Assembly (NCBI GenBank): GCA_905178155.1
Contig: CAJINV010000020.1
Span: forward strand, 992,001-1,056,000
Direction: 5' to 3'
Length of the DNA stretch: 64,000 nucleotides
DNA from: Amoebophrya sp. A120
Lineage: Eukaryota > Protista > Dinoflagellata
A program made the translations under genes and the position numbers. The notes beneath the pieces are model-generated. The model saw only the letters and a program-made list of their open reading frames with translations. It was not told the origin of the DNA and made no database searches. Each line of letters begins with the position of its first letter. Position 1 is the first letter of the stretch. Below, piece by piece: positions 1 through 64,000 of this stretch.

Positions 1-515
1 GGGAAAGGCAGCGGAAGCCGACAGCGGAGGAATCTATCACTATCTCTTACTCACGGCAAGAGGCATTTTGATCGTAGGCACAGCTTTTATAAGCAGTAAA
101 AATGCGGGGGATCGTGACGGAGAAGGCAACGCGGGCATCTTGCAGCTTTCAAGTACACACACCCGACAGAACAACAGCCACGAAAATTGTTTTCCAGCAT
201 ACAAGCATTGGTGCCGGAGGTTCGCACACACACACGGCGACCGAGTAGGGACAGGACGACCGGGTGCCCAGAAGAGTAAAAGCAGACGCCCTCCTCGGCA
301 TTACATTTTCCTTTGAAGAACGCTCACATATAGATGCTCGCCAACACCACAGGGGCAATCGTTATTACAGGTCGAAAAACAAAAAACTTGTATCTTTCTA
401 AGTAAGTGGCACTGTCTACAATAGTTCTTGTCGGCTTCAAGACATCAGCCTTGTGATCTTTTAAAGCCACAACAGGAGCTAGTACCTGCTCTAAGTAGCA
501 GCGTTTTCAAATAAC

Positions 516-3500
516 TCAGAAAAACACTCGTGTCAAATTTGTATTCATCCACAATTTCGTCAAATCTTCTTCCTCAAGATGTTCCGGCAGCCCGATGATG
601 TTGATCGCGCTGCTGTTCCGGACGTGTATTCTATATCGAGTGCAAAAGTGTCTGGGTCTGGAAGAGTGAGAGGTTTGTCATGCATATTTTGCATGACCCC
701 TGACGCCTGTAATGCATGGTCCAGCATCACATATTTTTAGAGGACTTCCTGAAGATGCCTGTTACGCATGAGAAACACCTTCCCCACGTAGTACAAAGTG
801 GACTCCTCTTGGTTGCTGGTCATGCAATACAAATTTTTTATAGAATCCAAAGACAGCATCACAAGTTTGCATCCTTCCAGACCCAGACACTTTTGCATTT
901 GATATTCTACTCCGGTCGACGAAGCGCCAAAAGTTCGGTAAGTGACACGCGAACTGCGGGTACACCCATCCAGGCCCTGTACCGTAGAAGTGCGTCAACC
1001 CGATGTCTTTGAACAGCTGCGAGAGGCGGGACCGAATGCCTGGATCGGTGCAAGTGGTCGGGGAGGATGTAGAAGGAGTAGATGCTGGTAGAGACATGTT
1101 TTCAATATCATCTTCATCCTCATCCCCTGGAGGTCGTGAAGTAGAACGTGCTGACGTTCGTGTTCTGCCTTCAGGCCCAGCAGATCCAGATGATCCCGGG
1201 TCGTCAGATCCGGCCTTATTTTTGTTCGTTCCTGTCTTCTCCGCCCAGAATGCAGAGTACTCAAACATCACCGCCCACACTCGGCTGTGTCGCAGAAACT
1301 CAGCAGCTCCCAGCAGCGCCGCGCATTCGTACCCTTCTACGTCGGCCTTGACGATGAGATCCCGTTTTTTATGCTCCCTTTTCCGCTGCTTGTTATCAAC
1401 GTATCGCCAGTGTTTGTTCCAAATCGTGTCGACGGTGTGCAGACGGACACTGACATCGTGCTTGTTGATCAGCTGCAGCTTCGCGGCTTCCTGCACCGCC
1501 AGGCTCGCTGCATGACGATCTTCCCCCAGGTAGCTTGGTGTTGCTCTTGCTGCGTCCTCTACTTCTTTTCCATCGTAATAATGTTGCTGTCTGGCTGAAG
1601 TAATGCTGCTGGAAGGAGGAGCAGAGCTCGATCTATCTTTTGACTCGTCAAAAATTTCGTCTTCGACCGCTTCAAGATGATCACCGTCGACCTGCTGATG
1701 TTTTTCTCCACTCATTTCGCCTTCTTGATGTTGACCATGATCTCTCTGCCACTGCGGCCACACGACGTTTCGTTCCTGTAAATCATTCTCCTTCATATCC
1801 ACAGAAAAAAAACACCCATCCCCATCCAATTTTTGTAAATGACAGACACAGCTGCATCTTATGCATCTTTTGCATGACAAATTGGATGGGCTGCATGGGT
1901 TTTTTTCTTTGGATACTTCACATCTCTTTCGTCCAACACCACCGAGCTCCAATTTACCAAAGACAGCGCCCGTTCCTCCCCCTCGGTCTCCGGGGCGCCG
2001 ACAATCGCGCGGACCACGTGCAAAAAATGGTTCGCGTAGTTGTGCAGCAGTAGCTCCTTGTTGTCGCAAAACAGCGTGTCGAGCAGCTTGCGGACGTTTC
2101 CGAGCACCTATGCATGATTGCAAATATGTCTAGGCCTGGAAATAAATTTGTGATGCTAAAATGTGCACGATGAAAACACCTCCTCATGCAGGAAGGCATG
2201 AAAAGCCTGCAGAACGCTTTATCATACGAACTCCGAATGAGTAGAAGCTGCGTTTTTGTAAATATGACGTGAGAGGCAGGCACTTTTGTTGGTCATGCAA
2301 TACAGATTTCACAGGAATGCAAGACCAGCATAACAAGCTCCAACTTTCCACCCCCAGACATATTTGCAATGCATAGCACCGGCTCAAACGCGAACACCTC
2401 CGCTTTGTGGACGACCGCGGCGAGCAGCGACCACATACCCAAGTTGCTTCCCAAGTCGAGATATGAAATGCAAAAGTATCGCACTAGTTGTGGTTCTAGT
2501 ATGAATTGCATTACAAATTGACTTAGCATTACAAATCAAATTTGTGATGCGGATATGCCTTAAGAGAGAGATTTGTAAAGCATAGACGCGATTAGAACGA
2601 GCACGATACTAATACTTTTGCGGTGGATACGAGAAACGTCATGCGGGGTTCGACGTCGAAAATGTCTATGTTGTCGGTGGTGGGGTCATTTTCATTGTTA
2701 TCCTCGTGAAGATGTTCTTGTTCTTCATGTCGGTCAGTATCAACCTGGTCTCCACCGCCTTTTTTGGTTTCATCAACCCCGCCTGCTGATGTAATTCCAC
2801 CAAAAACTACCCGCGTCAAATTCGCACTTCGCGCGCTGCCGTGGTAGTCGCTGGCGTAGCTCCACGCTTCCTGCAGCACGATGTCGTCGGGGACGTCTTG
2901 GTCGCCGAGGGCGGTTTATAAACTGCAAAAGTATCGTGTTCGTATAAATGCATTACAAATTTCTTCAGCATGAAAAATAATAATTTGTAATGCAGATTTA
3001 CCTTAACAAAAGGATTTGTAATGCATGATTGCAATACGAGTGCGATACTTTTGCACAGGATACGGTTCTTCTTGCCGCTGGGTCTTTCCACAAAATCTTC
3101 CCCTTCGCGAGAACTTCCTCGTACAGCCAATCCAGCAGCATTTCCGCGGCCGGGTCCGTCGCCTCCTTCTGCCGGTCAGTGGGGATGTCCAGGTGGTCGT
3201 AGGCTGAAAGGACGAGGTGGTTATTTTCCGGCTCGGGCAAATTATTCAGCTCCACACAGGGCTCATTCACGTACTCCGCATAGCTTTGCCGCACCGACTG
3301 CCGGATGTGGGACAAAGTTAGAGCACCAGAGACATGCGGTAAAACGTTCTTCGACGACGGAAATAAAGTCACAGCAGGACCAGTTGTTCCAGGTCGTGGT
3401 GAGTTCTGCCGTGATTTTCGTTCTGCATCACCCGCGCCCAGAAGCCTCTGGTGGTACAGCTCCGCAAGGCTGTACCGGGTTCGGCGTTTGAAGCGAATAT

Positions 3501-4696
3501 CCGAAGAAGTTGAGGCAGCGATAGCGTCGGTTGTCAATGGGGTGGAGGCACCAGCAAAAATGGTCGCGCTTTTGGTCCTGTTGCTGTTCGGCTCCAGCCC
3601 AGCCTCATCCCTCTCCACTTCCCGGAGCAGTTTCTGCGCAAAAGCCAGAATCTTCCGTTTCCACGCCGCTTTCCGTATCTGCAGCCTCGCTTTGTGCAGG
3701 AACGACAGAAACAGCCACAGCCCGCTGGACTCGTGCGACCCGTGTTCCCGGACCACATCGGAGAAAAACCTTCCGTAGCCGCCTATGGAAGTGTCAGAAT
3801 CGAAATCGACAAAATCGAAAAATTTGTGATGCACAAAGTCGATGCCAGTTGGAGCCTCAGTTTCCAACTGGCGCATGACAAATTTCGGGACCACCAAAAT
3901 CCAGTCTGTCATGCTGTTTGGGCAAGGCAGACTGCTCCTGTCATGCTACTCTGGCAACACATTGTATACCCCTAAAGAGGCTTGCAATCGGTCTCATTTG
4001 CCTGCTCCCCAATACAGGCGTCGCGTGCCCTACATTTTATGCATCACAAATTTTTCGACTTTGTCGATTTCGATCCTGACATTCCCATACCGCCCGGGGC
4101 GTGCAGATTGATCTGCGCCGCGAAAACGCCCTGCGGGGACCCCTCCGCCGGTTTCAGAAAGGCGGAGGTGATATCACACAGGAAAAAGCCGGCATAATGC
4201 AAAAATAAATACACAAAAAAATCTGTATTGCGTATCCTAAGCACCATGCTATGGGGCCGCCCATGACAGATTTTTCTGTGTGTCGGTTTTTCCTATACAA
4301 ATATGCGCTGTCTGCTTTTTCTCTGGGATAGGTGAGGTAGTCTTGGCGGGCAAGGGAACAGTTGCAGGGAACAGAGGTTTTGGTGGTCCCGAAGAAATCT
4401 ACTTGTTCCATAGCATGAAGATCTGGTGCAGCGTGGGTCGTTCTCGTAGTTGGCTCGTACAGAGGACAAAGCCTCTGGCTCGAAACAGCTGTTGTACTGA
4501 AGGCGCATGATGCTGATAGAGAAAACAAAAGAAGTAAAGTTAGTATCTTCGTGGTAGGTTTTGGTTTGGTAACTCTTTTCTTCGTACAGAAGCAGCTCGA
4601 AGAATTTTTACTTCTGCAACAAGAGCAAGTAGAAGAGCAGACATTCACTAATCTGCTTCTGCAGCTACAAGAAAAACCCACAACCACCACCGACAT
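516..4696 (-). CDS. FkbM-family (Methyltransf_21-like) SAM-dependent methyltransferase, ~902 aa, 7 introner introns
   Basis: Removing 7 elements plus 5 nt each leaves 2709 nt (multiple of 3) ending in TGA at 516-518. Reassembled motifs: TFLDLGSNLGMWSLLAAVVHKAEVFAFEPVLGN and LIVKADVEGYECAALLGAAEFL...VMFEYS. The start codon (ATG 4696) is uncertain. Confidence 0.8.
634..904. mobile_element. Introner family A (TIR TATCAAATGCAAAAGTGTCTGGGTCTGGAAG)
   Basis: ~30-bp TIR; TSD TTCTA/TTCTA; excision gives DRSR-IHVRN. Confidence 0.93.
1796..1915. mobile_element. Introner family C (TIR TATCCACA(A)nACCCATCCCCATCC)
   Basis: TSD CTTCA/CTTCA; excision gives ERDVK-ENDLQ. Confidence 0.9.
2109..2375. mobile_element. 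Introner family A
   Basis: TSD GCACC/GCACC; excision gives FEPV-LGNVR; can be read as GT-AG. Confidence 0.9.
2462..2629. mobile_element. Introner family B (TIR TATN4TGCAAAAGTATCGTACT)
   Basis: TSD CGAGA/CGAGA; excision gives MTFL-DLGSN. Confidence 0.9.
2917..3062. mobile_element. Introner family B
   Basis: TSD CGGTT/CGGTT; frame restored. Confidence 0.9.
3784..4089. mobile_element. Introner family H (long TIR TATGGAAGTGTCAGAATCGAAATCGACAAA)
   Basis: ~50-bp TIR; TSD CCGCC/CCGCC; excision gives HAPGG-YGRFF. Confidence 0.9.
4172..4330. mobile_element. Introner family I (singleton)
   Basis: TATCACACAGGAAAAAGC...GCTTTTTCTCTGGGATA; TSD GGTGA/GGTGA; frame restored. Confidence 0.85.
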
Positions 4697-7600
4697 TTAA
4701 TGCGACTTTAGAGAACTGAAAATGATTGTTCCAGAAACCTTCGAGTCCTTGTGGTGAAGCATCGGACCACGTATCAAAATTTCCGAGCCATGGAACTATG
4801 TTCGCTAAGAAGCTGAAAAGGTCAAACCGAACGTCAACGGACAACACAAACAATGAGCCACACCTTCTTTTTTACGTACTCTTTTCTGATCATGTTTTCC
4901 GTAAAAGATCTTCTTCGGACCGTTGCGGATGCACTCGCTCGAACAGAAGACGTCGATGCTAAGAAAACAAGAGCATGTGATAGCTCTTGAACAAACGCCC
5001 ACCTCCCCTGTACTTCTAGTGTTCCATTCTGTCGTGCGCAGGAGCGCATCAAAGAATGGCGATTGTCGTGCAAGTATTTTTTAGGAGATGCAGTCCGTTT
5101 TCTTTTCTTGCTTATCATGAGTAACGTTGTCGTTCATGTTAGAGTTAGTTATGGAGAGAATAATTCTCGACGTCAAATCATGTGGAGGCAGTTTATGTTT
5201 TGGGATTTTGGTGACAACTCGGGTGACCTTCTGCAGCATGGGCCCTCGTCGCGATACAAGAATCATGGAGAGGTACTAGAAGTTGTTCGCTCCTACGTGT
5301 ACGTTCACGAGCGCGGCATAGTTTTGTCTTGAATAAATGAGTTGAGAGAGACCCACACGATCCGAAGCTACTTCCATGTGCTGAAGAGGCTCATTTGCAG
5401 TTTACGTGCGTTTGACTTTCTCTTTTTTGTGCCGCGACCACCTTCCTATGACAATCATCTTGTGGCTGAGGATGCTAAGAAGTACTGCAAGAAATGCAAG
5501 CGCATGATCTGCATCGACTCTAGTCACTTCCTTTTGGCGGAGCTGTGTTTACGTTTGGGCTACGTGGTGTAGTCTTGTAAAAAGCGACGTGCTAAACGAG
5601 TGAAGTAGGCGTGTTCCTTGTCGCAGCTGCAACGTTTATTTCTTCTTCCAATAGTAGATGCGTAACAAGAAGTGCAGTGGTTGCTAGTGTGCTACATGGT
5701 GCGTCGTGAGCGTGCCAGAGTTGTCCGCATACAAGAAAAAGAATAAGAGTTGCGTCTTCTCCTCTACGTTGAATTTCATAACGTGAGGGCGAGTTTCGGT
5801 TTTCTCTTTCTCTTTCATCTGCCCGCAAAGAAATAAAGAACTTTTTGAGCAGCACGTGTTTGTGTTCCTGTTCTGTGAAGAAAAATATAAGAATAAGAAA
5901 TGCCCAGGAGATATTGTATATTGATTTTATTTCTGTCATCAACATGAGCCGTAAACTTACAGCTGGAAGAGACGCGGAGCCAAACGCCAAAATTGGTGCA
6001 CGCGGGTGCGCCTGCGAAGACAAATTCGAAGCGACAACCCAAACCAATGATAGATAATGTGGGACGGAAAATTCTTTAACTATGCAAGACTCGACGTCGC
6101 AGAAGGAGTTGGTAAACGAACCGTTGTTGAGTTGTAGGGAGTTGTACGTGTTGTACTAGCGCTATTAGACTAGACGCTATGTTGGAAATTTGAAACTACA
6201 TCCTCACTTAGATCCATGCTAATTTTTGGATTTGGCATTTCGTTTGCTATGGCTATGCCTTCTCTACAATATTTACATCAATGCTCAGCTCCTCCACACA
6301 GTCTACAAAACTTTTGAATTGATGCACTACTTGTACTACTAGTCTTCCATGCCATCAAATCTTCAACTTCCTCGCTTTTCATACGGACCTTTCGTTTTTT
6401 CAGAAAGAGCAACTTGAACTTTGAAAGAAACGAAATCATATACGGTTGAGAGATCAATATCGTCCTGTGATTCCTAGCAGATAGGTATTGTTTTTTTCCG
6501 CCTCCCATCCAAAAAGTGTAATAGTTTTAGTTGCAGTGCCTGCAGCTCCTTCTGCGTATTTCGCGTTTCTGCTATTCTTGGCAAGAAGGCATTGATGGTA
6601 CTTTAATCAGCGGGATAATTATCGTCACAAAAATTTTTGTACAATCGATTTTCTCCTGTGCAATCGTTATTTTCAGTGGCGTGTTACAGTCGCTCAAACT
6701 GTCTCGACCACAAAACCTCAATCAATAGTGGGCCGCCATTTGAAGCTTGTACAGTGTGCAATTTTCGTTCCAATTTTGGAGTAAATTGTGCATAGTGATA
6801 GTGGTAGATGTGGTAGTACTTTTTGTTGTGTTCAACACAAAATCATATAATCATAGAGACAAGCTACAAGCGGCGATAGTTCGAAACTATGTTGATGTGG
6901 AATTCATCATCGTCCGCCGGTGGCAATTACTATCTGTCGTGTGTAATGTACTTAGTAAAAATCTCTAATTTATTTGACGTACGGTGCATTGTTCAAAAGA
7001 TAAGATGGGGCCCCGCGGCGCCTACCTGGAAACTGTGAAGCGCAGACAGAAATCAAATTTCTGGCGACAGTTCCTGGATTGCCTTATTTTCGACGGTAAA
7101 AATAGTGCTCTTGCTCTCGGGTGGGAGAAAAGAAAAAAGCGCGCCGTCGAGTTGGTTCATTTCAGAAGAATAGTGTAGCAACATCATCCTGCACGACCTT
7201 TCTATTCCAAGAGTAGAAACAGAAAGTAGACAGAAGCACGTGTGTTCATTGTTTGAAAAATTCTATGTGATCTTGTTGCTGGGAAGTAGGACCTACTGAA
7301 ACAACATCAAGACGAGAAATTTCTGTTATGTTTTCTACTTTTGTAGACCCTGAAGTTGCATATTCTGCATACATTTTATTCGAGTGGATAATTTATCTTT
7401 TTCCAACTTCAACTTCATCAGCCCTCTTGGTTTTGCTTTTGTCTTCTTGCTTCTCCTGTGCATTACCGCGACTTGCGCTGCATCTGCAATCCTCCTTCTT
7501 TTTCTTCATCGATCTGCTCTTGCTATTAATTTCAATTTGGTAACTTGTTCTCTTCGATGATGTGCTTTACAAAAATCATTCAATTTTGCAGGCCGTTCAA

Positions 7601-7699
7601 CATCCCCCAGAACCAGGTTCAGCTGCAACTAGGCGGCCAGGAAAGAACAAGAAAGAGGATGTGTGCGACGAGTGTCGTCCTCCGCGCTAGCAGATCCTT

Positions 7700-10600
7700 C
7701 TACCCGAGCAGCGGCTCTTTCATCGTGCTTGCCGCCGCCGCGCTGCCCGCCGTGCTTTTTGGTTGCGCGGTCGCCCGGGCGGTGCAGACCCACTTTCCGG
7801 TGCCCCAGTAGTAATCGTGGTAGGCGTGCAGCTTGTGGTAGCAGCCCTGCAGGACCATGGACACCATGTGCACGGGGATGCAGAGCCGGAACCAGGCCGG
7901 ATTGTAGCGGCACTGCGAGACGTGCTGCCCGATGTAAATCACCCGGAGGATCAGCGCAAACAGACCCATCCAAAACATGTACTGGTACCTGAGAGTTTGA
8001 TTTTGATCAACAGAGCATATGCATATAGCAGTGAATTTGTGTTGCTGTAAAGAAATAAACTTTTACGTACCAGGACTGCCATTAGCACTGTCAACATCTT
8101 CAAAGTTTGAATTTAGAAACGTCGCGCACGGTTCTAGAACATCTTACCCGGCCTCCAAGGCCCACGCCGCCTCGGTGTGTTCACTGGAGTTCAAAAACTC
8201 TTGGTGCGCGCGGCAGCACATGCCGAACACCTCGAAGTAAAAGAGGTAAAACAACGGGGATTCCGTGGGTGTGCGATTTTCTGTGTACGTGTACCAGTAG
8301 ATCCAGCGCTCGAGGAAGCCCTTGGTGGACTTACTAGACCAGTTCCAGGAGATTGTCCGGTCCATAATCTGAGTTTATTTTTCGGATGATATTGCAATTT
8401 TGATATTGATTTTCACCAGTGCATGTGCAGTTCATCGCGCTGTATGAAAAAGGTTAAGGTTCAGAAATGAAGTCAATGAAATGAATAAGTTCATCCTTGT
8501 TCTTTGAGTTTGATCACGACACACGGAGAAAATAGAAGCACGACGGCGCAGTTGTGAAGTGCTTCAAAAGTAAGTAGATGAAAAAGCATACCTGCAACGC
8601 GCAGTGCATCCACCTTCTTCGCTGCTTGTTGATCGTCGCAAGGGTGGCGGGTTCGCGCTCCTGGCACAGCATATTGTTATCCAACACACCCCGCTGTCCG
8701 AAATACCTGAAGAGAAGTGCGTAATTTTTATACATTGGATTTGGAAGCGCAAGGGCAAGCGCATGATTGAGGAGAGGAGAAGAAGAAGGCGCATCTATAG
8801 AAACCCACACCCAGCAAAGGAGCTTAAACGAGAGCGAAGCCCGCTCGTGCTTGTGCACTAGAAAAAACCGTACATGAATCCCCGGCAGCTCGCGTCGTGG
8901 TCTTCTGCCAACGTTCTGGTGTCAAACTCCACCTGTTTGACCGCGCTGGTCCGCCAGAAGCCGCCGCGGCCGTTGAAGTTACTCCTGCCGTATCCGCAGG
9001 AAATTTCTCGCACACGACGAACAAATGTCGTTTTTGCATGACAAGGCCTGCGTTCGATCCTCGACAGATTGACAAGTTGTTTTACAGTCTGTCTCTAAAT
9101 GCTGGAACTTTTGTGTGTCGCGTGCGGGGAATTCAAATTTCCGATGCCTATTTCGAACAACAAGCCCATGAAGGTATTCGTCTGTGCGAAAGAGTCGCGA
9201 AACGCCATCAGCGCGGTGGTGGGTCGAAAACTGTCCGGCCCCTCGGGAAAGCCCTCGCTATGCAAGAAAAAAGCTGTGTGCTTAAGAGTTGTAAGTCTGT
9301 GACGCAGAAATTGCAAAACAGTTTACGCTTGTCATTCCAAACACCCATGCGATCATCTTTTCAGGTGTGCTTTCATCACGTACGTAGCTTTGATGCAACA
9401 CAAACTTTCTCTGCCATGCGCAGGAAGTTTGTCATGCTGTCACTCGAAGACGTAGACGCCTTCAGTAAAACACTTTTTTTCTTGAATACTCGTAGTCGTC
9501 CTTGCAGTAGATGTTCCGCCCCTGCGCGACGTCGTACTGCTCTGGCCCGAAGATGTGCATCGCCGCCCGGCACATGGTTTCGGCGGAGACAATGGTGTCC
9601 GAATCGTTGAAGAGCGCGAAATCCGTGTCCAGCTATGCTCTGCAAAAGTATCGTGGTTGTACTAATTGCAATTACGCATGACAAATCGTGTTTCTTAGGC
9701 AAATCACCATATACAAAATCCATCTTTCCTTCTGAAAAAACTTTGTAATGCGATTTATACTTAGTACGATACTTTTGTCATGCATACGAGCATGCGGATG
9801 GCGACGTTCAGGTTATCTGCCTTGCAGGTGGACTCCATGATGCGCAGGGCCTTGAACTTCGGCCACTGCTTTTCGAATATAACCTGCTCAGGTGTTGCAA
9901 TCTCAAACGTTGCAATAAAGTCTGGAATTTGTGTTGCCAGAAGTGCATTACCTAGCCAACTCTCGTAGGATTGCGCATGACAAGTTCTGGAGTCGCAATC
10001 CGCACTACAATCTGGCGAAATTTGTATTGCAGAAAGTGGAATGCTGTCCGAGTCTGTCATGCTCATCATGCAATACAAAACCCGAATTCTTCTATTGTAA
10101 CGCTTGAGGTTGTAACGTTTGAGCAGGTCATATCGAATTCGGCGAGTTTCTCGGTGATCTCCTTGTGCGCGTCACCTATGCATTGCAAAAGCATCGCACT
10201 CGTATATCAATAAATGCGAGTCTAGCATTACAGATTGATCTGCTTTCTTACGCTTACCTGAATCAGAATCTGCATGACAAATTTCATTTATTTCGTGTGG
10301 GAAAATTTGCCACGCAATTGTTCATACTAGTACGATACATTTGCATTCTTGCATATCACCCTGCTTCGGACTATTCCAGACCAGGAGGACCTAAATGGAT
10401 TTGTATTTTTGCGTGTTGAAGAGCATGATGTTGTTCCAGGTCAACATGATCATCTTCTTCAGTAAACTTCCACTAAGTTCTTGCATCGGTAAAAAATTGC
10501 AGCACCAGTTGTACTTCTCGATGCTACTGGCGCCGGCGGATAAAAACCGCCGTTGTATCGCAGCGTGCGTGCTGGCACGTACATGTGCACAACCGTGCGC

Positions 10601-13600
10601 ATGTGTGCCGGCGAACGCGCGCATGCACGCTGGCGTGCGCGCGTTACAGGGTCGGGAACGTGTGCACACGCCTGTGCAACCACGTGTGCACGCCTGCGTG
10701 ACGCGCGGGTCACGCAGGGCAGGACGGGCGGGTCGCGCGGGTGCAACAAGGCGTTGCAGCCGCGACCCGACCGTGCAGTGCAAGAGGAGAAGGACGGCGT
10801 GTCGCACCACATCGTAGTGGCAGAACACGCCAGTGCCATGAGTGGCACGAGAGATGGACGGGGAGCGCTACGCGCACCCCCCGGGAGAACGTCAGGATCG
10901 CAGGCGCACGAGCGGTGCGCTGGATCCACGACGCCACCCGCGCCGCACGTGGATGTGCGGGCGGGAGGCCCGTAGCGCCCGACCCTCACCTACGAGGTCG
11001 CACGACGCACGGGCCTATGCACTCACACAACCCGATCTGGACCAGACGGGGAGGTGCGAGGCGACGAGGGCGCGGCAGCTGCCAGAGCTGCGCCCCCTAG
11101 GCATGAGGTGTGAGTGCCGACACCGACGCGTGCGCAGGTCTTCTAGCCTGCGCACCGGTGGAGCATAACACACACGCCTGGCGGTGTCCAACCGCACGTT
11201 GCTCGGTCCCCCTTGGGGGAGCAGGCAACGTAAGAACGCGTGCTGCAGAGGCAGCACTGGGTGCGAAGGGGTGCTCGCGCACCACAGACGCGTGTCGTGA
11301 GGGACACATGGTCGCAACAATGCGACGGTGCTGCGTGAGGTGCAGCGCTGCGTGAGGTGCAGCGCTGCGTGAGGTGCAGCGTGGCGCGAAGACGCAGCCA
11401 CAGTGCCGACGGGCACAGGTTCATCGCAGATGAACCGATGGTGTACCAAGAGGTGGTAACTTTGTCATCCAGGACAAGAGAAGTTGACCTCTCCCCCGAG
11501 GTGGGACGGTCGTTTTGTACTCGAGACCCACCCCCAGTCGCACAGCGAAAGGAAGCAGGGTCGAGCACAAACGACCGGTGGCGAAGGCCACGAAGAGGCG
11601 GTGACAGGTTGCCAGACAGGCAGCTGTCGCCGCGTGAGGGTCGAAACCGACACGACAACGAGTGCGGCTGAGCCACGCAGTATGTCCAACCAATTCGTCG
11701 AGACCGCTTGCGCGCGTAAACATCCATCAGACCAAACAGCATGGGCGGCACCTCAGTCTAGTTACCCAGTCCTAAAAAATTGCAGCACCAGTTGTACTTC
11801 TCGATGCTACAACTCAAGTAAGATTCGTAGACATCCTGTTCGTTCTCCCTCTCAACATGGTTCTATCTTCTATGAGTAAAGCTTTAATTGAAAATAGTCG
11901 GAGAAGTCGTGCTGGGTTGTAGAAGATAGAAGTACCTTGTACCCACCCGGGTACTTGGGTTCCTCTCGCTTGTAGTACTCCAGCACATCGTATGACAGTG
12001 CACAACTCCCCCTCGTCCCCGTCATTTGTCATGCTTAACAGACTGCGCGACTAAAGCCCTGGGGCTGCGGGGTCCGAGGGGTGCACTGAGCACAAAGGGG
12101 GTCCGAGGGGTGCCGTCATTTGTCATGCAAAGTCCCGAATCCATTCGCTGCCTTATGGCACTGTTTGCATGACAAGTTCTGGTACCCAAAATAGAACTAC
12201 ACTCCTGTGCAAATTTGTCATGCAACCCCAGCATTCTTGCTGATGCTTGTATTGCCGTTCATGCTATACAAATGAGGGGGTGGTGGAGGAGGAGTTGTGC
12301 ACTGTCATACATCGAGGATAATATCCTCCTCGTTGGGCATGTAAGCGGGCAACACCACCGTCATCTCCCTGAAGACGTCTTCATCGACATCGATCATCGC
12401 GTGGTAACTATCGCCATCCGCGCAACTCTATCCTGTGCAAAAGTATCGCACTCGTGCCAAGTGCAGATATGCATGACAAATCCATTTTTCTACCTGAAAT
12501 AGCATGACAAATTGCATTTTTGTTCTCGGGAAAATTTGTAATGCAATTTATACCAGTACGATACTTTTGCAGTGCATAAACTTTCGACGTCCATATTCGC
12601 TGCGACCGGGGTGACAATCGAGTCAATCGTTTTCCGCATGGCGTTCTTGCCGATGAGGAATTGCGACCCTCCGGGGGTTTTGTTTCCGTACATCTTCACG
12701 CCCTATGAACTGCAAAAGTATCGCACTCGTAGTGATTGCTATTGCAGTCATGCACAATTACAAATCTTTTTCTTCAGGCAGATCCGCACTACAAATTTGA
12801 TTTCTCATGCTAAGGAAATTATTTGCAATGCATTTTCATTTATACGAGTACGATACTTTTGCAATGCATAAGTACTTCGCCTTTGCGATCAGTTTGTCAA
12901 TGGTGTCGTTGTCCAACCGCGGGGGCTCGTAGGGCCCAGTGGTGTAGACTTCTTTCGAGTTCTTCACGTTTTGTCCGAGGCGGAGCAGCATCCTGTGTAA
13001 AAGTATCGTACTCGTAGTAATTGCATTTATGCGTTACAAATCTCCTTCTTCACCTAAATCCGCATTACAAATTTCGTTTCTCATGCTGAGATAATTTGTC
13101 ATGCGATTTCTACTAGTACGATGCTTTTGCATTGCATAAACAGCGAGAAAATCGCGATCCCGTATGCAATCATGTCGCAGATTGCCGCAAATGCGCTCAT
13201 GGCGATGGTGATGGAGACAAGAATAACGACGGTGTCCTGGTCACTCGGGGTGGTCGGCCGGACCACCGCGGTGGTTGCGAAGATGTAGCCGCGGTAGATA
13301 CCGATGAAGGCCCCGATGGTCGGGAACGCGTACAGAAACAGCGTCACAGCCCAACGCGCGTTGTCGTTCGTGATGCGGGAAGCCTGGAGTAGAAGTAGGG
13401 GTTTGTAGTCGTACACAACAAGTACACGTAGAAGTGAGCTAGAGCATACAAAGTCATGTCATGATGAAAGAAGTTATAGCACAACATCAGAATGAAAACT
13501 CAAACTTCGGGGTCCTGGCGTAAAATCGTACCAGGAAGTTCCCCAAATAGGCTGGCGTCTGGAAGGTTTGCTTCGAATCGTTGACGTAGTCGTGTTTTTT

Positions 13601-15196
13601 CATGGGGAACGGCGGGACCCGCACTTCCGTGGCGTGCGTGTTCAGGCTGTGGATCTGGACCCACTGGGTCAGATACGGAATGCAGCAGGTGCCGAGGATA
13701 TCGCAGGAAAAAAGTGTTTCACTGTAAGGATTTTACAGGTTTTATTGCATCACACGTTAGCTGTAGCTCTACATGACAGAGAAAATTTGCCATGCAAGGT
13801 TCCGAAGGGAAAACCAAAATACAGCTAAAATAAATCCACTGTCTTGCATGTGTAGCAAGACAAACACTTGTGAGATTGAGATACATTTTCTGCATTACAA
13901 GTTTACAACAGTGAAACAGTTTTTTCTGGCGATAGAGGAGCAGGGGTAGGAACCGGGTCAACGGATGCTCGTACATAAAGAACCGAATGCCGCAGATGTG
14001 GGTATAGACGAGGAAGACCCTGTATATGATGTGCCGTCGTGTGATGGAAGATATTTTATTCATGTTTCTTTTCGGAACTACTTACTTCATCTTCAACAAG
14101 GCCGAGGGTATGTAAGTAGGAATTTGAAAATGAAAATCTGTCGTCGCAATTGCAAATGATCTTCGATGAGCCTAACACCACTAGACGGCCTCCCTATCCT
14201 GCTAAGTGAGTATACCAGACGCTGAGAAAGTGACCGCAGTCCTTCCAGTGCAGAAAGAAAGCTGCCAGCGCGGTGACGGCGAACACTTCCACCGTCAGTA
14301 AGTTCGCTACCAATTCGATCGTGAAGACCGACGATACGTCCCCGAAGCCCTGGGCCGACAGGAAAATGGAGGTACTCTCAATGGCCTCGGCGTCCTTCGC
14401 GATGTAGAGAAACGCGAGCCGGTAGAGCAGTAAAATCGGAAACCCGATATTCAGCGCCGCTTTCGTCACACTATTCTCCGGAGCCGGGTCGCGCTCGAGC
14501 GGCAGGCCGGCTAGAACGCCGTCAGTCGTGGCGGAAGATGCTTCCCCGAGCTGCAGTCGGATATGCATTGCAGAAGTATCGTAATCGCAGTCACGCAAGG
14601 CAAATCTTTTTTCCAAGTTAAATCAGCATGATGAATTCCGTCTGTCATGCCGAAATACTTTGTATTGCAATGACTACTAGTACGGTGGTACGATACATGT
14701 GCAATTCATATCGGAGAGAGGGAGACGACTTTTCGTCCGCGGAGCTGGTGGCTGCGGTGGTGCTGGACTTGGAGAGCGTTTTGGACGTCGAAAGTTGGGG
14801 CAAGTTATCGGGCTCGTCGATGGACGAATCGTTGCGCGGGGAGAGCAGTGACGGCGTGGAGTTCAGCGTCTCGCGGCCGCGGAAGAAGGTAACCCCATTT
14901 TCGATCACAAGGGAGGAGGACGACTCCTCGCGGCGCTGCAAGCCGGACGCCGGTCCCACGTGCTCACTCCACAAGGAGTTGCTGCTGCCCATGGTGGATC
15001 CGCGGTACAACGTGCCGGCCGAGCAACTGGGCGCCAACGTCGTCTGCGTCGGAATGTGGCGCATGGCGGAAGGGCCACCGTCGACGCACTTGTGGTCGAG
15101 CTGGTAGCTGCTGTCGTCGCGCTTCAGCATCTTGGGGTCCAGCTGCGCTTGATTATGTTGCGCAGGAGCCGGTGCGGCTGCAGGGGCACTTGTCAT
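7700..15196 (-). CDS. Family-2 glycosyltransferase (cellulose-synthase-like, multi-TM)
   Basis: Spliced exons give TVVLPAYMPNEE, KADNLNVAIRMLDTDFALFNDSD, NFNGRGGFWRTSAV...LAEDHD and QRRRW (D,D,D,QxxRW signature). It has 11 introners and GT-AG introns at 7989-8147, 8369-8591, 8707-8873, 10391-11935 and 13384-13531. One junction near 14060-14200 is unresolved. Confidence 0.85.
8991..9144. mobile_element. Introner family N, right end damaged
   Basis: Starts TATCCGCAGGAAATTTC; TSD TGCCG/TGCCT; excision gives FEIG-RSNFNG. Confidence 0.75.
9259..9488. mobile_element. Introner family K (TIR TATNCAAGAAAAAAGTGTTTCACTG)
   Basis: TSD CTCGC/CTCGT; frame restored. Confidence 0.82.
9634..9786. mobile_element. 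Introner family B
   Basis: TSD CCAGC/CGAGC; excision gives AIRML-DTDF. Confidence 0.88.
9878..10132. mobile_element. Introner family G (TIR TATRACCTGCTCA)
   Basis: TSD TCGAA/TCGAA; reverse-complement copy at 23336-23587. Confidence 0.92.
10177..10355. mobile_element. Introner family B
   Basis: TSD TCACC/TCACC; can be read as GT-AG. Confidence 0.9.
10528..11773 (+). mobile_element. GC-rich non-coding insertion with long target-site duplication, probable non-LTR retroposed element, inside a GT-AG intron
   Basis: Exact 38-bp direct repeat TAAAAAATTGCAGCACCAGTTGTACTTCTCGATGCTAC at 10490-10527 and 11773-11810. The last 110 bp recur at 57851-57960. Strand is inferred from the terminal A-run. Confidence 0.7.
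11330..11380. repeat. 3 x 17-bp tandem repeat GCTGCGTGAGGTGCAGC
   Basis: Exact copies; each unit is a GCTGC-N7-GCAGC hairpin. Confidence 0.9.
11991..12309. mobile_element. Introner family J (TIR TATGACAGTGCACAACTCC)
   Basis: Perfect 19-bp TIR; TSD CATCG/CATCG; excision gives DIILD-VLEYY. Confidence 0.92.
12429..12578. mobile_element. Introner family B
   Basis: TSD AACTC/AACTT; frame restored. Confidence 0.9.
12704..12870. mobile_element. Introner family B, TSD unrecognisable
   Basis: Intact TIRs; flanks CGCCC/AGTAC; element + 5 nt removal is still in frame. Confidence 0.85.
12989..13138. mobile_element. Introner family B (CAT start)
   Basis: TSD AGCAG/AACAG; frame restored. Confidence 0.88.
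13699..13934. mobile_element. Introner family K
   Basis: TSD GAGGA/GAGGA. Confidence 0.88.
14562..14710. mobile_element. Introner family B
   Basis: TSD TCGGA/TCGGA. Confidence 0.88.
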
Positions 15197-17609
15197 CTTG
15201 TCGGGCGTGCGTCGATATTACGCCGTATGTATATAATGTCACACTCTGGTTACTGAAGTGTCGACGGACACGCTATCCGTATCTACGCACCAATCTTTGA
15301 GTGGAAATTTGTCCCCGAAGTTGAAGCAAGAGTATGCTTCTAGTACTCGCTCCCTCCCCCGTAGTTTCCGGGCAATAAATTACCGATAGGATTTGGGTTT
15401 GTACACAAATTTTCTTGAATATCAAACGCGCGGCTACCATGATGCATCATCATCCTCGGTATATTCTTCATTGCGCTTTTAGATTTACTTTTGGCATCCC
15501 CTCCTCAACAGAAAAAAGACTTTGACTTTCACAACTGTCGTCCCAACTCCACACACTCTCCACAACGGAACATGTGACACTAGATACAAGAATCTGACTC
15601 CGTCCGCTCACTGCTCATTAGATACTTGTCCTCATTTTTTCCGGAAATGTACACACAGAGCAAAGACCCCGAAGTCGCCAGCTGCTTGCGCGCTGACTGG
15701 CGCTGCTTTCGCTAGAGTTTTGACTGTTCGTTGCTTGGGCGCCCGCCAGATGGTCTAGTGAGCGGCAGATGATTCGCTGCAGCGGACAGAGACGGACACA
15801 CAGGTGGGCCATATGGGGGGCAACAACACAGAGATCTCGCGCCCAACACCCACCAAGAGACATCGGGCGGGCCGGGCCGCATGTCGCTCGGTGGGTCGCC
15901 CGGCCGGGCGGCGGCGCCTGGCCGTTAATACCTTTTTTCCCGGCCCTCAAACGAGCAGGAGGGGGGGGCGGGCCCCTCCGCCCCGATATGTAATCAGGCC
16001 GCGCCAGCGGGCGCTTGGGTGCCAGCGCGCGACGCAGGCGCCTGGCAGGCTGATAAGCACGCGGCGGCGGGGGCGCGCATGCGGGGCATGCTTCCTCGCA
16101 AGGGCGCGCCGGGCCACGGCGCCTGCCCCGGGTGGGCGGAAACCGGGCGCCCACCAAACCGCGACGAAGCCACCCAGCTGCGGCGCTCCGTTGGCAATCC
16201 TTTGCCTTGCGTCGGGCCAAAGCGACGGCCTTGGCGTCGTTCGTTGTAGAGGAGCAGCGGCGCCACGGCTTCCGCGTAGAAATCACTCTCGGGCCGGGCC
16301 CCACGCCCTGGGTGGCGGGCGCGAAAAGATTGTGGCGCGCTGGAAGGCTCCAAAATTGTACAACTTCGCCGCGGCGGGTCGGCTTCCGCGCGCCACGCCG
16401 TCCTTTCGTCCCAGCATGGTCCTCCCGCGCGTCCTATCGGGAAATGAGAACACCCCGCCGGTTTGCCACTGGAATGTGAATGCAGTGCGCGCCACGTCGC
16501 GCGGCACGGAACTCCAGCACCGCCACGGCCCCCCACTTTTTCCCGCCGCTGCGTCAAAAAATAGAGGCCCATCGCATAGAGCCTGCCTTCGTCTCTGTAT
16601 AAACTGACGGGGGGCCGCGCCGCATGATTGACGAAAGCCCGAACGGCCACAGCTAACGCCACAGGCAATTAGCCCGGAGAAAACGCAACAGCGTCGCTGC
16701 TTATGCACATTTGGGGTAGCTCCCGCACTCATTCCAGCCAGCTACACAGTGCCGAAGGCGTCGCATCGGAATGTCTCGTCGAGGCATCGCCTTCATTTCG
16801 TCGCCATACTCGCGCAACCATTTTTATCCGCGAAAGATGCACAAGAATAGTGGAAGACGCAACGCGTCCGCGACTGCTTTTATCTTTGAAAATTCAAGTT
16901 TGCGTTTCGCTTCGAATGCAGAAAAGGGAACAATCACCTGCAGAAGGCCGCCTGTCACTCAATCCGGCCTCTGTCTCTGCTCATTTTACGTTTCCCAACT
17001 TGGACTCACTCGCGGAAGGTCGTAAATAGTCGCAGTTTCAATTTCTACTTGTTGTTAACTCATCAACAGATCGCTCCTCAATCATTCCTTAACCGTACCC
17101 GTGAAATAAGCGGCACACCCTGCCATTTGGCATGTTGGACGGGGCGGAACAAGAGTAAGTGCTTACTTCGAAGCGTGCCCTCGCCTTGAGCATGTCGTTG
17201 TCCAACATCAAAAATTTGCACTTCTGTTGTCGAAATCCGCTTGTTCTACGGATAGAGGTACTTCTTCCCTCTTGTCATACTTACCCGCCGTTGTGCTCAG
17301 AAACAGAATATGTCCTCACTCAGTTGCACAATGAATGAAATATCAAACGCCGGATCCGGAACTGCCGAAAATCGAGAAACACGAAACACAAAGAAAGTGA
17401 CAGGAAACAACTTCCCTACTGTAGTAGGAGTAGGTATAATCGTACAAAAAAACGTAAAAAACTATCAAATTATTTCTACGGACTGGCTGGAGGTCCTTTG
17501 GAGCAAATCATTTTGAATATGAATCGAAATTGAATTGAAGCACGTGCCTGAAAAAATCATTTTCCTGAGCAGAACCGGTACCGGTAGCGACTACAACCGG
17601 CCAAGCTTT

Positions 17610-20600
17610 CTACTTCCCCAAAGCCCCCGATCCGCCTCGCTGTAGGTTTTTCGGTTTTTGCTGGGACAACTGAAACTCGGCCCGCATACTTTCCTCCAAC
17701 TCCTTCATATGGGTTTCCAGCTCTTTTGCGAAATCGTGCTTCAGATTGGTGATCAGATTTTTGATCTCGCCCAATTTGCCCTTCCAGTGACTCTGCTGCG
17801 ACTGCTCTTCCACTGGGAGTAAAGCGTGGACCCAGGGCTCGTATTCGATTTGCCGGAAGGTCAGTTTCTGCAAATCGCAAATCATGTCGGCGCGGGTACG
17901 GAGGAAAGTGTGTTCTGTTTTTTGGAGAAATCTTCGTTGTTGAATACGCAGGAAGTAAAACGAGTTGCAAGCAGACGCAGGAAAACTTTGCACTACAAAG
18001 TACTAGATTTGCGTACGTCGTATTTCCGTGCGTAGTAACGTTATGCCGCACGGTACGATGATCGCTCCGTAGTCGAACAAGTAGAGACAGTACCTTTTTG
18101 CTTCCGTCAAAACATGCTGCGTAACTTTACTCCGCATGGTATCCTGGCTACTCGTGATTCTACCTCGCATTCTCATGCAGAATAACGTTACTCCCGATGG
18201 TATCCTATCGCAACAACTAAACAAACTCCGTACAACTGTATCTATGTATACCTTCATTCTCCCTGACTCGTTCAAACGTATCGGACATGATCGCGATTAA
18301 CAAGTTGAACAGCACGATCACCATCACGAACGTAAAGAGGCAGAACAGCACCGTCGCGAGCCGCGGATGCTCGCTCAAGGTGAACAAATTCACGTCCCAA
18401 TCCCCGAGCATCAACACGTAAACCCCGAGCTATCAAATGCAAATATGTCTGGGTCTGGAAAGGTTGAACCTGTATTGCGTGTTTCGCAATCCTGAAAAAC
18501 CTGTATTGCATAAGCAGCAAAGAAAGCAGCACACTTTCGTCATGCAACAACGCAGTTTGTAATGCGTCCTGCGCATGACATAGCGTTTGAAAAATTTGTC
18601 ATGCTGCACTGCACTTAAAGGCAGAGGCACAAACCATCATGGTTATTCAGCATTACAAGTTTCCAGACCCAGACATTTTTGCAATGCATACGAGCAGCGT
18701 TTCAAACATGTTCGGGTAGGGCGGTATTGAGTGGAAAAATCCCCCCTCCCAATATCCAAAAGGTATGTTGTGTTGCTGCTTTGAGGTCGCAAATCGCGTC
18801 TGTGTTGCAAGAAGACAAACGCAGAGGCTTCCGCATAGCATTATGGAAGCGATTTGGCATGCTGTTGGGCCTAGGGGAAAGCCGTTTGTAATGCTAAACA
18901 TCTAGACCCACACGGCCCTGCTCACTAAGCTGAAGATCTGGCTGCGATGCCGTATGGCAAGACAGCGCGGATTTGTGTACGGAAATCCAGCATCAGAAGT
19001 TTCGTTTTGATATGGGGAGGGGAAACTTTTTTTCTTGATAGGCGGTGGGTGGTCTTCGTGCGGGTCCCACTGCCGCATCATGGTCCTCCGGGAGTCGCCC
19101 GTCAGCACCGTTTTCCCCGGGTGCGTTAAATGCGTGCGCAGGGCCGCGCTGTTGTCGATGGCGTACAGCCAGTCGTCCTTGTAGAGGACAAAAAACGCCG
19201 TACCGAAACCGAGCAGGGCGATGCTCACCACGATGAGAAAGTACCGGATGTCCACGAAAATCTCGATCAGCATGCGGATGAAGGAACCGACGTTGCGAAA
19301 AGGTTGGCAGAAGTAGCTGTGATTGTGGGTGAAATTGGCGTCAACGCATGAGGGCTACAGCAGAACAATGACCACAATAAGAGGCATGAAGGCTGCAAAA
19401 CAATGAATAAGGAAATATGAATGAAAGTTTCAATATACACAAACACATACACTCTCGCGAAAAACAAGCATCAATCGAATAAAAATACAATATTTTGATC
19501 CACGCCATGAGGATGGATATCGTCACGCCGCGGATCAGGTATCCATCGTCCATGAGACCTGGTTCGATGTAGGCGACAAACGTTAACACGTTCAACACTA
19601 TCAACACTACGTCCAACATGTTCCACACCGACGTGCAGTACGCCCCGATCGTCTTCTCGCTTTTCTCCTTGACCTCGTCCAAAAACGAGCGCAGCGTGTA
19701 GCCCATCATGACCGTGATGACGACGGTGTTCAAAAGGTCCCCCCGTTGAAAAATCGGCAACACCACACACGCCGTCCCCCAAATCGCCAACGGGACCCAG
19801 AGCCCGGCGTTGGCGTACAGCTGGGCGAGAATCCCCTCGTCGCTCGTGACGCTCCCGTCGCCGTCCTCGTCCAGGAATTTTTTCAGCGATTTGAACGTGA
19901 TTTTCAGCGTGCTGTAAACCGCAGTGACGGGGAAAGTAACTGCTTTCGCGAAGGTGGATAAAGCGGTGTGCGTTCTTGACCTGGAGGATCTTCTCCTTCT
20001 GTTGTTCACGACATTGTTCATCGCGTAGGGATATGGAGTGCAAAAGTATGGCACTCGTAGTATTAAAATTAATCGCAACATTCATGCATTACAAATTTCC
20101 TCTTCTTAAACTTAAGCTAAATCCGCATTAGAAATTCCATTTCTCATGCTGAGGATGCAATTTGTTTATGCAAAAATAGCAATGTATACTAGTACGATGC
20201 TTTATTTGTATTGCATAAAGGCGAAGACGGATTTGAAGCGTCGATGTCGTCGTCCGTATCGTCAGAGTCTGTACCACTTCCACTCTTCCCGCAACCGCAG
20301 CAAGAGAACAAAGACCCGAGAGAGAAAAAATGGCACAAGAAGTCCACAAACGCGCCGTAGTACCGGTAGCTCATGCAGCAGAAGTAGAAGACCGCGGTCC
20401 CGATGCAGGTCACGTAGTGCTCGAGATCGAGAATTTCAAACCGAAATGGTTCCACTTTTTCCCGCAGCTGGATCGCGAACACGGTGTAGGAAGCGAGGAA
20501 AATGACGTAGGTGACAAAGTACATCTTCAGCTCGTCCCGCGCATACGATTCCCACTTGTAGTTGATCAAAATCCGGGCCGGGGTCGACGCGTAGAAGCTG

Positions 20601-23600
20601 CTGGGCACGTTGTGCTCCATCAGGAGCGTCAACAAGCCCTGGCCGTCCCCGCTTCCCGACACCATTTCCGGGATCGCCACCACCTTCGCTTCCATCGGCT
20701 CCAAGGCCGCGTCGAGGCTTTTCTGCGACTGCTGCTTCTCCAGGTAGTCACCCCACACGTTCCGCTGGTAGCCGTAGAACGCCGTGCCTTTGCTGATCAA
20801 CCGCGAGGCGGGATCCACGTAGGCCTTCAATTCGGGGACGAGAAACGGAGGGTCCACCACGAAAGCTTCGAGTAACTTTTCCGCCTCCACCGGCACCCAG
20901 CGTAGCAACGCGGGGAGCGACCGCCAGACTAGAGCCAAAGAGCTTTGCGTGAAGCCCTGATCAAGGATTCGCTGGATGAACAGCTCGGTGAGATCTCGTT
21001 CGTGCAATCGGATTGCGAGGGAAAGTTCGCTTTCTTCCTCGATGTGGAGGATTTCTCGATCTTCCAGTCCCAACTGCTTCCGTAGTAACGTCAGAGACCC
21101 TTTTTTCGTCTTTCTCAGCAGGTGCGACAAATGTTTCGGCTGGTGCGCGGCTTTGCTGATCAGCGTCTGCATGGCCGCTTTACTCGTCGAGCCGGCGAAA
21201 CTGAGGGTCGCGCGGCCCACCCCAAACATCATGCTCCCGCGGCCGCCAAGAGGATTGCCCGGACCTCCGGTGACAACTGCACCGCCATGCGCCGTCGGTG
21301 AGTAGTCGTCGTCTGACGTCGCGAAAGACGCAAAGCCCGGCCGACTGGTGCCGTAGAAGGAGGTGGTTCCCATGATCCCGCCGGGCTTGCTGTTGCCAAA
21401 GTCGCTGACGCCGGTCCGGCTGTCGGCGGATTGCTGGCCGTGCTGTCTGCCCGGGAGCGGTGGCGGGCCGGAGCCGAACCTGTTACAACCGTCGACGATC
21501 TCGATCTCGGTCGAGAAAACCTTATTGCTTTTGCTTCCAGGTCCTCCCGTGGGGTGTTTGCTCAGAACACTTTTCAGTTTTGCGAAGATGCTGGTCCTGC
21601 TGGAAAAGTTGTGTGGTCCACCTGTGCTGCTGTCATTGCGACCCGCTAGATCTTCTTCGCTGAGGGTCGAAAGCGAGGACAGAGAAGAACGATTGTGGCC
21701 GACGGCTGTTATGTCAGCTTGGGTAGAACCAGCAAACCCGCTTTCTTTCCTATTTTCTACTGTGCTTCTTTTCCCGGTGCCAGCCTCTTCCGGATCTTCT
21801 TCCATGTTCGAAACATCGATGAAGCTCCCGGCGCTTACCTTCAGCAATTTCAAGTCGTGCAAAGCGTGGAGGCAAAGCTTCACGTCCAACGCGGCTACGA
21901 CATCGAAGATGCAGGTCGCAGTTTGCTTGTCTCCGTTCTCGATGACGATATGCTTTGCAAAAGCATCGCACAATTACTAAGTAATTGCATTCATGCAGGA
22001 CAGGTATCCGTTTCCGTCTTTGCCTTTTCCCGCAGGACAAACTTCACTTCTGGTTCTGCTCGCGGCGAGATGATTATTTGTCATGCGATTTATACCACTA
22101 GTACGATACAGTTTTTGCAAAGCATAGGCAAGGTACAAAAGCGATTTCCCACTGTGGCGGTCGACTTGGTTCAGAAACCCCGGAAACACCGTGACCCAGC
22201 GCGACAGCAGCGCGCGCTTCTTTTCCTTGATGTTTTTCGCCTTCAGCTGTTTGTTTAGTTCCGCGTCGTCGAGCGAGGCAAGACACCGCATCGCTTGGCT
22301 GGGGGTCCCCACGGAGTGGAGATATCCACCTGTGCAAAAGTATCGCACTCGTATAAATGCATGACAAATTCCCTCAGCATGAGAAATAAAATTTGCAATG
22401 CTGATTTACCTTAGGGAACAAAAGATTTGCAATGCAGGATTGCAATACGAGTGCGATACTTTTGCACAGGATAGTAGAAAGGGAAGGTTGATGTCCCGGT
22501 ACAGATTCCCGTTCCCGTCGCTGAAAAAATAGGTCTTTGTCGTGGTTGTGGAGGCCAAACTTGTACTAGATCCGGGGCTGTTGCCGCTCCTTGTCTGCGG
22601 CGTGAGCACGGACCCAAAAATCCCGCGCGACTTTTTGCTGCCGACCGCGTAGGATAGTATCGAATGCAAATATGTCTGGGTCTGGAAGAGTCCTGCTGCT
22701 TTTGCATGACGCAGAGGGTCTGGCATGGAAGCTCTAGCATGACAGGTTTCGAGAAGCTTCCGCAATGCCGAATCCGCATGACAAATGCCCCATTTTGTTG
22801 ATAAAAAGCGGGCAGCTTTTGCTGCCTATGCATAAAAGATTTTTCCGTGTTATGAAATGCGCATCACAAATTTGCATTCTTCCAGACCCAGACATATTTG
22901 CAATGCATAGATAGTTCCAAGCTGCTATCCAAGTCGTAGAACGCGGTCATCATGCCAGTATGAAAGCCTCAGAATGGAAATTCTCAAAGCGGAAAGAATT
23001 TGTGATGCATGAAATGCGACACCAAAAAGACTGTGTAATTGCAGAGAACGCAATGGAGGCCGACTATTGTGCTTCTACGGGTTCAGAATTGGGCTGCTGA
23101 TTAGCACGAGAGAAGGGCACGCCTTTGCCTAACTACCATGACAGACACGCTTTGAGTGCCCGGGAAATTTGTCATGCGCCGACTAGAAATGGTGCTGCAA
23201 CTGGAGTCGTTTTTTTGCATTACAAATTATTTTCAAATTGAGGATTTCCAACCTGAGGCTTTCATAGCCCGGATCACAGACCGCCATCCACCGGCCTTCT
23301 ACACTAACCACCTCGTCGAAGTGGGCAAAAATGTGTATGACCTGCTCAAACGTTACAACCTCAAACGTTACAATAGAATCTGGGTTCTGTATTGCATGAG
23401 GAGCATGACAGATTCGGAGAGCACTCCACTTTCTGCAATACAAATTTCGCCAGATTGTAGTCCGGGTTTGGACTCCAGAACTTGTCATGCGCAATCCTAT
23501 GAGAGTTGGCTAGATAATGCACTTCTTGCAATACAAATTCCAGACTCTATTGTAACGTTTGAGATTGTAACACCTGAGCAGGTTATAATGTGGCGTTTGG

Positions 23601-26600
23601 CGTTTTTCTCCCCGATTTTCCGGTCGAACACCCACTGCTTCTGCTCGTTGTGCTATCATAAGGCAAAATCCCCCCTCCCCATATCGAAAAGAAATTTCTG
23701 ACGCTGATCGATCCGTGACCACAAATCAGCTCTGTCTTGCAGTAGAGGACTGCAGGCCCATATCATGCCAGAGTCGCGAGGTTTTGGCCTAGGCGCTGTA
23801 GCATGAGGAGCGTCTATGCTGTAGGCCCAACAGCATTACAAACCGCCTGCATAATGGGGCGGAGCCTGTAGCCTTGCTTTCTTGCAAGACAGAGGTCATT
23901 TGTGGTCTCAAATCAGAAACACATATTTTCGGAATCATACCGTTTCGATATGGGGAGGGGGGATTTTTCCTTTTGATATGTGCCGCAAACCCGCGCGGAA
24001 ACCCAAGTACGATCCGCTCGCGGCTTCCGGGCCGTTAACAGCCGCGTCGACCACACCAAAAAACGCGTTGGCGGCCTGTTTCGTCGGCGAGAAGACGATT
24101 TTTGACGGTGACGAGGGCGTGGCGGTACTACTGTTAGGAGGACCTTGCTCCGAGTTAGATATTACAAGGTGCGCCCCCGCACTGCTTTCGGACGCAACTT
24201 TATTTTCAGCGACAGTACTAGTTGTAGTACCCACTCCCGAAGATAGCGAGGTGACAGCTGGAGGTTGTTGGCCACCACGACCTTCTGCTTTCTCCTGGCT
24301 TGTTTTGCCCGAGGAACCAGTTGTACGCCCTGCCGATCCAGGCCCGGGCCCTGGTCCGCCCGCGTAATTGGTCCACAGTGAGGCGGCGTTCTATCCAGGA
24401 AGAAAACTGCGTAAGTGTAACTTTGTAAGAAGAGCAGCATCACAAATTCGCTTTGCATTACAGGGAAAACCTGCCATGCGCAGCTAGTACGTGGAAAAAC
24501 GTAAGACGCACATGCAGCATGACAAGTGTCAACAGTTTTGCACTTTCCGCATTACAGAGTTACACCTACATAGTTTTTTTCTTGCATACGTTCTTCGCAG
24601 TCTTCAGTGCCGTGTCCGCGGTTTTCAGTAAGGAGCTGCTAATCCGACCACTACTGGCACCCGCCGGTAGCTGCATCATCACTCCTGGTCCTCCTGGCGG
24701 GTTCAAGTCTTTCGCACTGGTACTGGCACCAGGGTGAAGATTATTGCCGATCAGTCTCGGACTGGGGCTGATGTTCATCCCGTTCACTGCGGCGCCCATC
24801 ATGCTGCGCAGACGGTACACCTGCACCAGCCCGCGCTCGTCCGGCTCGGAGCTATCGGCGATGAAGAGATCGTTGGACAAATACCGCCCCGTCATGGTAT
24901 CGCGGTCGCAACGAATCTCCGCTTCCGACCATTCATCGGAGACACACGTCCAGTCTGCGGTGCTGTAGAGCTCGCCATTGTACGCAAACCAGTTGGAATC
25001 CGGCGAGAAGAGTATTACAGTGAAAAATGTCCCCACCGCCAAAGTCGCAAAAACTTTTGCTGCGAAGCTTCCAAATGAAAACTTTTTGTCATGCACGCAG
25101 CAGTATGAATCTTTCTGATGCAGAGTCTAGGTGCGTATCGCATCGCTTGCATGACAAGCGCCACTCTTGTTGGGGTCTTTTGCAATGCAAATTTTTGCTT
25201 TATTGACGATTGGAGATCTGTGATGCTGATAGATACAAGAGGGCGAGTGTTTCATTTGGAAAGGTTTGCAATGCAAATGCTCCGAAGTTCGGGGGTGGGG
25301 GCATTTTTCATTTTGATAAAGAGAGGTTGTCCCGACGTGTAAGTCCGATCGAAAATGATCAGACACTCCCAGGACTCTTCCGGAATATATCCTGTGCAAA
25401 AGTATCGTACTCGTAGTAATCGCAATCATGCATTACAAATCTCCCTCTTAACCGAAACCTGCATTACAAATTCCATTTTTCATGCTGAGGGAATTTGTCA
25501 TGCGATTTATACTAGTACGATGCTTTTGCAGTGAATAGAATAATGTCGACGTCGATATCATCTTCCTCCTCTTCCATTTCGTTAACGTTATCCTCTTCCT
25601 CACCAGTCATCTCCGAGCGCGCCGGCGCAAAGGGGTCCTCAGCTAGAATGTCGTTGGTCGGCGTTTTCTATAAAATGCAAAAGTATGATATCGTACTCGT
25701 ATAAATGCATTACAAGTTTTCGCTTTGGCAAGAAGAAATAAATGTAATGCGGATTTACCAACAGAAAAAGATTTGTCATGCATATTAGCAATTAGTACGA
25801 CTACGAGTACGATACTTTTGCACAGCATATTTTCTCCCATCTTTCTTCGAAGCTCGTCAGTTTTTCGTCGAGCTGCTCTTCCTTCGATTTGGACGAGGCG
25901 CGTGATGTTTTGACATCGTCATTTCTCGGCGTTTTATTCCCAACAGTTGACGATCGTGGCGAGGACAACGGTCTTGCGACATTTCTCGCCGATTCTGGAG
26001 TTGTACCACTCTCGACCATCTCATCGGGGTCGAACAGCTGATACATGTGCGCCTCGTCGGGTTGAACGCAATTCGCGAAAAAAAGCCTGCCGTCGAAGGA
26101 AAACCTGCCCTTCACTGACTGTTTCTCTGCGAAAAACTTCTCGCAGGCCTTGAAACTCGTAACGCAGCGCAGCTTCGGGATCAATGTCGCGTCTGCGATT
26201 ACGGTGAGGTCTGAAGTAGAAACGGTCTGGCCACTGGCAATGGTAGTTCCACCGGCTCTTGCTGCGTCGATAGAAGAAGAGTCTTTTTCCTCATCCTGGT
26301 TGTTTTCTTGGAGATGATCGGCCCCTTGTTCAGCTTTTTGCTCATCTTCTTTCTCTTTCACACTTGTCATCTTCTTGTCTTTGTCACCACCCCCTGCCAG
26401 ACTCTCCAACATGGTTCCCTCGAAGGGAATTTCGAAGACCTTGATCTCGTTTCCCACCCGACTCTATCAAATGCAAAAGTGTCTGGGTCTGGAAGATTCT
26501 GAGGTTTGTCATGCATATTTTGCATGACTCAGGATGTCTGTCATGCATGATGTAGCATCACATATTTCTAGAGGGCTTCCTGATGCCTATCCCGCATGAC

Positions 26601-29600
26601 AAATTCCCTCCCCTTGTAGCACAAACCGGGCCCCTCTTGCTGGTCATGCAAGACAGATTTTTTTAGCATCTAAAGCAAGCATCACAAGTTCCAACCTTCC
26701 AGACCCAGAGACTTTTGCATTTGATAGACTCGCGCGCCCACCCTCCTGGATGCCCATGACGGCGGAGAGCAGCAATCTTTGCTGATGGGGGATCAAAACC
26801 GCGTCGAGGAGGTAGAAACTCTTGTCGCTCTCGAGCTCTAAGTCCTCAATCTCCGCATCGGGGTCGTTTGGTAAGGTCACTAATGTGTATTGCTCCGTCT
26901 GGTGTCCTGTCGTGGACGGCGATGCGGGGACGTGAGAAGCAGTCGTAGCTCCTCCTCCACCTGCCGCAGCCGCCCCGGCTACAGGAGGCGCAAAAGACGA
27001 CGCTGACGGGCTGGCCGGCAACATTTGTCTCTGTGAAGCTGCAGATGTTCTTGAAAAACACCCGACCGCTTTCCCGTGCAACAGGTCGTGAATCGTGATG
27101 GTGTATTCGTGGCCGAGAAGTAAAAATCGGTTAACCAGCATCGGATCCGCGGCTTTGACAAAAACATTTCCAGACACGTAAAGCTTCTGCCGAAGTTCGA
27201 ACGTCGAGCGCGTGGCGGAACTCATCGCGTTTTGGTTACCCCCATCGGCGAGACTCTCCAGTCTCGCCGCACTTCCGCTTCCGCCGCGCCGAAACTGGGC
27301 GATGAAGTCGTCGTCGGCGTCCTGGATCTGCGACCCAGACCGTGCTTTTGAAAAGGAGGACGCCGAGTCCGCCCGGTCTGGAAAGCGTATGCATTGCAAA
27401 TATGTCTGGCTCTGGAAGGGTGCAACTTGTAATGTAAATTTCTGATAACAGAAAGATCTGTCATGCATAAATAGCAAACGCTACTCAAAACTTGGCACCA
27501 AAAGAGGGGCTTTGTCATGCGGATTAGGCATTGAGACACCTTCTCAAGACGTGTGATGCTAGGGCTTGCATGCCAGACCTCCTGGGTCATGCAAAAGCAG
27601 CATGAGAAACATCTACGCTCATCCAGACCCAGACATATTTGCATTTGATAAAGCGAAACGGGTCGCCAATCGTGGACCCCCGTCTGTTATGCTGTGCAAA
27701 AGTATCGCACTCGTACTAATTGCTATTGCAGTATATGCATGACAAATCTCTTACCAAGGGAAAACAGCATGGCAAATTCAACTTTTCATGCTGAGAAAAT
27801 TTGTAATGCGATTCGTACTAGTAGTAGTACGATGCTTTTGCAGTTCATATCTGTTCGTTTCGGGGACGAACGCCAGCCCGAACTGACTTGCTCTCGACGC
27901 GTGCTTCTGCGGACTGGCAAGATCGAGAAAAGAATCTCTCGTCCGTCCGCCCGCTTGGGACGTGCCTTGTGGGGCGTTTGATGAAATTGCACCGTGTAGT
28001 CCAGCACCCGAGCCGGAGCTACTGGTGCCCAGGCGCTGCAGCACCGTTTCGTGGCAACCGTTGTAATTGTAGCACCGGGCCGTGAAACTCCGGTGCACGC
28101 GGAGGGTCGTGCATTGTGAGGAAAAATCCCCCCTCCCCATCAAGAAAGGGCACGCTTCAACAAATTTGTGCTGCTGATTTGGGACCACAAATCCTGTCTC
28201 TATTGCAAGAGGGCAAATCCAAAGAGGGCGCCGCTTTATGGAGGCGGTTTGTAATGCTGTTGCGCCTATACGGCAGGCCTCTGTTATGCTTAGCACCTAC
28301 ACCAAAACACCCCTACGCAGGCTGAGGCTTTGCCTGCAGTACCTCACTGCAAGACAGAGCTGATTTGTGTACACAAATCCAGCAACAGAAATTTCCTTTT
28401 CAATATGGGGAGGGGGGTGGATTTTTCATTTTGATATCGTGTCTCCGAACTTTTGCCCCAGCTGCTCCCGCTCCTCCGCTTGCTTCCGCCGGTTCGGCAA
28501 AATGAACAGCCAGGGATTGCGGTTGCCGCAGCAGTAGGGTTGGTGGATCTCCGCTGTGCCGTCGGGAATCAGATGAAGCAACGCCCAGGTCCTCGTGTCC
28601 CAAATGCGAACGCCGCTGCTCGTGCTGCCGCCGAAGCCCCCGCTGGTGTCTTCCCCATAGCTGGTGAGCCAATCGTCATTGTTGACAAAGCGGACCTTGT
28701 AGTAGGTCACGTTCGGTTCGTAGAGCCGCATGAAGGGATTGCGAACCGCGAGGGCGGCATCTTTGTCTGGATTCTTTTCATCGCTGGAAGATGTTCTAGT
28801 TGCACCTGTTGGCCAGAAGCTCTTGGCGAAAGAGTTCCGAGTTCCACCAGAACTCATCGGCGCCCACTCGTCCGCATTGTAAACGTAAATTTTGTTTTCC
28901 CCCTGGACCTGCATGACGGCAGCGAAGAGCTGTGCCTTACCACGCTTCTTCGCCGTCGACGCGGTAGCATTTGCGCCGGAGGTGCTGGAGGTCTTCTTGT
29001 TGTCACCACTATTTCTTATTCCGCTACTTCTATCCCACGAAAAAATTGTTTCACTGTGATGGTTTTGCAAGGTCCGCATCACAAGTTTGCTACACATGAC
29101 ACAGAAAATTTGTCATGCGCGCTTTCCAAGGGAAAACATGCTTAAAAATCCAATGCCTTGCAGGTGTAGCAAGGCAAATAGGTCTGTGTTCCACTTCCAT
29201 TCTATGCATCACAAGTTCACAGTGAAACAGTTTTTTCTTGCGATAACTTCTGCCGTCTTGCGGTTGAAGCCCAGTGCCACTTACTCTCGTACTGCCGCTG
29301 CTCCGCCGGGGACCCCGACTGTACTTGTTTGCCACGCTGCATTATTCATTGCAAATATGTCTGGGTCGGGAAAGTGCGAACTTGTGATGCATGTTGCGGA
29401 TCGTACAAAAATCTGTGTTGCGTGACTTGCAAAAGGTGCTCACTTCTGGTCATGCTGAGAGGGGATTTCTCATGCAGAACAGGCATTACAAAGGGGCTGC
29501 AGATCCTGTGATGCTAGGCCCTGCATCACAGACTTGGCGGAGCTTGGAAAAACTGCATGACAAATCTCAGAATCTTCCAGGCCCAGACATTTTTGCATTT

Positions 29601-32600
29601 CATATGCTTGTCGCGGTTCGGGAAGATGATCCACTTCTCCGGTTCTTGTTTCCGATAATGCTAGTCGACTTCACGACGGTTTTCAGTTTTTTCCAGACTG
29701 ATAGCTTTTTCTCCTCCCCATCGTCCGCGTTTTCCTCGTATGAAATGCAAAAGCATTGCATCGTACTAGTATGAAGTGCATTACAAATTGACTTAGCATT
29801 ACAAATGAAATTATTTGCAATGCTGTTTTATCGCCTTGGGAAAGAGATTTGCCATGCATAACAGCAATTACTATGAGTACGATACTTTTGCAGAGCATAC
29901 CTCGTCGTTGTCGGCCAACTTTCCCACCGACCCCGAAAAGTCCATGTACAAAAACCGCATCTGCGCCCCGGACTCGTCTTCCTGTTCTAGGTATCAAATG
30001 TAAAAATGTCTGGGTCTGGAAGAATGCAACTTGTCATGCTAAATCTGAAGCATGTAAAAATCTGTGTTGCATGATTACCAAAAGTCGTCCAGTTTTGACC
30101 AAGTCGGGAGGGAGTTTCTCATGCAGGATAGGCATGAGAGAGATCGCACAGAATCTGTCATGCTAGCTCCTGCATTCCAGACCTCATGGGTCATGGAAAA
30201 TCTGCGTGACAAATCGCGCATTCTTCCAGACCCAGACATTTTTACAGTTGATACTAGGGAAAGGACCCGCTTTTGCGACTCCAAGGCGTACACCGCCCGG
30301 GTCGTGACCACGTACTTGGCGCAGGGGGAAATCACAATCGGCGCGGTCTTCCGTTTCAGCCGACTGGCATCCAGCGTCACGGAGTACCAGGAGTGCAGCG
30401 TCGTCCAGGTTCGCGTGTCGATCACTTCGTTGCGCAGCTCGGACAGGTCTTGAATACAGATCCAATGCGTTGTGTCTTTCGCTTTATTGTTCCCTCCACC
30501 GAGAGTAGATGACCTGGTGCTGGAAGTCTTCGCAAGCTGATGTTCTTTGTGGTAAAGTAGCCCATGATCTCCTGGTGCTGGATCTTTGTCAGAATCGTAG
30601 TCGAGCGACTTCTTCCCGTCAGCGGTGCCAGATGAGGAGTCTTTATTGTTCCTGAAGAACCCAAAATAAACCTCCTGCGACGCGGCGATGTCGCGAGCAG
30701 AGTGGTTGATTTTCAAGTTGCAAACGCCCTTGGGAAAAAACTCCACGGCGTTGCACCTGAACATCGTGTGAACGAGCGACCAGGTTTTCGTTTCGTAAAA
30801 CGAAACCGCACAGGATTGCGCGAACCCCTGCATCAACCCGACGGCGAGTAGCGAGTCGTCGGCGGAAAAGGCGATTTGGAAGCAAAACGCGTTCTTCGCG
30901 ACTTGGCGGTGAGTGCGCGAGTTGAAAATCATCTTCTTCCGGTGTTCCAGCGACCGCCGGCGCTGGTCGGTCCCCGAGGTTTTGCTGGTTGCCGAGCTGG
31001 ACGCCGCAGACACGTTCCCAGTGGATTGCCGGTGGTCAGTTTGATTGCGTGGCTCGTCTACTTGCCGCGTTGTAGTGGACGTCTTGCTCACGCTTCGTCC
31101 ACCTCCTGCACCAGTTTGTTCAAACATAGCCGAAGAAGCGGACATTGCGCTGCTGGTGGAGTACCTATCAACTGTAAAAATGTCTGGGTCTGGAAACTTG
31201 TGATGCAAGTCAGGGAGAAATGCGCATACTGTAATGCACTGCCAAGCATGACAAGGTTTTCCGTGGTTCAGTGTTGCGTACTCCGCGTGAGAAACTGCGT
31301 TTTTGCATGACAGGCAAGAGAAGCCCTTTGCGGCCACGCAATACAGAGCTCAGAGTCATGCCGGACTAGCATGACATATCCCGGAATCTTCCAGACCCAG
31401 ACATTTTTGCATTTGATAGTACCGGGTAGCGCTCGATCTTCCCCCAGTCGCTCCATAAGCGTGGATGTCCACGACGGGAATGCGCTTTATCACCCGCCAG
31501 ACTTTCGGTGGCGGCCGCAGCGCGACGGCAGATTCATCCGCATCCCCGAGCGGACCTCCGTTACGCCGCACGTGTCGCGCGGCCGGAGCTCCTGCCCCTT
31601 TTCCCCCAGCAGCGGCCGCGGCGACTCCTGCTGCGCCGAGATTCAGGCTGGACGAACTGGAGGCGGCGGACAGGGAAAGCGAGTGCTCGATCTGATTGGA
31701 ACCACTGGACGTCGCACTGGGGGGCTGCGATAAAACTTGGGCATTCAAAACTCCTGCTCCTGCGGTAGTCCCGTTTTCGTCAGCTGCGGTCTGTTTGTCC
31801 GGTGAACAAGACCCTGATTTATTGCTGAAGTACGCCCCGCGGATTTTGCTCGCGCCGCTCGTCCGCACTTTTGTTTTCTTGCCTATAGTTGCACCACCTT
31901 CGGCTTCGCTGTCGGACGAATTTTCCTCAGATTTGATAGACAACGCCGACGGCCGCTTTGGAGGAGGTCCACCTTTGTTTTGTGTGCCGTTTTCTCCTTG
32001 ATCGACGCCAGATGAGCCATCATTACAACTTCCATCCCCCGTCTCATCTCCGTCCATCGCGCAGCCCATGCTGGTGTCGTAAATGATGACATCAGTTTTC
32101 GAGAACACCGCGAGCCACCGGTCGTCTCTCTTGCTGAAGCACGCGGCAGAAACGCGTTCCTCGACGGCGATCGGTAGGGACGGGAAGATCCCGGGAACCA
32201 CATCATCCACTGGGAAGGAGCGGTGGATATTCTGACGGGAGGAGGACGACGTCGATGTGGATGTGCTGGCCCCTTCGCCCGGACTCGTAAAATTGTCGTG
32301 AGTGTTGAAAATGTTCTTCGACATCCCGGAAGGAGCAATGTTTCGTTGGTTCGCCGAATTCATCATCTGTGTGCCTTGTTGCATCGACGGCGCGCCGCCA
32401 GCGTCGATGTTAGGAGCCCTGCCGCCGTTCGAAAACGAACCGCCGTGTTGATTCTTCAGGCCATCAGAGCACGCAGAGGAGGACTGTTCATCTTCCCCGC
32501 GGTGGACCTTAGCGTTGAAGTTTTCCGTTTGTATGATTTTAACATCGTCGGAGACATCGTCGATACGCAGGTCATCGGGTAATTGCTGACTCTGCAGCTC

Positions 32601-32630
32601 GTCCTCGGGTGCCTCGGGAGAAGCGGCCAT
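17610..32630 (-). CDS. TRP-like cation channel with ankyrin-like repeat and long, probably beta-propeller/WD40-like N-terminal region, ~3064 aa
   Basis: The C-terminal TM region reads FIRMLIEIFVDIRYFLIVVSIALLGFGTAFFVL...MLGDWD...FTFVMVIVLFNLLIAIMSDTFERV, and an ankyrin-like NQVDRHSGKSLLYLAIENGD is reassembled across an insertion. Removing 22 elements (+5 nt each) and GT-AG introns 17915-18251 and 19317-19488 leaves 9195 nt = 3065 codons. Confidence 0.8.
18431..18690. mobile_element. Introner family A
   Basis: TSD CGAGC/CGAGC; excision gives ETLL-GVYVL. Confidence 0.92.
18725..19040. mobile_element. Introner family D (TIR TATN7GAAAAATCCCCCCTCCCCATAT)
   Basis: TSD GGCGG/GGCGG. Confidence 0.9.
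20032..20217. mobile_element. Introner family B
   Basis: TSD AGGGA/AAGGC (3/5); frame restored. Confidence 0.82.
21949..22126. mobile_element. Introner family B
   Basis: TSD GACGA/GGCAA (3/5); excision rebuilds the ankyrin-like LLYLA-IENGD. Confidence 0.85.
22323..22473. mobile_element. Introner family B
   Basis: TSD GGAGA/GTAGA; frame restored. Confidence 0.88.
22658..22909. mobile_element. Introner family A
   Basis: TSD GATAG/GATAG. Confidence 0.92.
22959..23266. mobile_element. Introner family H (divergent; opposite orientation to 3784-4089)
   Basis: TIR TATGAAAGCCTCAG; TSD GCCAG/GCCCG. Confidence 0.85.
23336..23587. mobile_element. Introner family G
   Basis: TSD ATGTG/ATGTG; inverted relative to 9878-10132. 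Confidence 0.92.
23654..23978. mobile_element. Introner family D (opposite orientation to the other D copies)
   Basis: TSD TGTGC/TGTGC. Confidence 0.9.
24392..24588. mobile_element. Introner family M (TIR TATSCARGAARAAAAC..GTARGTGTAACT)
   Basis: TSD CGTTC/CGTTC. Confidence 0.88.
25013..25318. mobile_element. Introner family F (TIR TATYAMARTGAAAAATGYCCCCAC)
   Basis: TSD AAGAG/AAGAG; inverted copy at 59381-59689. Confidence 0.92.
25388..25537. mobile_element. Introner family B
   Basis: TSD GAATA/GAATA. Confidence 0.9.
25669..25829. mobile_element. Introner family B
   Basis: TSD TTTTC/TTTTC. Confidence 0.9.
26465..26726. mobile_element. Introner family A
   Basis: TSD GACTC/GACTC. Confidence 0.93.
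27388..27650. mobile_element. Introner family A
   Basis: TSD AAGCG/AAGCG. Confidence 0.92.
27688..27849. mobile_element. Introner family B
   Basis: TSD TCTGT/TCTGT. Confidence 0.9.
28112..28436. mobile_element. Introner family D (CAT start)
   Basis: TSD TCGTG/TCGTG. Confidence 0.9.
29031..29245. mobile_element. Introner family K
   Basis: TSD ACTTC/ACTTC. Confidence 0.88.
29343..29604. mobile_element. Introner family A
   Basis: TSD TGCAT/TGCTT; frame restored. Confidence 0.88.
29739..29899. mobile_element. Introner family B
   Basis: TSD CCTCG/CCTCG; can be read as GT-AG. Confidence 0.9.
29992..30253. mobile_element. Introner family A
   Basis: TSD CTAGG/CTAGG; inverted relative to 634-904. 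Confidence 0.92.
31166..31418. mobile_element. Introner family A (subfamily 2)
   Basis: TSD GTACC/GTACC; can be read as GT-AG. Confidence 0.92.
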
Positions 32631-34270
32631 GATGGTGGAAGTAGTGTGGTCAACAGGTACTAGAGACAGGTTGGTAACAAGCTGGCTCAACAAGAAACTC
32701 ACGACGACACGGACAAAAGAGACCCACTTCGTTAAATGTCAATTCGCTCCGGCTCCCGGCGTCTCTTGAGGCGTTGCTTTATCTTATGAGCCCAAAAGGT
32801 GAGAAACAAAAACTCAAACACTCACAAACACAGCAGCCCTTCGTAAGGCTACCTTCAATCATACTACCACGCACTACCTCCACAAGCAATACTGTCACTC
32901 ATCTCTCAAAGAAAGAAAGGACATTGAAAGTCGCAAACCTTGATGCTATCGTCTGCTGTCTTCTGCTGAAGATTGCAAGTAAGGTGAAGTTCTTGAAGGT
33001 TCAGGCTCTTATCACTTTTGAAGGCAAGTTTCACGTAGTTTTTCTTTGCGTTGCTTCTCATGCCTCTCCCCCGTCTGTTTCAACAACCTGTTTCCGACTT
33101 TCGCCTCTGCCAGCTACAGAAACTGAAGCAGCGGCCTCGGTGTGGTTTCGTTCGGGTTTTTCGATTTTACTTTTTTTGCTTTTTTACACATGAAAAAGAA
33201 AATGAGGAAGATCAGATTTGAAGAGTGAGTTTCCAATTCCATTGATTTCGTGGTCCTCGTGCATGTCTCGCACATGAATCCCCGTGGGACGAGGGGACTC
33301 GTTTCCTCCTTGTGAAAAGACACATTCAACAGAGCTTGTCACTGTCTGGACACGACCACGACAAAGGCATCTGTATCAAAAAAGAGTAAAGTTAGACTTT
33401 CACTCAGCGGCCTAGTACGTAAATGATCACACACCTGTGTCGATAGCCTACCGCAATAGAAGCAGCTCTAATAATTTAAATTATTCGTTTGGTTTACGTT
33501 TTTTAGCCCATGATGCAGTTGCAGCCGCAGCCCATAGCTTTGAAAAAAGAAACAATTTTGTGCTTCTGTGTTTATTCGAAGACGTAGTTGTCGCATACGT
33601 ATTGGTTTTTCCCCACCGTTATCGCATCTTTGTCATCGGTTCTAACCCCTGGACCTGGTGGCACTCCCTAGCAAAATGTGACGTTGTTGTAAACGTAAAG
33701 ACATCTTCTACTTTGTGAAAAATTTTGAACGCTAGCATTTGCAGACACAATTAAACAGTACTTGATCAATACGGGTTTATAATATTTCTATTGCCGAAAA
33801 CATCGGTGTAGAAGTAGGGGTAGTTGTGTCGAAGTTGTGAAGTGTTATAATACGTCGTCGAAATGCATGCACAGCCAGAGCCGTCGACCGCGGTGTAGTG
33901 GTGCTGGCAGTGCAAGCGTAGCCCATTTGATTTCACAGCAGTCTTTATTTTCTTGAATAGCCCGGGAGTATTTCTATTTCATGCTGTTCAATACATGTTT
34001 TTTTTGTGTAGTTCTAGCTTCTTCATCCTAGTGCGACGACCTTCCATGCCAAAAACAACAAAACTGATGATCATCATCCATTTTCCAAAAATTTTACGTG
34101 GAGGGCAGAGTTGGTAGTTCGTTATTGCGTATAGATTTTGCTCACTGAAGCGAGATATAGCATTTCTTTACACCAGACCTGATAATGAGTATTTCATCCT
34201 TCCATCATCTTAGAAAAGTACTTCTACATCTACTTCGACTTCCTGCACTGAACCAGCATAAATCAGAATC

Positions 34271-37200
34271 CTAGTTGGTCAGCAGGAGGGAAAACTTTGC
34301 ATCCTCCTTTTCCTCTTCCGTGGAAGACGTCGACATGGTCTTTTCCAGTTTGATGCTCCCCGAGGAAGAGTTGTAGTAGTAGCTGTCGTCATCACGATTG
34401 TTCCAGTAAGACTTTTTCCAGGAAGAGGAGCTGCAGCTGCAATTATTGTTCTCGTCTTCACCGTAGTAGAATTTGCTATTGCTGTGCTCGTCCTCGTCCT
34501 CGATCTGGTCCTCCGCAGAAATAGCCATCTGCTCCAGACGGGTTTTGGTCACCATTGGGGACGACGTCGAGTTCTTGTCGCAGACTGAACCGTAGCGGGC
34601 TTCGTAGATCATCTGCAGCTTCTCCGTTTCTTTCTTCAACAAATCCATTGCGGTGGTGCTCTTGGTGGTCTCCCAAGTTTTTAGTTCCGTTCGTTCATCA
34701 TTCTCGTGGTCGTGGTTGTCCGCATGTTCTTCGTCGTCGTCGAAGCCCGCAGTGGTGTAGGTGTGCGACATGGTCGTGGTAGCGTTGTTATACAGGTTGC
34801 TGCAGCTGTTCCTGTTGTAGTTCGACGAGGATGAATAAAAGCTGTCGCAAGTGTTGTTGTAGTTGTCCCGCTCTACTTGGGGCTCCTGCATGTAAAATTT
34901 TTTGTCACCGTAGTTGTACAACCCGTAGCTGTCGCTGCACATCATTCCGGGCAGCACGGCGGATGTCGCCGCCGGGGGGACCGCCGTTACGAATTCTACT
35001 TCGTCCGCAGTGACCTCCACTTCGTTTTCCTCCTGAACCAGCACGTAACCATCCTCAACCAACGGAAAGGATTTGCAGTAGTTTTCCCCAAACAGCGCAT
35101 CGTCCTCCGGCCGCGAAATGGTGTGCGACCACAACCTATGCATTGCAAAAGTATCGAACTCGTACTGACTGCAGTAATGTCTTACAAATCTCTCTCTCAA
35201 GCGGGTGCATCTGCGTTCACAAATTTCATTTGTATATGCTGAAGATGAATTCATTGTTTTCACACGATAGCGATATTTCTACCAAGTACGATACTTTTGC
35301 ACAGGATACAATCGCAGCGCAACCTTGATCTTCGTCTTCAACGAGGTCTTCAGGGGGTCCTGAGGTTTTGGGAGTATGATTTTTCAATGATGTTGAACGA
35401 TTTTTATACTTTTGAATCTCTGGCGCCACGAATCATGAAAAGAAGCGTGAAACTCACGAAACTCAAGCTGTAGTACGAAGATCCCGCCCATACAACTAAG
35501 TACCTGCGTCCTCTCCTCTACTAACATGTGGTCTTCGCCCATGTGAATCGGGGATTCCTGGTAGGAGTATGCAACACAAATTTCCCGCACATGTACAAAA
35601 TGCATGACAAACTTCGCTAACTTTGAGTGTCAGACTTGTCATGCTGATTAAGATTGAGGGCAAGTTTTGCCATGAAGAAACTGCATTTGTACAACGTGTA
35701 CAGGAAATTATTTCCTGTGGATAAGGAGCGGTCCGACTCCGAGACCATCATCATCGGCGTCACGTCCCACAGCTCGATCCGCGCGCCCTCCAACCGGTCG
35801 GCGCAGGTCGCGTAGCGCCAGCCACCGCGTATGGGACTCTCAAACGTTACATTCTCAACTGTTACATGAATCTGTCATGCAGAAGCACCATCATCATCCA
35901 CTCGATCAAGCTGCTTGGCATGACAAATTTGCCCAGGGCTAAACAGCGCCTAAATCTGTGCGGAGTTTGTAATGCTACAGGCGCAATCTCCTCCCTTTCA
36001 CTTTTCCCATTCTTGCATCACAAATCCATGTAACAGCTGAGAATGTAACAGTTGAGAACGCCATACCGCGGTGCGAGGAGTTGTAGATCTTCACCTTTCG
36101 GTATGCATTGCAAATATGTCTGGGTCTGGAAGAATGCAAGATTTGTCATGCTTGTCTGGCATGACTTTTAACTCTGTGATGCTTAGGCGCGAAAAGACGC
36201 TCTTTCCTGTCATGCAAAAACGAAGCCTGCCATGCGGAATACGCAACACACGGGAGCCCAAAAACTTGTCATGCTTGGTCACCCATTGCAGTGAGCTCAT
36301 TATTCACAGAGTTGCATCACAAGTTTCCAGACCCAGACATTTTTGCAATGCGTATTCGGAGGGGCGGGGTCTCGATCTCCTCCTGCGCGTTCGCGGTCAT
36401 CTCGCTGCATCCAAGAAAAAAACGTTGTCCTTAGTGTAAATTCATGATGCGCAACATGCAAGATGGTTGCGTCTGTCATGCTTGGCGTGCATCGTAGGGT
36501 CCATTCATGGGCGTTTTCCCGTACTATCTGCGCATGACAGGTTTTTGCTGTCATGCGAGAGATATTTGTCATGCTAATCCTCCAAGAATAAAGTTACACC
36601 TACAACGTTTTTTTCTTGGATACGCTGGAGAGCTGCTTCAGTTTCCACATTCTCTGTCGCTCCCGCTGGGCAAACAGCAACGCCTGCTGCTTTTCGTACG
36701 CATGTTCCCACTCGCAAATCTGCGACACGTTGTCCCCGCACTGGAAGTATCGTGTGCAAAAGTATCGTATTCGTATGAGTGCAAGTCTTGCATTGCAAAT
36801 CTTTGTCTTAAGGCAAATCTGCATTACAAATTTCATTTCTCACGCTGAGGAGATTTGTAATGCATTTATACGAGTACGATACTTTAACTTTTGCAATTCA
36901 TAGGAAGTAGCCCAATTCGCGGTGCCGGGTGGGCGGCGGCGGGATGATTCCGCTCGGGTTCTGTATGGCGTTGTCAAGAAACGTTACATGAAGTAGACTT
37001 CTTGCTAGGCAAAATTCCGTATGACTCTCCATACGTTGGTTCTTGAGGCTGCTTCGCATGACAAGTTTTATTTTCCACGCCGCGCTCAATAGCATTGCAA
37101 TCCTTGCGGCCGAGTCTGTAATGTAAGACACGCAAGCTCCTGGTGCTCGTTGTGCTAACCCTGTTCACTCGTCTTGATGTTGCTACCCTTGCATCACAAA

Positions 37201-38464
37201 GTGGTCACGCGAGAGCGAAGATCACTGTAACGTTTATTGAGAACTACCCCATATCGCGGGGCACCCAAATCTGGCAGTCCGGGAAGGGAATCGCGCCAAA
37301 GAGCGAAAAATCCGGACTATTCCCTGAAAATTAACCATCCCCATCCAATTTGCCATGCAAAACATGTAGCAATTTAAAGAAAGTCTGTGTCTGTCATGCA
37401 AAAAGTGGATGGGGTGGTTATTTTTCAGGGAATACGGGTGGTCTTCGTCTAACTGGACGATTACCCCCGGGAAGGCATCAACCAAAAAAGTGAGCTAAAG
37501 CTAACGCTACCGGTCTTTTTACAGATCGCAGTCCTCATGGTGCACGATCTGGAGTAGAAGTGTTGCCTAGAGCGGATGCTTCGCTATACCAATTTTTCAG
37601 GTATGTTGTTTTAGTTTTTGCATGCGTTAATACTGCGTTGCAGATTCATCCGACAGCGATATCACTATAGCTACGCTTTCGCTTCCGATAGGAGGCGAAG
37701 GGAGAGGATTTCTCAATGGTAAAGCGGATTTTGAGCCACGCCGGGCCGTCTACGTGGGCAGTGTGGTTCATGGTTGGCTGCCCGCTCTTATCCACAAAAA
37801 AAGACCCAGCGCCAGCACCCCGATCGATTTTTGCATGACAAGCACAGGACTTTATGAATGTTTTGCATGGCAACTTGGATGGGGATGGGTCTTTTTTTGT
37901 GGGTAGTTTTCGTCCTTCTCGCCGGTCAGCACATTGCTCGCACAGTAACGGCATCCATTGCAAAAGTATCGTGCCCATACTGAAATCGCAGCCATGCACG
38001 ACAAGCCAGGTTTTCGCTTTCTGCCCGAGTCTGCATAAAGAGTCCCACTGCAAGTTTTCTTCTTGAGGAAATCAGATACGTCATGCGGGTTAATTTTATC
38101 GAAGCAATTCTACTGCGATGCTTTTGCAAGGCATACGCGGTTGGTGTTCGCGCGGTGGGTGGACGACTGCCACACGGTGGTCGAAGGCAGGGAGCAGATG
38201 TTTTTCCCTTTCGGGTCGTAGAGCTTGATCTGACTTCATCCACAAAAAAAGACCCAACCCAATCCGCTTTGTCATACACAACATGCGCAGGGCCTGCGCT
38301 TGCCATGCAGAAAATGGATGGGGGTGCTTTTTCCTGGATAGATTTAAGTGGAGCGGCTTATTCTTGCCGCTGGGCTGCACGATAAGAAACTCATAAGATT
38401 TCGTGTTGGATTCCGTGAAGGGCACCGCCAGCCCCATCTTGCTGTTGTTGTTGGAGCAAGACAT
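34271..38464 (-). CDS. Protein with a probable F-type lectin / F5-8C-like galactose-binding-fold domain and low-complexity C-terminus
   Basis: Spliced LHLNQIKLYDPKGKNIC...WQSSTH...ASNVLTG...NHTAHVDGPAWLKI and KVKIYNSSHRGGWRYATCADRLEGARIELWD. It has 11 introners, a GT-AG intron at 35360-35503 and one unresolved intron at ~37490-37700. The domain call is by eye. Confidence 0.55.
35137..35308. mobile_element. Introner family B
   Basis: TSD CAACC/CAATC. Confidence 0.88.
35568..35723. mobile_element. Introner family N
   Basis: TSD AGGAG/AGGAG; imperfect TIR. Confidence 0.85.
35830..36065. mobile_element. Introner family E (TIR TATGGCGTTCTCAACTGTTACATTCTCAGCTGTTACATG)
   Basis: TSD CCGCG/CCGCG; the TIR contains an internal tandem duplication. 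Confidence 0.92.
36102..36354. mobile_element. Introner family A (subfamily 2)
   Basis: TSD TTCGG/TTCGG; inverted relative to 31166 and 56856. Confidence 0.9.
36408..36622. mobile_element. Introner family M (CAT start)
   Basis: TSD CGCTG/CGCTG. Confidence 0.88.
36748..36902. mobile_element. Introner family B
   Basis: TSD GGAAG/GGAAG. Confidence 0.9.
36964..37253. mobile_element. Introner, family E-like, degenerate
   Basis: TATGGCGTTGTCAAG...GAGAACTACCCCATA; flanks TTCTG/TCGCG; +5 removal is in frame (WVPR-DPSG). Confidence 0.75.
37318..37434. mobile_element. Introner family C
   Basis: TIR TATTCCCTGAAAA; TSD CGGAC/CGGGT. Confidence 0.85.
37789..37905. mobile_element. Introner family C
   Basis: TSD GCTCT/GTTTT; frame restored. 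Confidence 0.85.
37952..38135. mobile_element. Introner family B (CAT start, divergent)
   Basis: TSD AACGG/CGCGG; frame restored. Confidence 0.8.
38237..38340. mobile_element. Introner family C (CAT start)
   Basis: TSD GACTT/GATTT; frame restored. Confidence 0.85.
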
Positions 38465-38551
38465 CTTTATTTTGCACTTCGTTTCTTGTTTGCCTGCTAT
38501 AATGAGATGACGGCAAGCCCAAGTCGTCTGTCAGGCAATCGTCGTTTTATT

Positions 38552-38649
38552 GCTAGCACAGATCAACATACTCCAGAAACTTGCTTGAGCTAGCACAGAT
38601 CAACATACTCCAGATAAAAATGGGCAACTCCAGAAACTTGCTTAAGCTA
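38552..38649. repeat. Imperfect tandem duplication of a 37-bp unit just upstream of the lectin-like gene
   Basis: GCTAGCACAGATCAACATACTCCAGA twice and ACTCCAGAAACTTGCTTRAGCTA twice. Confidence 0.8.
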
Positions 38650-39170
38650 AACCTAGTACCCTCCACTACGTTGCTGGTGGTGCGCCCTCTCGTTTCTTGT
38701 TTCTTTTCTCTGACTCTCAACAAAGTATTCTTTTATCGCGTGGTGGTTGAGCACCAGATATAGACAACGTAGTGATAACGCAGACCTCGAGTAGACACAT
38801 GGAAGACAACATCCATGCACCATGAAGAACATCCAACGTCACAATCACGTCCTAGTGTCCGTCACGTAAATAACCGGGCCAACGAGGAGTGATTCCTGCG
38901 TAGGTATTATCTTGATTTTTGTTTGCTTGTTCTCGTGTGTCAGGTGTCGCGCAGCCGACAAAGTGAAAAAGCATGCTTTTTGGTTCTCCATTCTCGGTGT
39001 TGTCTAACTTTAGCTTTGCATCAGCCTCCCGATCTTCCTTCCATGATCTACATCGGTAGTAAAAACGAAGATCACGACGACGACCCCACCTCCTACACCG
39101 TCGAGATAGAAGGCCGCGTCTGCAGGCTTTCGCTCGCGTCCTTTGCGGTTATTGATGCCCTCCACATTCG

Positions 39171-41582
39171 TCATGTGACTAGGTCATTGGTGACCTCGTT
39201 CTCGTCTCGCCCTCGCACGAGCCTTAGGGCTTTTACCACGACTAGTTGTGTGCGGGTGCTTTTTATCGTTATGACGCTCCTTGTCCGGCTTGTTATGACC
39301 TTTAGGCTCGTCGTCCTGTTCCGTGTGCTTGTGGACGCTCTGCACGACCTTGCTGTTTGCGTTGACAAACGGCACGCCAAGTCTTCTTCGCCGAAGGCGA
39401 AATGGCATTGGTAGCCAGTCTATCAAATGCAAATATGTCTGAGTCGGGAAGATCGCAGGACATGGTTTGTTGGTTGGGTAGCGCTACAAGACTTGTCATG
39501 TGTTGGTTGGGTTGCGCCACTAGGGTAGGTCTGGAAGATCAGAAGACTTGTCATGGAGGTTTTCCATGAGCCATCAGCTCTGACATACATAACCTAGCAT
39601 GACAGAATGGCAATGGGCGGAGTCTCCATCTCTATCATGCCTCTCCTGCATGAAAAACTGACCCTCGACTTTATTTGGTAATCATGCAACACAGATTTTT
39701 GCACCATCCAGAGGTAGCGTGACAAGTTGCAGTGTTCCAGACCCAGACATATTTGCAATGCAAACTGTCACTTTGCCCTCGTCGTCCTGCAGGGGCACTG
39801 TAAGGCAGCACTGGGAGGAATACAGGGGCAACTCGATGTGCCTGTGATTGACTTGATGCTCACGCAGCTGCTGCACTGCACTGGCAGAGTCCTGGTTGTG
39901 GTCTTTCTTGTGGTTGGGGTGGATGTGCCTGCCCATGCCGCATAGTTCACAAGTTTTCGGATGCGGATGGTGGGACAACGTCTTTTGGACGTGGATGACG
40001 AGCGTGCAACTGAATTTAGAAAATTCAAACTTGTGTGAACCGTGGGGGTACTATCGACAAAAAAAGACCCATCCCCATCCAATTTGTGACGAGTCAAAAC
40101 ATGCGCGCAGCCAAGTGTTTGTCATGCAAAAAAATGGATGGGGGCGGGTTCTTGCTTCTGTGGATATATGGGTCTCTGCGGAGGTTTGATGAATATCCTT
40201 CCCGGGTTTATCGATGAATAAATGATTCGGCCCGGTGCCTGCTTGGATCGTCACTTTCTCGTTGCCGATTTCTTCGAAGAAGTGGTTGTGGTGGTTCATT
40301 TGTACGTCTTTGTTATTTGTAGTTGCAGACGTGACGAAATAAGGAATACTGTCCTTCTCGCTGAAGATGTCCATGTCGAACGATGATGTTTTCTCGTCAT
40401 AATGGAAAGAACTATCCCGTTTCTGATGCCGCGCAACATGTTCTTGTGCAAACCTGAGAAGGTCATTTGCGTGATTTTCCATTGCTGCCGCCCACGTTTC
40501 TGCCATTGTTGCAGCTGGTTTAGCTGCGACGTCGTGTCCTAGAGAGTGGTGCGCCGCGTTTTTTCCAGCACTACTTTGGGCACCGGCAGAAGAAATCCTG
40601 ATGTGATGCCTACATGTGCATTTCCACGCGTCGTTTAGCGTCATTTTCCGTGTCGTATGAGGACGACCGCGGCAGCGGAGTCTATCCTTCTGATTGACAC
40701 TGTCATATTGGCGCACTGGGAATGGTTTCAAATGAACTTTCCCCGGAAAGGGATTGCTCTCCGTGAAGCTGATGCTCGTCATCAATTGTGTAGCATGTAG
40801 TGTCATCACATTTGCATCCTGCGCGTTGTGTATTTTCCCGTCGCCACGACCTTCTTTATCGTCAATAGGTGTCTTTTTCAAATCTAGCGGCTGCACGTGG
40901 TACTGCAGTTCGTGTGGATGAAGGGTGCTGTACTCTGTTTTTTGCTTGAACACCTGATCCCGTTTGGAGTTCCAAGTCGAGCAGTCACAAGAGCAGGCAA
41001 CTTCCCCGGTCGTGGTGTCGCCACTTGAGGTAGAAGTTGGCAGCAACCCCGATTCGCACTCGCCCTTCTCAAGCATCGTGGCCGCATCTTCTGCCGCATC
41101 GAATGCAAATATGTGATCTTGGTTTGGAACATGATCGGGAGAGTTGTGTATGCAAATCGGACCCACGAAGATGCCCGTGATCCTCCACGCTCTAGCATCA
41201 CAGCTTTTATTGCGATGAAGGGTCGTTCCTCATCCAAATCCTGCATGTGAGTAAATACCCCCTTCAACCGGTCGAAACTAACATTCTGAGCGGCTGGTGT
41301 TGCTCATGCAATGCAGGTTTTGGAGTTCTTATGATTGACAGTTAGCATCACAAGTCCCATTCTTTTCAGAGGACCCAGACACAGTATTTGCAATGCATAT
41401 GCCGCTGCCGCCGCGTCCTCCCGCAGCTCGGCATCGTTCATCCCCTCGTCCACATCTAGTTCTGCGGCAGCTGGTGGTTCAGACATGATGTCCACAGCTG
41501 CGTCCTCCTCCTCCTCCGCACCAACAGCATCCGAGCTCGACAACTCCTCGGCGCCGCCGGCGCTTTCGCTTTGCTCGTTCAT
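39171..41582 (-). CDS. Hypothetical protein with 3 degenerate introners
   Basis: ORF segments 41304-41582, 40051-41166, 39682-39978 and 39171-39380 join in frame when each element plus 5 nt is removed. No recognisable domain. May extend 5' into ORF 41584-42375. Confidence 0.5.
39421..39764. mobile_element. Introner family A (enlarged)
   Basis: TSD CAGTC/CTGTC; right end reads AAA instead of ATA. Confidence 0.82.
40052..40166. mobile_element. Introner family C, TSD unrecognisable
   Basis: Family C TIRs; flanks GGTAC/TATGG. Confidence 0.8.
41097..41399. mobile_element. Introner family A-like, divergent (CAT start)
   Basis: TSD TGCCG/TGCCG; frame restored. Confidence 0.82.
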
Positions 41583-41583
41583 G

Positions 41584-42375
41584 TTAGTTCTTGTTGGCCA
41601 TCTGCGCTTCCGCGGTACTACTTGTAGCGGGGATCGTCATGATCCGGGGTCGTTGATTGGCTGTCGACGTCGCAGCACCATCGTCCGGCGCTTTAGTGTT
41701 CAACATGCTCACCACCGCTTGGTCAATGCCGGAGGTGTCGGTGCTGCTGTCTGGGGTCGGATTCGACGCTGCGTCCTCGATATCGATTTGGCCTTCTGCA
41801 TCATGTTTTTGCGGGGTGCTTGTTCCACTTGTGCTCGTGGTCCCCGCATCATCCGCACCAGCCGGATTGGGATTGTTTTTGTCTCCGGTGATGTACAGCA
41901 TAGTAGTGCTCCCCGTTGCTGGGTCCGAAGCCGAATCCTCGTCCGGCTGCTCATCCGTCGTGGCATCCTCGGTCTGTACCTCTGCATCAGCAGGGACGTG
42001 AGTCGCGCTCCAACCGCCGCCCTCTCCCCCTACTTCTCTCCCCAGGCTCATTTCGGCGCCGCGTGCTCCGCGCCCCATTTCCTCTGCTAGCGCAGATGAT
42101 GACGAGGTAGAGGTAGTTGTACCCCCCGCCAAGAAATGCAACGACAGCCACAGTGTGGTCCTAGCCGCTGAAATGAACATAGCCACCACAGTGGCCGCTG
42201 CAACACTGTTTGCACGAGCGCGCTGTCGCCTGCCTCGCGGTCCACCTCCATCATCTTTTAATAGCGATGATAGAAGCTGCAATATGGCTAGAGCTCCACG
42301 TCGCTGGCTACCCGTTCGGGTTTTCTCGAAGGCGATGAAGCGAGTGCAACTACAACCAGATTCTTGCTCGTGCAA
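41584..42375 (-). CDS. Acidic low-complexity ORF; separate gene or frameshifted 5' part of the adjacent gene
   Basis: 263-codon ORF with a D/E/T/A-rich composition similar to the next ORF. Its stop lies 1 nt before the next ATG. Confidence 0.3.
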   Translation of the reverse strand: MHEQESGCSCTRFIAFEKTRTGSQRRGALAILQLLSSLLKDDGGGPRGRRQRARANSVAAATVVAMFISAARTTLWLSLHFLAGGTTTSTSSSSALAEEMGRGARGAEMSLGREVGGEGGGWSATHVPADAEVQTEDATTDEQPDEDSASDPATGSTTMLYITGDKNNPNPAGADDAGTTSTSGTSTPQKHDAEGQIDIEDAASNPTPDSSTDTSGIDQAVVSMLNTKAPDDGAATSTANQRPRIMTIPATSSTAEAQMANKN

Positions 42376-43655
42376 ATTACCAGAGTAAACATCAAGGACT
42401 ACATCTCACGTATTGGGCTAAAACTACCCTCGTTGGTCACTACATTGCTGCGGTGTCGTGTCTTCTCCTTTTTCGTTTCTTTTCTCTCTCAAACTAAGGT
42501 GGTGTGCTCATCATGTAGCAGAGGCTGCCCGGGACGAGAAAACACAGTGTACATCCAACATGGAGGACGATGATCAAAAGTCGGTCAGAAACACAATCAC
42601 ACCCACCTAACGCAAGCGAGGCTGGCAAGCGCAAAAAGTGACTTGTGCGTATTTTATTTTTTCCGTTTGCTTCTCGTGTGGAGCCGACAGACAGAGTGAA
42701 ACATGTATTGCTTGTAGCTCAGTTATTTCGGTTCTCGTTCGAACTTAAGCTCTACCCCCGATCTTACATCTACTGCATCAGTTTTTCTACTATTGCTAAA
42801 ATTGTTTTTCATTCATCAATTTCAATTTGATAAAAGGGATGTGCACTACAATCAAGAAGCATCGAGCGGTCCAGCTCGGAGCTCCGAAGAAGTTCCAGAG
42901 ATGACTCGGTCTGCTTTTGCGAAGAGCGCATTTCATGATTGTCCCGAGGTAATAACAAGCCCGAAAGTCGTACTAGTAGAGTCAACAGACAAGAAGTGGT
43001 CCCTGCTGGACTACTAATCCGCAAACTCGCGCTTGTTTGAAGAAAAATTTTACAAGGTGTCGAGACCATGACCAGCATATCAGACCGGAAAAAAAATCTT
43101 CATCTTCCAGTTCGATTCATCAAAAACTAAGAGTCCTACTTTGTCTTTTATTGGTGAACAAATTATACAACAGGTTTAGCCGTACTGTTTTTACCTGGAG
43201 GCTCACAAATAAAGAACTTTAATACGTTTCTACACGAAGAACTTGAACTGCAGCCCACATAATTGTTCAATCTTAAAACCACTACCATTCATTTCCGAAG
43301 CTCTACGACCAGCACCTGCACCAGCAGGCCGGAATGTAAGTTTATTTTCCTCAATTATTTCATTTATCGGTGAAAAAGGTATTAAATCAAGAAGTGATGC
43401 AAACGGATTCATTTTTGTGTGTTAATGTCGTCATCGACGTGCTTGACTTCTCGTGTCATTGGATTCATTATCTAGAACAAAATAGAAGTGAAAAAAAAAG
43501 TATAAAAAATATTGACCCCCCGCGGCCTTATCCTTGCCATCATCGCTGAAAGTTGAAATCGCGTTCCTCTCGATCTCGTTCCTCTCCTCGCGTGCACCTT
43601 CTTGTTCAATCTTCCACAGGAGAAAGATCTTCAGGTCCCGAATTTTTCAGCCTCG

Positions 43656-46600
43656 TCAAACAGCGAAGTCCACTCGTGTTGGTGGTCCCCCAGTATGCAT
43701 TGCAAAAGTATCTTCGCACTCGTAGTAATCGCAGACATGCATACTTACAAATCCTGCTATTTTCTTCATTGCAAATTGAAATTTTATTTTTCATAATCAT
43801 GCTAAGGAAAAAATTTGTGATGCGCATGCGGTTTCATACTAGGACAATACTTTTGCAATGCATACCCAGTCGCGTGGTACAACTCGTCACCGAGCTCGGT
43901 TTCTCGGATGCGGTCTGTATCTGCCTGCACCTGCGCTCTATCCCCCGCGAGTAGCAAAACGCCGGGACAACTGCGCAGCGACATCGTCTTCTTGGTGGAT
44001 CCAAGCAACGCGGGAAACTGCAGAAAGTTGTCGTCAAGGCCGCTTTTTTCATCCTCGTGTTCGCGTTCGCAGCTGATGTTGTTCTCAACACGTTCTTTCT
44101 CTTTATTTCCCTCGCTATAATTGCTCATCAGTTCTAGTTGCTCGCTGCAGTGCAGAATCATCCGCAGGGGGTGTATCGCTGCTGGCACGGGGAGGTGCCC
44201 CAAAGCGCGCCGCAGGCCGCAGAAAGTCTTCAACTTGCACAAGCGCTCGAGACCTTTACCGCGAAACTTGCCATCCACGTTCGCGAGCAGAAACACGGCG
44301 CGGACCGTCATGGAAGGGTCGATTACCTGATTTTTGCATGGATTGCAGTGGACACAGACACACAATTGCTTTGTTTATTTGGTCTAGGCCGCATTCGGGT
44401 TCTACTTGTGGTCTAGGCATACGCTACTTACGACCACCAGCACTTGTGCTTACGACACCAGTCAGAAACAAGGTGGACAAACGCTGTAAACAATTAGGAG
44501 CAGCTCAAAATAAACGTACATCATGCGGAGGTATCAGTATGATTGTACCTTCAGAGGCTCCTGATTGAGTTTTGCGAATGCGAGGAAGTCGCTCGGACAC
44601 GCGGTTGCAAGTGCTAAGAGTGAAAACTGATTCACCCCGTATTGTCGCAGGAAGTTTTTTCCCAGCGATGTTGACCTATTGGTCTTTTGTCCTTTAGGAG
44701 TCGTCGCGGCCGGCCCGTTTGGGACGAGGTGAAATTTGAAAAAACTCTGCGCCCTCGGGAAATCGCCCGCGAGCCGCGCGTTTAGCTCGATGAGACGGAC
44801 CTGCTTCGTGTTCTGGCATCGGATCAACTCCAAATGGCTGGCGCCGAACACCAGCCCGCAGCGGTCCAGGGCCTCGCGGCAGAAATTCAGGACGTCCAGC
44901 GGGAGTTCGGCGCACAACTCTTGCTCGTCGTACAGTGGTCGTTTCGTTTCTTCGTCCACTTTCTTCACGGTGGATACCCACGCGTCGCTCACCACATGCA
45001 CGCCCTCGCACTATTGAGAGGAAAAACCCCCCCTCCCCATATCGAAAAGGTATCTTTGCAAAAATTTGTGTTGCGGATTTGAGGTCACAAATCACATCTG
45101 TCTTGCAAGAAGGCAAACCCAAAGAATCCGCCGCTTTAGGGAGGCGATTGGTAATGCTGTTTCACCTACATGGCAGGCCTCTCTTATGCCAAGAGCCTGC
45201 AACAAAACACCCCTACGCAGCCTGAGGCTTTGCCTGTAGTGCCTCGCTGCAAGACAGGGCTGATTTGTGTACACAAATCCAGCAGCAGAAGTTTCCGTTT
45301 CAATATGGGGAGGGGGGATTTTTCATTTTGATACGCACGAAACCAGGTTTACCACGTACTCATCGCCGACAAGAAGTGGTTCGATGATCACTAAGCGAGG
45401 CACATTGTACGCATATCTGTTGAGAAGTTGTGTGCGTGAATTTGTACTAAGTATAAGTAATTCTAATTGCTCATATTCGGCGACTTGTTTTCTTCAATGC
45501 GGGAGGTGATAGATAAGTAGTGAGCTCACGACGACAACCAAGAACAACTTCAACTAGTAAGTACAACATAGACAGAGATTGAAAGACGGTGGAAATGGAG
45601 AAACGCCACGAAGAACGCATCACATCGACATCTCAGTCTGACATAAGGAGCAGCATGACAAAGATGAACTTCAAGAATACCGCATCCGCGTGGCGTACTC
45701 GTCTTCGTCTAGGTCTGCAGTATCACTGTGTGCCACCTGTCCGCCATGATGTTGCACCATCCCTCCTCCTTCTACTACTTCCGCGCCCCCGAGTGCAAAC
45801 GGTTCCGCGGGCAACTTCTGCACGTCCCATACGTTCGCGGGGCCGAGCGTGGTGCGGATGCAGTCCGCGAGCTCGGACTCGGACTGCACGACGACAACCC
45901 CGCAGGAGGAATCGGAGTAGGGGATCTTGAGAACCACGGGGTAGCTCTGAATGCTGGCCTTGATCGTGTCCTCGTGTAGAGGCACCATCTGGAAGTCCGC
46001 TGTGCCGGTCTGGCTGCGCCGGCAATAACCTGAATAATTCTACGTATCAGCGGCGGACGATGGATCCGGACGATCCTTGACGAAATTGTTATTTCAACTC
46101 GTTTATTCGACTTTTATCTAAAAAATAAAAATGAAACCGCGAAGAAGTGCATATTTCAATTTTGCTATCCTGAAAGCCGAAAAACAAAATTCGGATTCCA
46201 CTTCCAGAAGACAAGAATACAAGCGAAAATAAGTAAACGTACGTTCAAAATCCCCGTGTTCGCAGCGTAGCCTTTGGAGGAATTTATGCTGGCGGTAGGA
46301 GGTCGTGCCTGGGTCGTTCCGGACACACCTGTCGTGATTAAAATCCGGCCTCGCGGCGTGCATATCCTGCAGGTAGAGAAGTTCGTCGTATCCTGAGTGA
46401 AAACGTCCCCGCCCCAGAATCAATCAAGTTTGGAAGTCTGCAACACAAATCCAGAAGTTTTGGCAGTCACGCATGAGAAGTTTTCCGCTGTATCGTAGCG
46501 CAGGTTAGCAAGCAAAACCGCATCAAAAAGCCGCCTCCTTATCCTGTTTACAGCATCACAAATACCAAAACACGATCGAAGACGCCTCCCATGGGGATGC

Positions 46601-49600
46601 GCATCACAACTGTTCCTGTCATTGCAAAACTGCAAGACAAGTGTGGGGCGGGGACGTGCTTACTCACAATACGTCGTCTCCCGTCGTCACGGCCAGAACG
46701 TCGAATTCCGGGTCTTTCGGCAAGTTTTGCGAGACGAAGGCCGCGCTCATTGTCGTCGACCCATCCTCCACCGGGGCGGTGAAAAGCAGGTTGCAGTCCA
46801 ATTGGTTCAGGTAGTAGGCCAACAGAAACCGGGAGGCGCTGGCCCCGTCGCCGCCGAGCCACAACATCGACCGCCGGCTCTTCACTACGCGGGGCGGCGG
46901 CAGGCCGCAAATCTCGGATAGTGTGCACGAAATGTGGAGGAGCGTGGGGAGCTCCTTGCTGGACGATGAAGTCGTCGACGTGTTCCTGTCGAGCAGAGAA
47001 AGAACAGGTGGAGACGCTATTTTTGCAGGTGCAGGTCTATTTATTTGCTGGCGTTCATCCTGAACTGCGACTGGGGTATTATTATTAAAGTTCGCTTCAC
47101 CCGCTTCGAGGCGACAATCTGTATCGCTTTCGGGCCCTGGCTCCGGCTCCTCTTCCTCGCGAAAGGCGGTCCGGTCGCTGGACGTTATGATTTCGAGCCG
47201 AATTTTGATGGAGTGCGAAAGCTTTCGTGTACACGGGTTCTGCACGCGGGGGGCGTGGGCTCTCTGTAGTCTCTGGGGCAGAAATCGATGCTCACCTTTC
47301 TGGAAGATTTCTGCTCTTGGGATCTTGATCTTCTCGAGCAATTGCTGCGGTTTGTCAGCAACAAACGGCTCCTCGGAGACCACGTCGCCGGACTCCTGGA
47401 TACTACGACTATCGTGCATCGGGCCGCTCTTGGTCTTGCTAAATCTGTCTTGCTCGGCAACCAAACGGAGGCCGAAATCCTGCAGCTTGCGGTCGTTTTT
47501 ATCAGCACTTCTTCCCGCCAGGGTCTGTGTCTTGATGCTGGCTCGCGGTAGTTCTACTTCGCCGTCATTGTTTGCGTTTGATGTGTTTGAATTCTCAGCG
47601 AAGTCGCAGCTCTTATTTCCAGGTTGTGGTTGGACGCTTTGGCTTTCCATTTTCCTGCGTTTGCGCTTCGAGGCGGAAACCGTGGACGAGGGGCTGACGA
47701 CGTCAATGTTACCCGCGATGAAAACTTCGTCTGCGTTGTCACCTTGTTTCTCTTCTTCTGGTTCTTCTGTTGGCGGGTTATTTTTCATCGCTGCAACATC
47801 ATCTTCGCTAGTATGTTGATCTGCGTTCAGAAGATCCCAGCAAGCCGCTTTTGTTGCTTCCATATTTTCTTTCTCGAGAAAGAAGTAGTTCGCTAGAAAG
47901 CTCTATACATTGCAAAGGTTAGAAGTTGCATCGAACTAGTATAAATAGCATCCGCAAAACAAATAATTTCGGCAAGAGGAGACCTGGAATTTGTAATGCT
48001 GTTTCAGGTGTGGAACGAGATTTGTCATGCATGAGTGCAATAATTTATACGAGTACGCTTGGCTTCTTCTTTGCAATGCATAAGCTCCGGGGGCAAAACG
48101 TCGGATAGCCCCAGATTCCGTTCCCGTCGTGGCACAGTCCCCGCGGGCCGATTATGGCGTTCTCAACTGTTACATTCTCAGCTGTTACATGATTTGTCAT
48201 GCAAATTTACCAACAAGATCGCCTTGATAGATTAAGCTGTCTCGCATGACAAATATCCGAAGGGCTAAACAGCATGTAAATGTGTGCCAAATCTGTAATG
48301 CAAAAGGCGCAATCTTCCCCCTTTCACTTTCGCCGTTCTTGCATTCATTGCAAATTCATGTAACAGTTGAGAATGTAACGTTTGAGAACGCCATACCGAT
48401 CCCGTCGAGAGAAACGTGGCAGGTCAACGTCGCTTTGCCGCTGTATTTGAGAAAGAGGGAGACGTACTCCGGGTCGGTTCCGGACCTATGAAATGCAAAA
48501 GCATCGCATTAGTATAAATCGCATGACAAATTTTCTCAGCGCGAGAAATGAAATTTGTAATGCGGGTCTAACTTGAGAAAGAAATTTGTAATGCATGAAT
48601 GCGATTACTACGAGTACGATACTTTTGCACAGGATAGGACCCGTGCGGGTACAAAAACAGCTGTAGCTCGTAGTCCCCGACCTTAAACGGTTCGGACCGG
48701 ATCTCCTCGCCTGGTTGGAAGTAGATTTTCGAAAACAAACTCGAGTCCAAACACCAGTCCGCCACACGGCCGGTGACGGCCACCGGCGGCACCTCCGCGA
48801 GAGCTTCCACCTGAACGGTCAAAGCGCCTCCATTCCCCAGCATGTGGGAAAAGGTCGGGAAGCCCCAATTGCTGTCTCGGTCCCAGTAGTGCGCCGCGCA
48901 CCGCTGCGTGTTTCCCACCCGCATGCAGAAGGCGTGTCGGGTGCCCGAGGGCGCTTTCAGGAAGAGCGCACAGCTGGTCAGCGTTTTCAGTTTCAACTCC
49001 GCCTGTTGTTGCTCCTCTCGGGACTTCGACGAGGTCGCGGGCGTCTCCGATTTGGTCTTTCGAAGATGATTACTTGACCCTTTTGCACCCCCGCTGCTGC
49101 CCGCGGCGTGCTTCTTCGCCTTCTTTTTATTCTTGTTCAGGACCCCGATGCCGACCGCCGCCTTGCTCCGCCCCGTCGTGCCCGAACTAGTATCGAACGC
49201 GGAGGGAGTCGGAGTGGCGATCGGTTTTTTGTTTTGTTGTTCCACTGTGTCGCTGCTGCTACTGCTGCTGCTGGGTCCTGAACTAGAACTACTGGAGCTC
49301 GAGGTCGCTGTTTTGGTTGGACTACTTTTACTACCCTTAAGAGCCGTCTTGATGTTGTTATGATCCTTATCTGGGCTTCTTCTATCTTTCAGTTTTGTAT
49401 CGGGTCGTTCCTCGGTGGAATCATCTTCTGGTGGTTGGCCCGATCTAGATTTTCTGTCAGAAGAGGGACTCTTTTCATCTTCACGACCAGGACGACCCGT
49501 CATCCCGACACTGGTGCCCTCCACCTCCGCGGCTGCAGTATTTTCACGTTCGGCTTCGGGCATGTCTCCGTCAGCCCAAAGCTTTTTCATTGGACCTCCG

Positions 49601-52600
49601 ACCACGCGGCCACCTCCTCCCACAACCGGGGGCGACCCTGGTGGCGGGCTCGGGCTTGGGATTTTCTTTCGGATTTTCCGAATTGTGGGTGTGTGGCCTG
49701 GTGAAACGAGACCGCTCAAGTAGCTGCTCGTCGCTGGCGACGGAGTTGGAACGTCCTGCGCTGGGGGCGACGCACTCTTCACGGGCACAACGTTCGCGCC
49801 GCCGCGAGGATTAGATCTAGTACTGCTGCTGTGGTTCTTGTTTCCGTTATGATGACCTCCATTTCCATCGCCCCCGGTAGAAGCCGCCGCCGCTGCTAGA
49901 GCGGAGGAGACGCGACTTTTTCTGGTCGCAGTGCTGGTCGAAGGCTTGGTTGAGGCGACGGAAGAGGTATGAAAACCCGAGGTTGTACAGCTGGTTCCCC
50001 GTGGCTCACCGTGTGGGTAAAACAGGATTTGCAGCGGCCCCGGCACGCCCTCCAGGTAAAATTTTTCCGAAGTCAGCTGGATTTGCGTTCTGTTCACCAA
50101 CGTAGTTGTGCTGGACGCGTAGTTGTTTGTTGCGGGAGCGCCGGATGATCCTCTCGCACCACGTCCTCTAGCAGATGATGAGGACGCTGTTTGTTCCACA
50201 TGATCCTTCGTCGCATGATAGTTGAAGTAGTCCGGTCGGAGCCACAGGTGCCACGTAGCGCGGTTGCCGCCGATGGAGGGCAACGGGGCGTAATCAACGG
50301 ATAGAGCTGTGGTTGGTCCTGGCGTAGTTGTGCCTGCTTTTTGACGATCTCTAGAGGCAGCTTGTTTATCTTCCAACTCCGCGAGGGCTGTCGCAAGTTT
50401 TTCTTGGAGGAGGAGTTGTTTATTACTCTGCTCCTGCGTAGCTGCACCTGCGTCCCATCCTACATTTTCAGCCTCGTCAACATCCTTGTTCACAAAATCA
50501 CGGTCCATCGTATGGTGCTTCTCATCCGCAGAGAGGTTCTTGGACAACCACCTTGCTCCAACTCCATCTCCCCCCAACACACCACAACTACAGATGCGCT
50601 TGACGTTCTCCGCGTGGGCGAGAAAGGCTGCAAGGGTCTTCTCCACGTCGTGCTTGTTCCCCCGCCTACTACACAACTCCAGGTCCCGCCAGAGCCACGA
50701 GTCCACGACCAAAGGTTGGGGAAACGCGGCCAGCAAGGACACACTCACAAACGCGGCCTGCCGAAACAGCGGAAATGTGTCGTTTTTCGTGCAGATTTCA
50801 CTATTGAAACTCAGCAGCTTCACCACGGTCGTGGTATGCTGCTGCCGGGACGTAGATCGCGACTTCTTTCTCCTCTTCTTCACTGCGTGCTGACCTTTAA
50901 TATCAACATTTGGTGGCGCATCAGCATGATGCTGATCGTCATCTTTATTATCGTCTCCTCCTTCCACTTCATCACCTGGATCATCATCGTCGACCTCGGT
51001 AGAAGCACCCCTGCCGGCAGCTATTCGCTTTTTGAGGTCCTTCAGCCGTTTTTCTGCCGCCTTCACGGCTGCGGCTGCTGCTGCAACCTGGCCGTGGTCA
51101 TCTGGAGCGCTGCCGAGACGAGGGTCTTCCCCTTCTGCGGACGATGAGGAGCTTGACGAGGAAGATGTTCCAGTGACTGGCGCAGAAGAGGTTTTGTTGC
51201 CTTCTAAGAGGTGGTCAGACGCACAACTAGAATCCTCCTCAGAAGGGTCGTCATTTATTTCGGCCGCTGTTCCAAACGTTTCAGAACTACCTTCTTGGTC
51301 GTCGTGGTCGTTCTTCAAGAAGTTCTTGTCATCTTGCGCTTCTAGTTGATGGCGGCCTGTAGCTCTACTCCTCGTAGTCGTACCTGTTTCAACATCTTGA
51401 CCTCGTTCGGCTGGTAGTTCTGAGTAGAGGCAAATTTCAAACACTCCGTTGCCGGACACGCCGAAACTGCCTAGTGTGCCGGTTGTGGTTCGCAAATACC
51501 GGACCAGATGCTTTTTTCTCTGCAGAAGCTCCCACGAGTTGTTGTCTACCGGGAGGTCGGCTGTACTAGAAGTCGTAGTTGTACTCTTGCTGTTGTTCGT
51601 GTTCGTCCTACGCCGCCTTTGTTGACTTTGATGTTGTTCAGCTTCTCTTCTTGTACTAGAAGTGCTCTTCTTTTGAACCTGCACAGGCAGAGCCGCGGTA
51701 CTACTAGCAGCATCCGTCGACAAGGGCGACGCACTACCCTGCTGCAAAGGCGACGGCCCTGGTGCGTCAGTGAAGAGTAGATCTTGGCTAATATTCACAG
51801 CGCCGCTTCTCGTCCCTGGCCCGGTTTTAGCGAGCAAATCGTCTAGCCTGTCGATCTCGGAGGGGATGTCGTAGTTGATTTTGTAGTAAAAGCAGCGCCG
51901 CTCCGCGTCATAGCTGATGAACTCGAGCCGTTTATTTTTGTTGGACAAAGACGAGCCGTTGGCGTTGGGTTCTGTAGTTGCGTCATCTTTCATCTTGCCG
52001 AAAAACAGGTCACCGGCTGTTGCTCCGTCTTCCGCTGGAGGGTCTACTTGCGCCAGTACGGCGGGGCCGCCGTGCTCCTCCTGCTGATCTGGTTGGAAAT
52101 TTCCAGAACCACGATGATTTGAGCGATTCCTGTCGTGACCTTTCGACTTCTTTCCCCCGCTCTTCGCAGTTGATGATTGGTGATAATCATTCGTCGGAGG
52201 AGGTGCAGATGATTGGCTTGGAAAGATCAAAGTGCGTTCCTCGAAGCCTCCACGTCTATTTTTCCTGTTGTAGTTTGATGTGTCTGGTCCCCCTCGTCGT
52301 CCTGGCACTGTCGGTGAGTAAACGTCTACTTTTGCAGCTGAAGGCGATGGCGAGTGAGAGTCAACTACACCGTCGTGGTAAAGATCGTCCTCGTCATCCT
52401 CCTTATCCGGTGACTCCATGATATCGAGGTTGAGCTCCACCTGGTTATGGTTCATGCGATTGCTAGACGCTGCAGTGCTTGCCCCGTAGAATGTCGTCGA
52501 CGAAGATGAAAAGTTATCGACGTACTTCATTTTATTTCCAGCACCTCCGCCTGCTTGTGCCTGCTTGTGTCCTGATGTTGTTGAACGTTGTTGGGTAAAA

Positions 52601-54651
52601 ATATTGGACCGAGCGGGCCCTGCATGAGAACTACCGTCAAGGAAAGCGTTGTCCTGTTTGTTTGATGCGGTTGTAGAACTAGAAACTGCGACGTTGCTCT
52701 TCGATCCACCTCCACTGCTATTGTTCCTTTTCGCCTCCCCGGTATTGTTGTTCGCTGGAGATGACCATCCCTGCTTGTAGTGCTCGCTCCATCCCGGGTG
52801 CCACGTGATATTCGAGGCTGTTCTCCCCCGGGGATGCGGCGCCACCGGGGAAGTCCAGGCGACCGTCGGATCAAAATGCTCGTGGTCCCAGTTCGAGTTG
52901 GCCACCTGTTCCCGCTGCAGGTAATTCTCGAACGCGTTTTCCTGCGCGAAGTACTTCTTATTCTCGTAGTTGTTATCGGCACCACCAGCCCAGGGCGTAG
53001 CTGTTGTTCCAGGTCGCATGAAGTTGTAGTTTGGGTCGTTGTTCGCATTCTGCGTGCTGGTTTCGCTGTGGCCAGCGCTGCTGGGAAAAGAACCATGTCC
53101 GGAAGTGTACCACCCTGCATTGTAGTAGCTAGAGGAGCCGGGCGGGTCGGCATTCCAAGAATTATAGTGAGGACTAGAAGATGAAATAGCAGTAGCAGCT
53201 CCTTGTTGATGGTGGTTGTAGCTGCGATGCCCCGCCCAACTATCCCACTTACTGGGTGCACCAGCTCCAGTACCATTGTTCTTGGAATGATAACTATTGT
53301 AGTTCTGTTGCCCGTTCTTGTTCCAGGGAAATGCATGATACCCTGCTGGTCCACCACCACTAGGTGGCGCGTGTTGGTAGTGCGGCGAGAAAGCTGCTCC
53401 ACTGTTGTTGCCCCCTTTCTGCGGATGCCACGCCCAGAAGCTTTTTTGGTGCTGCCCGCCACCCACACCGGCACCCCAAGAGCCGCCCTTCGGCGAAAAA
53501 GCAGCGGCTGTCCCTGCTGGTCCCCATAGATTGTCCCCGCCGAATGGCGCAGGTGGCTGCTGATTCTTTCCACCAGGCGCTCCTGACTTGCTACTTGGGT
53601 GGAAAAAACCACCTCCGGTCGAGCCGCCTTTTAACATTTTCCCCCCTACTTGCACTGCGTTGTAAAAGTGCTGCTGCTCCATCAGCTGCGGGGGTGCCGG
53701 ATAAAATCCGTGAGCAGGACTGTAGTAGTCAAGTTGCTTATTTCCTCCCTTTTTGCTTTTCATGTTCATCCCTTTGACGTGCGACATCTGTGTTGGTGCG
53801 CCAGGAGCACTGCTGGTGAAGACATGCGTTGGAGCAGGAGGTTGTATGGCCATCGGCTGCGAGGAGATCTGATTTTTCCCGTGGGTCGGGGTTGGCTCCG
53901 GTGCGGCCCAGGTGCCGGCATGCGGTCGAGAAGATGTAGTAGACTCGAAGTTGTTTTTATGCTGTACTAGGTGAGCAGATCCTGGTGGACCTCCACTTCC
54001 AACTTGACCCTCAAGTTGGCCTTTTGCAGTTGTGCCGACGCCCCCATGTGGTGGTCCGCCTCCACTCTTCATCGGCTTGCCGCCCTTTCGAGGACCTGGT
54101 GGACCTCCTCCGTAAATAAGAGCGACGCCTGGATGTCCTACTTCATGGTAGCCATCTCCTGAATGTTGATGCACACCAGCTGGTCCTTCCACCTGGTGCT
54201 GGTAATTGTGTATTCCTTGCTGGGCTGCAGCTTCGTGCCCACCAACTTCCTCTTCTACTCGCTCCGCGGCCTTCCGCATTTTCCTGCCGTGCCCTCGCGG
54301 GAAGTGGTGCGGCTTCATCCCAGCAGCACCTCCCGACGGTGAGCTGCCTCCGTACTGGTAGTTTGCAAGCATGGCACTCCCTTCCGCCCGTTGTGCAGCT
54401 GGAATGAAGCTCCCGCCCTTGGAGGATGAATTATGCGCCGCCACGCTTTGATGATAAAACGACCCGTCCACGGCCACGTGCGTCGGTGCAGATTGCGTGC
54501 GGAAATGCGGTGCAGCTCCGTTGTAGCTCTGGTCAACATGATTCCCATTCGTTCCGCTGGTCGTGTCGTGCTCAGGAAAATTATCATGCTGCACAGCAGT
54601 ACCTACATCTGCGAAACCGGAACCGCTACTCCCACCTGTCTCGTCGTACAC
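43656..54651 (-). CDS. Very large protein: low-complexity N-terminus, two MATH/TRAF-like domains, C-terminal ATP-grasp ligase domain
   Basis: The 2027-codon ORF continues across 3 elements as IRSEPFKVGDYELQLFLYPHGSGTDPEYVSLFLK...WGYPTFCPRSFLANYFFLEKEN, in frame into MEATKAACW (ORF 46664-47863). It then shows ATP-grasp motifs YPVVLKIPYSDSSCGVVVV, EPLLVGDEYVVNLVS and GASHLELI...LIELNARLAG, with TGA at 43656-43658. GT-AG intron at 44327-44548; two other introns and the true start are not resolved. Confidence 0.7.
43694..43864. mobile_element. Introner family B
   Basis: TSD CCCAG/CCCAG. Confidence 0.9.
45012..45333. mobile_element. Introner family D
   Basis: TSD CGCAC/CGCAC; excision gives NLVSC-EGVHV. 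Confidence 0.92.
46389..46671. mobile_element. Introner family P (TIR TATN2TGAGTN4ACGTCCCCGCCCCA)
   Basis: TSD CGTCG/CGTCG; excision gives TTGDD-ELLYL. Confidence 0.88.
47904..48082. mobile_element. Introner family B (divergent)
   Basis: TSD AGCTC/AGCTC; excision joins the MATH region to the ATP-grasp region. Confidence 0.85.
48153..48395. mobile_element. Introner family E
   Basis: ~39-bp TIR; TSD CCGAT/CCGAT. Confidence 0.93.
48487..48636. mobile_element. Introner family B
   Basis: TSD GGACC/GGACC; can be read as GT-AG. Confidence 0.92.
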
Positions 54652-56734
54652 ATTCTCGGGTAATGCTGGGGTGCCTGCGTGTTATGTGAAATTTTGAGTA
54701 GAATCGTTTCACTCATTGTTCCTGTCGAGACGGTTGATACACCGGCCCTGGCTCTTGCGCCCTTTCTGAGGAGCCGCGGAAAAGACGACAGCAAGTGTAG
54801 CTTATCTTTATTTTCATCTTCTACAACAACTAGAACGATACGAAGAAGTTCTTGTAGCCAATGCGAGGAAACCTCAATCTCAACCTAGAGTGTGTTGAGG
54901 AAGAAAATCGTTTTCTATACCACTGGCAGCTCTACTTCCAGAAGCTGCTCCGAGGAGGACCCCGTGACTTGTCGTCTGCTGTTCGTGAATGTGGTACTTC
55001 AGGCGCGCTTCGATGCCGACCTCCTCAAAGCGCAGAATCTCGTCCTCGGCCACAAGGGAAAGCAGCCGCTCCGCCTCGCGCAGGAGAGAGCGGTCCAACA
55101 ACATTGACGACGGTGGCGGCGGCTGCTCCATCATCATCACGCGCAGGACGACGCCGGCAGTGACAATGAGCGGTAGAAGAAGTAGTGGCGGCGACGAAGT
55201 AGAAGAACTCCTTCTACATCAAGAGTTGAGGTCGAGAAACCTTCTCCTACCAGAGAACGAATTTTGCCACCAAACGCAAACGTCGAGGTGGGCCACCAGC
55301 GCCGCTCCACGTCGATTTGCAGCCTCCAGGACGACCTTCGTGTACAACTGATGGTCCTCTCTTCGGTGGACGTCGAGTGTGCTAGGATGTCGTAGTTGGA
55401 GAGGACTGTCGCCGCACTAGTACCTCCTGTACCAGCGGTCGTTCCATGTTGCAGCTATTAGTGGTCCTCTTCCTCGCGAAGGAGTACTACCGGGGAAAGG
55501 CGCGTCAAGGAAAAAAGGTTGGTTCTCCTACAACTACGCTGTCGGCTGTCCCCGGTGGTGTGGTCTACCTGCTCGGTCTGCGACAGCTCCAGCTTGTATC
55601 GCGCTCCTGCATGACGAACAAGCTAAAGAACGCTAGACCAATCGCGATAGCTATCGCAGGAGGTGGTCAGGTCACTAGACAAGTTTCATCTTCCTCTGCG
55701 TCTCCTATCGTCAAAAGAACAATAAACGATTTTTTGTCCTGCTTTCTAAAAATACCGCTGTTGTAGCCTTATTCGCGACACTCGGCGGGGGTTTTTCTTT
55801 CTACATTGTTCATCCGACTTCAGACACGACGGCTGCACAAAAAAAATATCACCTCGAGCAAGCCCATGCATACCGTCTCTCCTCAGTTAAAATGAACAAA
55901 CAATAACGACACAAGCGAGATTGAAACTCGACGAAAACCACCACCGACAATCCTCGCCCGAGCCTCTTCTACCTGACAGAAAGACGACGCAACTCTCTTT
56001 ATTACCTCGCAGGAGAGCGTCAACGGGCCACGACAAGCAAAATCCAATTGAACTCTCCTCGAACTTCTTCACTCGTGCGGTAGTGGAAAACTACAGCTCT
56101 AGGTTCATTCTGTTGCTCTCCGACAAGACGAGCTACTACTTCTACGCACGCACGACATACAGAAAAGGCGAACAAGATTTGATCAACGCCTTTTTGTCAT
56201 TACCGCAGGCATCAAATTTCATTTGAGCGGAAGTCGTTCCTTTGCATGCGCCGTAGCATGTCGCATTCGCAAAATGTTCATCTTCATTTTCCGTTCATAT
56301 CAATCGATTAAACTCGTCACAACTCCTTGGATGATTATGTTTGGCAGACTTCCAGCATTGATGTTAGTCTCTCGTCTTATCGAACTACCATTACAAAGGC
56401 TGTTCTTTTCATTTTGTTTTTTCGGTCGCAACCGCGGAAGTGCCAAGATCATGCGGACGGGGACACTCAATTACCAAGTCGTATTGTAGCATTTGAATCT
56501 TTATTTCCAAAGGAGCTGCCGCTGCGTACTATCGACAACTTTATGTTGATGCTCTACAGTTGGAACTACAATTACGTGCCAAGAACGACGACCAAAAGTT
56601 GTTTCTCGAAGCTTCAGCTTCGTCCCTTGCTTTCTTCATTTTAGTATGATTTCATTCGTATGATAATCTATCGTCAAACTTCGTTCCTGTGCCTGTCTGG
56701 CACTCTCGGAACAAGCATCTTTAAACTACATGAG

Positions 56735-59700
56735 TCACTGCATCCTGGTCATCTCTACTGGCACTTCTACTCGGGAAACCACCCGCTCCGTCTCCATCTG
56801 CATGTACTGAATCACGTACTCGGCTACCTTGATCAGTTCGTAAGGCCCAAAATGCTATCAAGTGTAAAAATGTCTGGGTCTGGAAACTTGTGATGCTGGG
56901 TGGCGTCTCATGATGAGGCCACAAGTGCTGGCTCAGCATGACAAGTTGAAGTTTCTGAGCTTCTAGGTGTGACATGACAAACTGCGTTTCTGCATCACAG
57001 AAAAGTGGAGCTCTTGGGTAACGTGCATGACAGATTTAAGAGTCATGCCAGACAAGCATGACAAACATGCTTTCTTCCAGACCGAGACATTTTTGCATTT
57101 GATAAGTGCCGGATCGCCTCCTCAATCACCGCAGTCGGGGCGTCGTGGCAGTTGCACTCCACCAGGTCCACTTTTACCAGCTGGATCAAATGCTGGAGCT
57201 GGTCATCAGTCAATTCTGGGCAGTTTTCCAGGTTCGGGGTCAAGATCGGGGACGGGGTTAGCACGGGAGATGGGGTGGACTCGGCTGTTGAAGGTTTTTT
57301 TTTTGTTCGTTCAAACAAGAGAAATGATAATGAAGACTACACTAAAGTAACTATTATGCAGGTGCCAATGCCCATACTGTATGGTCTTCGTCCATTCACG
57401 GACCGATGGATGCCTACAGCGGCCCCCGCCCCCCGAAGGGGGGTGGGGTCGCCGTTTGGTGGTGCGCGAGCACACACCCGAACGCTGAAACGCACCGAGA
57501 GCGTCCTTCAGAAGTGGCGGGGCGGGCAGTGGGCCTCACCCCTAGAGCACACATAGCCTTCGGCTCTGATGTGAGCTAGACTATACTCTTGGAAGGGCGG
57601 TGGTACGTTGTCGTAAGGATGCATGCACACGTGCCGTGGCAAGACAAAGACCGTACAGAGAGACTCCTGACGCCTCACTGGAGGCCATGACAGGTCTGGC
57701 CCTAGAGAGGGTCAGAGTCAGGGTGGGCAGAAAAAGACCAAGAGAATAGGGAAAGGAGGCCTGTACGGCATCCCTCCCGGCGTGACGACGGTCATGCCAA
57801 TCTCAGTCACCTGCGGCCGCGTAAGGTTCTCGACCGACTCGCCGCCTCCAGCGGCTGAGCCACACAGTATGTCCAACCAATTCGTCGAGACCGCTTGCGC
57901 GCGTAAACATCCATCAGACCAAACAGCATGGGCGGCACCTCAGTCTAGTTACCCAGTCCTAAAAACTACAGCTTTCGATTGTTGAAAGAGGTCAAAAAAT
58001 TAATAGCGCATCCGCGTCAAGAACGAAAGGAAGTAGTCATCATCCAATCAAAATCAAGAAGATCACGCAAGGAGAGTGCGTGTTTTGTATACTTACCCGT
58101 GTTCTTGCCTGACTGTGTCGCGAAATGCGCAGTTGCAAGCGCCGACCCTGACTCGTTTGTTCCGTTTGTGCGCGTAGTGACAGGATGACAATTTGTTCCT
58201 CCAGTGACAGCTCCGCCACTCTCGCCGTGCATTCTTCCGGTTGAAGATGGGTCAGGCAAAGAGAGTTCTGGTGTGCTCGCTCCGTCGGCGGCGCTGCTGG
58301 TATCGTATATGTCGGCCCACCTCGTCGACGTTCTTGACGTTTGTCCGCCGACTACGGTCACTTCACCGACGTTCCGCATTCCTTGTTGTCCACCTGCCCG
58401 GCCGCCACGACTGGGAGTGGGAGAGAGAGGAGCACCCTGGTTGATGACCGTGGGCTGAATGATCGAGGGGTCAGGCGGGGGGCTGCGGGTGGGACGGGAG
58501 GTGGAGGAAGAGGAGGGCGCAGCACCGTTGGAGGAAGTCGTGGAGACCTGTCGTGTTTTATTATTACGAAAAGGATTTTATTGTTCCCACGAAGATGAGT
58601 TGAGCTCGATCACGGTCTTGACAAACGAAAATAACCGCAGATCTTTCAGTTTCCATGCGCAAAGCGTGACAAACAAGAATTACGCGTTGTACATTTGCCG
58701 AAGTCCCGCTGTTTATCCTCCCCTTTGCGGCCGTAGGGACGACGATACCAGCGCCAAACTCTTTTTTGTTCCGCACTTCGCCAAGTGCAACCGGGCTTTT
58801 GTGATCCCAGTCGTCCTTTATCTTTTCGTTTGTTTCACCACCAGCAGCTGTAGAAGTAGCCCCACGTCCCGCAACATCCTTTTTCCGATTGTCCCTTGAG
58901 TTGGGCTGAAAGACGACGCTGACCTCCGGTGTGGGAAAAGCCGGCGGCCTCGGTTGGATGTCGATTCCCGAGTCCTTCGTCCTGCTTGACACCGTCAGCT
59001 TCCTCGGTCGCATCCAGGACTCCATCGAGGTCAGAACGCCGAAAGGCGGGCGGGTGTAGCTCCGTGGGGCTGTGATCATGGAGGTGGACGAGCTTGCGGG
59101 CGAGGGTATAGGAGTTTGGTACAACGCGGAAAGAGAACTACTAGAGCCGGCGGTCGTGCTTGGGGAGGGGATGGGGAGATGAACTTGAACGCCAGATGCA
59201 CCTCTACTTCCACCGGGGGAAGATGAGGAGCAGGAAATTTGTGCAGCAGCAGCTGCACCGGCACTATAATCCACCACTAGGCGTTCTTTCACGCCAGTCG
59301 GCAAGTCTTCGTCTTTCATTTTGTACTCGTACTGGTCCTTCAATTTGAACAGAATCACCATCGGGATGTCTTGCGGCAAGTATTACAATGAAAAATGCCC
59401 CCACTCCCGAACTTGGGAGCATTTGTATTGCAAACCTTTCCAAGTGAAACACTCGCCCTCTTGCATCTATCAGCATCACAGGTTTCCACTCGTGAATAGC
59501 AAAAATTTGCATTGCAAAAGACCCCAGCAGGAGCGGCGCTTGTCATGCAAGCGATGCGATACACGCCTAGACTCTGGTGCATCAGAAAGATTCATACTCC
59601 TTTCATGCATGACAAAAAATTTTCATTTGGAAATGTTGCATTACAAGTTTTTGCAATTTCAGGGGTAGGGGGCATTTTTCACTGTAATAGCAAGACCTGC

Positions 59701-61027
59701 AGGATGCCCGGGAAATCGGACTCGTCCCGGAGAGAGAGCCCTAAGTCGGATAGCTTGTACCTGCGCTTGTCCAGCCCCAGACTCGTGATCGTGTTGCCCA
59801 CCGAGCGAAACACTTCCGCTCTATCGTTGTTAGTGCTAGTGTTCTTTACGGAGGTCCCTCCTGGTTGTAGTTGTACAACGCCGTTTTTTCGTGTTCTAGA
59901 AGACCAATTCGGGATCACGCAGTTGCGCATACACCGCAACTCTTCGTGAAAGTTTTCATCGATCTTATTGTAGTCGATCTGGCAGTCGTTTATTCGCAAA
60001 TACATACTCTGCGTGGCGACCTCCCCCTTCCCGGTGAGCGTCACCCTGGGGTAGCGCTCCAGCTCCGCGACGGCTTTCAAGACGACTGAGAGGCCTTCCT
60101 CCGTGATGTAGGTGTCGGACAGGTGGATTTCGTGCACCGGGGTTTTGCATCTCCGGAGGAAGATTGCTAAAGCACGCATGGCCTCGTCTCCGAGGTCGTT
60201 TTTGTACAGCTTCAGGACCTATCAAATGCAAAAGTGTCTGGGTCCGGAAAATTCTGAGACTTGTCATGCACGGTTTGCATGACCCATGATGTCTGGTCTG
60301 TGATGCATGCCCTAGCATCACAGGTTTTTTGAGGGATTCTTGATGCCTAATCCGCATGACAGATGCCCTCTCCGCGTAGCAAAAATTAGAATTCTTTTGC
60401 TGCTCATGCAACACAAATTTTTTAGACATCCAAAGGCAGCATCACAAGTTGCATTCTTCCAGACCCAGACATTTTTCCATTTGATAGGACCGAGCACCCG
60501 ATGTCGAAGTCGTTCAAAAAGTTGAAGAGGCAGTTATGGGGCTCTCAAAAGTTACATTCATCTCAGCTGTTACATGATTTGCCATGCACAATTGCCTTAA
60601 CTATCGACGCCATCAAGTAGCTGCTTCGCATGACAAACTTTCAGACGGCCAAACAGGCTGAGAATCTGTGCCAATTCTGTCATGCAAGACGCGGAAGGTC
60701 CTTCCTTTCACTTTTGCCATTCTTGCATCACAAATTTGCGTAACAGTTGAGAATGTAACAGTTGAGAACGCGGCCATACCACTCGACCCCCCGGTTGCCG
60801 ATTTTTTGGGAGGACAGGTCGATGGTGTCCAGGTGGGTGACACGCCGCTGGTGGCGGTCGATTTTTTCCTGAAGTTCCTTTCGCCAGAGGTGGACCGCCT
60901 GCTCCACCTCAATGCTGGTCATCCTTTTGGCGGAGCTCCGCCGATACTCGTCCGCCACCGCCCGGATCTCGCCTTTCGTCGGATTGCCATTGTAAGGCTT
61001 CAACTGGGGCATCCACGTCGAAGACAT
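56735..61027 (-). CDS. Leucine-rich repeat (RNI-like) protein with S/T/P-rich C-terminal half
   Basis: Spliced LDTIDLSSQKIGNRGVEWLFNFL, VLKLYKNDLGDEAMRALAIFL and VHEIHLSDTYITEEGL. It has 4 introners, a GTAAGT...CAG intron at 57285-58096 and TGA at 56735-56737. One intron near 58550-58690 is unresolved. Confidence 0.7.
56856..57104. mobile_element. Introner family A (subfamily 2)
   Basis: TSD AATGC/AGTGC; frame restored. Confidence 0.9.
57421..57965 (+). mobile_element. Second GC-rich intronic insertion sharing the 110-bp end of 10528-11773
   Basis: 57851-57960 matches 11664-11773 at 109/110 and is followed by AAAAA. Possible 7-bp TSD CTACAGC at 57414-57420 and 57966-57972. The left boundary is uncertain. 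Confidence 0.55.
59381..59689. mobile_element. Introner family F
   Basis: TSD GCAAG/GCAAG; inverted relative to 25013-25318. Confidence 0.92.
60220..60486. mobile_element. Introner family A
   Basis: TSD GGACC/GGACC; can be read as GT-AG. Confidence 0.92.
60535..60778. mobile_element. Introner family E
   Basis: TSD GCAGT/CCACT (3/5); frame restored. Confidence 0.87.
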
Positions 61028-61989
61028 TTTCACAAGAGAGTCGTGAGCGCGTGGTGAGCGACGTGGAGGGGGGAAATGATGTACGTACTAGTGGAAGTAA
61101 GGGGAAGTAGGAGCTAATTGCAGCGGTGTTCAGTGGTTCTAAGTATTTTTCCAAGAATGGGGAAAGAATGAGAATCTACTTAAGCCCGCCAGCGATGCCG
61201 TTTGCCAGATTTGTGCGGACAATCTTCTTTCCTCGGAAGCGGTTTTGATCCAACTAACATACTTGACGGGATACTTTGATGCTCGACTTGTTCTCATCGA
61301 GCTTTTAGTGTTGTTGCGGTTGGGGTGGGGCCTGAGGTGGGGTAAAAATGTGGAAACGAGGGCTGTTTGAGCGAACAAAGGAAGAATGCCTGCGGCAACC
61401 TTTGTCTTTGACAACGTCAATGCCGCCAAAAAACGTCTTCGACAAGAAAAAGTGCAAGAGCGAAATAACAATAAGTTGATCTGGGATGAAAATAAAACTA
61501 AAACAAGGACCGATTGAGTGTTACGACGGAATGGAAACTGTAGACCTTGAACACGAACCAATGTGGCTGGTCCTGCCTTGTGGTACTTACAGCCAGTGCA
61601 CATATGGATCGGGCCAGCAGTATGTTCATCTGCTCACGTGCAAAAACTGCAGAGTTCATGGTGGAGGCAATGATTTTCTTCTGTATTCTCGCAAAACAAA
61701 GTGAGTGACGAGATTCTAGTGTAAGTACGTTTTAGTGTACAGACGGCTAGTACGAATGCAAATTGATAATTGTGGGACTCAAACCTTCCAAAATGTTTCG
61801 AGCAGGGATTTCCAGCTGCAAAAATGTACTGTACTATGATCGTTCGTACGCTACTGTAGTATTTGTATTCATATTGTCGTACCACGGGTACGTGCCGATA
61901 GAAATTGGACGATCATCTTTTCCTCTCTCAATATGAGAGCCAAATAAATGTTGTAACCGCCAGCGCCCACGCGCACGCCGCTTCTCTTT

Positions 61990-64000
61990 CTACAAGCCGC
62001 TATTTGGATAAAGCATTGAACGACTACTGCTTGTGCTTGTAGCTCCTGACCGACTTTTCTGACTGGCGTTGGGTACTACCGCCACCCCTCCAGAACTTGA
62101 GCGCGAACTACCCCTTCCTGAGCTGCGTCCCAGAGAAAGCAGTGACTCGGCCACACCTGCACCCACTGCAGAGGACGCGGAATCAAATTGAGGCACAAAC
62201 ATCTCTTCTGCTTGTTGCGCTAGGGAAGTTTGTCCGGCATCGGTCGTTGTAGCTGTCGTTTCAGTAGTTCCACTACCCGCACCGCGACCACCTGCGCGGC
62301 TTTTTGCGGTGTGCCAGATTATTGAACTCCGGGCGGAAACCGAAGAAGATGCTGACGACGAGGTGGACATCAACATCGAGCTTTGAATGCTAGAAAAAGG
62401 ATTGTGAAAAAAATCCGCCCCGGCTTTGCTCGGCTTATCTTTCTTTTCTACTTTGTCGACCTGCTTGTTCCCTGGAAAATTCATCCTCCCCGCTAATTTC
62501 AATTTCTCCTTTGCAGAGGCAGAGAGCTCTTCCCCCGACAGCTTCAGTCGTTGCAGTGTGCCACCGACCGGCGAAGTTGAGAAGTTGTAGGAGCTAGAAA
62601 CCGGCGATCTTCTCAACAACGTCGAACCTTCTTCATCATGATCTACACTCGAACTCGTCGTCGCACTAGCTTTCTTGTTCACTGCTCCAAATAGCGGTCT
62701 CGATGTAGAAGTAGAGGAGGCAGGTGAGGGGGGTGGGAACGGGGGCTCCGGAAAAGAAAACTCGATTCGTTCGCCGTCGTCGTGGTAATTCGCGTGAAGC
62801 GAGGAGGTGGGCGAAAGCGGGGTGTGCTGGCGCTCGTCCCAGGATGTTGAAAACGCTGGCGTGCTTGATGCCGGTCCGTTATTTATTGCCCCCTCGACGT
62901 CGGCACTTGGGGAAAAAGTTGTAGACTGTTGAGTTTGATGTCTTACTTCATCACGACCTTGTTCCAGTTCAATCGATGCTACTTTGCGCGACCTGCCAGG
63001 AGTTGTTTCCACCTTATCCACGTGGGAATATCGGGTGTCAGTAAGATAAACGTCTTTCGTCCTCGCACAGTCTTTGCTTTTTTCTGACGTGGAATGGTGC
63101 ATGGCCGCGACGAGTGATAAGGGATGATAGGAATTTTGCGATCCTTTTGTACTTGTTGTTCCCGTACTTTTGTCCAGCGGAAAATTATCAACGCCCGCCA
63201 TGCTGCTGGCTGTCGCCGGTCCAATCGTGTTGAATGGCAGACTAGACGATGTTGAGCCTCGTCGATCGTCTCGAAGGTGAGCACAGGTGCCGAAGCCTGA
63301 TGTATCTGCTGACGCAGGGTCTAAGTTACTTTGCGGCGTCGTCTCCCCGCGATCCTGATTCAACAAGTGCCCAGTACCTTCGAAACTGCTATCAAGAAAC
63401 GCTGCAACGCCCGCACCAGGAACCGACGTACGACCGGGCGCCATCGCGGCACGCTCCTGGGAAAACAGCGCCGCCGCAGCGCTGGTGGCCTCCTGGTGGT
63501 CACCATGCGTCGTGATTTGAATTGCAGGGCATGAATCTTCGTAGTACTCGGAACGATGGCCAAATGTTGCATCCCGTTCCTGTTCATCTCGTGCTGGCTC
63601 TGCTCTTGCACCTGCCAAAATTATTAAGTCCTCATCGAATGGGTTCTTCGGCGCTAGTACCGAGCTGGTCCTCGTGGCTCCAGACATTGCTAACAGTGGC
63701 TCAGGACGGGGACGCGGTCGCAAGAACGGGGCGACAGGATCCGGAAGATTGTGCAACACTGCTGCATCTTCATGATAATGGCGGCCGTCCCGGACAGCTG
63801 CAACTACAGGATTATGTGGTAGCGGCCCCCACGTTCCTGCAAGAGGCGTTCGCGAAATTTCCTGGCGCGCCCACGTAGAACAAGGATCAGGCTGGCGCGG
63901 TGAAAGATCCAAACCCGCCCCGAAGTACTCCGACTTCATCTGTGCGGGGATAGAAGCTGTCGCCCCTCCCGTTGTCCCTCCTTCTTGTCGGACTTGTGTT
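61990..64000 (-). CDS. Hypothetical S/T-rich low-complexity protein, probably 5'-truncated by the window edge
   Basis: 649-codon uninterrupted ORF (61990-63939) on the same strand as all other genes. Confidence 0.55.
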   Translation of the reverse strand, partial: TQVRQEGGTTGGATASIPAQMKSEYFGAGLDLSPRQPDPCSTWARQEISRTPLAGTWGPLPHNPVVAAVRDGRHYHEDAAVLHNLPDPVAPFLRPRPRPEPLLAMSGATRTSSVLAPKNPFDEDLIILAGARAEPARDEQERDATFGHRSEYYEDSCPAIQITTHGDHQEATSAAAALFSQERAAMAPGRTSVPGAGVAAFLDSSFEGTGHLLNQDRGETTPQSNLDPASADTSGFGTCAHLRDDRRGSTSSSLPFNTIGPATASSMAGVDNFPLDKSTGTTSTKGSQNSYHPLSLVAAMHHSTSEKSKDCARTKDVYLTDTRYSHVDKVETTPGRSRKVASIELEQGRDEVRHQTQQSTTFSPSADVEGAINNGPASSTPAFSTSWDERQHTPLSPTSSLHANYHDDGERIEFSFPEPPFPPPSPASSTSTSRPLFGAVNKKASATTSSSVDHDEEGSTLLRRSPVSSSYNFSTSPVGGTLQRLKLSGEELSASAKEKLKLAGRMNFPGNKQVDKVEKKDKPSKAGADFFHNPFSSIQSSMLMSTSSSASSSVSARSSIIWHTAKSRAGGRGAGSGTTETTATTTDAGQTSLAQQAEEMFVPQFDSASSAVGAGVAESLLSLGRSSGRGSSRSSSGGVAVVPNASQKSRSGATSTSSSRSMLYPNSGL

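Follow-up and report, generated by a model that had tools for sequence, protein, structure and literature searches.

The closest described system comes from the organism studied here. For Amoebophrya sp. A120, Farhat 2021 reported 29,850 introners in 1,954 families that are supported by RNA and mixed with GT-AG introns, and that carry an inverted-repeat motif of TAT, seven variable nucleotides and an A-run, flanked by direct repeats of 3–5 nt; in the text of that report, splice sites are described as variable and without a clear signature, and a hairpin model is drawn (PMC7789003). In its Table S4, the leading classes begin with N-T in 9/9 cases in A120 and with T-T in 9/9 cases in A25 (PMC7789003), and these class ends could have been shaped by the read mapper. 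More distant systems show partial likenesses. The non-canonical introns of Fritillaria borealis (Henriet 2019) are also MITE derived, carry TIRs and TSDs and depend on the U2 spliceosome, as do, according to the available parts of the sources, all intron classes in this species (PMC11282704, PMC13326754); however, they mostly have AG-AC or AG-AT ends with a 3′ A, and the elements described below keep U+2 and leave the last four bases free. Euglenid nonconventional introns share TIRs, TSD-like repeats, offset terminal pairing and the presence of GT-AG introns alongside, but there +4..+6 pair with −8..−6 and circles are formed, while here +2..+4 face −7..−5 and this pairing is broken in a strand-specific manner. 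Nor do our elements have the euglenid pyrimidine|purine junction, with a purine at +1 in 36/65 and a pyrimidine at −1 in 39/65. Finally, introners of Micromonas, Aureococcus and Polarella have TIRs and TSDs, take splice boundaries from the TSD and leave mRNA length unchanged (PMC9860276, PMC12130899); these introners keep canonical or GC-AG sites, whereas here GT-AG ends occur at chance level (1/65 in the window and 11/345 in a second set of elements).

The window, a stretch of 64,000 nt of DNA from A120, a marine parasite, contains the introners of Farhat 2021: its elements lie in A120 genes, carry the inverted-repeat motif, have direct repeats at their boundaries, occur as repeat families and are removed from transcripts. 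The kinship with Amoebophrya introners suggested by an earlier, sequence-only reading is correct and, because organism and system are the same, the discovery itself is not new. We establish the 5-bp duplication on insertion, the removal of the element plus 5 nt (element+5), the register of this removal, and strand-specific constraints on the termini. The register, the strand asymmetry and the removal in either orientation are the new part within the literature searched, which yielded no earlier report of one register fixed by imperfect repeats; these three properties were not found in the text of Farhat 2021, its logos and S19–S25 aside (PMC7789003).

Independent detection recovered the 64 insertions between 634 and 60778 counted in the sequence-only reading, and we add a degenerate one at 37476–37690. 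All 65 TIR elements have 5-bp flanking repeats and lie inside minus-strand genes; boundaries were corrected by eye at 8991–9144 and 40052–40166. A strict detector gave 36 matches in the window versus a mean of 0.06 and a maximum of 1 in 100 block-shuffled windows. The flanking repeat is a perfect 5-bp repeat in 43/64 elements, exactly as counted before, while exact repeats of 3, 4, 6, 7 or 8 bp flank 0/64, and nine of the 64 have poor repeats with at most 3/5 positions matching. The elements are 104–344 nt long and, together with their repeats, occupy 14,504 nt of the window. TAT is the start of 60/64, and positions 11–13 are A in 53, 53 and 58 of 64, respectively. Instead of the roughly 14 families proposed previously, grouping at 60% coverage gave 22 groups, 11 of them multi-member, a number that varies with the threshold. 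At least 59/64 window elements have copies in other loci, and among related pairs within the window 19 are in opposite and 14 in the same orientation. Short length, TIRs, a fixed 5-bp TSD and insertion in both orientations are MITE traits. A link to IS3EU, which has TAY ends, was dropped when the search listing gave no confirmation. An Rfam search gave no hits, and empty sites were not found among the loci listed (at least 145), none of which overlapped window exons.

All insertions interrupt coding sequence, as had been proposed: 48/65 lie inside annotated proteins and the other 17 in open frames of the FkbM, MATH, LRR and flanking ORFs. Four of the encoded proteins match annotated A120 proteins, of which P0001–P0003 are 100% identical with exons mapping to the window. 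The GT2 glycosyltransferase gene (P0001, 951 aa; 7703–15196, minus strand, like all features that follow) contains 11 elements and six GT-AG introns, the TRP-like channel gene (P0004; 17613–32630) 22 elements and two GT-AG introns, an unnamed gene (P0002, 596 aa; 34274–38464) 12 elements and one GT-AG intron (35360–35503), and a second unnamed gene (P0003, 544 aa; 39174–41582) three elements. Elements and ordinary GT-AG splicing therefore do coexist in the same genes, with nine canonical introns spread over three of the four annotated proteins. Among the remaining frames, the FkbM-methyltransferase ORF (519–4696) has seven elements (634, 1796, 2109, 2462, 2917, 3784 and 4172) and a Pfam Methyltransf_21 match on one exon. 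The MATH-domain ORF (46121–54681) has four (46389, 47904, 48153 and 48487) and a Pfam MATH_2 match under its cut-off, and elements 45012 and 43694 are found in ORFs downstream of it. The ORF at 58567–61087 has three (59381, 60220 and 60535); its LRR label stems from the earlier reading, Pfam found no match on the exon tested, and element 56856 lies in an ORF downstream. The gene lengths of 2709 and 9195 nt computed earlier hold for the FkbM ORF (902 aa) and the TRP-like gene (3064 aa) after removal of the elements.

Several lines of evidence support that element+5 is removed from transcripts, as was claimed on sequence grounds. First, a contig of 7,897 nt from the TRP-like gene, which is probably RNA, lacks 18/18 covered elements, each at exactly element+5. 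For instance, at 26465–26726 the contig joins window position 26727 to 26459, skipping 267 nt, i.e., 262+5. Second, annotated gene models, which were built on BLAT-aligned transcripts with the longest ORF kept, omit 48/48 covered elements, and 46/48 junctions agree with element+5, the other two (8991 and 37952) being shifted to nearby motif copies. Third, deleting element+5 gives a full-length frame in 8/9 gene stretches and, in the ninth, GT2b, 178 of 188 aa followed by a GT-AG intron; reading frame alone restricts removal to element+2, 5 or 8 and cannot separate the three. RNA-side evidence covers one stretch, 19900–39899, with the contig's run taken as RNA by guess; the raw RNA runs X9 and X10 placed only 28 and 3 reads on the window, all partial, and yielded no evidence. 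Retention would break the genes: 46/65 elements would throw the gene out of frame, and of the remaining 19, 17 carry stop codons in every frame. In agreement with the earlier reading, most elements (58/64) lack GT-AG ends whichever of the six registers is taken. For 27/64 elements, a GT-AG pair that would keep the frame lies nearby, but the contig leaves such pairs no room as real sites because its sums equal element+5 exactly. Removal works on copies of either orientation: two opposite-orientation copies in one gene (23654–23978 and 28112–28436; 75% identical) are both absent from the same contig, as are the opposite-orientation copies 22658 and 27388.

Imperfect repeats fix a single register in which the intron is N-UAY…A-Y-N5 rather than "element plus TSD"; for a minus-strand element a–b, the inferred intron is a−4..b+1. 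Among the possible numbers of upstream-repeat nucleotides kept, only 4 is allowed at all 47 junctions, of 48, with the usual 5′ site. At most 4 nt are permitted by 12704, 37952 and 40052, an upper bound given by three annotated junctions from gene models rather than raw reads, and at least 4 nt by 12989, 21949, 36964, 37476 and 37789, while contig piece ends at 20032, 21949 and 39421 fit at least 4 nt. For 12704–12870, with a repeat matching at 2/5 positions, the annotated protein has room only for 3 or 4 nt from the upstream copy. Element 40052–40166, with a 1/5 repeat, is removed as element+5 and permits 2–4 nt. The 65th element (37476–37690), TAT…ATG with a 4/5 repeat, was missed by TIR detectors and is removed as element+5 in P0002. 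The two shifted junctions belong to elements with altered ends. Element 37952–38135 ends in AUG; its 5′ side permits 3 or 4 nt, and the annotated 3′ site lies 15 nt inside, at an internal AUA+4 (intron 37963–38136). Since the longest ORF was chosen in the annotation, this model may represent a minor isoform. Element 8991–9144 lacks its 5′ TAT and has an annotated intron longer by 6 nt; two placements are allowed, one of which (8987–9151) begins at an upstream A-UAG and retains the AUA+4 end. In the inferred register, the TTT-starting element 39421–39764 reads G-UUUGC, with G at +1, and 60535–60778 is predicted to give C, not W, at the junction.

In this register, the terminal bases are constrained on one strand. 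The 65 window elements have U+2 in 65, A+3 in 63, Y+4 in 64, A−7 in 65, U−6 in 65, and A or G at −5 in 58 and 7, respectively. A second set comprised 388 elements from at least 145 loci, of which 345 had a strand call and 43 were dropped; strand was inferred rather than read from RNA, and a few of the deviant calls are weak. Here, U+2 and A+3 were present in 345/345 and A−7 in 344/345, with +4 U333/C10/G2, −6 U341/C4 and −5 A335/G6/C2/U2. Across the mirror pairs of +2..+4 with −7..−5, deviations were distributed 0:10, 0:4 and 12:1 in the second set and 0:5, 0:3 and 11:0 under a held-out codon model (n=239; 149 dropped); pooled with the window they reach 0:12 (p=0.0005) and 14:0 (p=0.0001). A>G and U>C changes are each present at tolerated positions and near-absent at constrained ones and, therefore, a single mutational bias is no explanation. 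A wobble rule at −5 fitted the window (7/7 A>G) but not the second set, with its C2 and U2. At the 5′ side, the elements equal the host GUAY site minus its G: all nine canonical introns in the window start with GUA, and 8/9 have Y+4. By contrast, we found no selection for G+1 (22/65), G−1 (17/65) or A−2 (14/65), all at background; AG forms the 3′ end in 4/65, 15/16 combinations of first and last base occur, and +1 and −1 are not associated (p=0.13). Of the U2-type intron features, G+1 and 3′ AG are thus not kept, while U+2 with the host motif at +3/+4 is present. The nearly invariable A−7 is followed by Y; the bases before it have no strand asymmetry and, therefore, give no hint that pairing with U2 is selected.

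We lean toward a scenario in which the introners are cut at the fixed register by a host spliceosome that lacks the G+1/AG requirement, with the hairpin as a helper. In this scenario, the 5′ TAT would supply U+2, A+3 and Y+4 and be read like a host GUAY site, the terminal ATA would contribute its first A as the predicted branch adenosine, and the 3′ cut would be placed by distance, 7 nt from this A, and not by sequence. The hairpin would not define the cut but would bring the ends together and mask look-alike sites inside the element. TAT…ATA is the same on both strands, and the 1+4 nucleotides removed in addition match the 5-bp duplication in number, so that an element inserted in either direction would form a scarless intron from the start. 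In yeast, the P complex has U+2 paired with U6, and its 3′ docking pairs are made by G+1, G−1 and A−2; exon ligation is impaired when G+1, G−1 or A−2 is lost. The bases missing from the elements are this docking set, which we count in favor of a relaxed spliceosome; the U2 dependence of all intron classes in Fritillaria offers a precedent. A120 also retains U2, U4, U5, U6 and 83/89 spliceosomal proteins, while U1 was not found, according to the text of Farhat 2021 (PMC7789003). We give about even chances to the fuller proposal that the spliceosome dropped the 3′-docking letters (G+1, A−2 and G−1) and kept U+2, the predicted branch A and a 7-nt ruler, so that a TAT-ended transposon with a 5-bp TSD makes a scarless intron in either orientation, explaining ~30,000 insertions into genes. 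Counted against a relaxed spliceosome are the background levels of G+1, G−1 and A−2, given the ligation defect in yeast, the missing sign of selection for U2 pairing, A−7 in only 5/9 canonical introns, and a U1 that was not found.

A possible but doubtful alternative, which amends the idea of the sequence-only reading, is a euglenid-like route, non-spliceosomal or using a second spliceosome, that reads the hairpin base and a few strand-specific bases, cuts with 1-nt/4-nt overhangs, ligates the exons and releases circles. The missing G+1/AG, first and last bases without covariation, and the unfound U1 fit such a route; euglenid introns with an offset terminal helix yield circles, and hemistasiid diplonemids, in the available parts of the literature, have paired non-canonical ends. 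It also fits that element arms pair in 59/64 predicted folds. Both a terminal and an internal AUA occur in 16 elements, and in 12/13 covered elements with an in-frame internal AUA the terminal one is used, the stem-internal copy being skipped. Pairing and this choice of AUA together indicate that structure may matter, and all seven −5 changes in the window preserve a U·G pair. However, none of the three terminal pairs is intact in every element, and the breaks nearly always spare U+2, A+3 or A−7, with −5 changed to C or U in 4 of 10 breaks in the second set. Elements 8991 and 37476 are removed in gene models despite unpaired ends in the predicted fold, the repeat interior is symmetric at 11/11 positions, stems lack on the transcript strand the excess of G·U over A·C expected of a selected RNA stem (184 versus 168 in the second set; 73 versus 75 in the window), and the 5′ motif matches the host GUAY. 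Folding energy also had no sense bias, being lower on the sense strand in 28/64. The fixed, strand-specific pattern of the cut sites suggests that an altered spliceosome, and not the hairpin alone, is the likely remover. The structure-guided removal proposed in the sequence-only reading thus lacks support in its stated form, given the end constraints that break the terminal helix, the lacking G·U excess, the removal of elements with unpaired ends and the two moved junctions; an auxiliary role of structure may still stand, as the 12/13 terminal AUAs suggest.

Excision from DNA in some life stage, with RNA made from empty sites, is very improbable. It gains from the run behind the element-free contig being RNA by guess and from 1,829 joints that lie outside those listed, but a second contig set (X1), possibly the window's own source, spans elements without differences (records 1, 7 and 8), and none of the 15 X1 joints listed is an element deletion. 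Moreover, the intergenic bin 32573–33239 has zero depth in the probable-RNA run versus 50.7 in X1, and strand-specific constraints point to RNA. We give slightly less credence still to junctions arising as "falsitrons", i.e., from reverse transcriptase jumping over a hairpin from one short repeat to the other. A hairpin with direct repeats is the expected setting for such skips. These artifacts are documented in the parts of the literature available, and all RNA evidence here is cDNA based; however, retained elements would break the genes as counted above, the register is unchanged in removed elements whose repeats match at only 1/5 or 2/5 positions, and the termini are constrained strand-specifically. 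That the hosts are dead pseudogenes with ordinary MITE insertions, which the sequence-only reading had named as a refuting outcome, is barely credible, with nothing found in its favor, being contradicted by the element-free 7,897-nt contig and by frames of up to 3064 aa intact after removal.

The favored relaxed-spliceosome scenario would, if true, mean that the second step of splicing can run without GU-AG docking, and would explain how a transposon could make tens of thousands of insertions into coding sequence. The fixed register makes predictions, namely a branch at A−7, any base at +1 and −4..−1, and a dispensable stem. It also provides one rule for re-annotating the 65% of A120 introns that are non-canonical.

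The sequence-only reading proposed insertions with terminal inverted repeats (TIRs) and a 5-bp flanking repeat in coding sequence, and these are real. In an unbiased TIR scan of the window, TAT-starting elements predominate among hits with matching 5-bp flanks, and a strict detector finds 36 elements in the window vs 0.06 in shuffles. The curated set comprises 64 elements (two boundaries corrected), with a perfect repeat in 43/64; a 65th, without recognisable TIR, was added. From the first base of TAT to the last base of ATA on the plus strand, they lie at 634-904, 1796-1915, 2109-2375, 2462-2629, 2917-3062, 3784-4089, 4172-4330, 8991-9144, 9259-9488, 9634-9786, 9878-10132, 10177-10355, 11991-12309, 12429-12578, 12704-12870, 12989-13138, 13699-13934, 14562-14710, 18431-18690, 18725-19040, 20032-20217, 21949-22126, 22323-22473, 22658-22909, 22959-23266, 23336-23587, 23654-23978, 24392-24588, 25013-25318, 25388-25537, 25669-25829, 26465-26726, 27388-27650, 27688-27849, 28112-28436, 29031-29245, 29343-29604, 29739-29899, 29992-30253, 31166-31418, 35137-35308, 35568-35723, 35830-36065, 36102-36354, 36408-36622, 36748-36902, 36964-37253, 37318-37434, 37476-37690, 37789-37905, 37952-38135, 38237-38340, 39421-39764, 40052-40166, 41097-41399, 43694-43864, 45012-45333, 46389-46671, 47904-48082, 48153-48395, 48487-48636, 56856-57104, 59381-59689, 60220-60486 and 60535-60778, all in minus-strand host frames. 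Related copies form 19 opposite-orientation vs 14 same-orientation pairs. Element-bearing genes are minus-strand throughout the window, and co-oriented gene clusters are reported for the genus in the accessible part of PMC7789003.

Of four exon searches, three each gave a single protein with 100% identity that NCBI assigns to Amoebophrya sp. A120; the fourth gave a 3064-aa TRP-like protein without a name. As described in the accessible part of Farhat et al. 2021 (PMC7789003), A120 introners have an inverted repeat of TAT, seven variable bases and three A, with 3-5-nt direct repeats, and number 29,850 copies (17% of the genome). The window elements match this pattern; thus, the element system itself is already known.

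Two lines of evidence bear out removal of exactly the element plus one repeat copy (element+5). First, the TRP-like gene contig (record 9) of X3, a sequencing run taken as putative RNA on an automated guess and with zero depth in an intergenic bin, has four gaps of 920, 765, 267 and 2330 nt, exactly element+5 summed over 4, 3, 1 and 10 elements; both members of two opposite-orientation copy pairs are absent from it. Second, gene models based on aligned transcripts remove 46/48 elements as element+5 in the four annotated proteins. Ordinary GT-AG introns occur beside them, as had been proposed (nine in these genes).

One GT-AG intron (10391-11935, 1,545 nt) contains a GC-rich insertion unlike the TAT…ATA elements. 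A direct repeat of 38 nt (10490-10527, 11773-11810) flanks this insertion, which shares 89% identity with 57804-57965 over 162 nt. A likely GT-AG intron at 45414-45679, its cut favoured by frame as judged by eye, has ends also readable as G-TAT…ATA with a 4/5 repeat, and is possibly an old introner become canonical, or chance. A 273-aa open frame (41587-42405) stops right at the start codon of P0003, an annotated protein, in a different frame; judged by its length, X3 record 12 would have its 5′ end near 42300, and therefore one RNA may span both. The GC-rich stretch 15600-16700 carries long open frames on each strand; it contains no elements, and an Rfam search gave no match.

The cut position is readable at imperfect repeats only; perfect repeats conceal it. 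A single placement fits 47/47 usual-5′-site junctions: the exons retain four nt from the upstream copy plus the final base of the downstream one, with the register's upper bound depending on three annotated junctions from gene models. In this register, the intron begins with the base preceding TAT, and its end falls four bases past ATA. The two exceptions to element+5 follow motifs, not the TIR: at element 8991, where TAT is lost, the intron can begin at A-UA 6 nt upstream, and at element 37952, which ends AUG, it ends at an internal AUA+4. Sixteen elements (e.g., 2462, 12989, 25388) carry a further ATA, in frame and lying 15-18 nt inward of the 3′ end, a candidate alternative acceptor whose use would add 5-6 residues; the gene model at 37952 uses such an acceptor.

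Counting from the intron ends, the 65 window elements have U+2 in 65/65, A+3 in 63, Y+4 in 64, A-7 in 65 and U-6 in 65, with +1, -2 and -1 at background; host GT-AG introns begin GUA in 9/9. A strand-symmetric detector gave 388 further elements in 145 loci with the same families among the matches listed, which may or may not be the same strain (for the best eight, copy identity reaches 88-95%). Strand was called from codon use (64 right, 0 wrong on the window; 51 right, 1 wrong with a held-out model). In the 345 with inferred strand, U+2 and A+3 occur in 345 each and A-7 in 344, -6 is always a pyrimidine, +4 deviates in 12, and 10 have G, C or U at -5. Because a DNA transposon end is symmetric, mirror positions (+2 to +4 against -7 to -5) are expected to decay alike. 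Interior repeat positions do so at 11/11, whereas deviations at the tips are unequal (pooled 0:12 and 14:0). Some factor reads the transcript strand, needing U+2, A+3 and A-7 but not a paired tip. With window and loci pooled, bases +1 and -2, at repeat positions 5 and 3, show an association (p=0.0014), which may stem from target-site or codon structure. In the accessible part of PMC7789003, the nine leading A120 classes of Table S4 all start N-T, those of A25 only T-T, and A25 repeats start TTA, although the text reports no splice signature.

In the yeast post-catalytic spliceosome (10.1101/212811), U6 pairs with U+2, while docking of the 3′ site is through G+1, G-1 and A-2. The window elements retain U+2 and a fixed A but have lost the docking set. 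We lean, by a modest degree, towards a spliceosome that would branch in the usual way at a predicted branch point, A-7, with the 3′ cut placed by distance. Against this spliceosomal reading, A-7 occurs in just 5/9 canonical introns, no sign of U2 pairing was seen, and internal AUA sites are passed over in 12/13 cases. This skipping suggests that the stem helps removal. A euglenid-like removal route is the next contender, less probable than the spliceosomal reading. Excision at the DNA level is unlikely, and contigs of run X1 go through the elements unchanged; a reverse-transcriptase artefact is likewise improbable, and element retention would break the host frames; that the host genes are pseudogenes is also unlikely.

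In the searched literature, with subscription papers mostly outside its scope, neither the splice register nor the branch point of Amoebophrya is the subject of a dedicated paper. Judging from the accessible parts of these sources, neither the register nor the strand-specific code appears to have been reported; part of the pattern may already be visible in Fig. 3 and S19-S25 of PMC7789003. Together, register and code make the removal mechanism testable.
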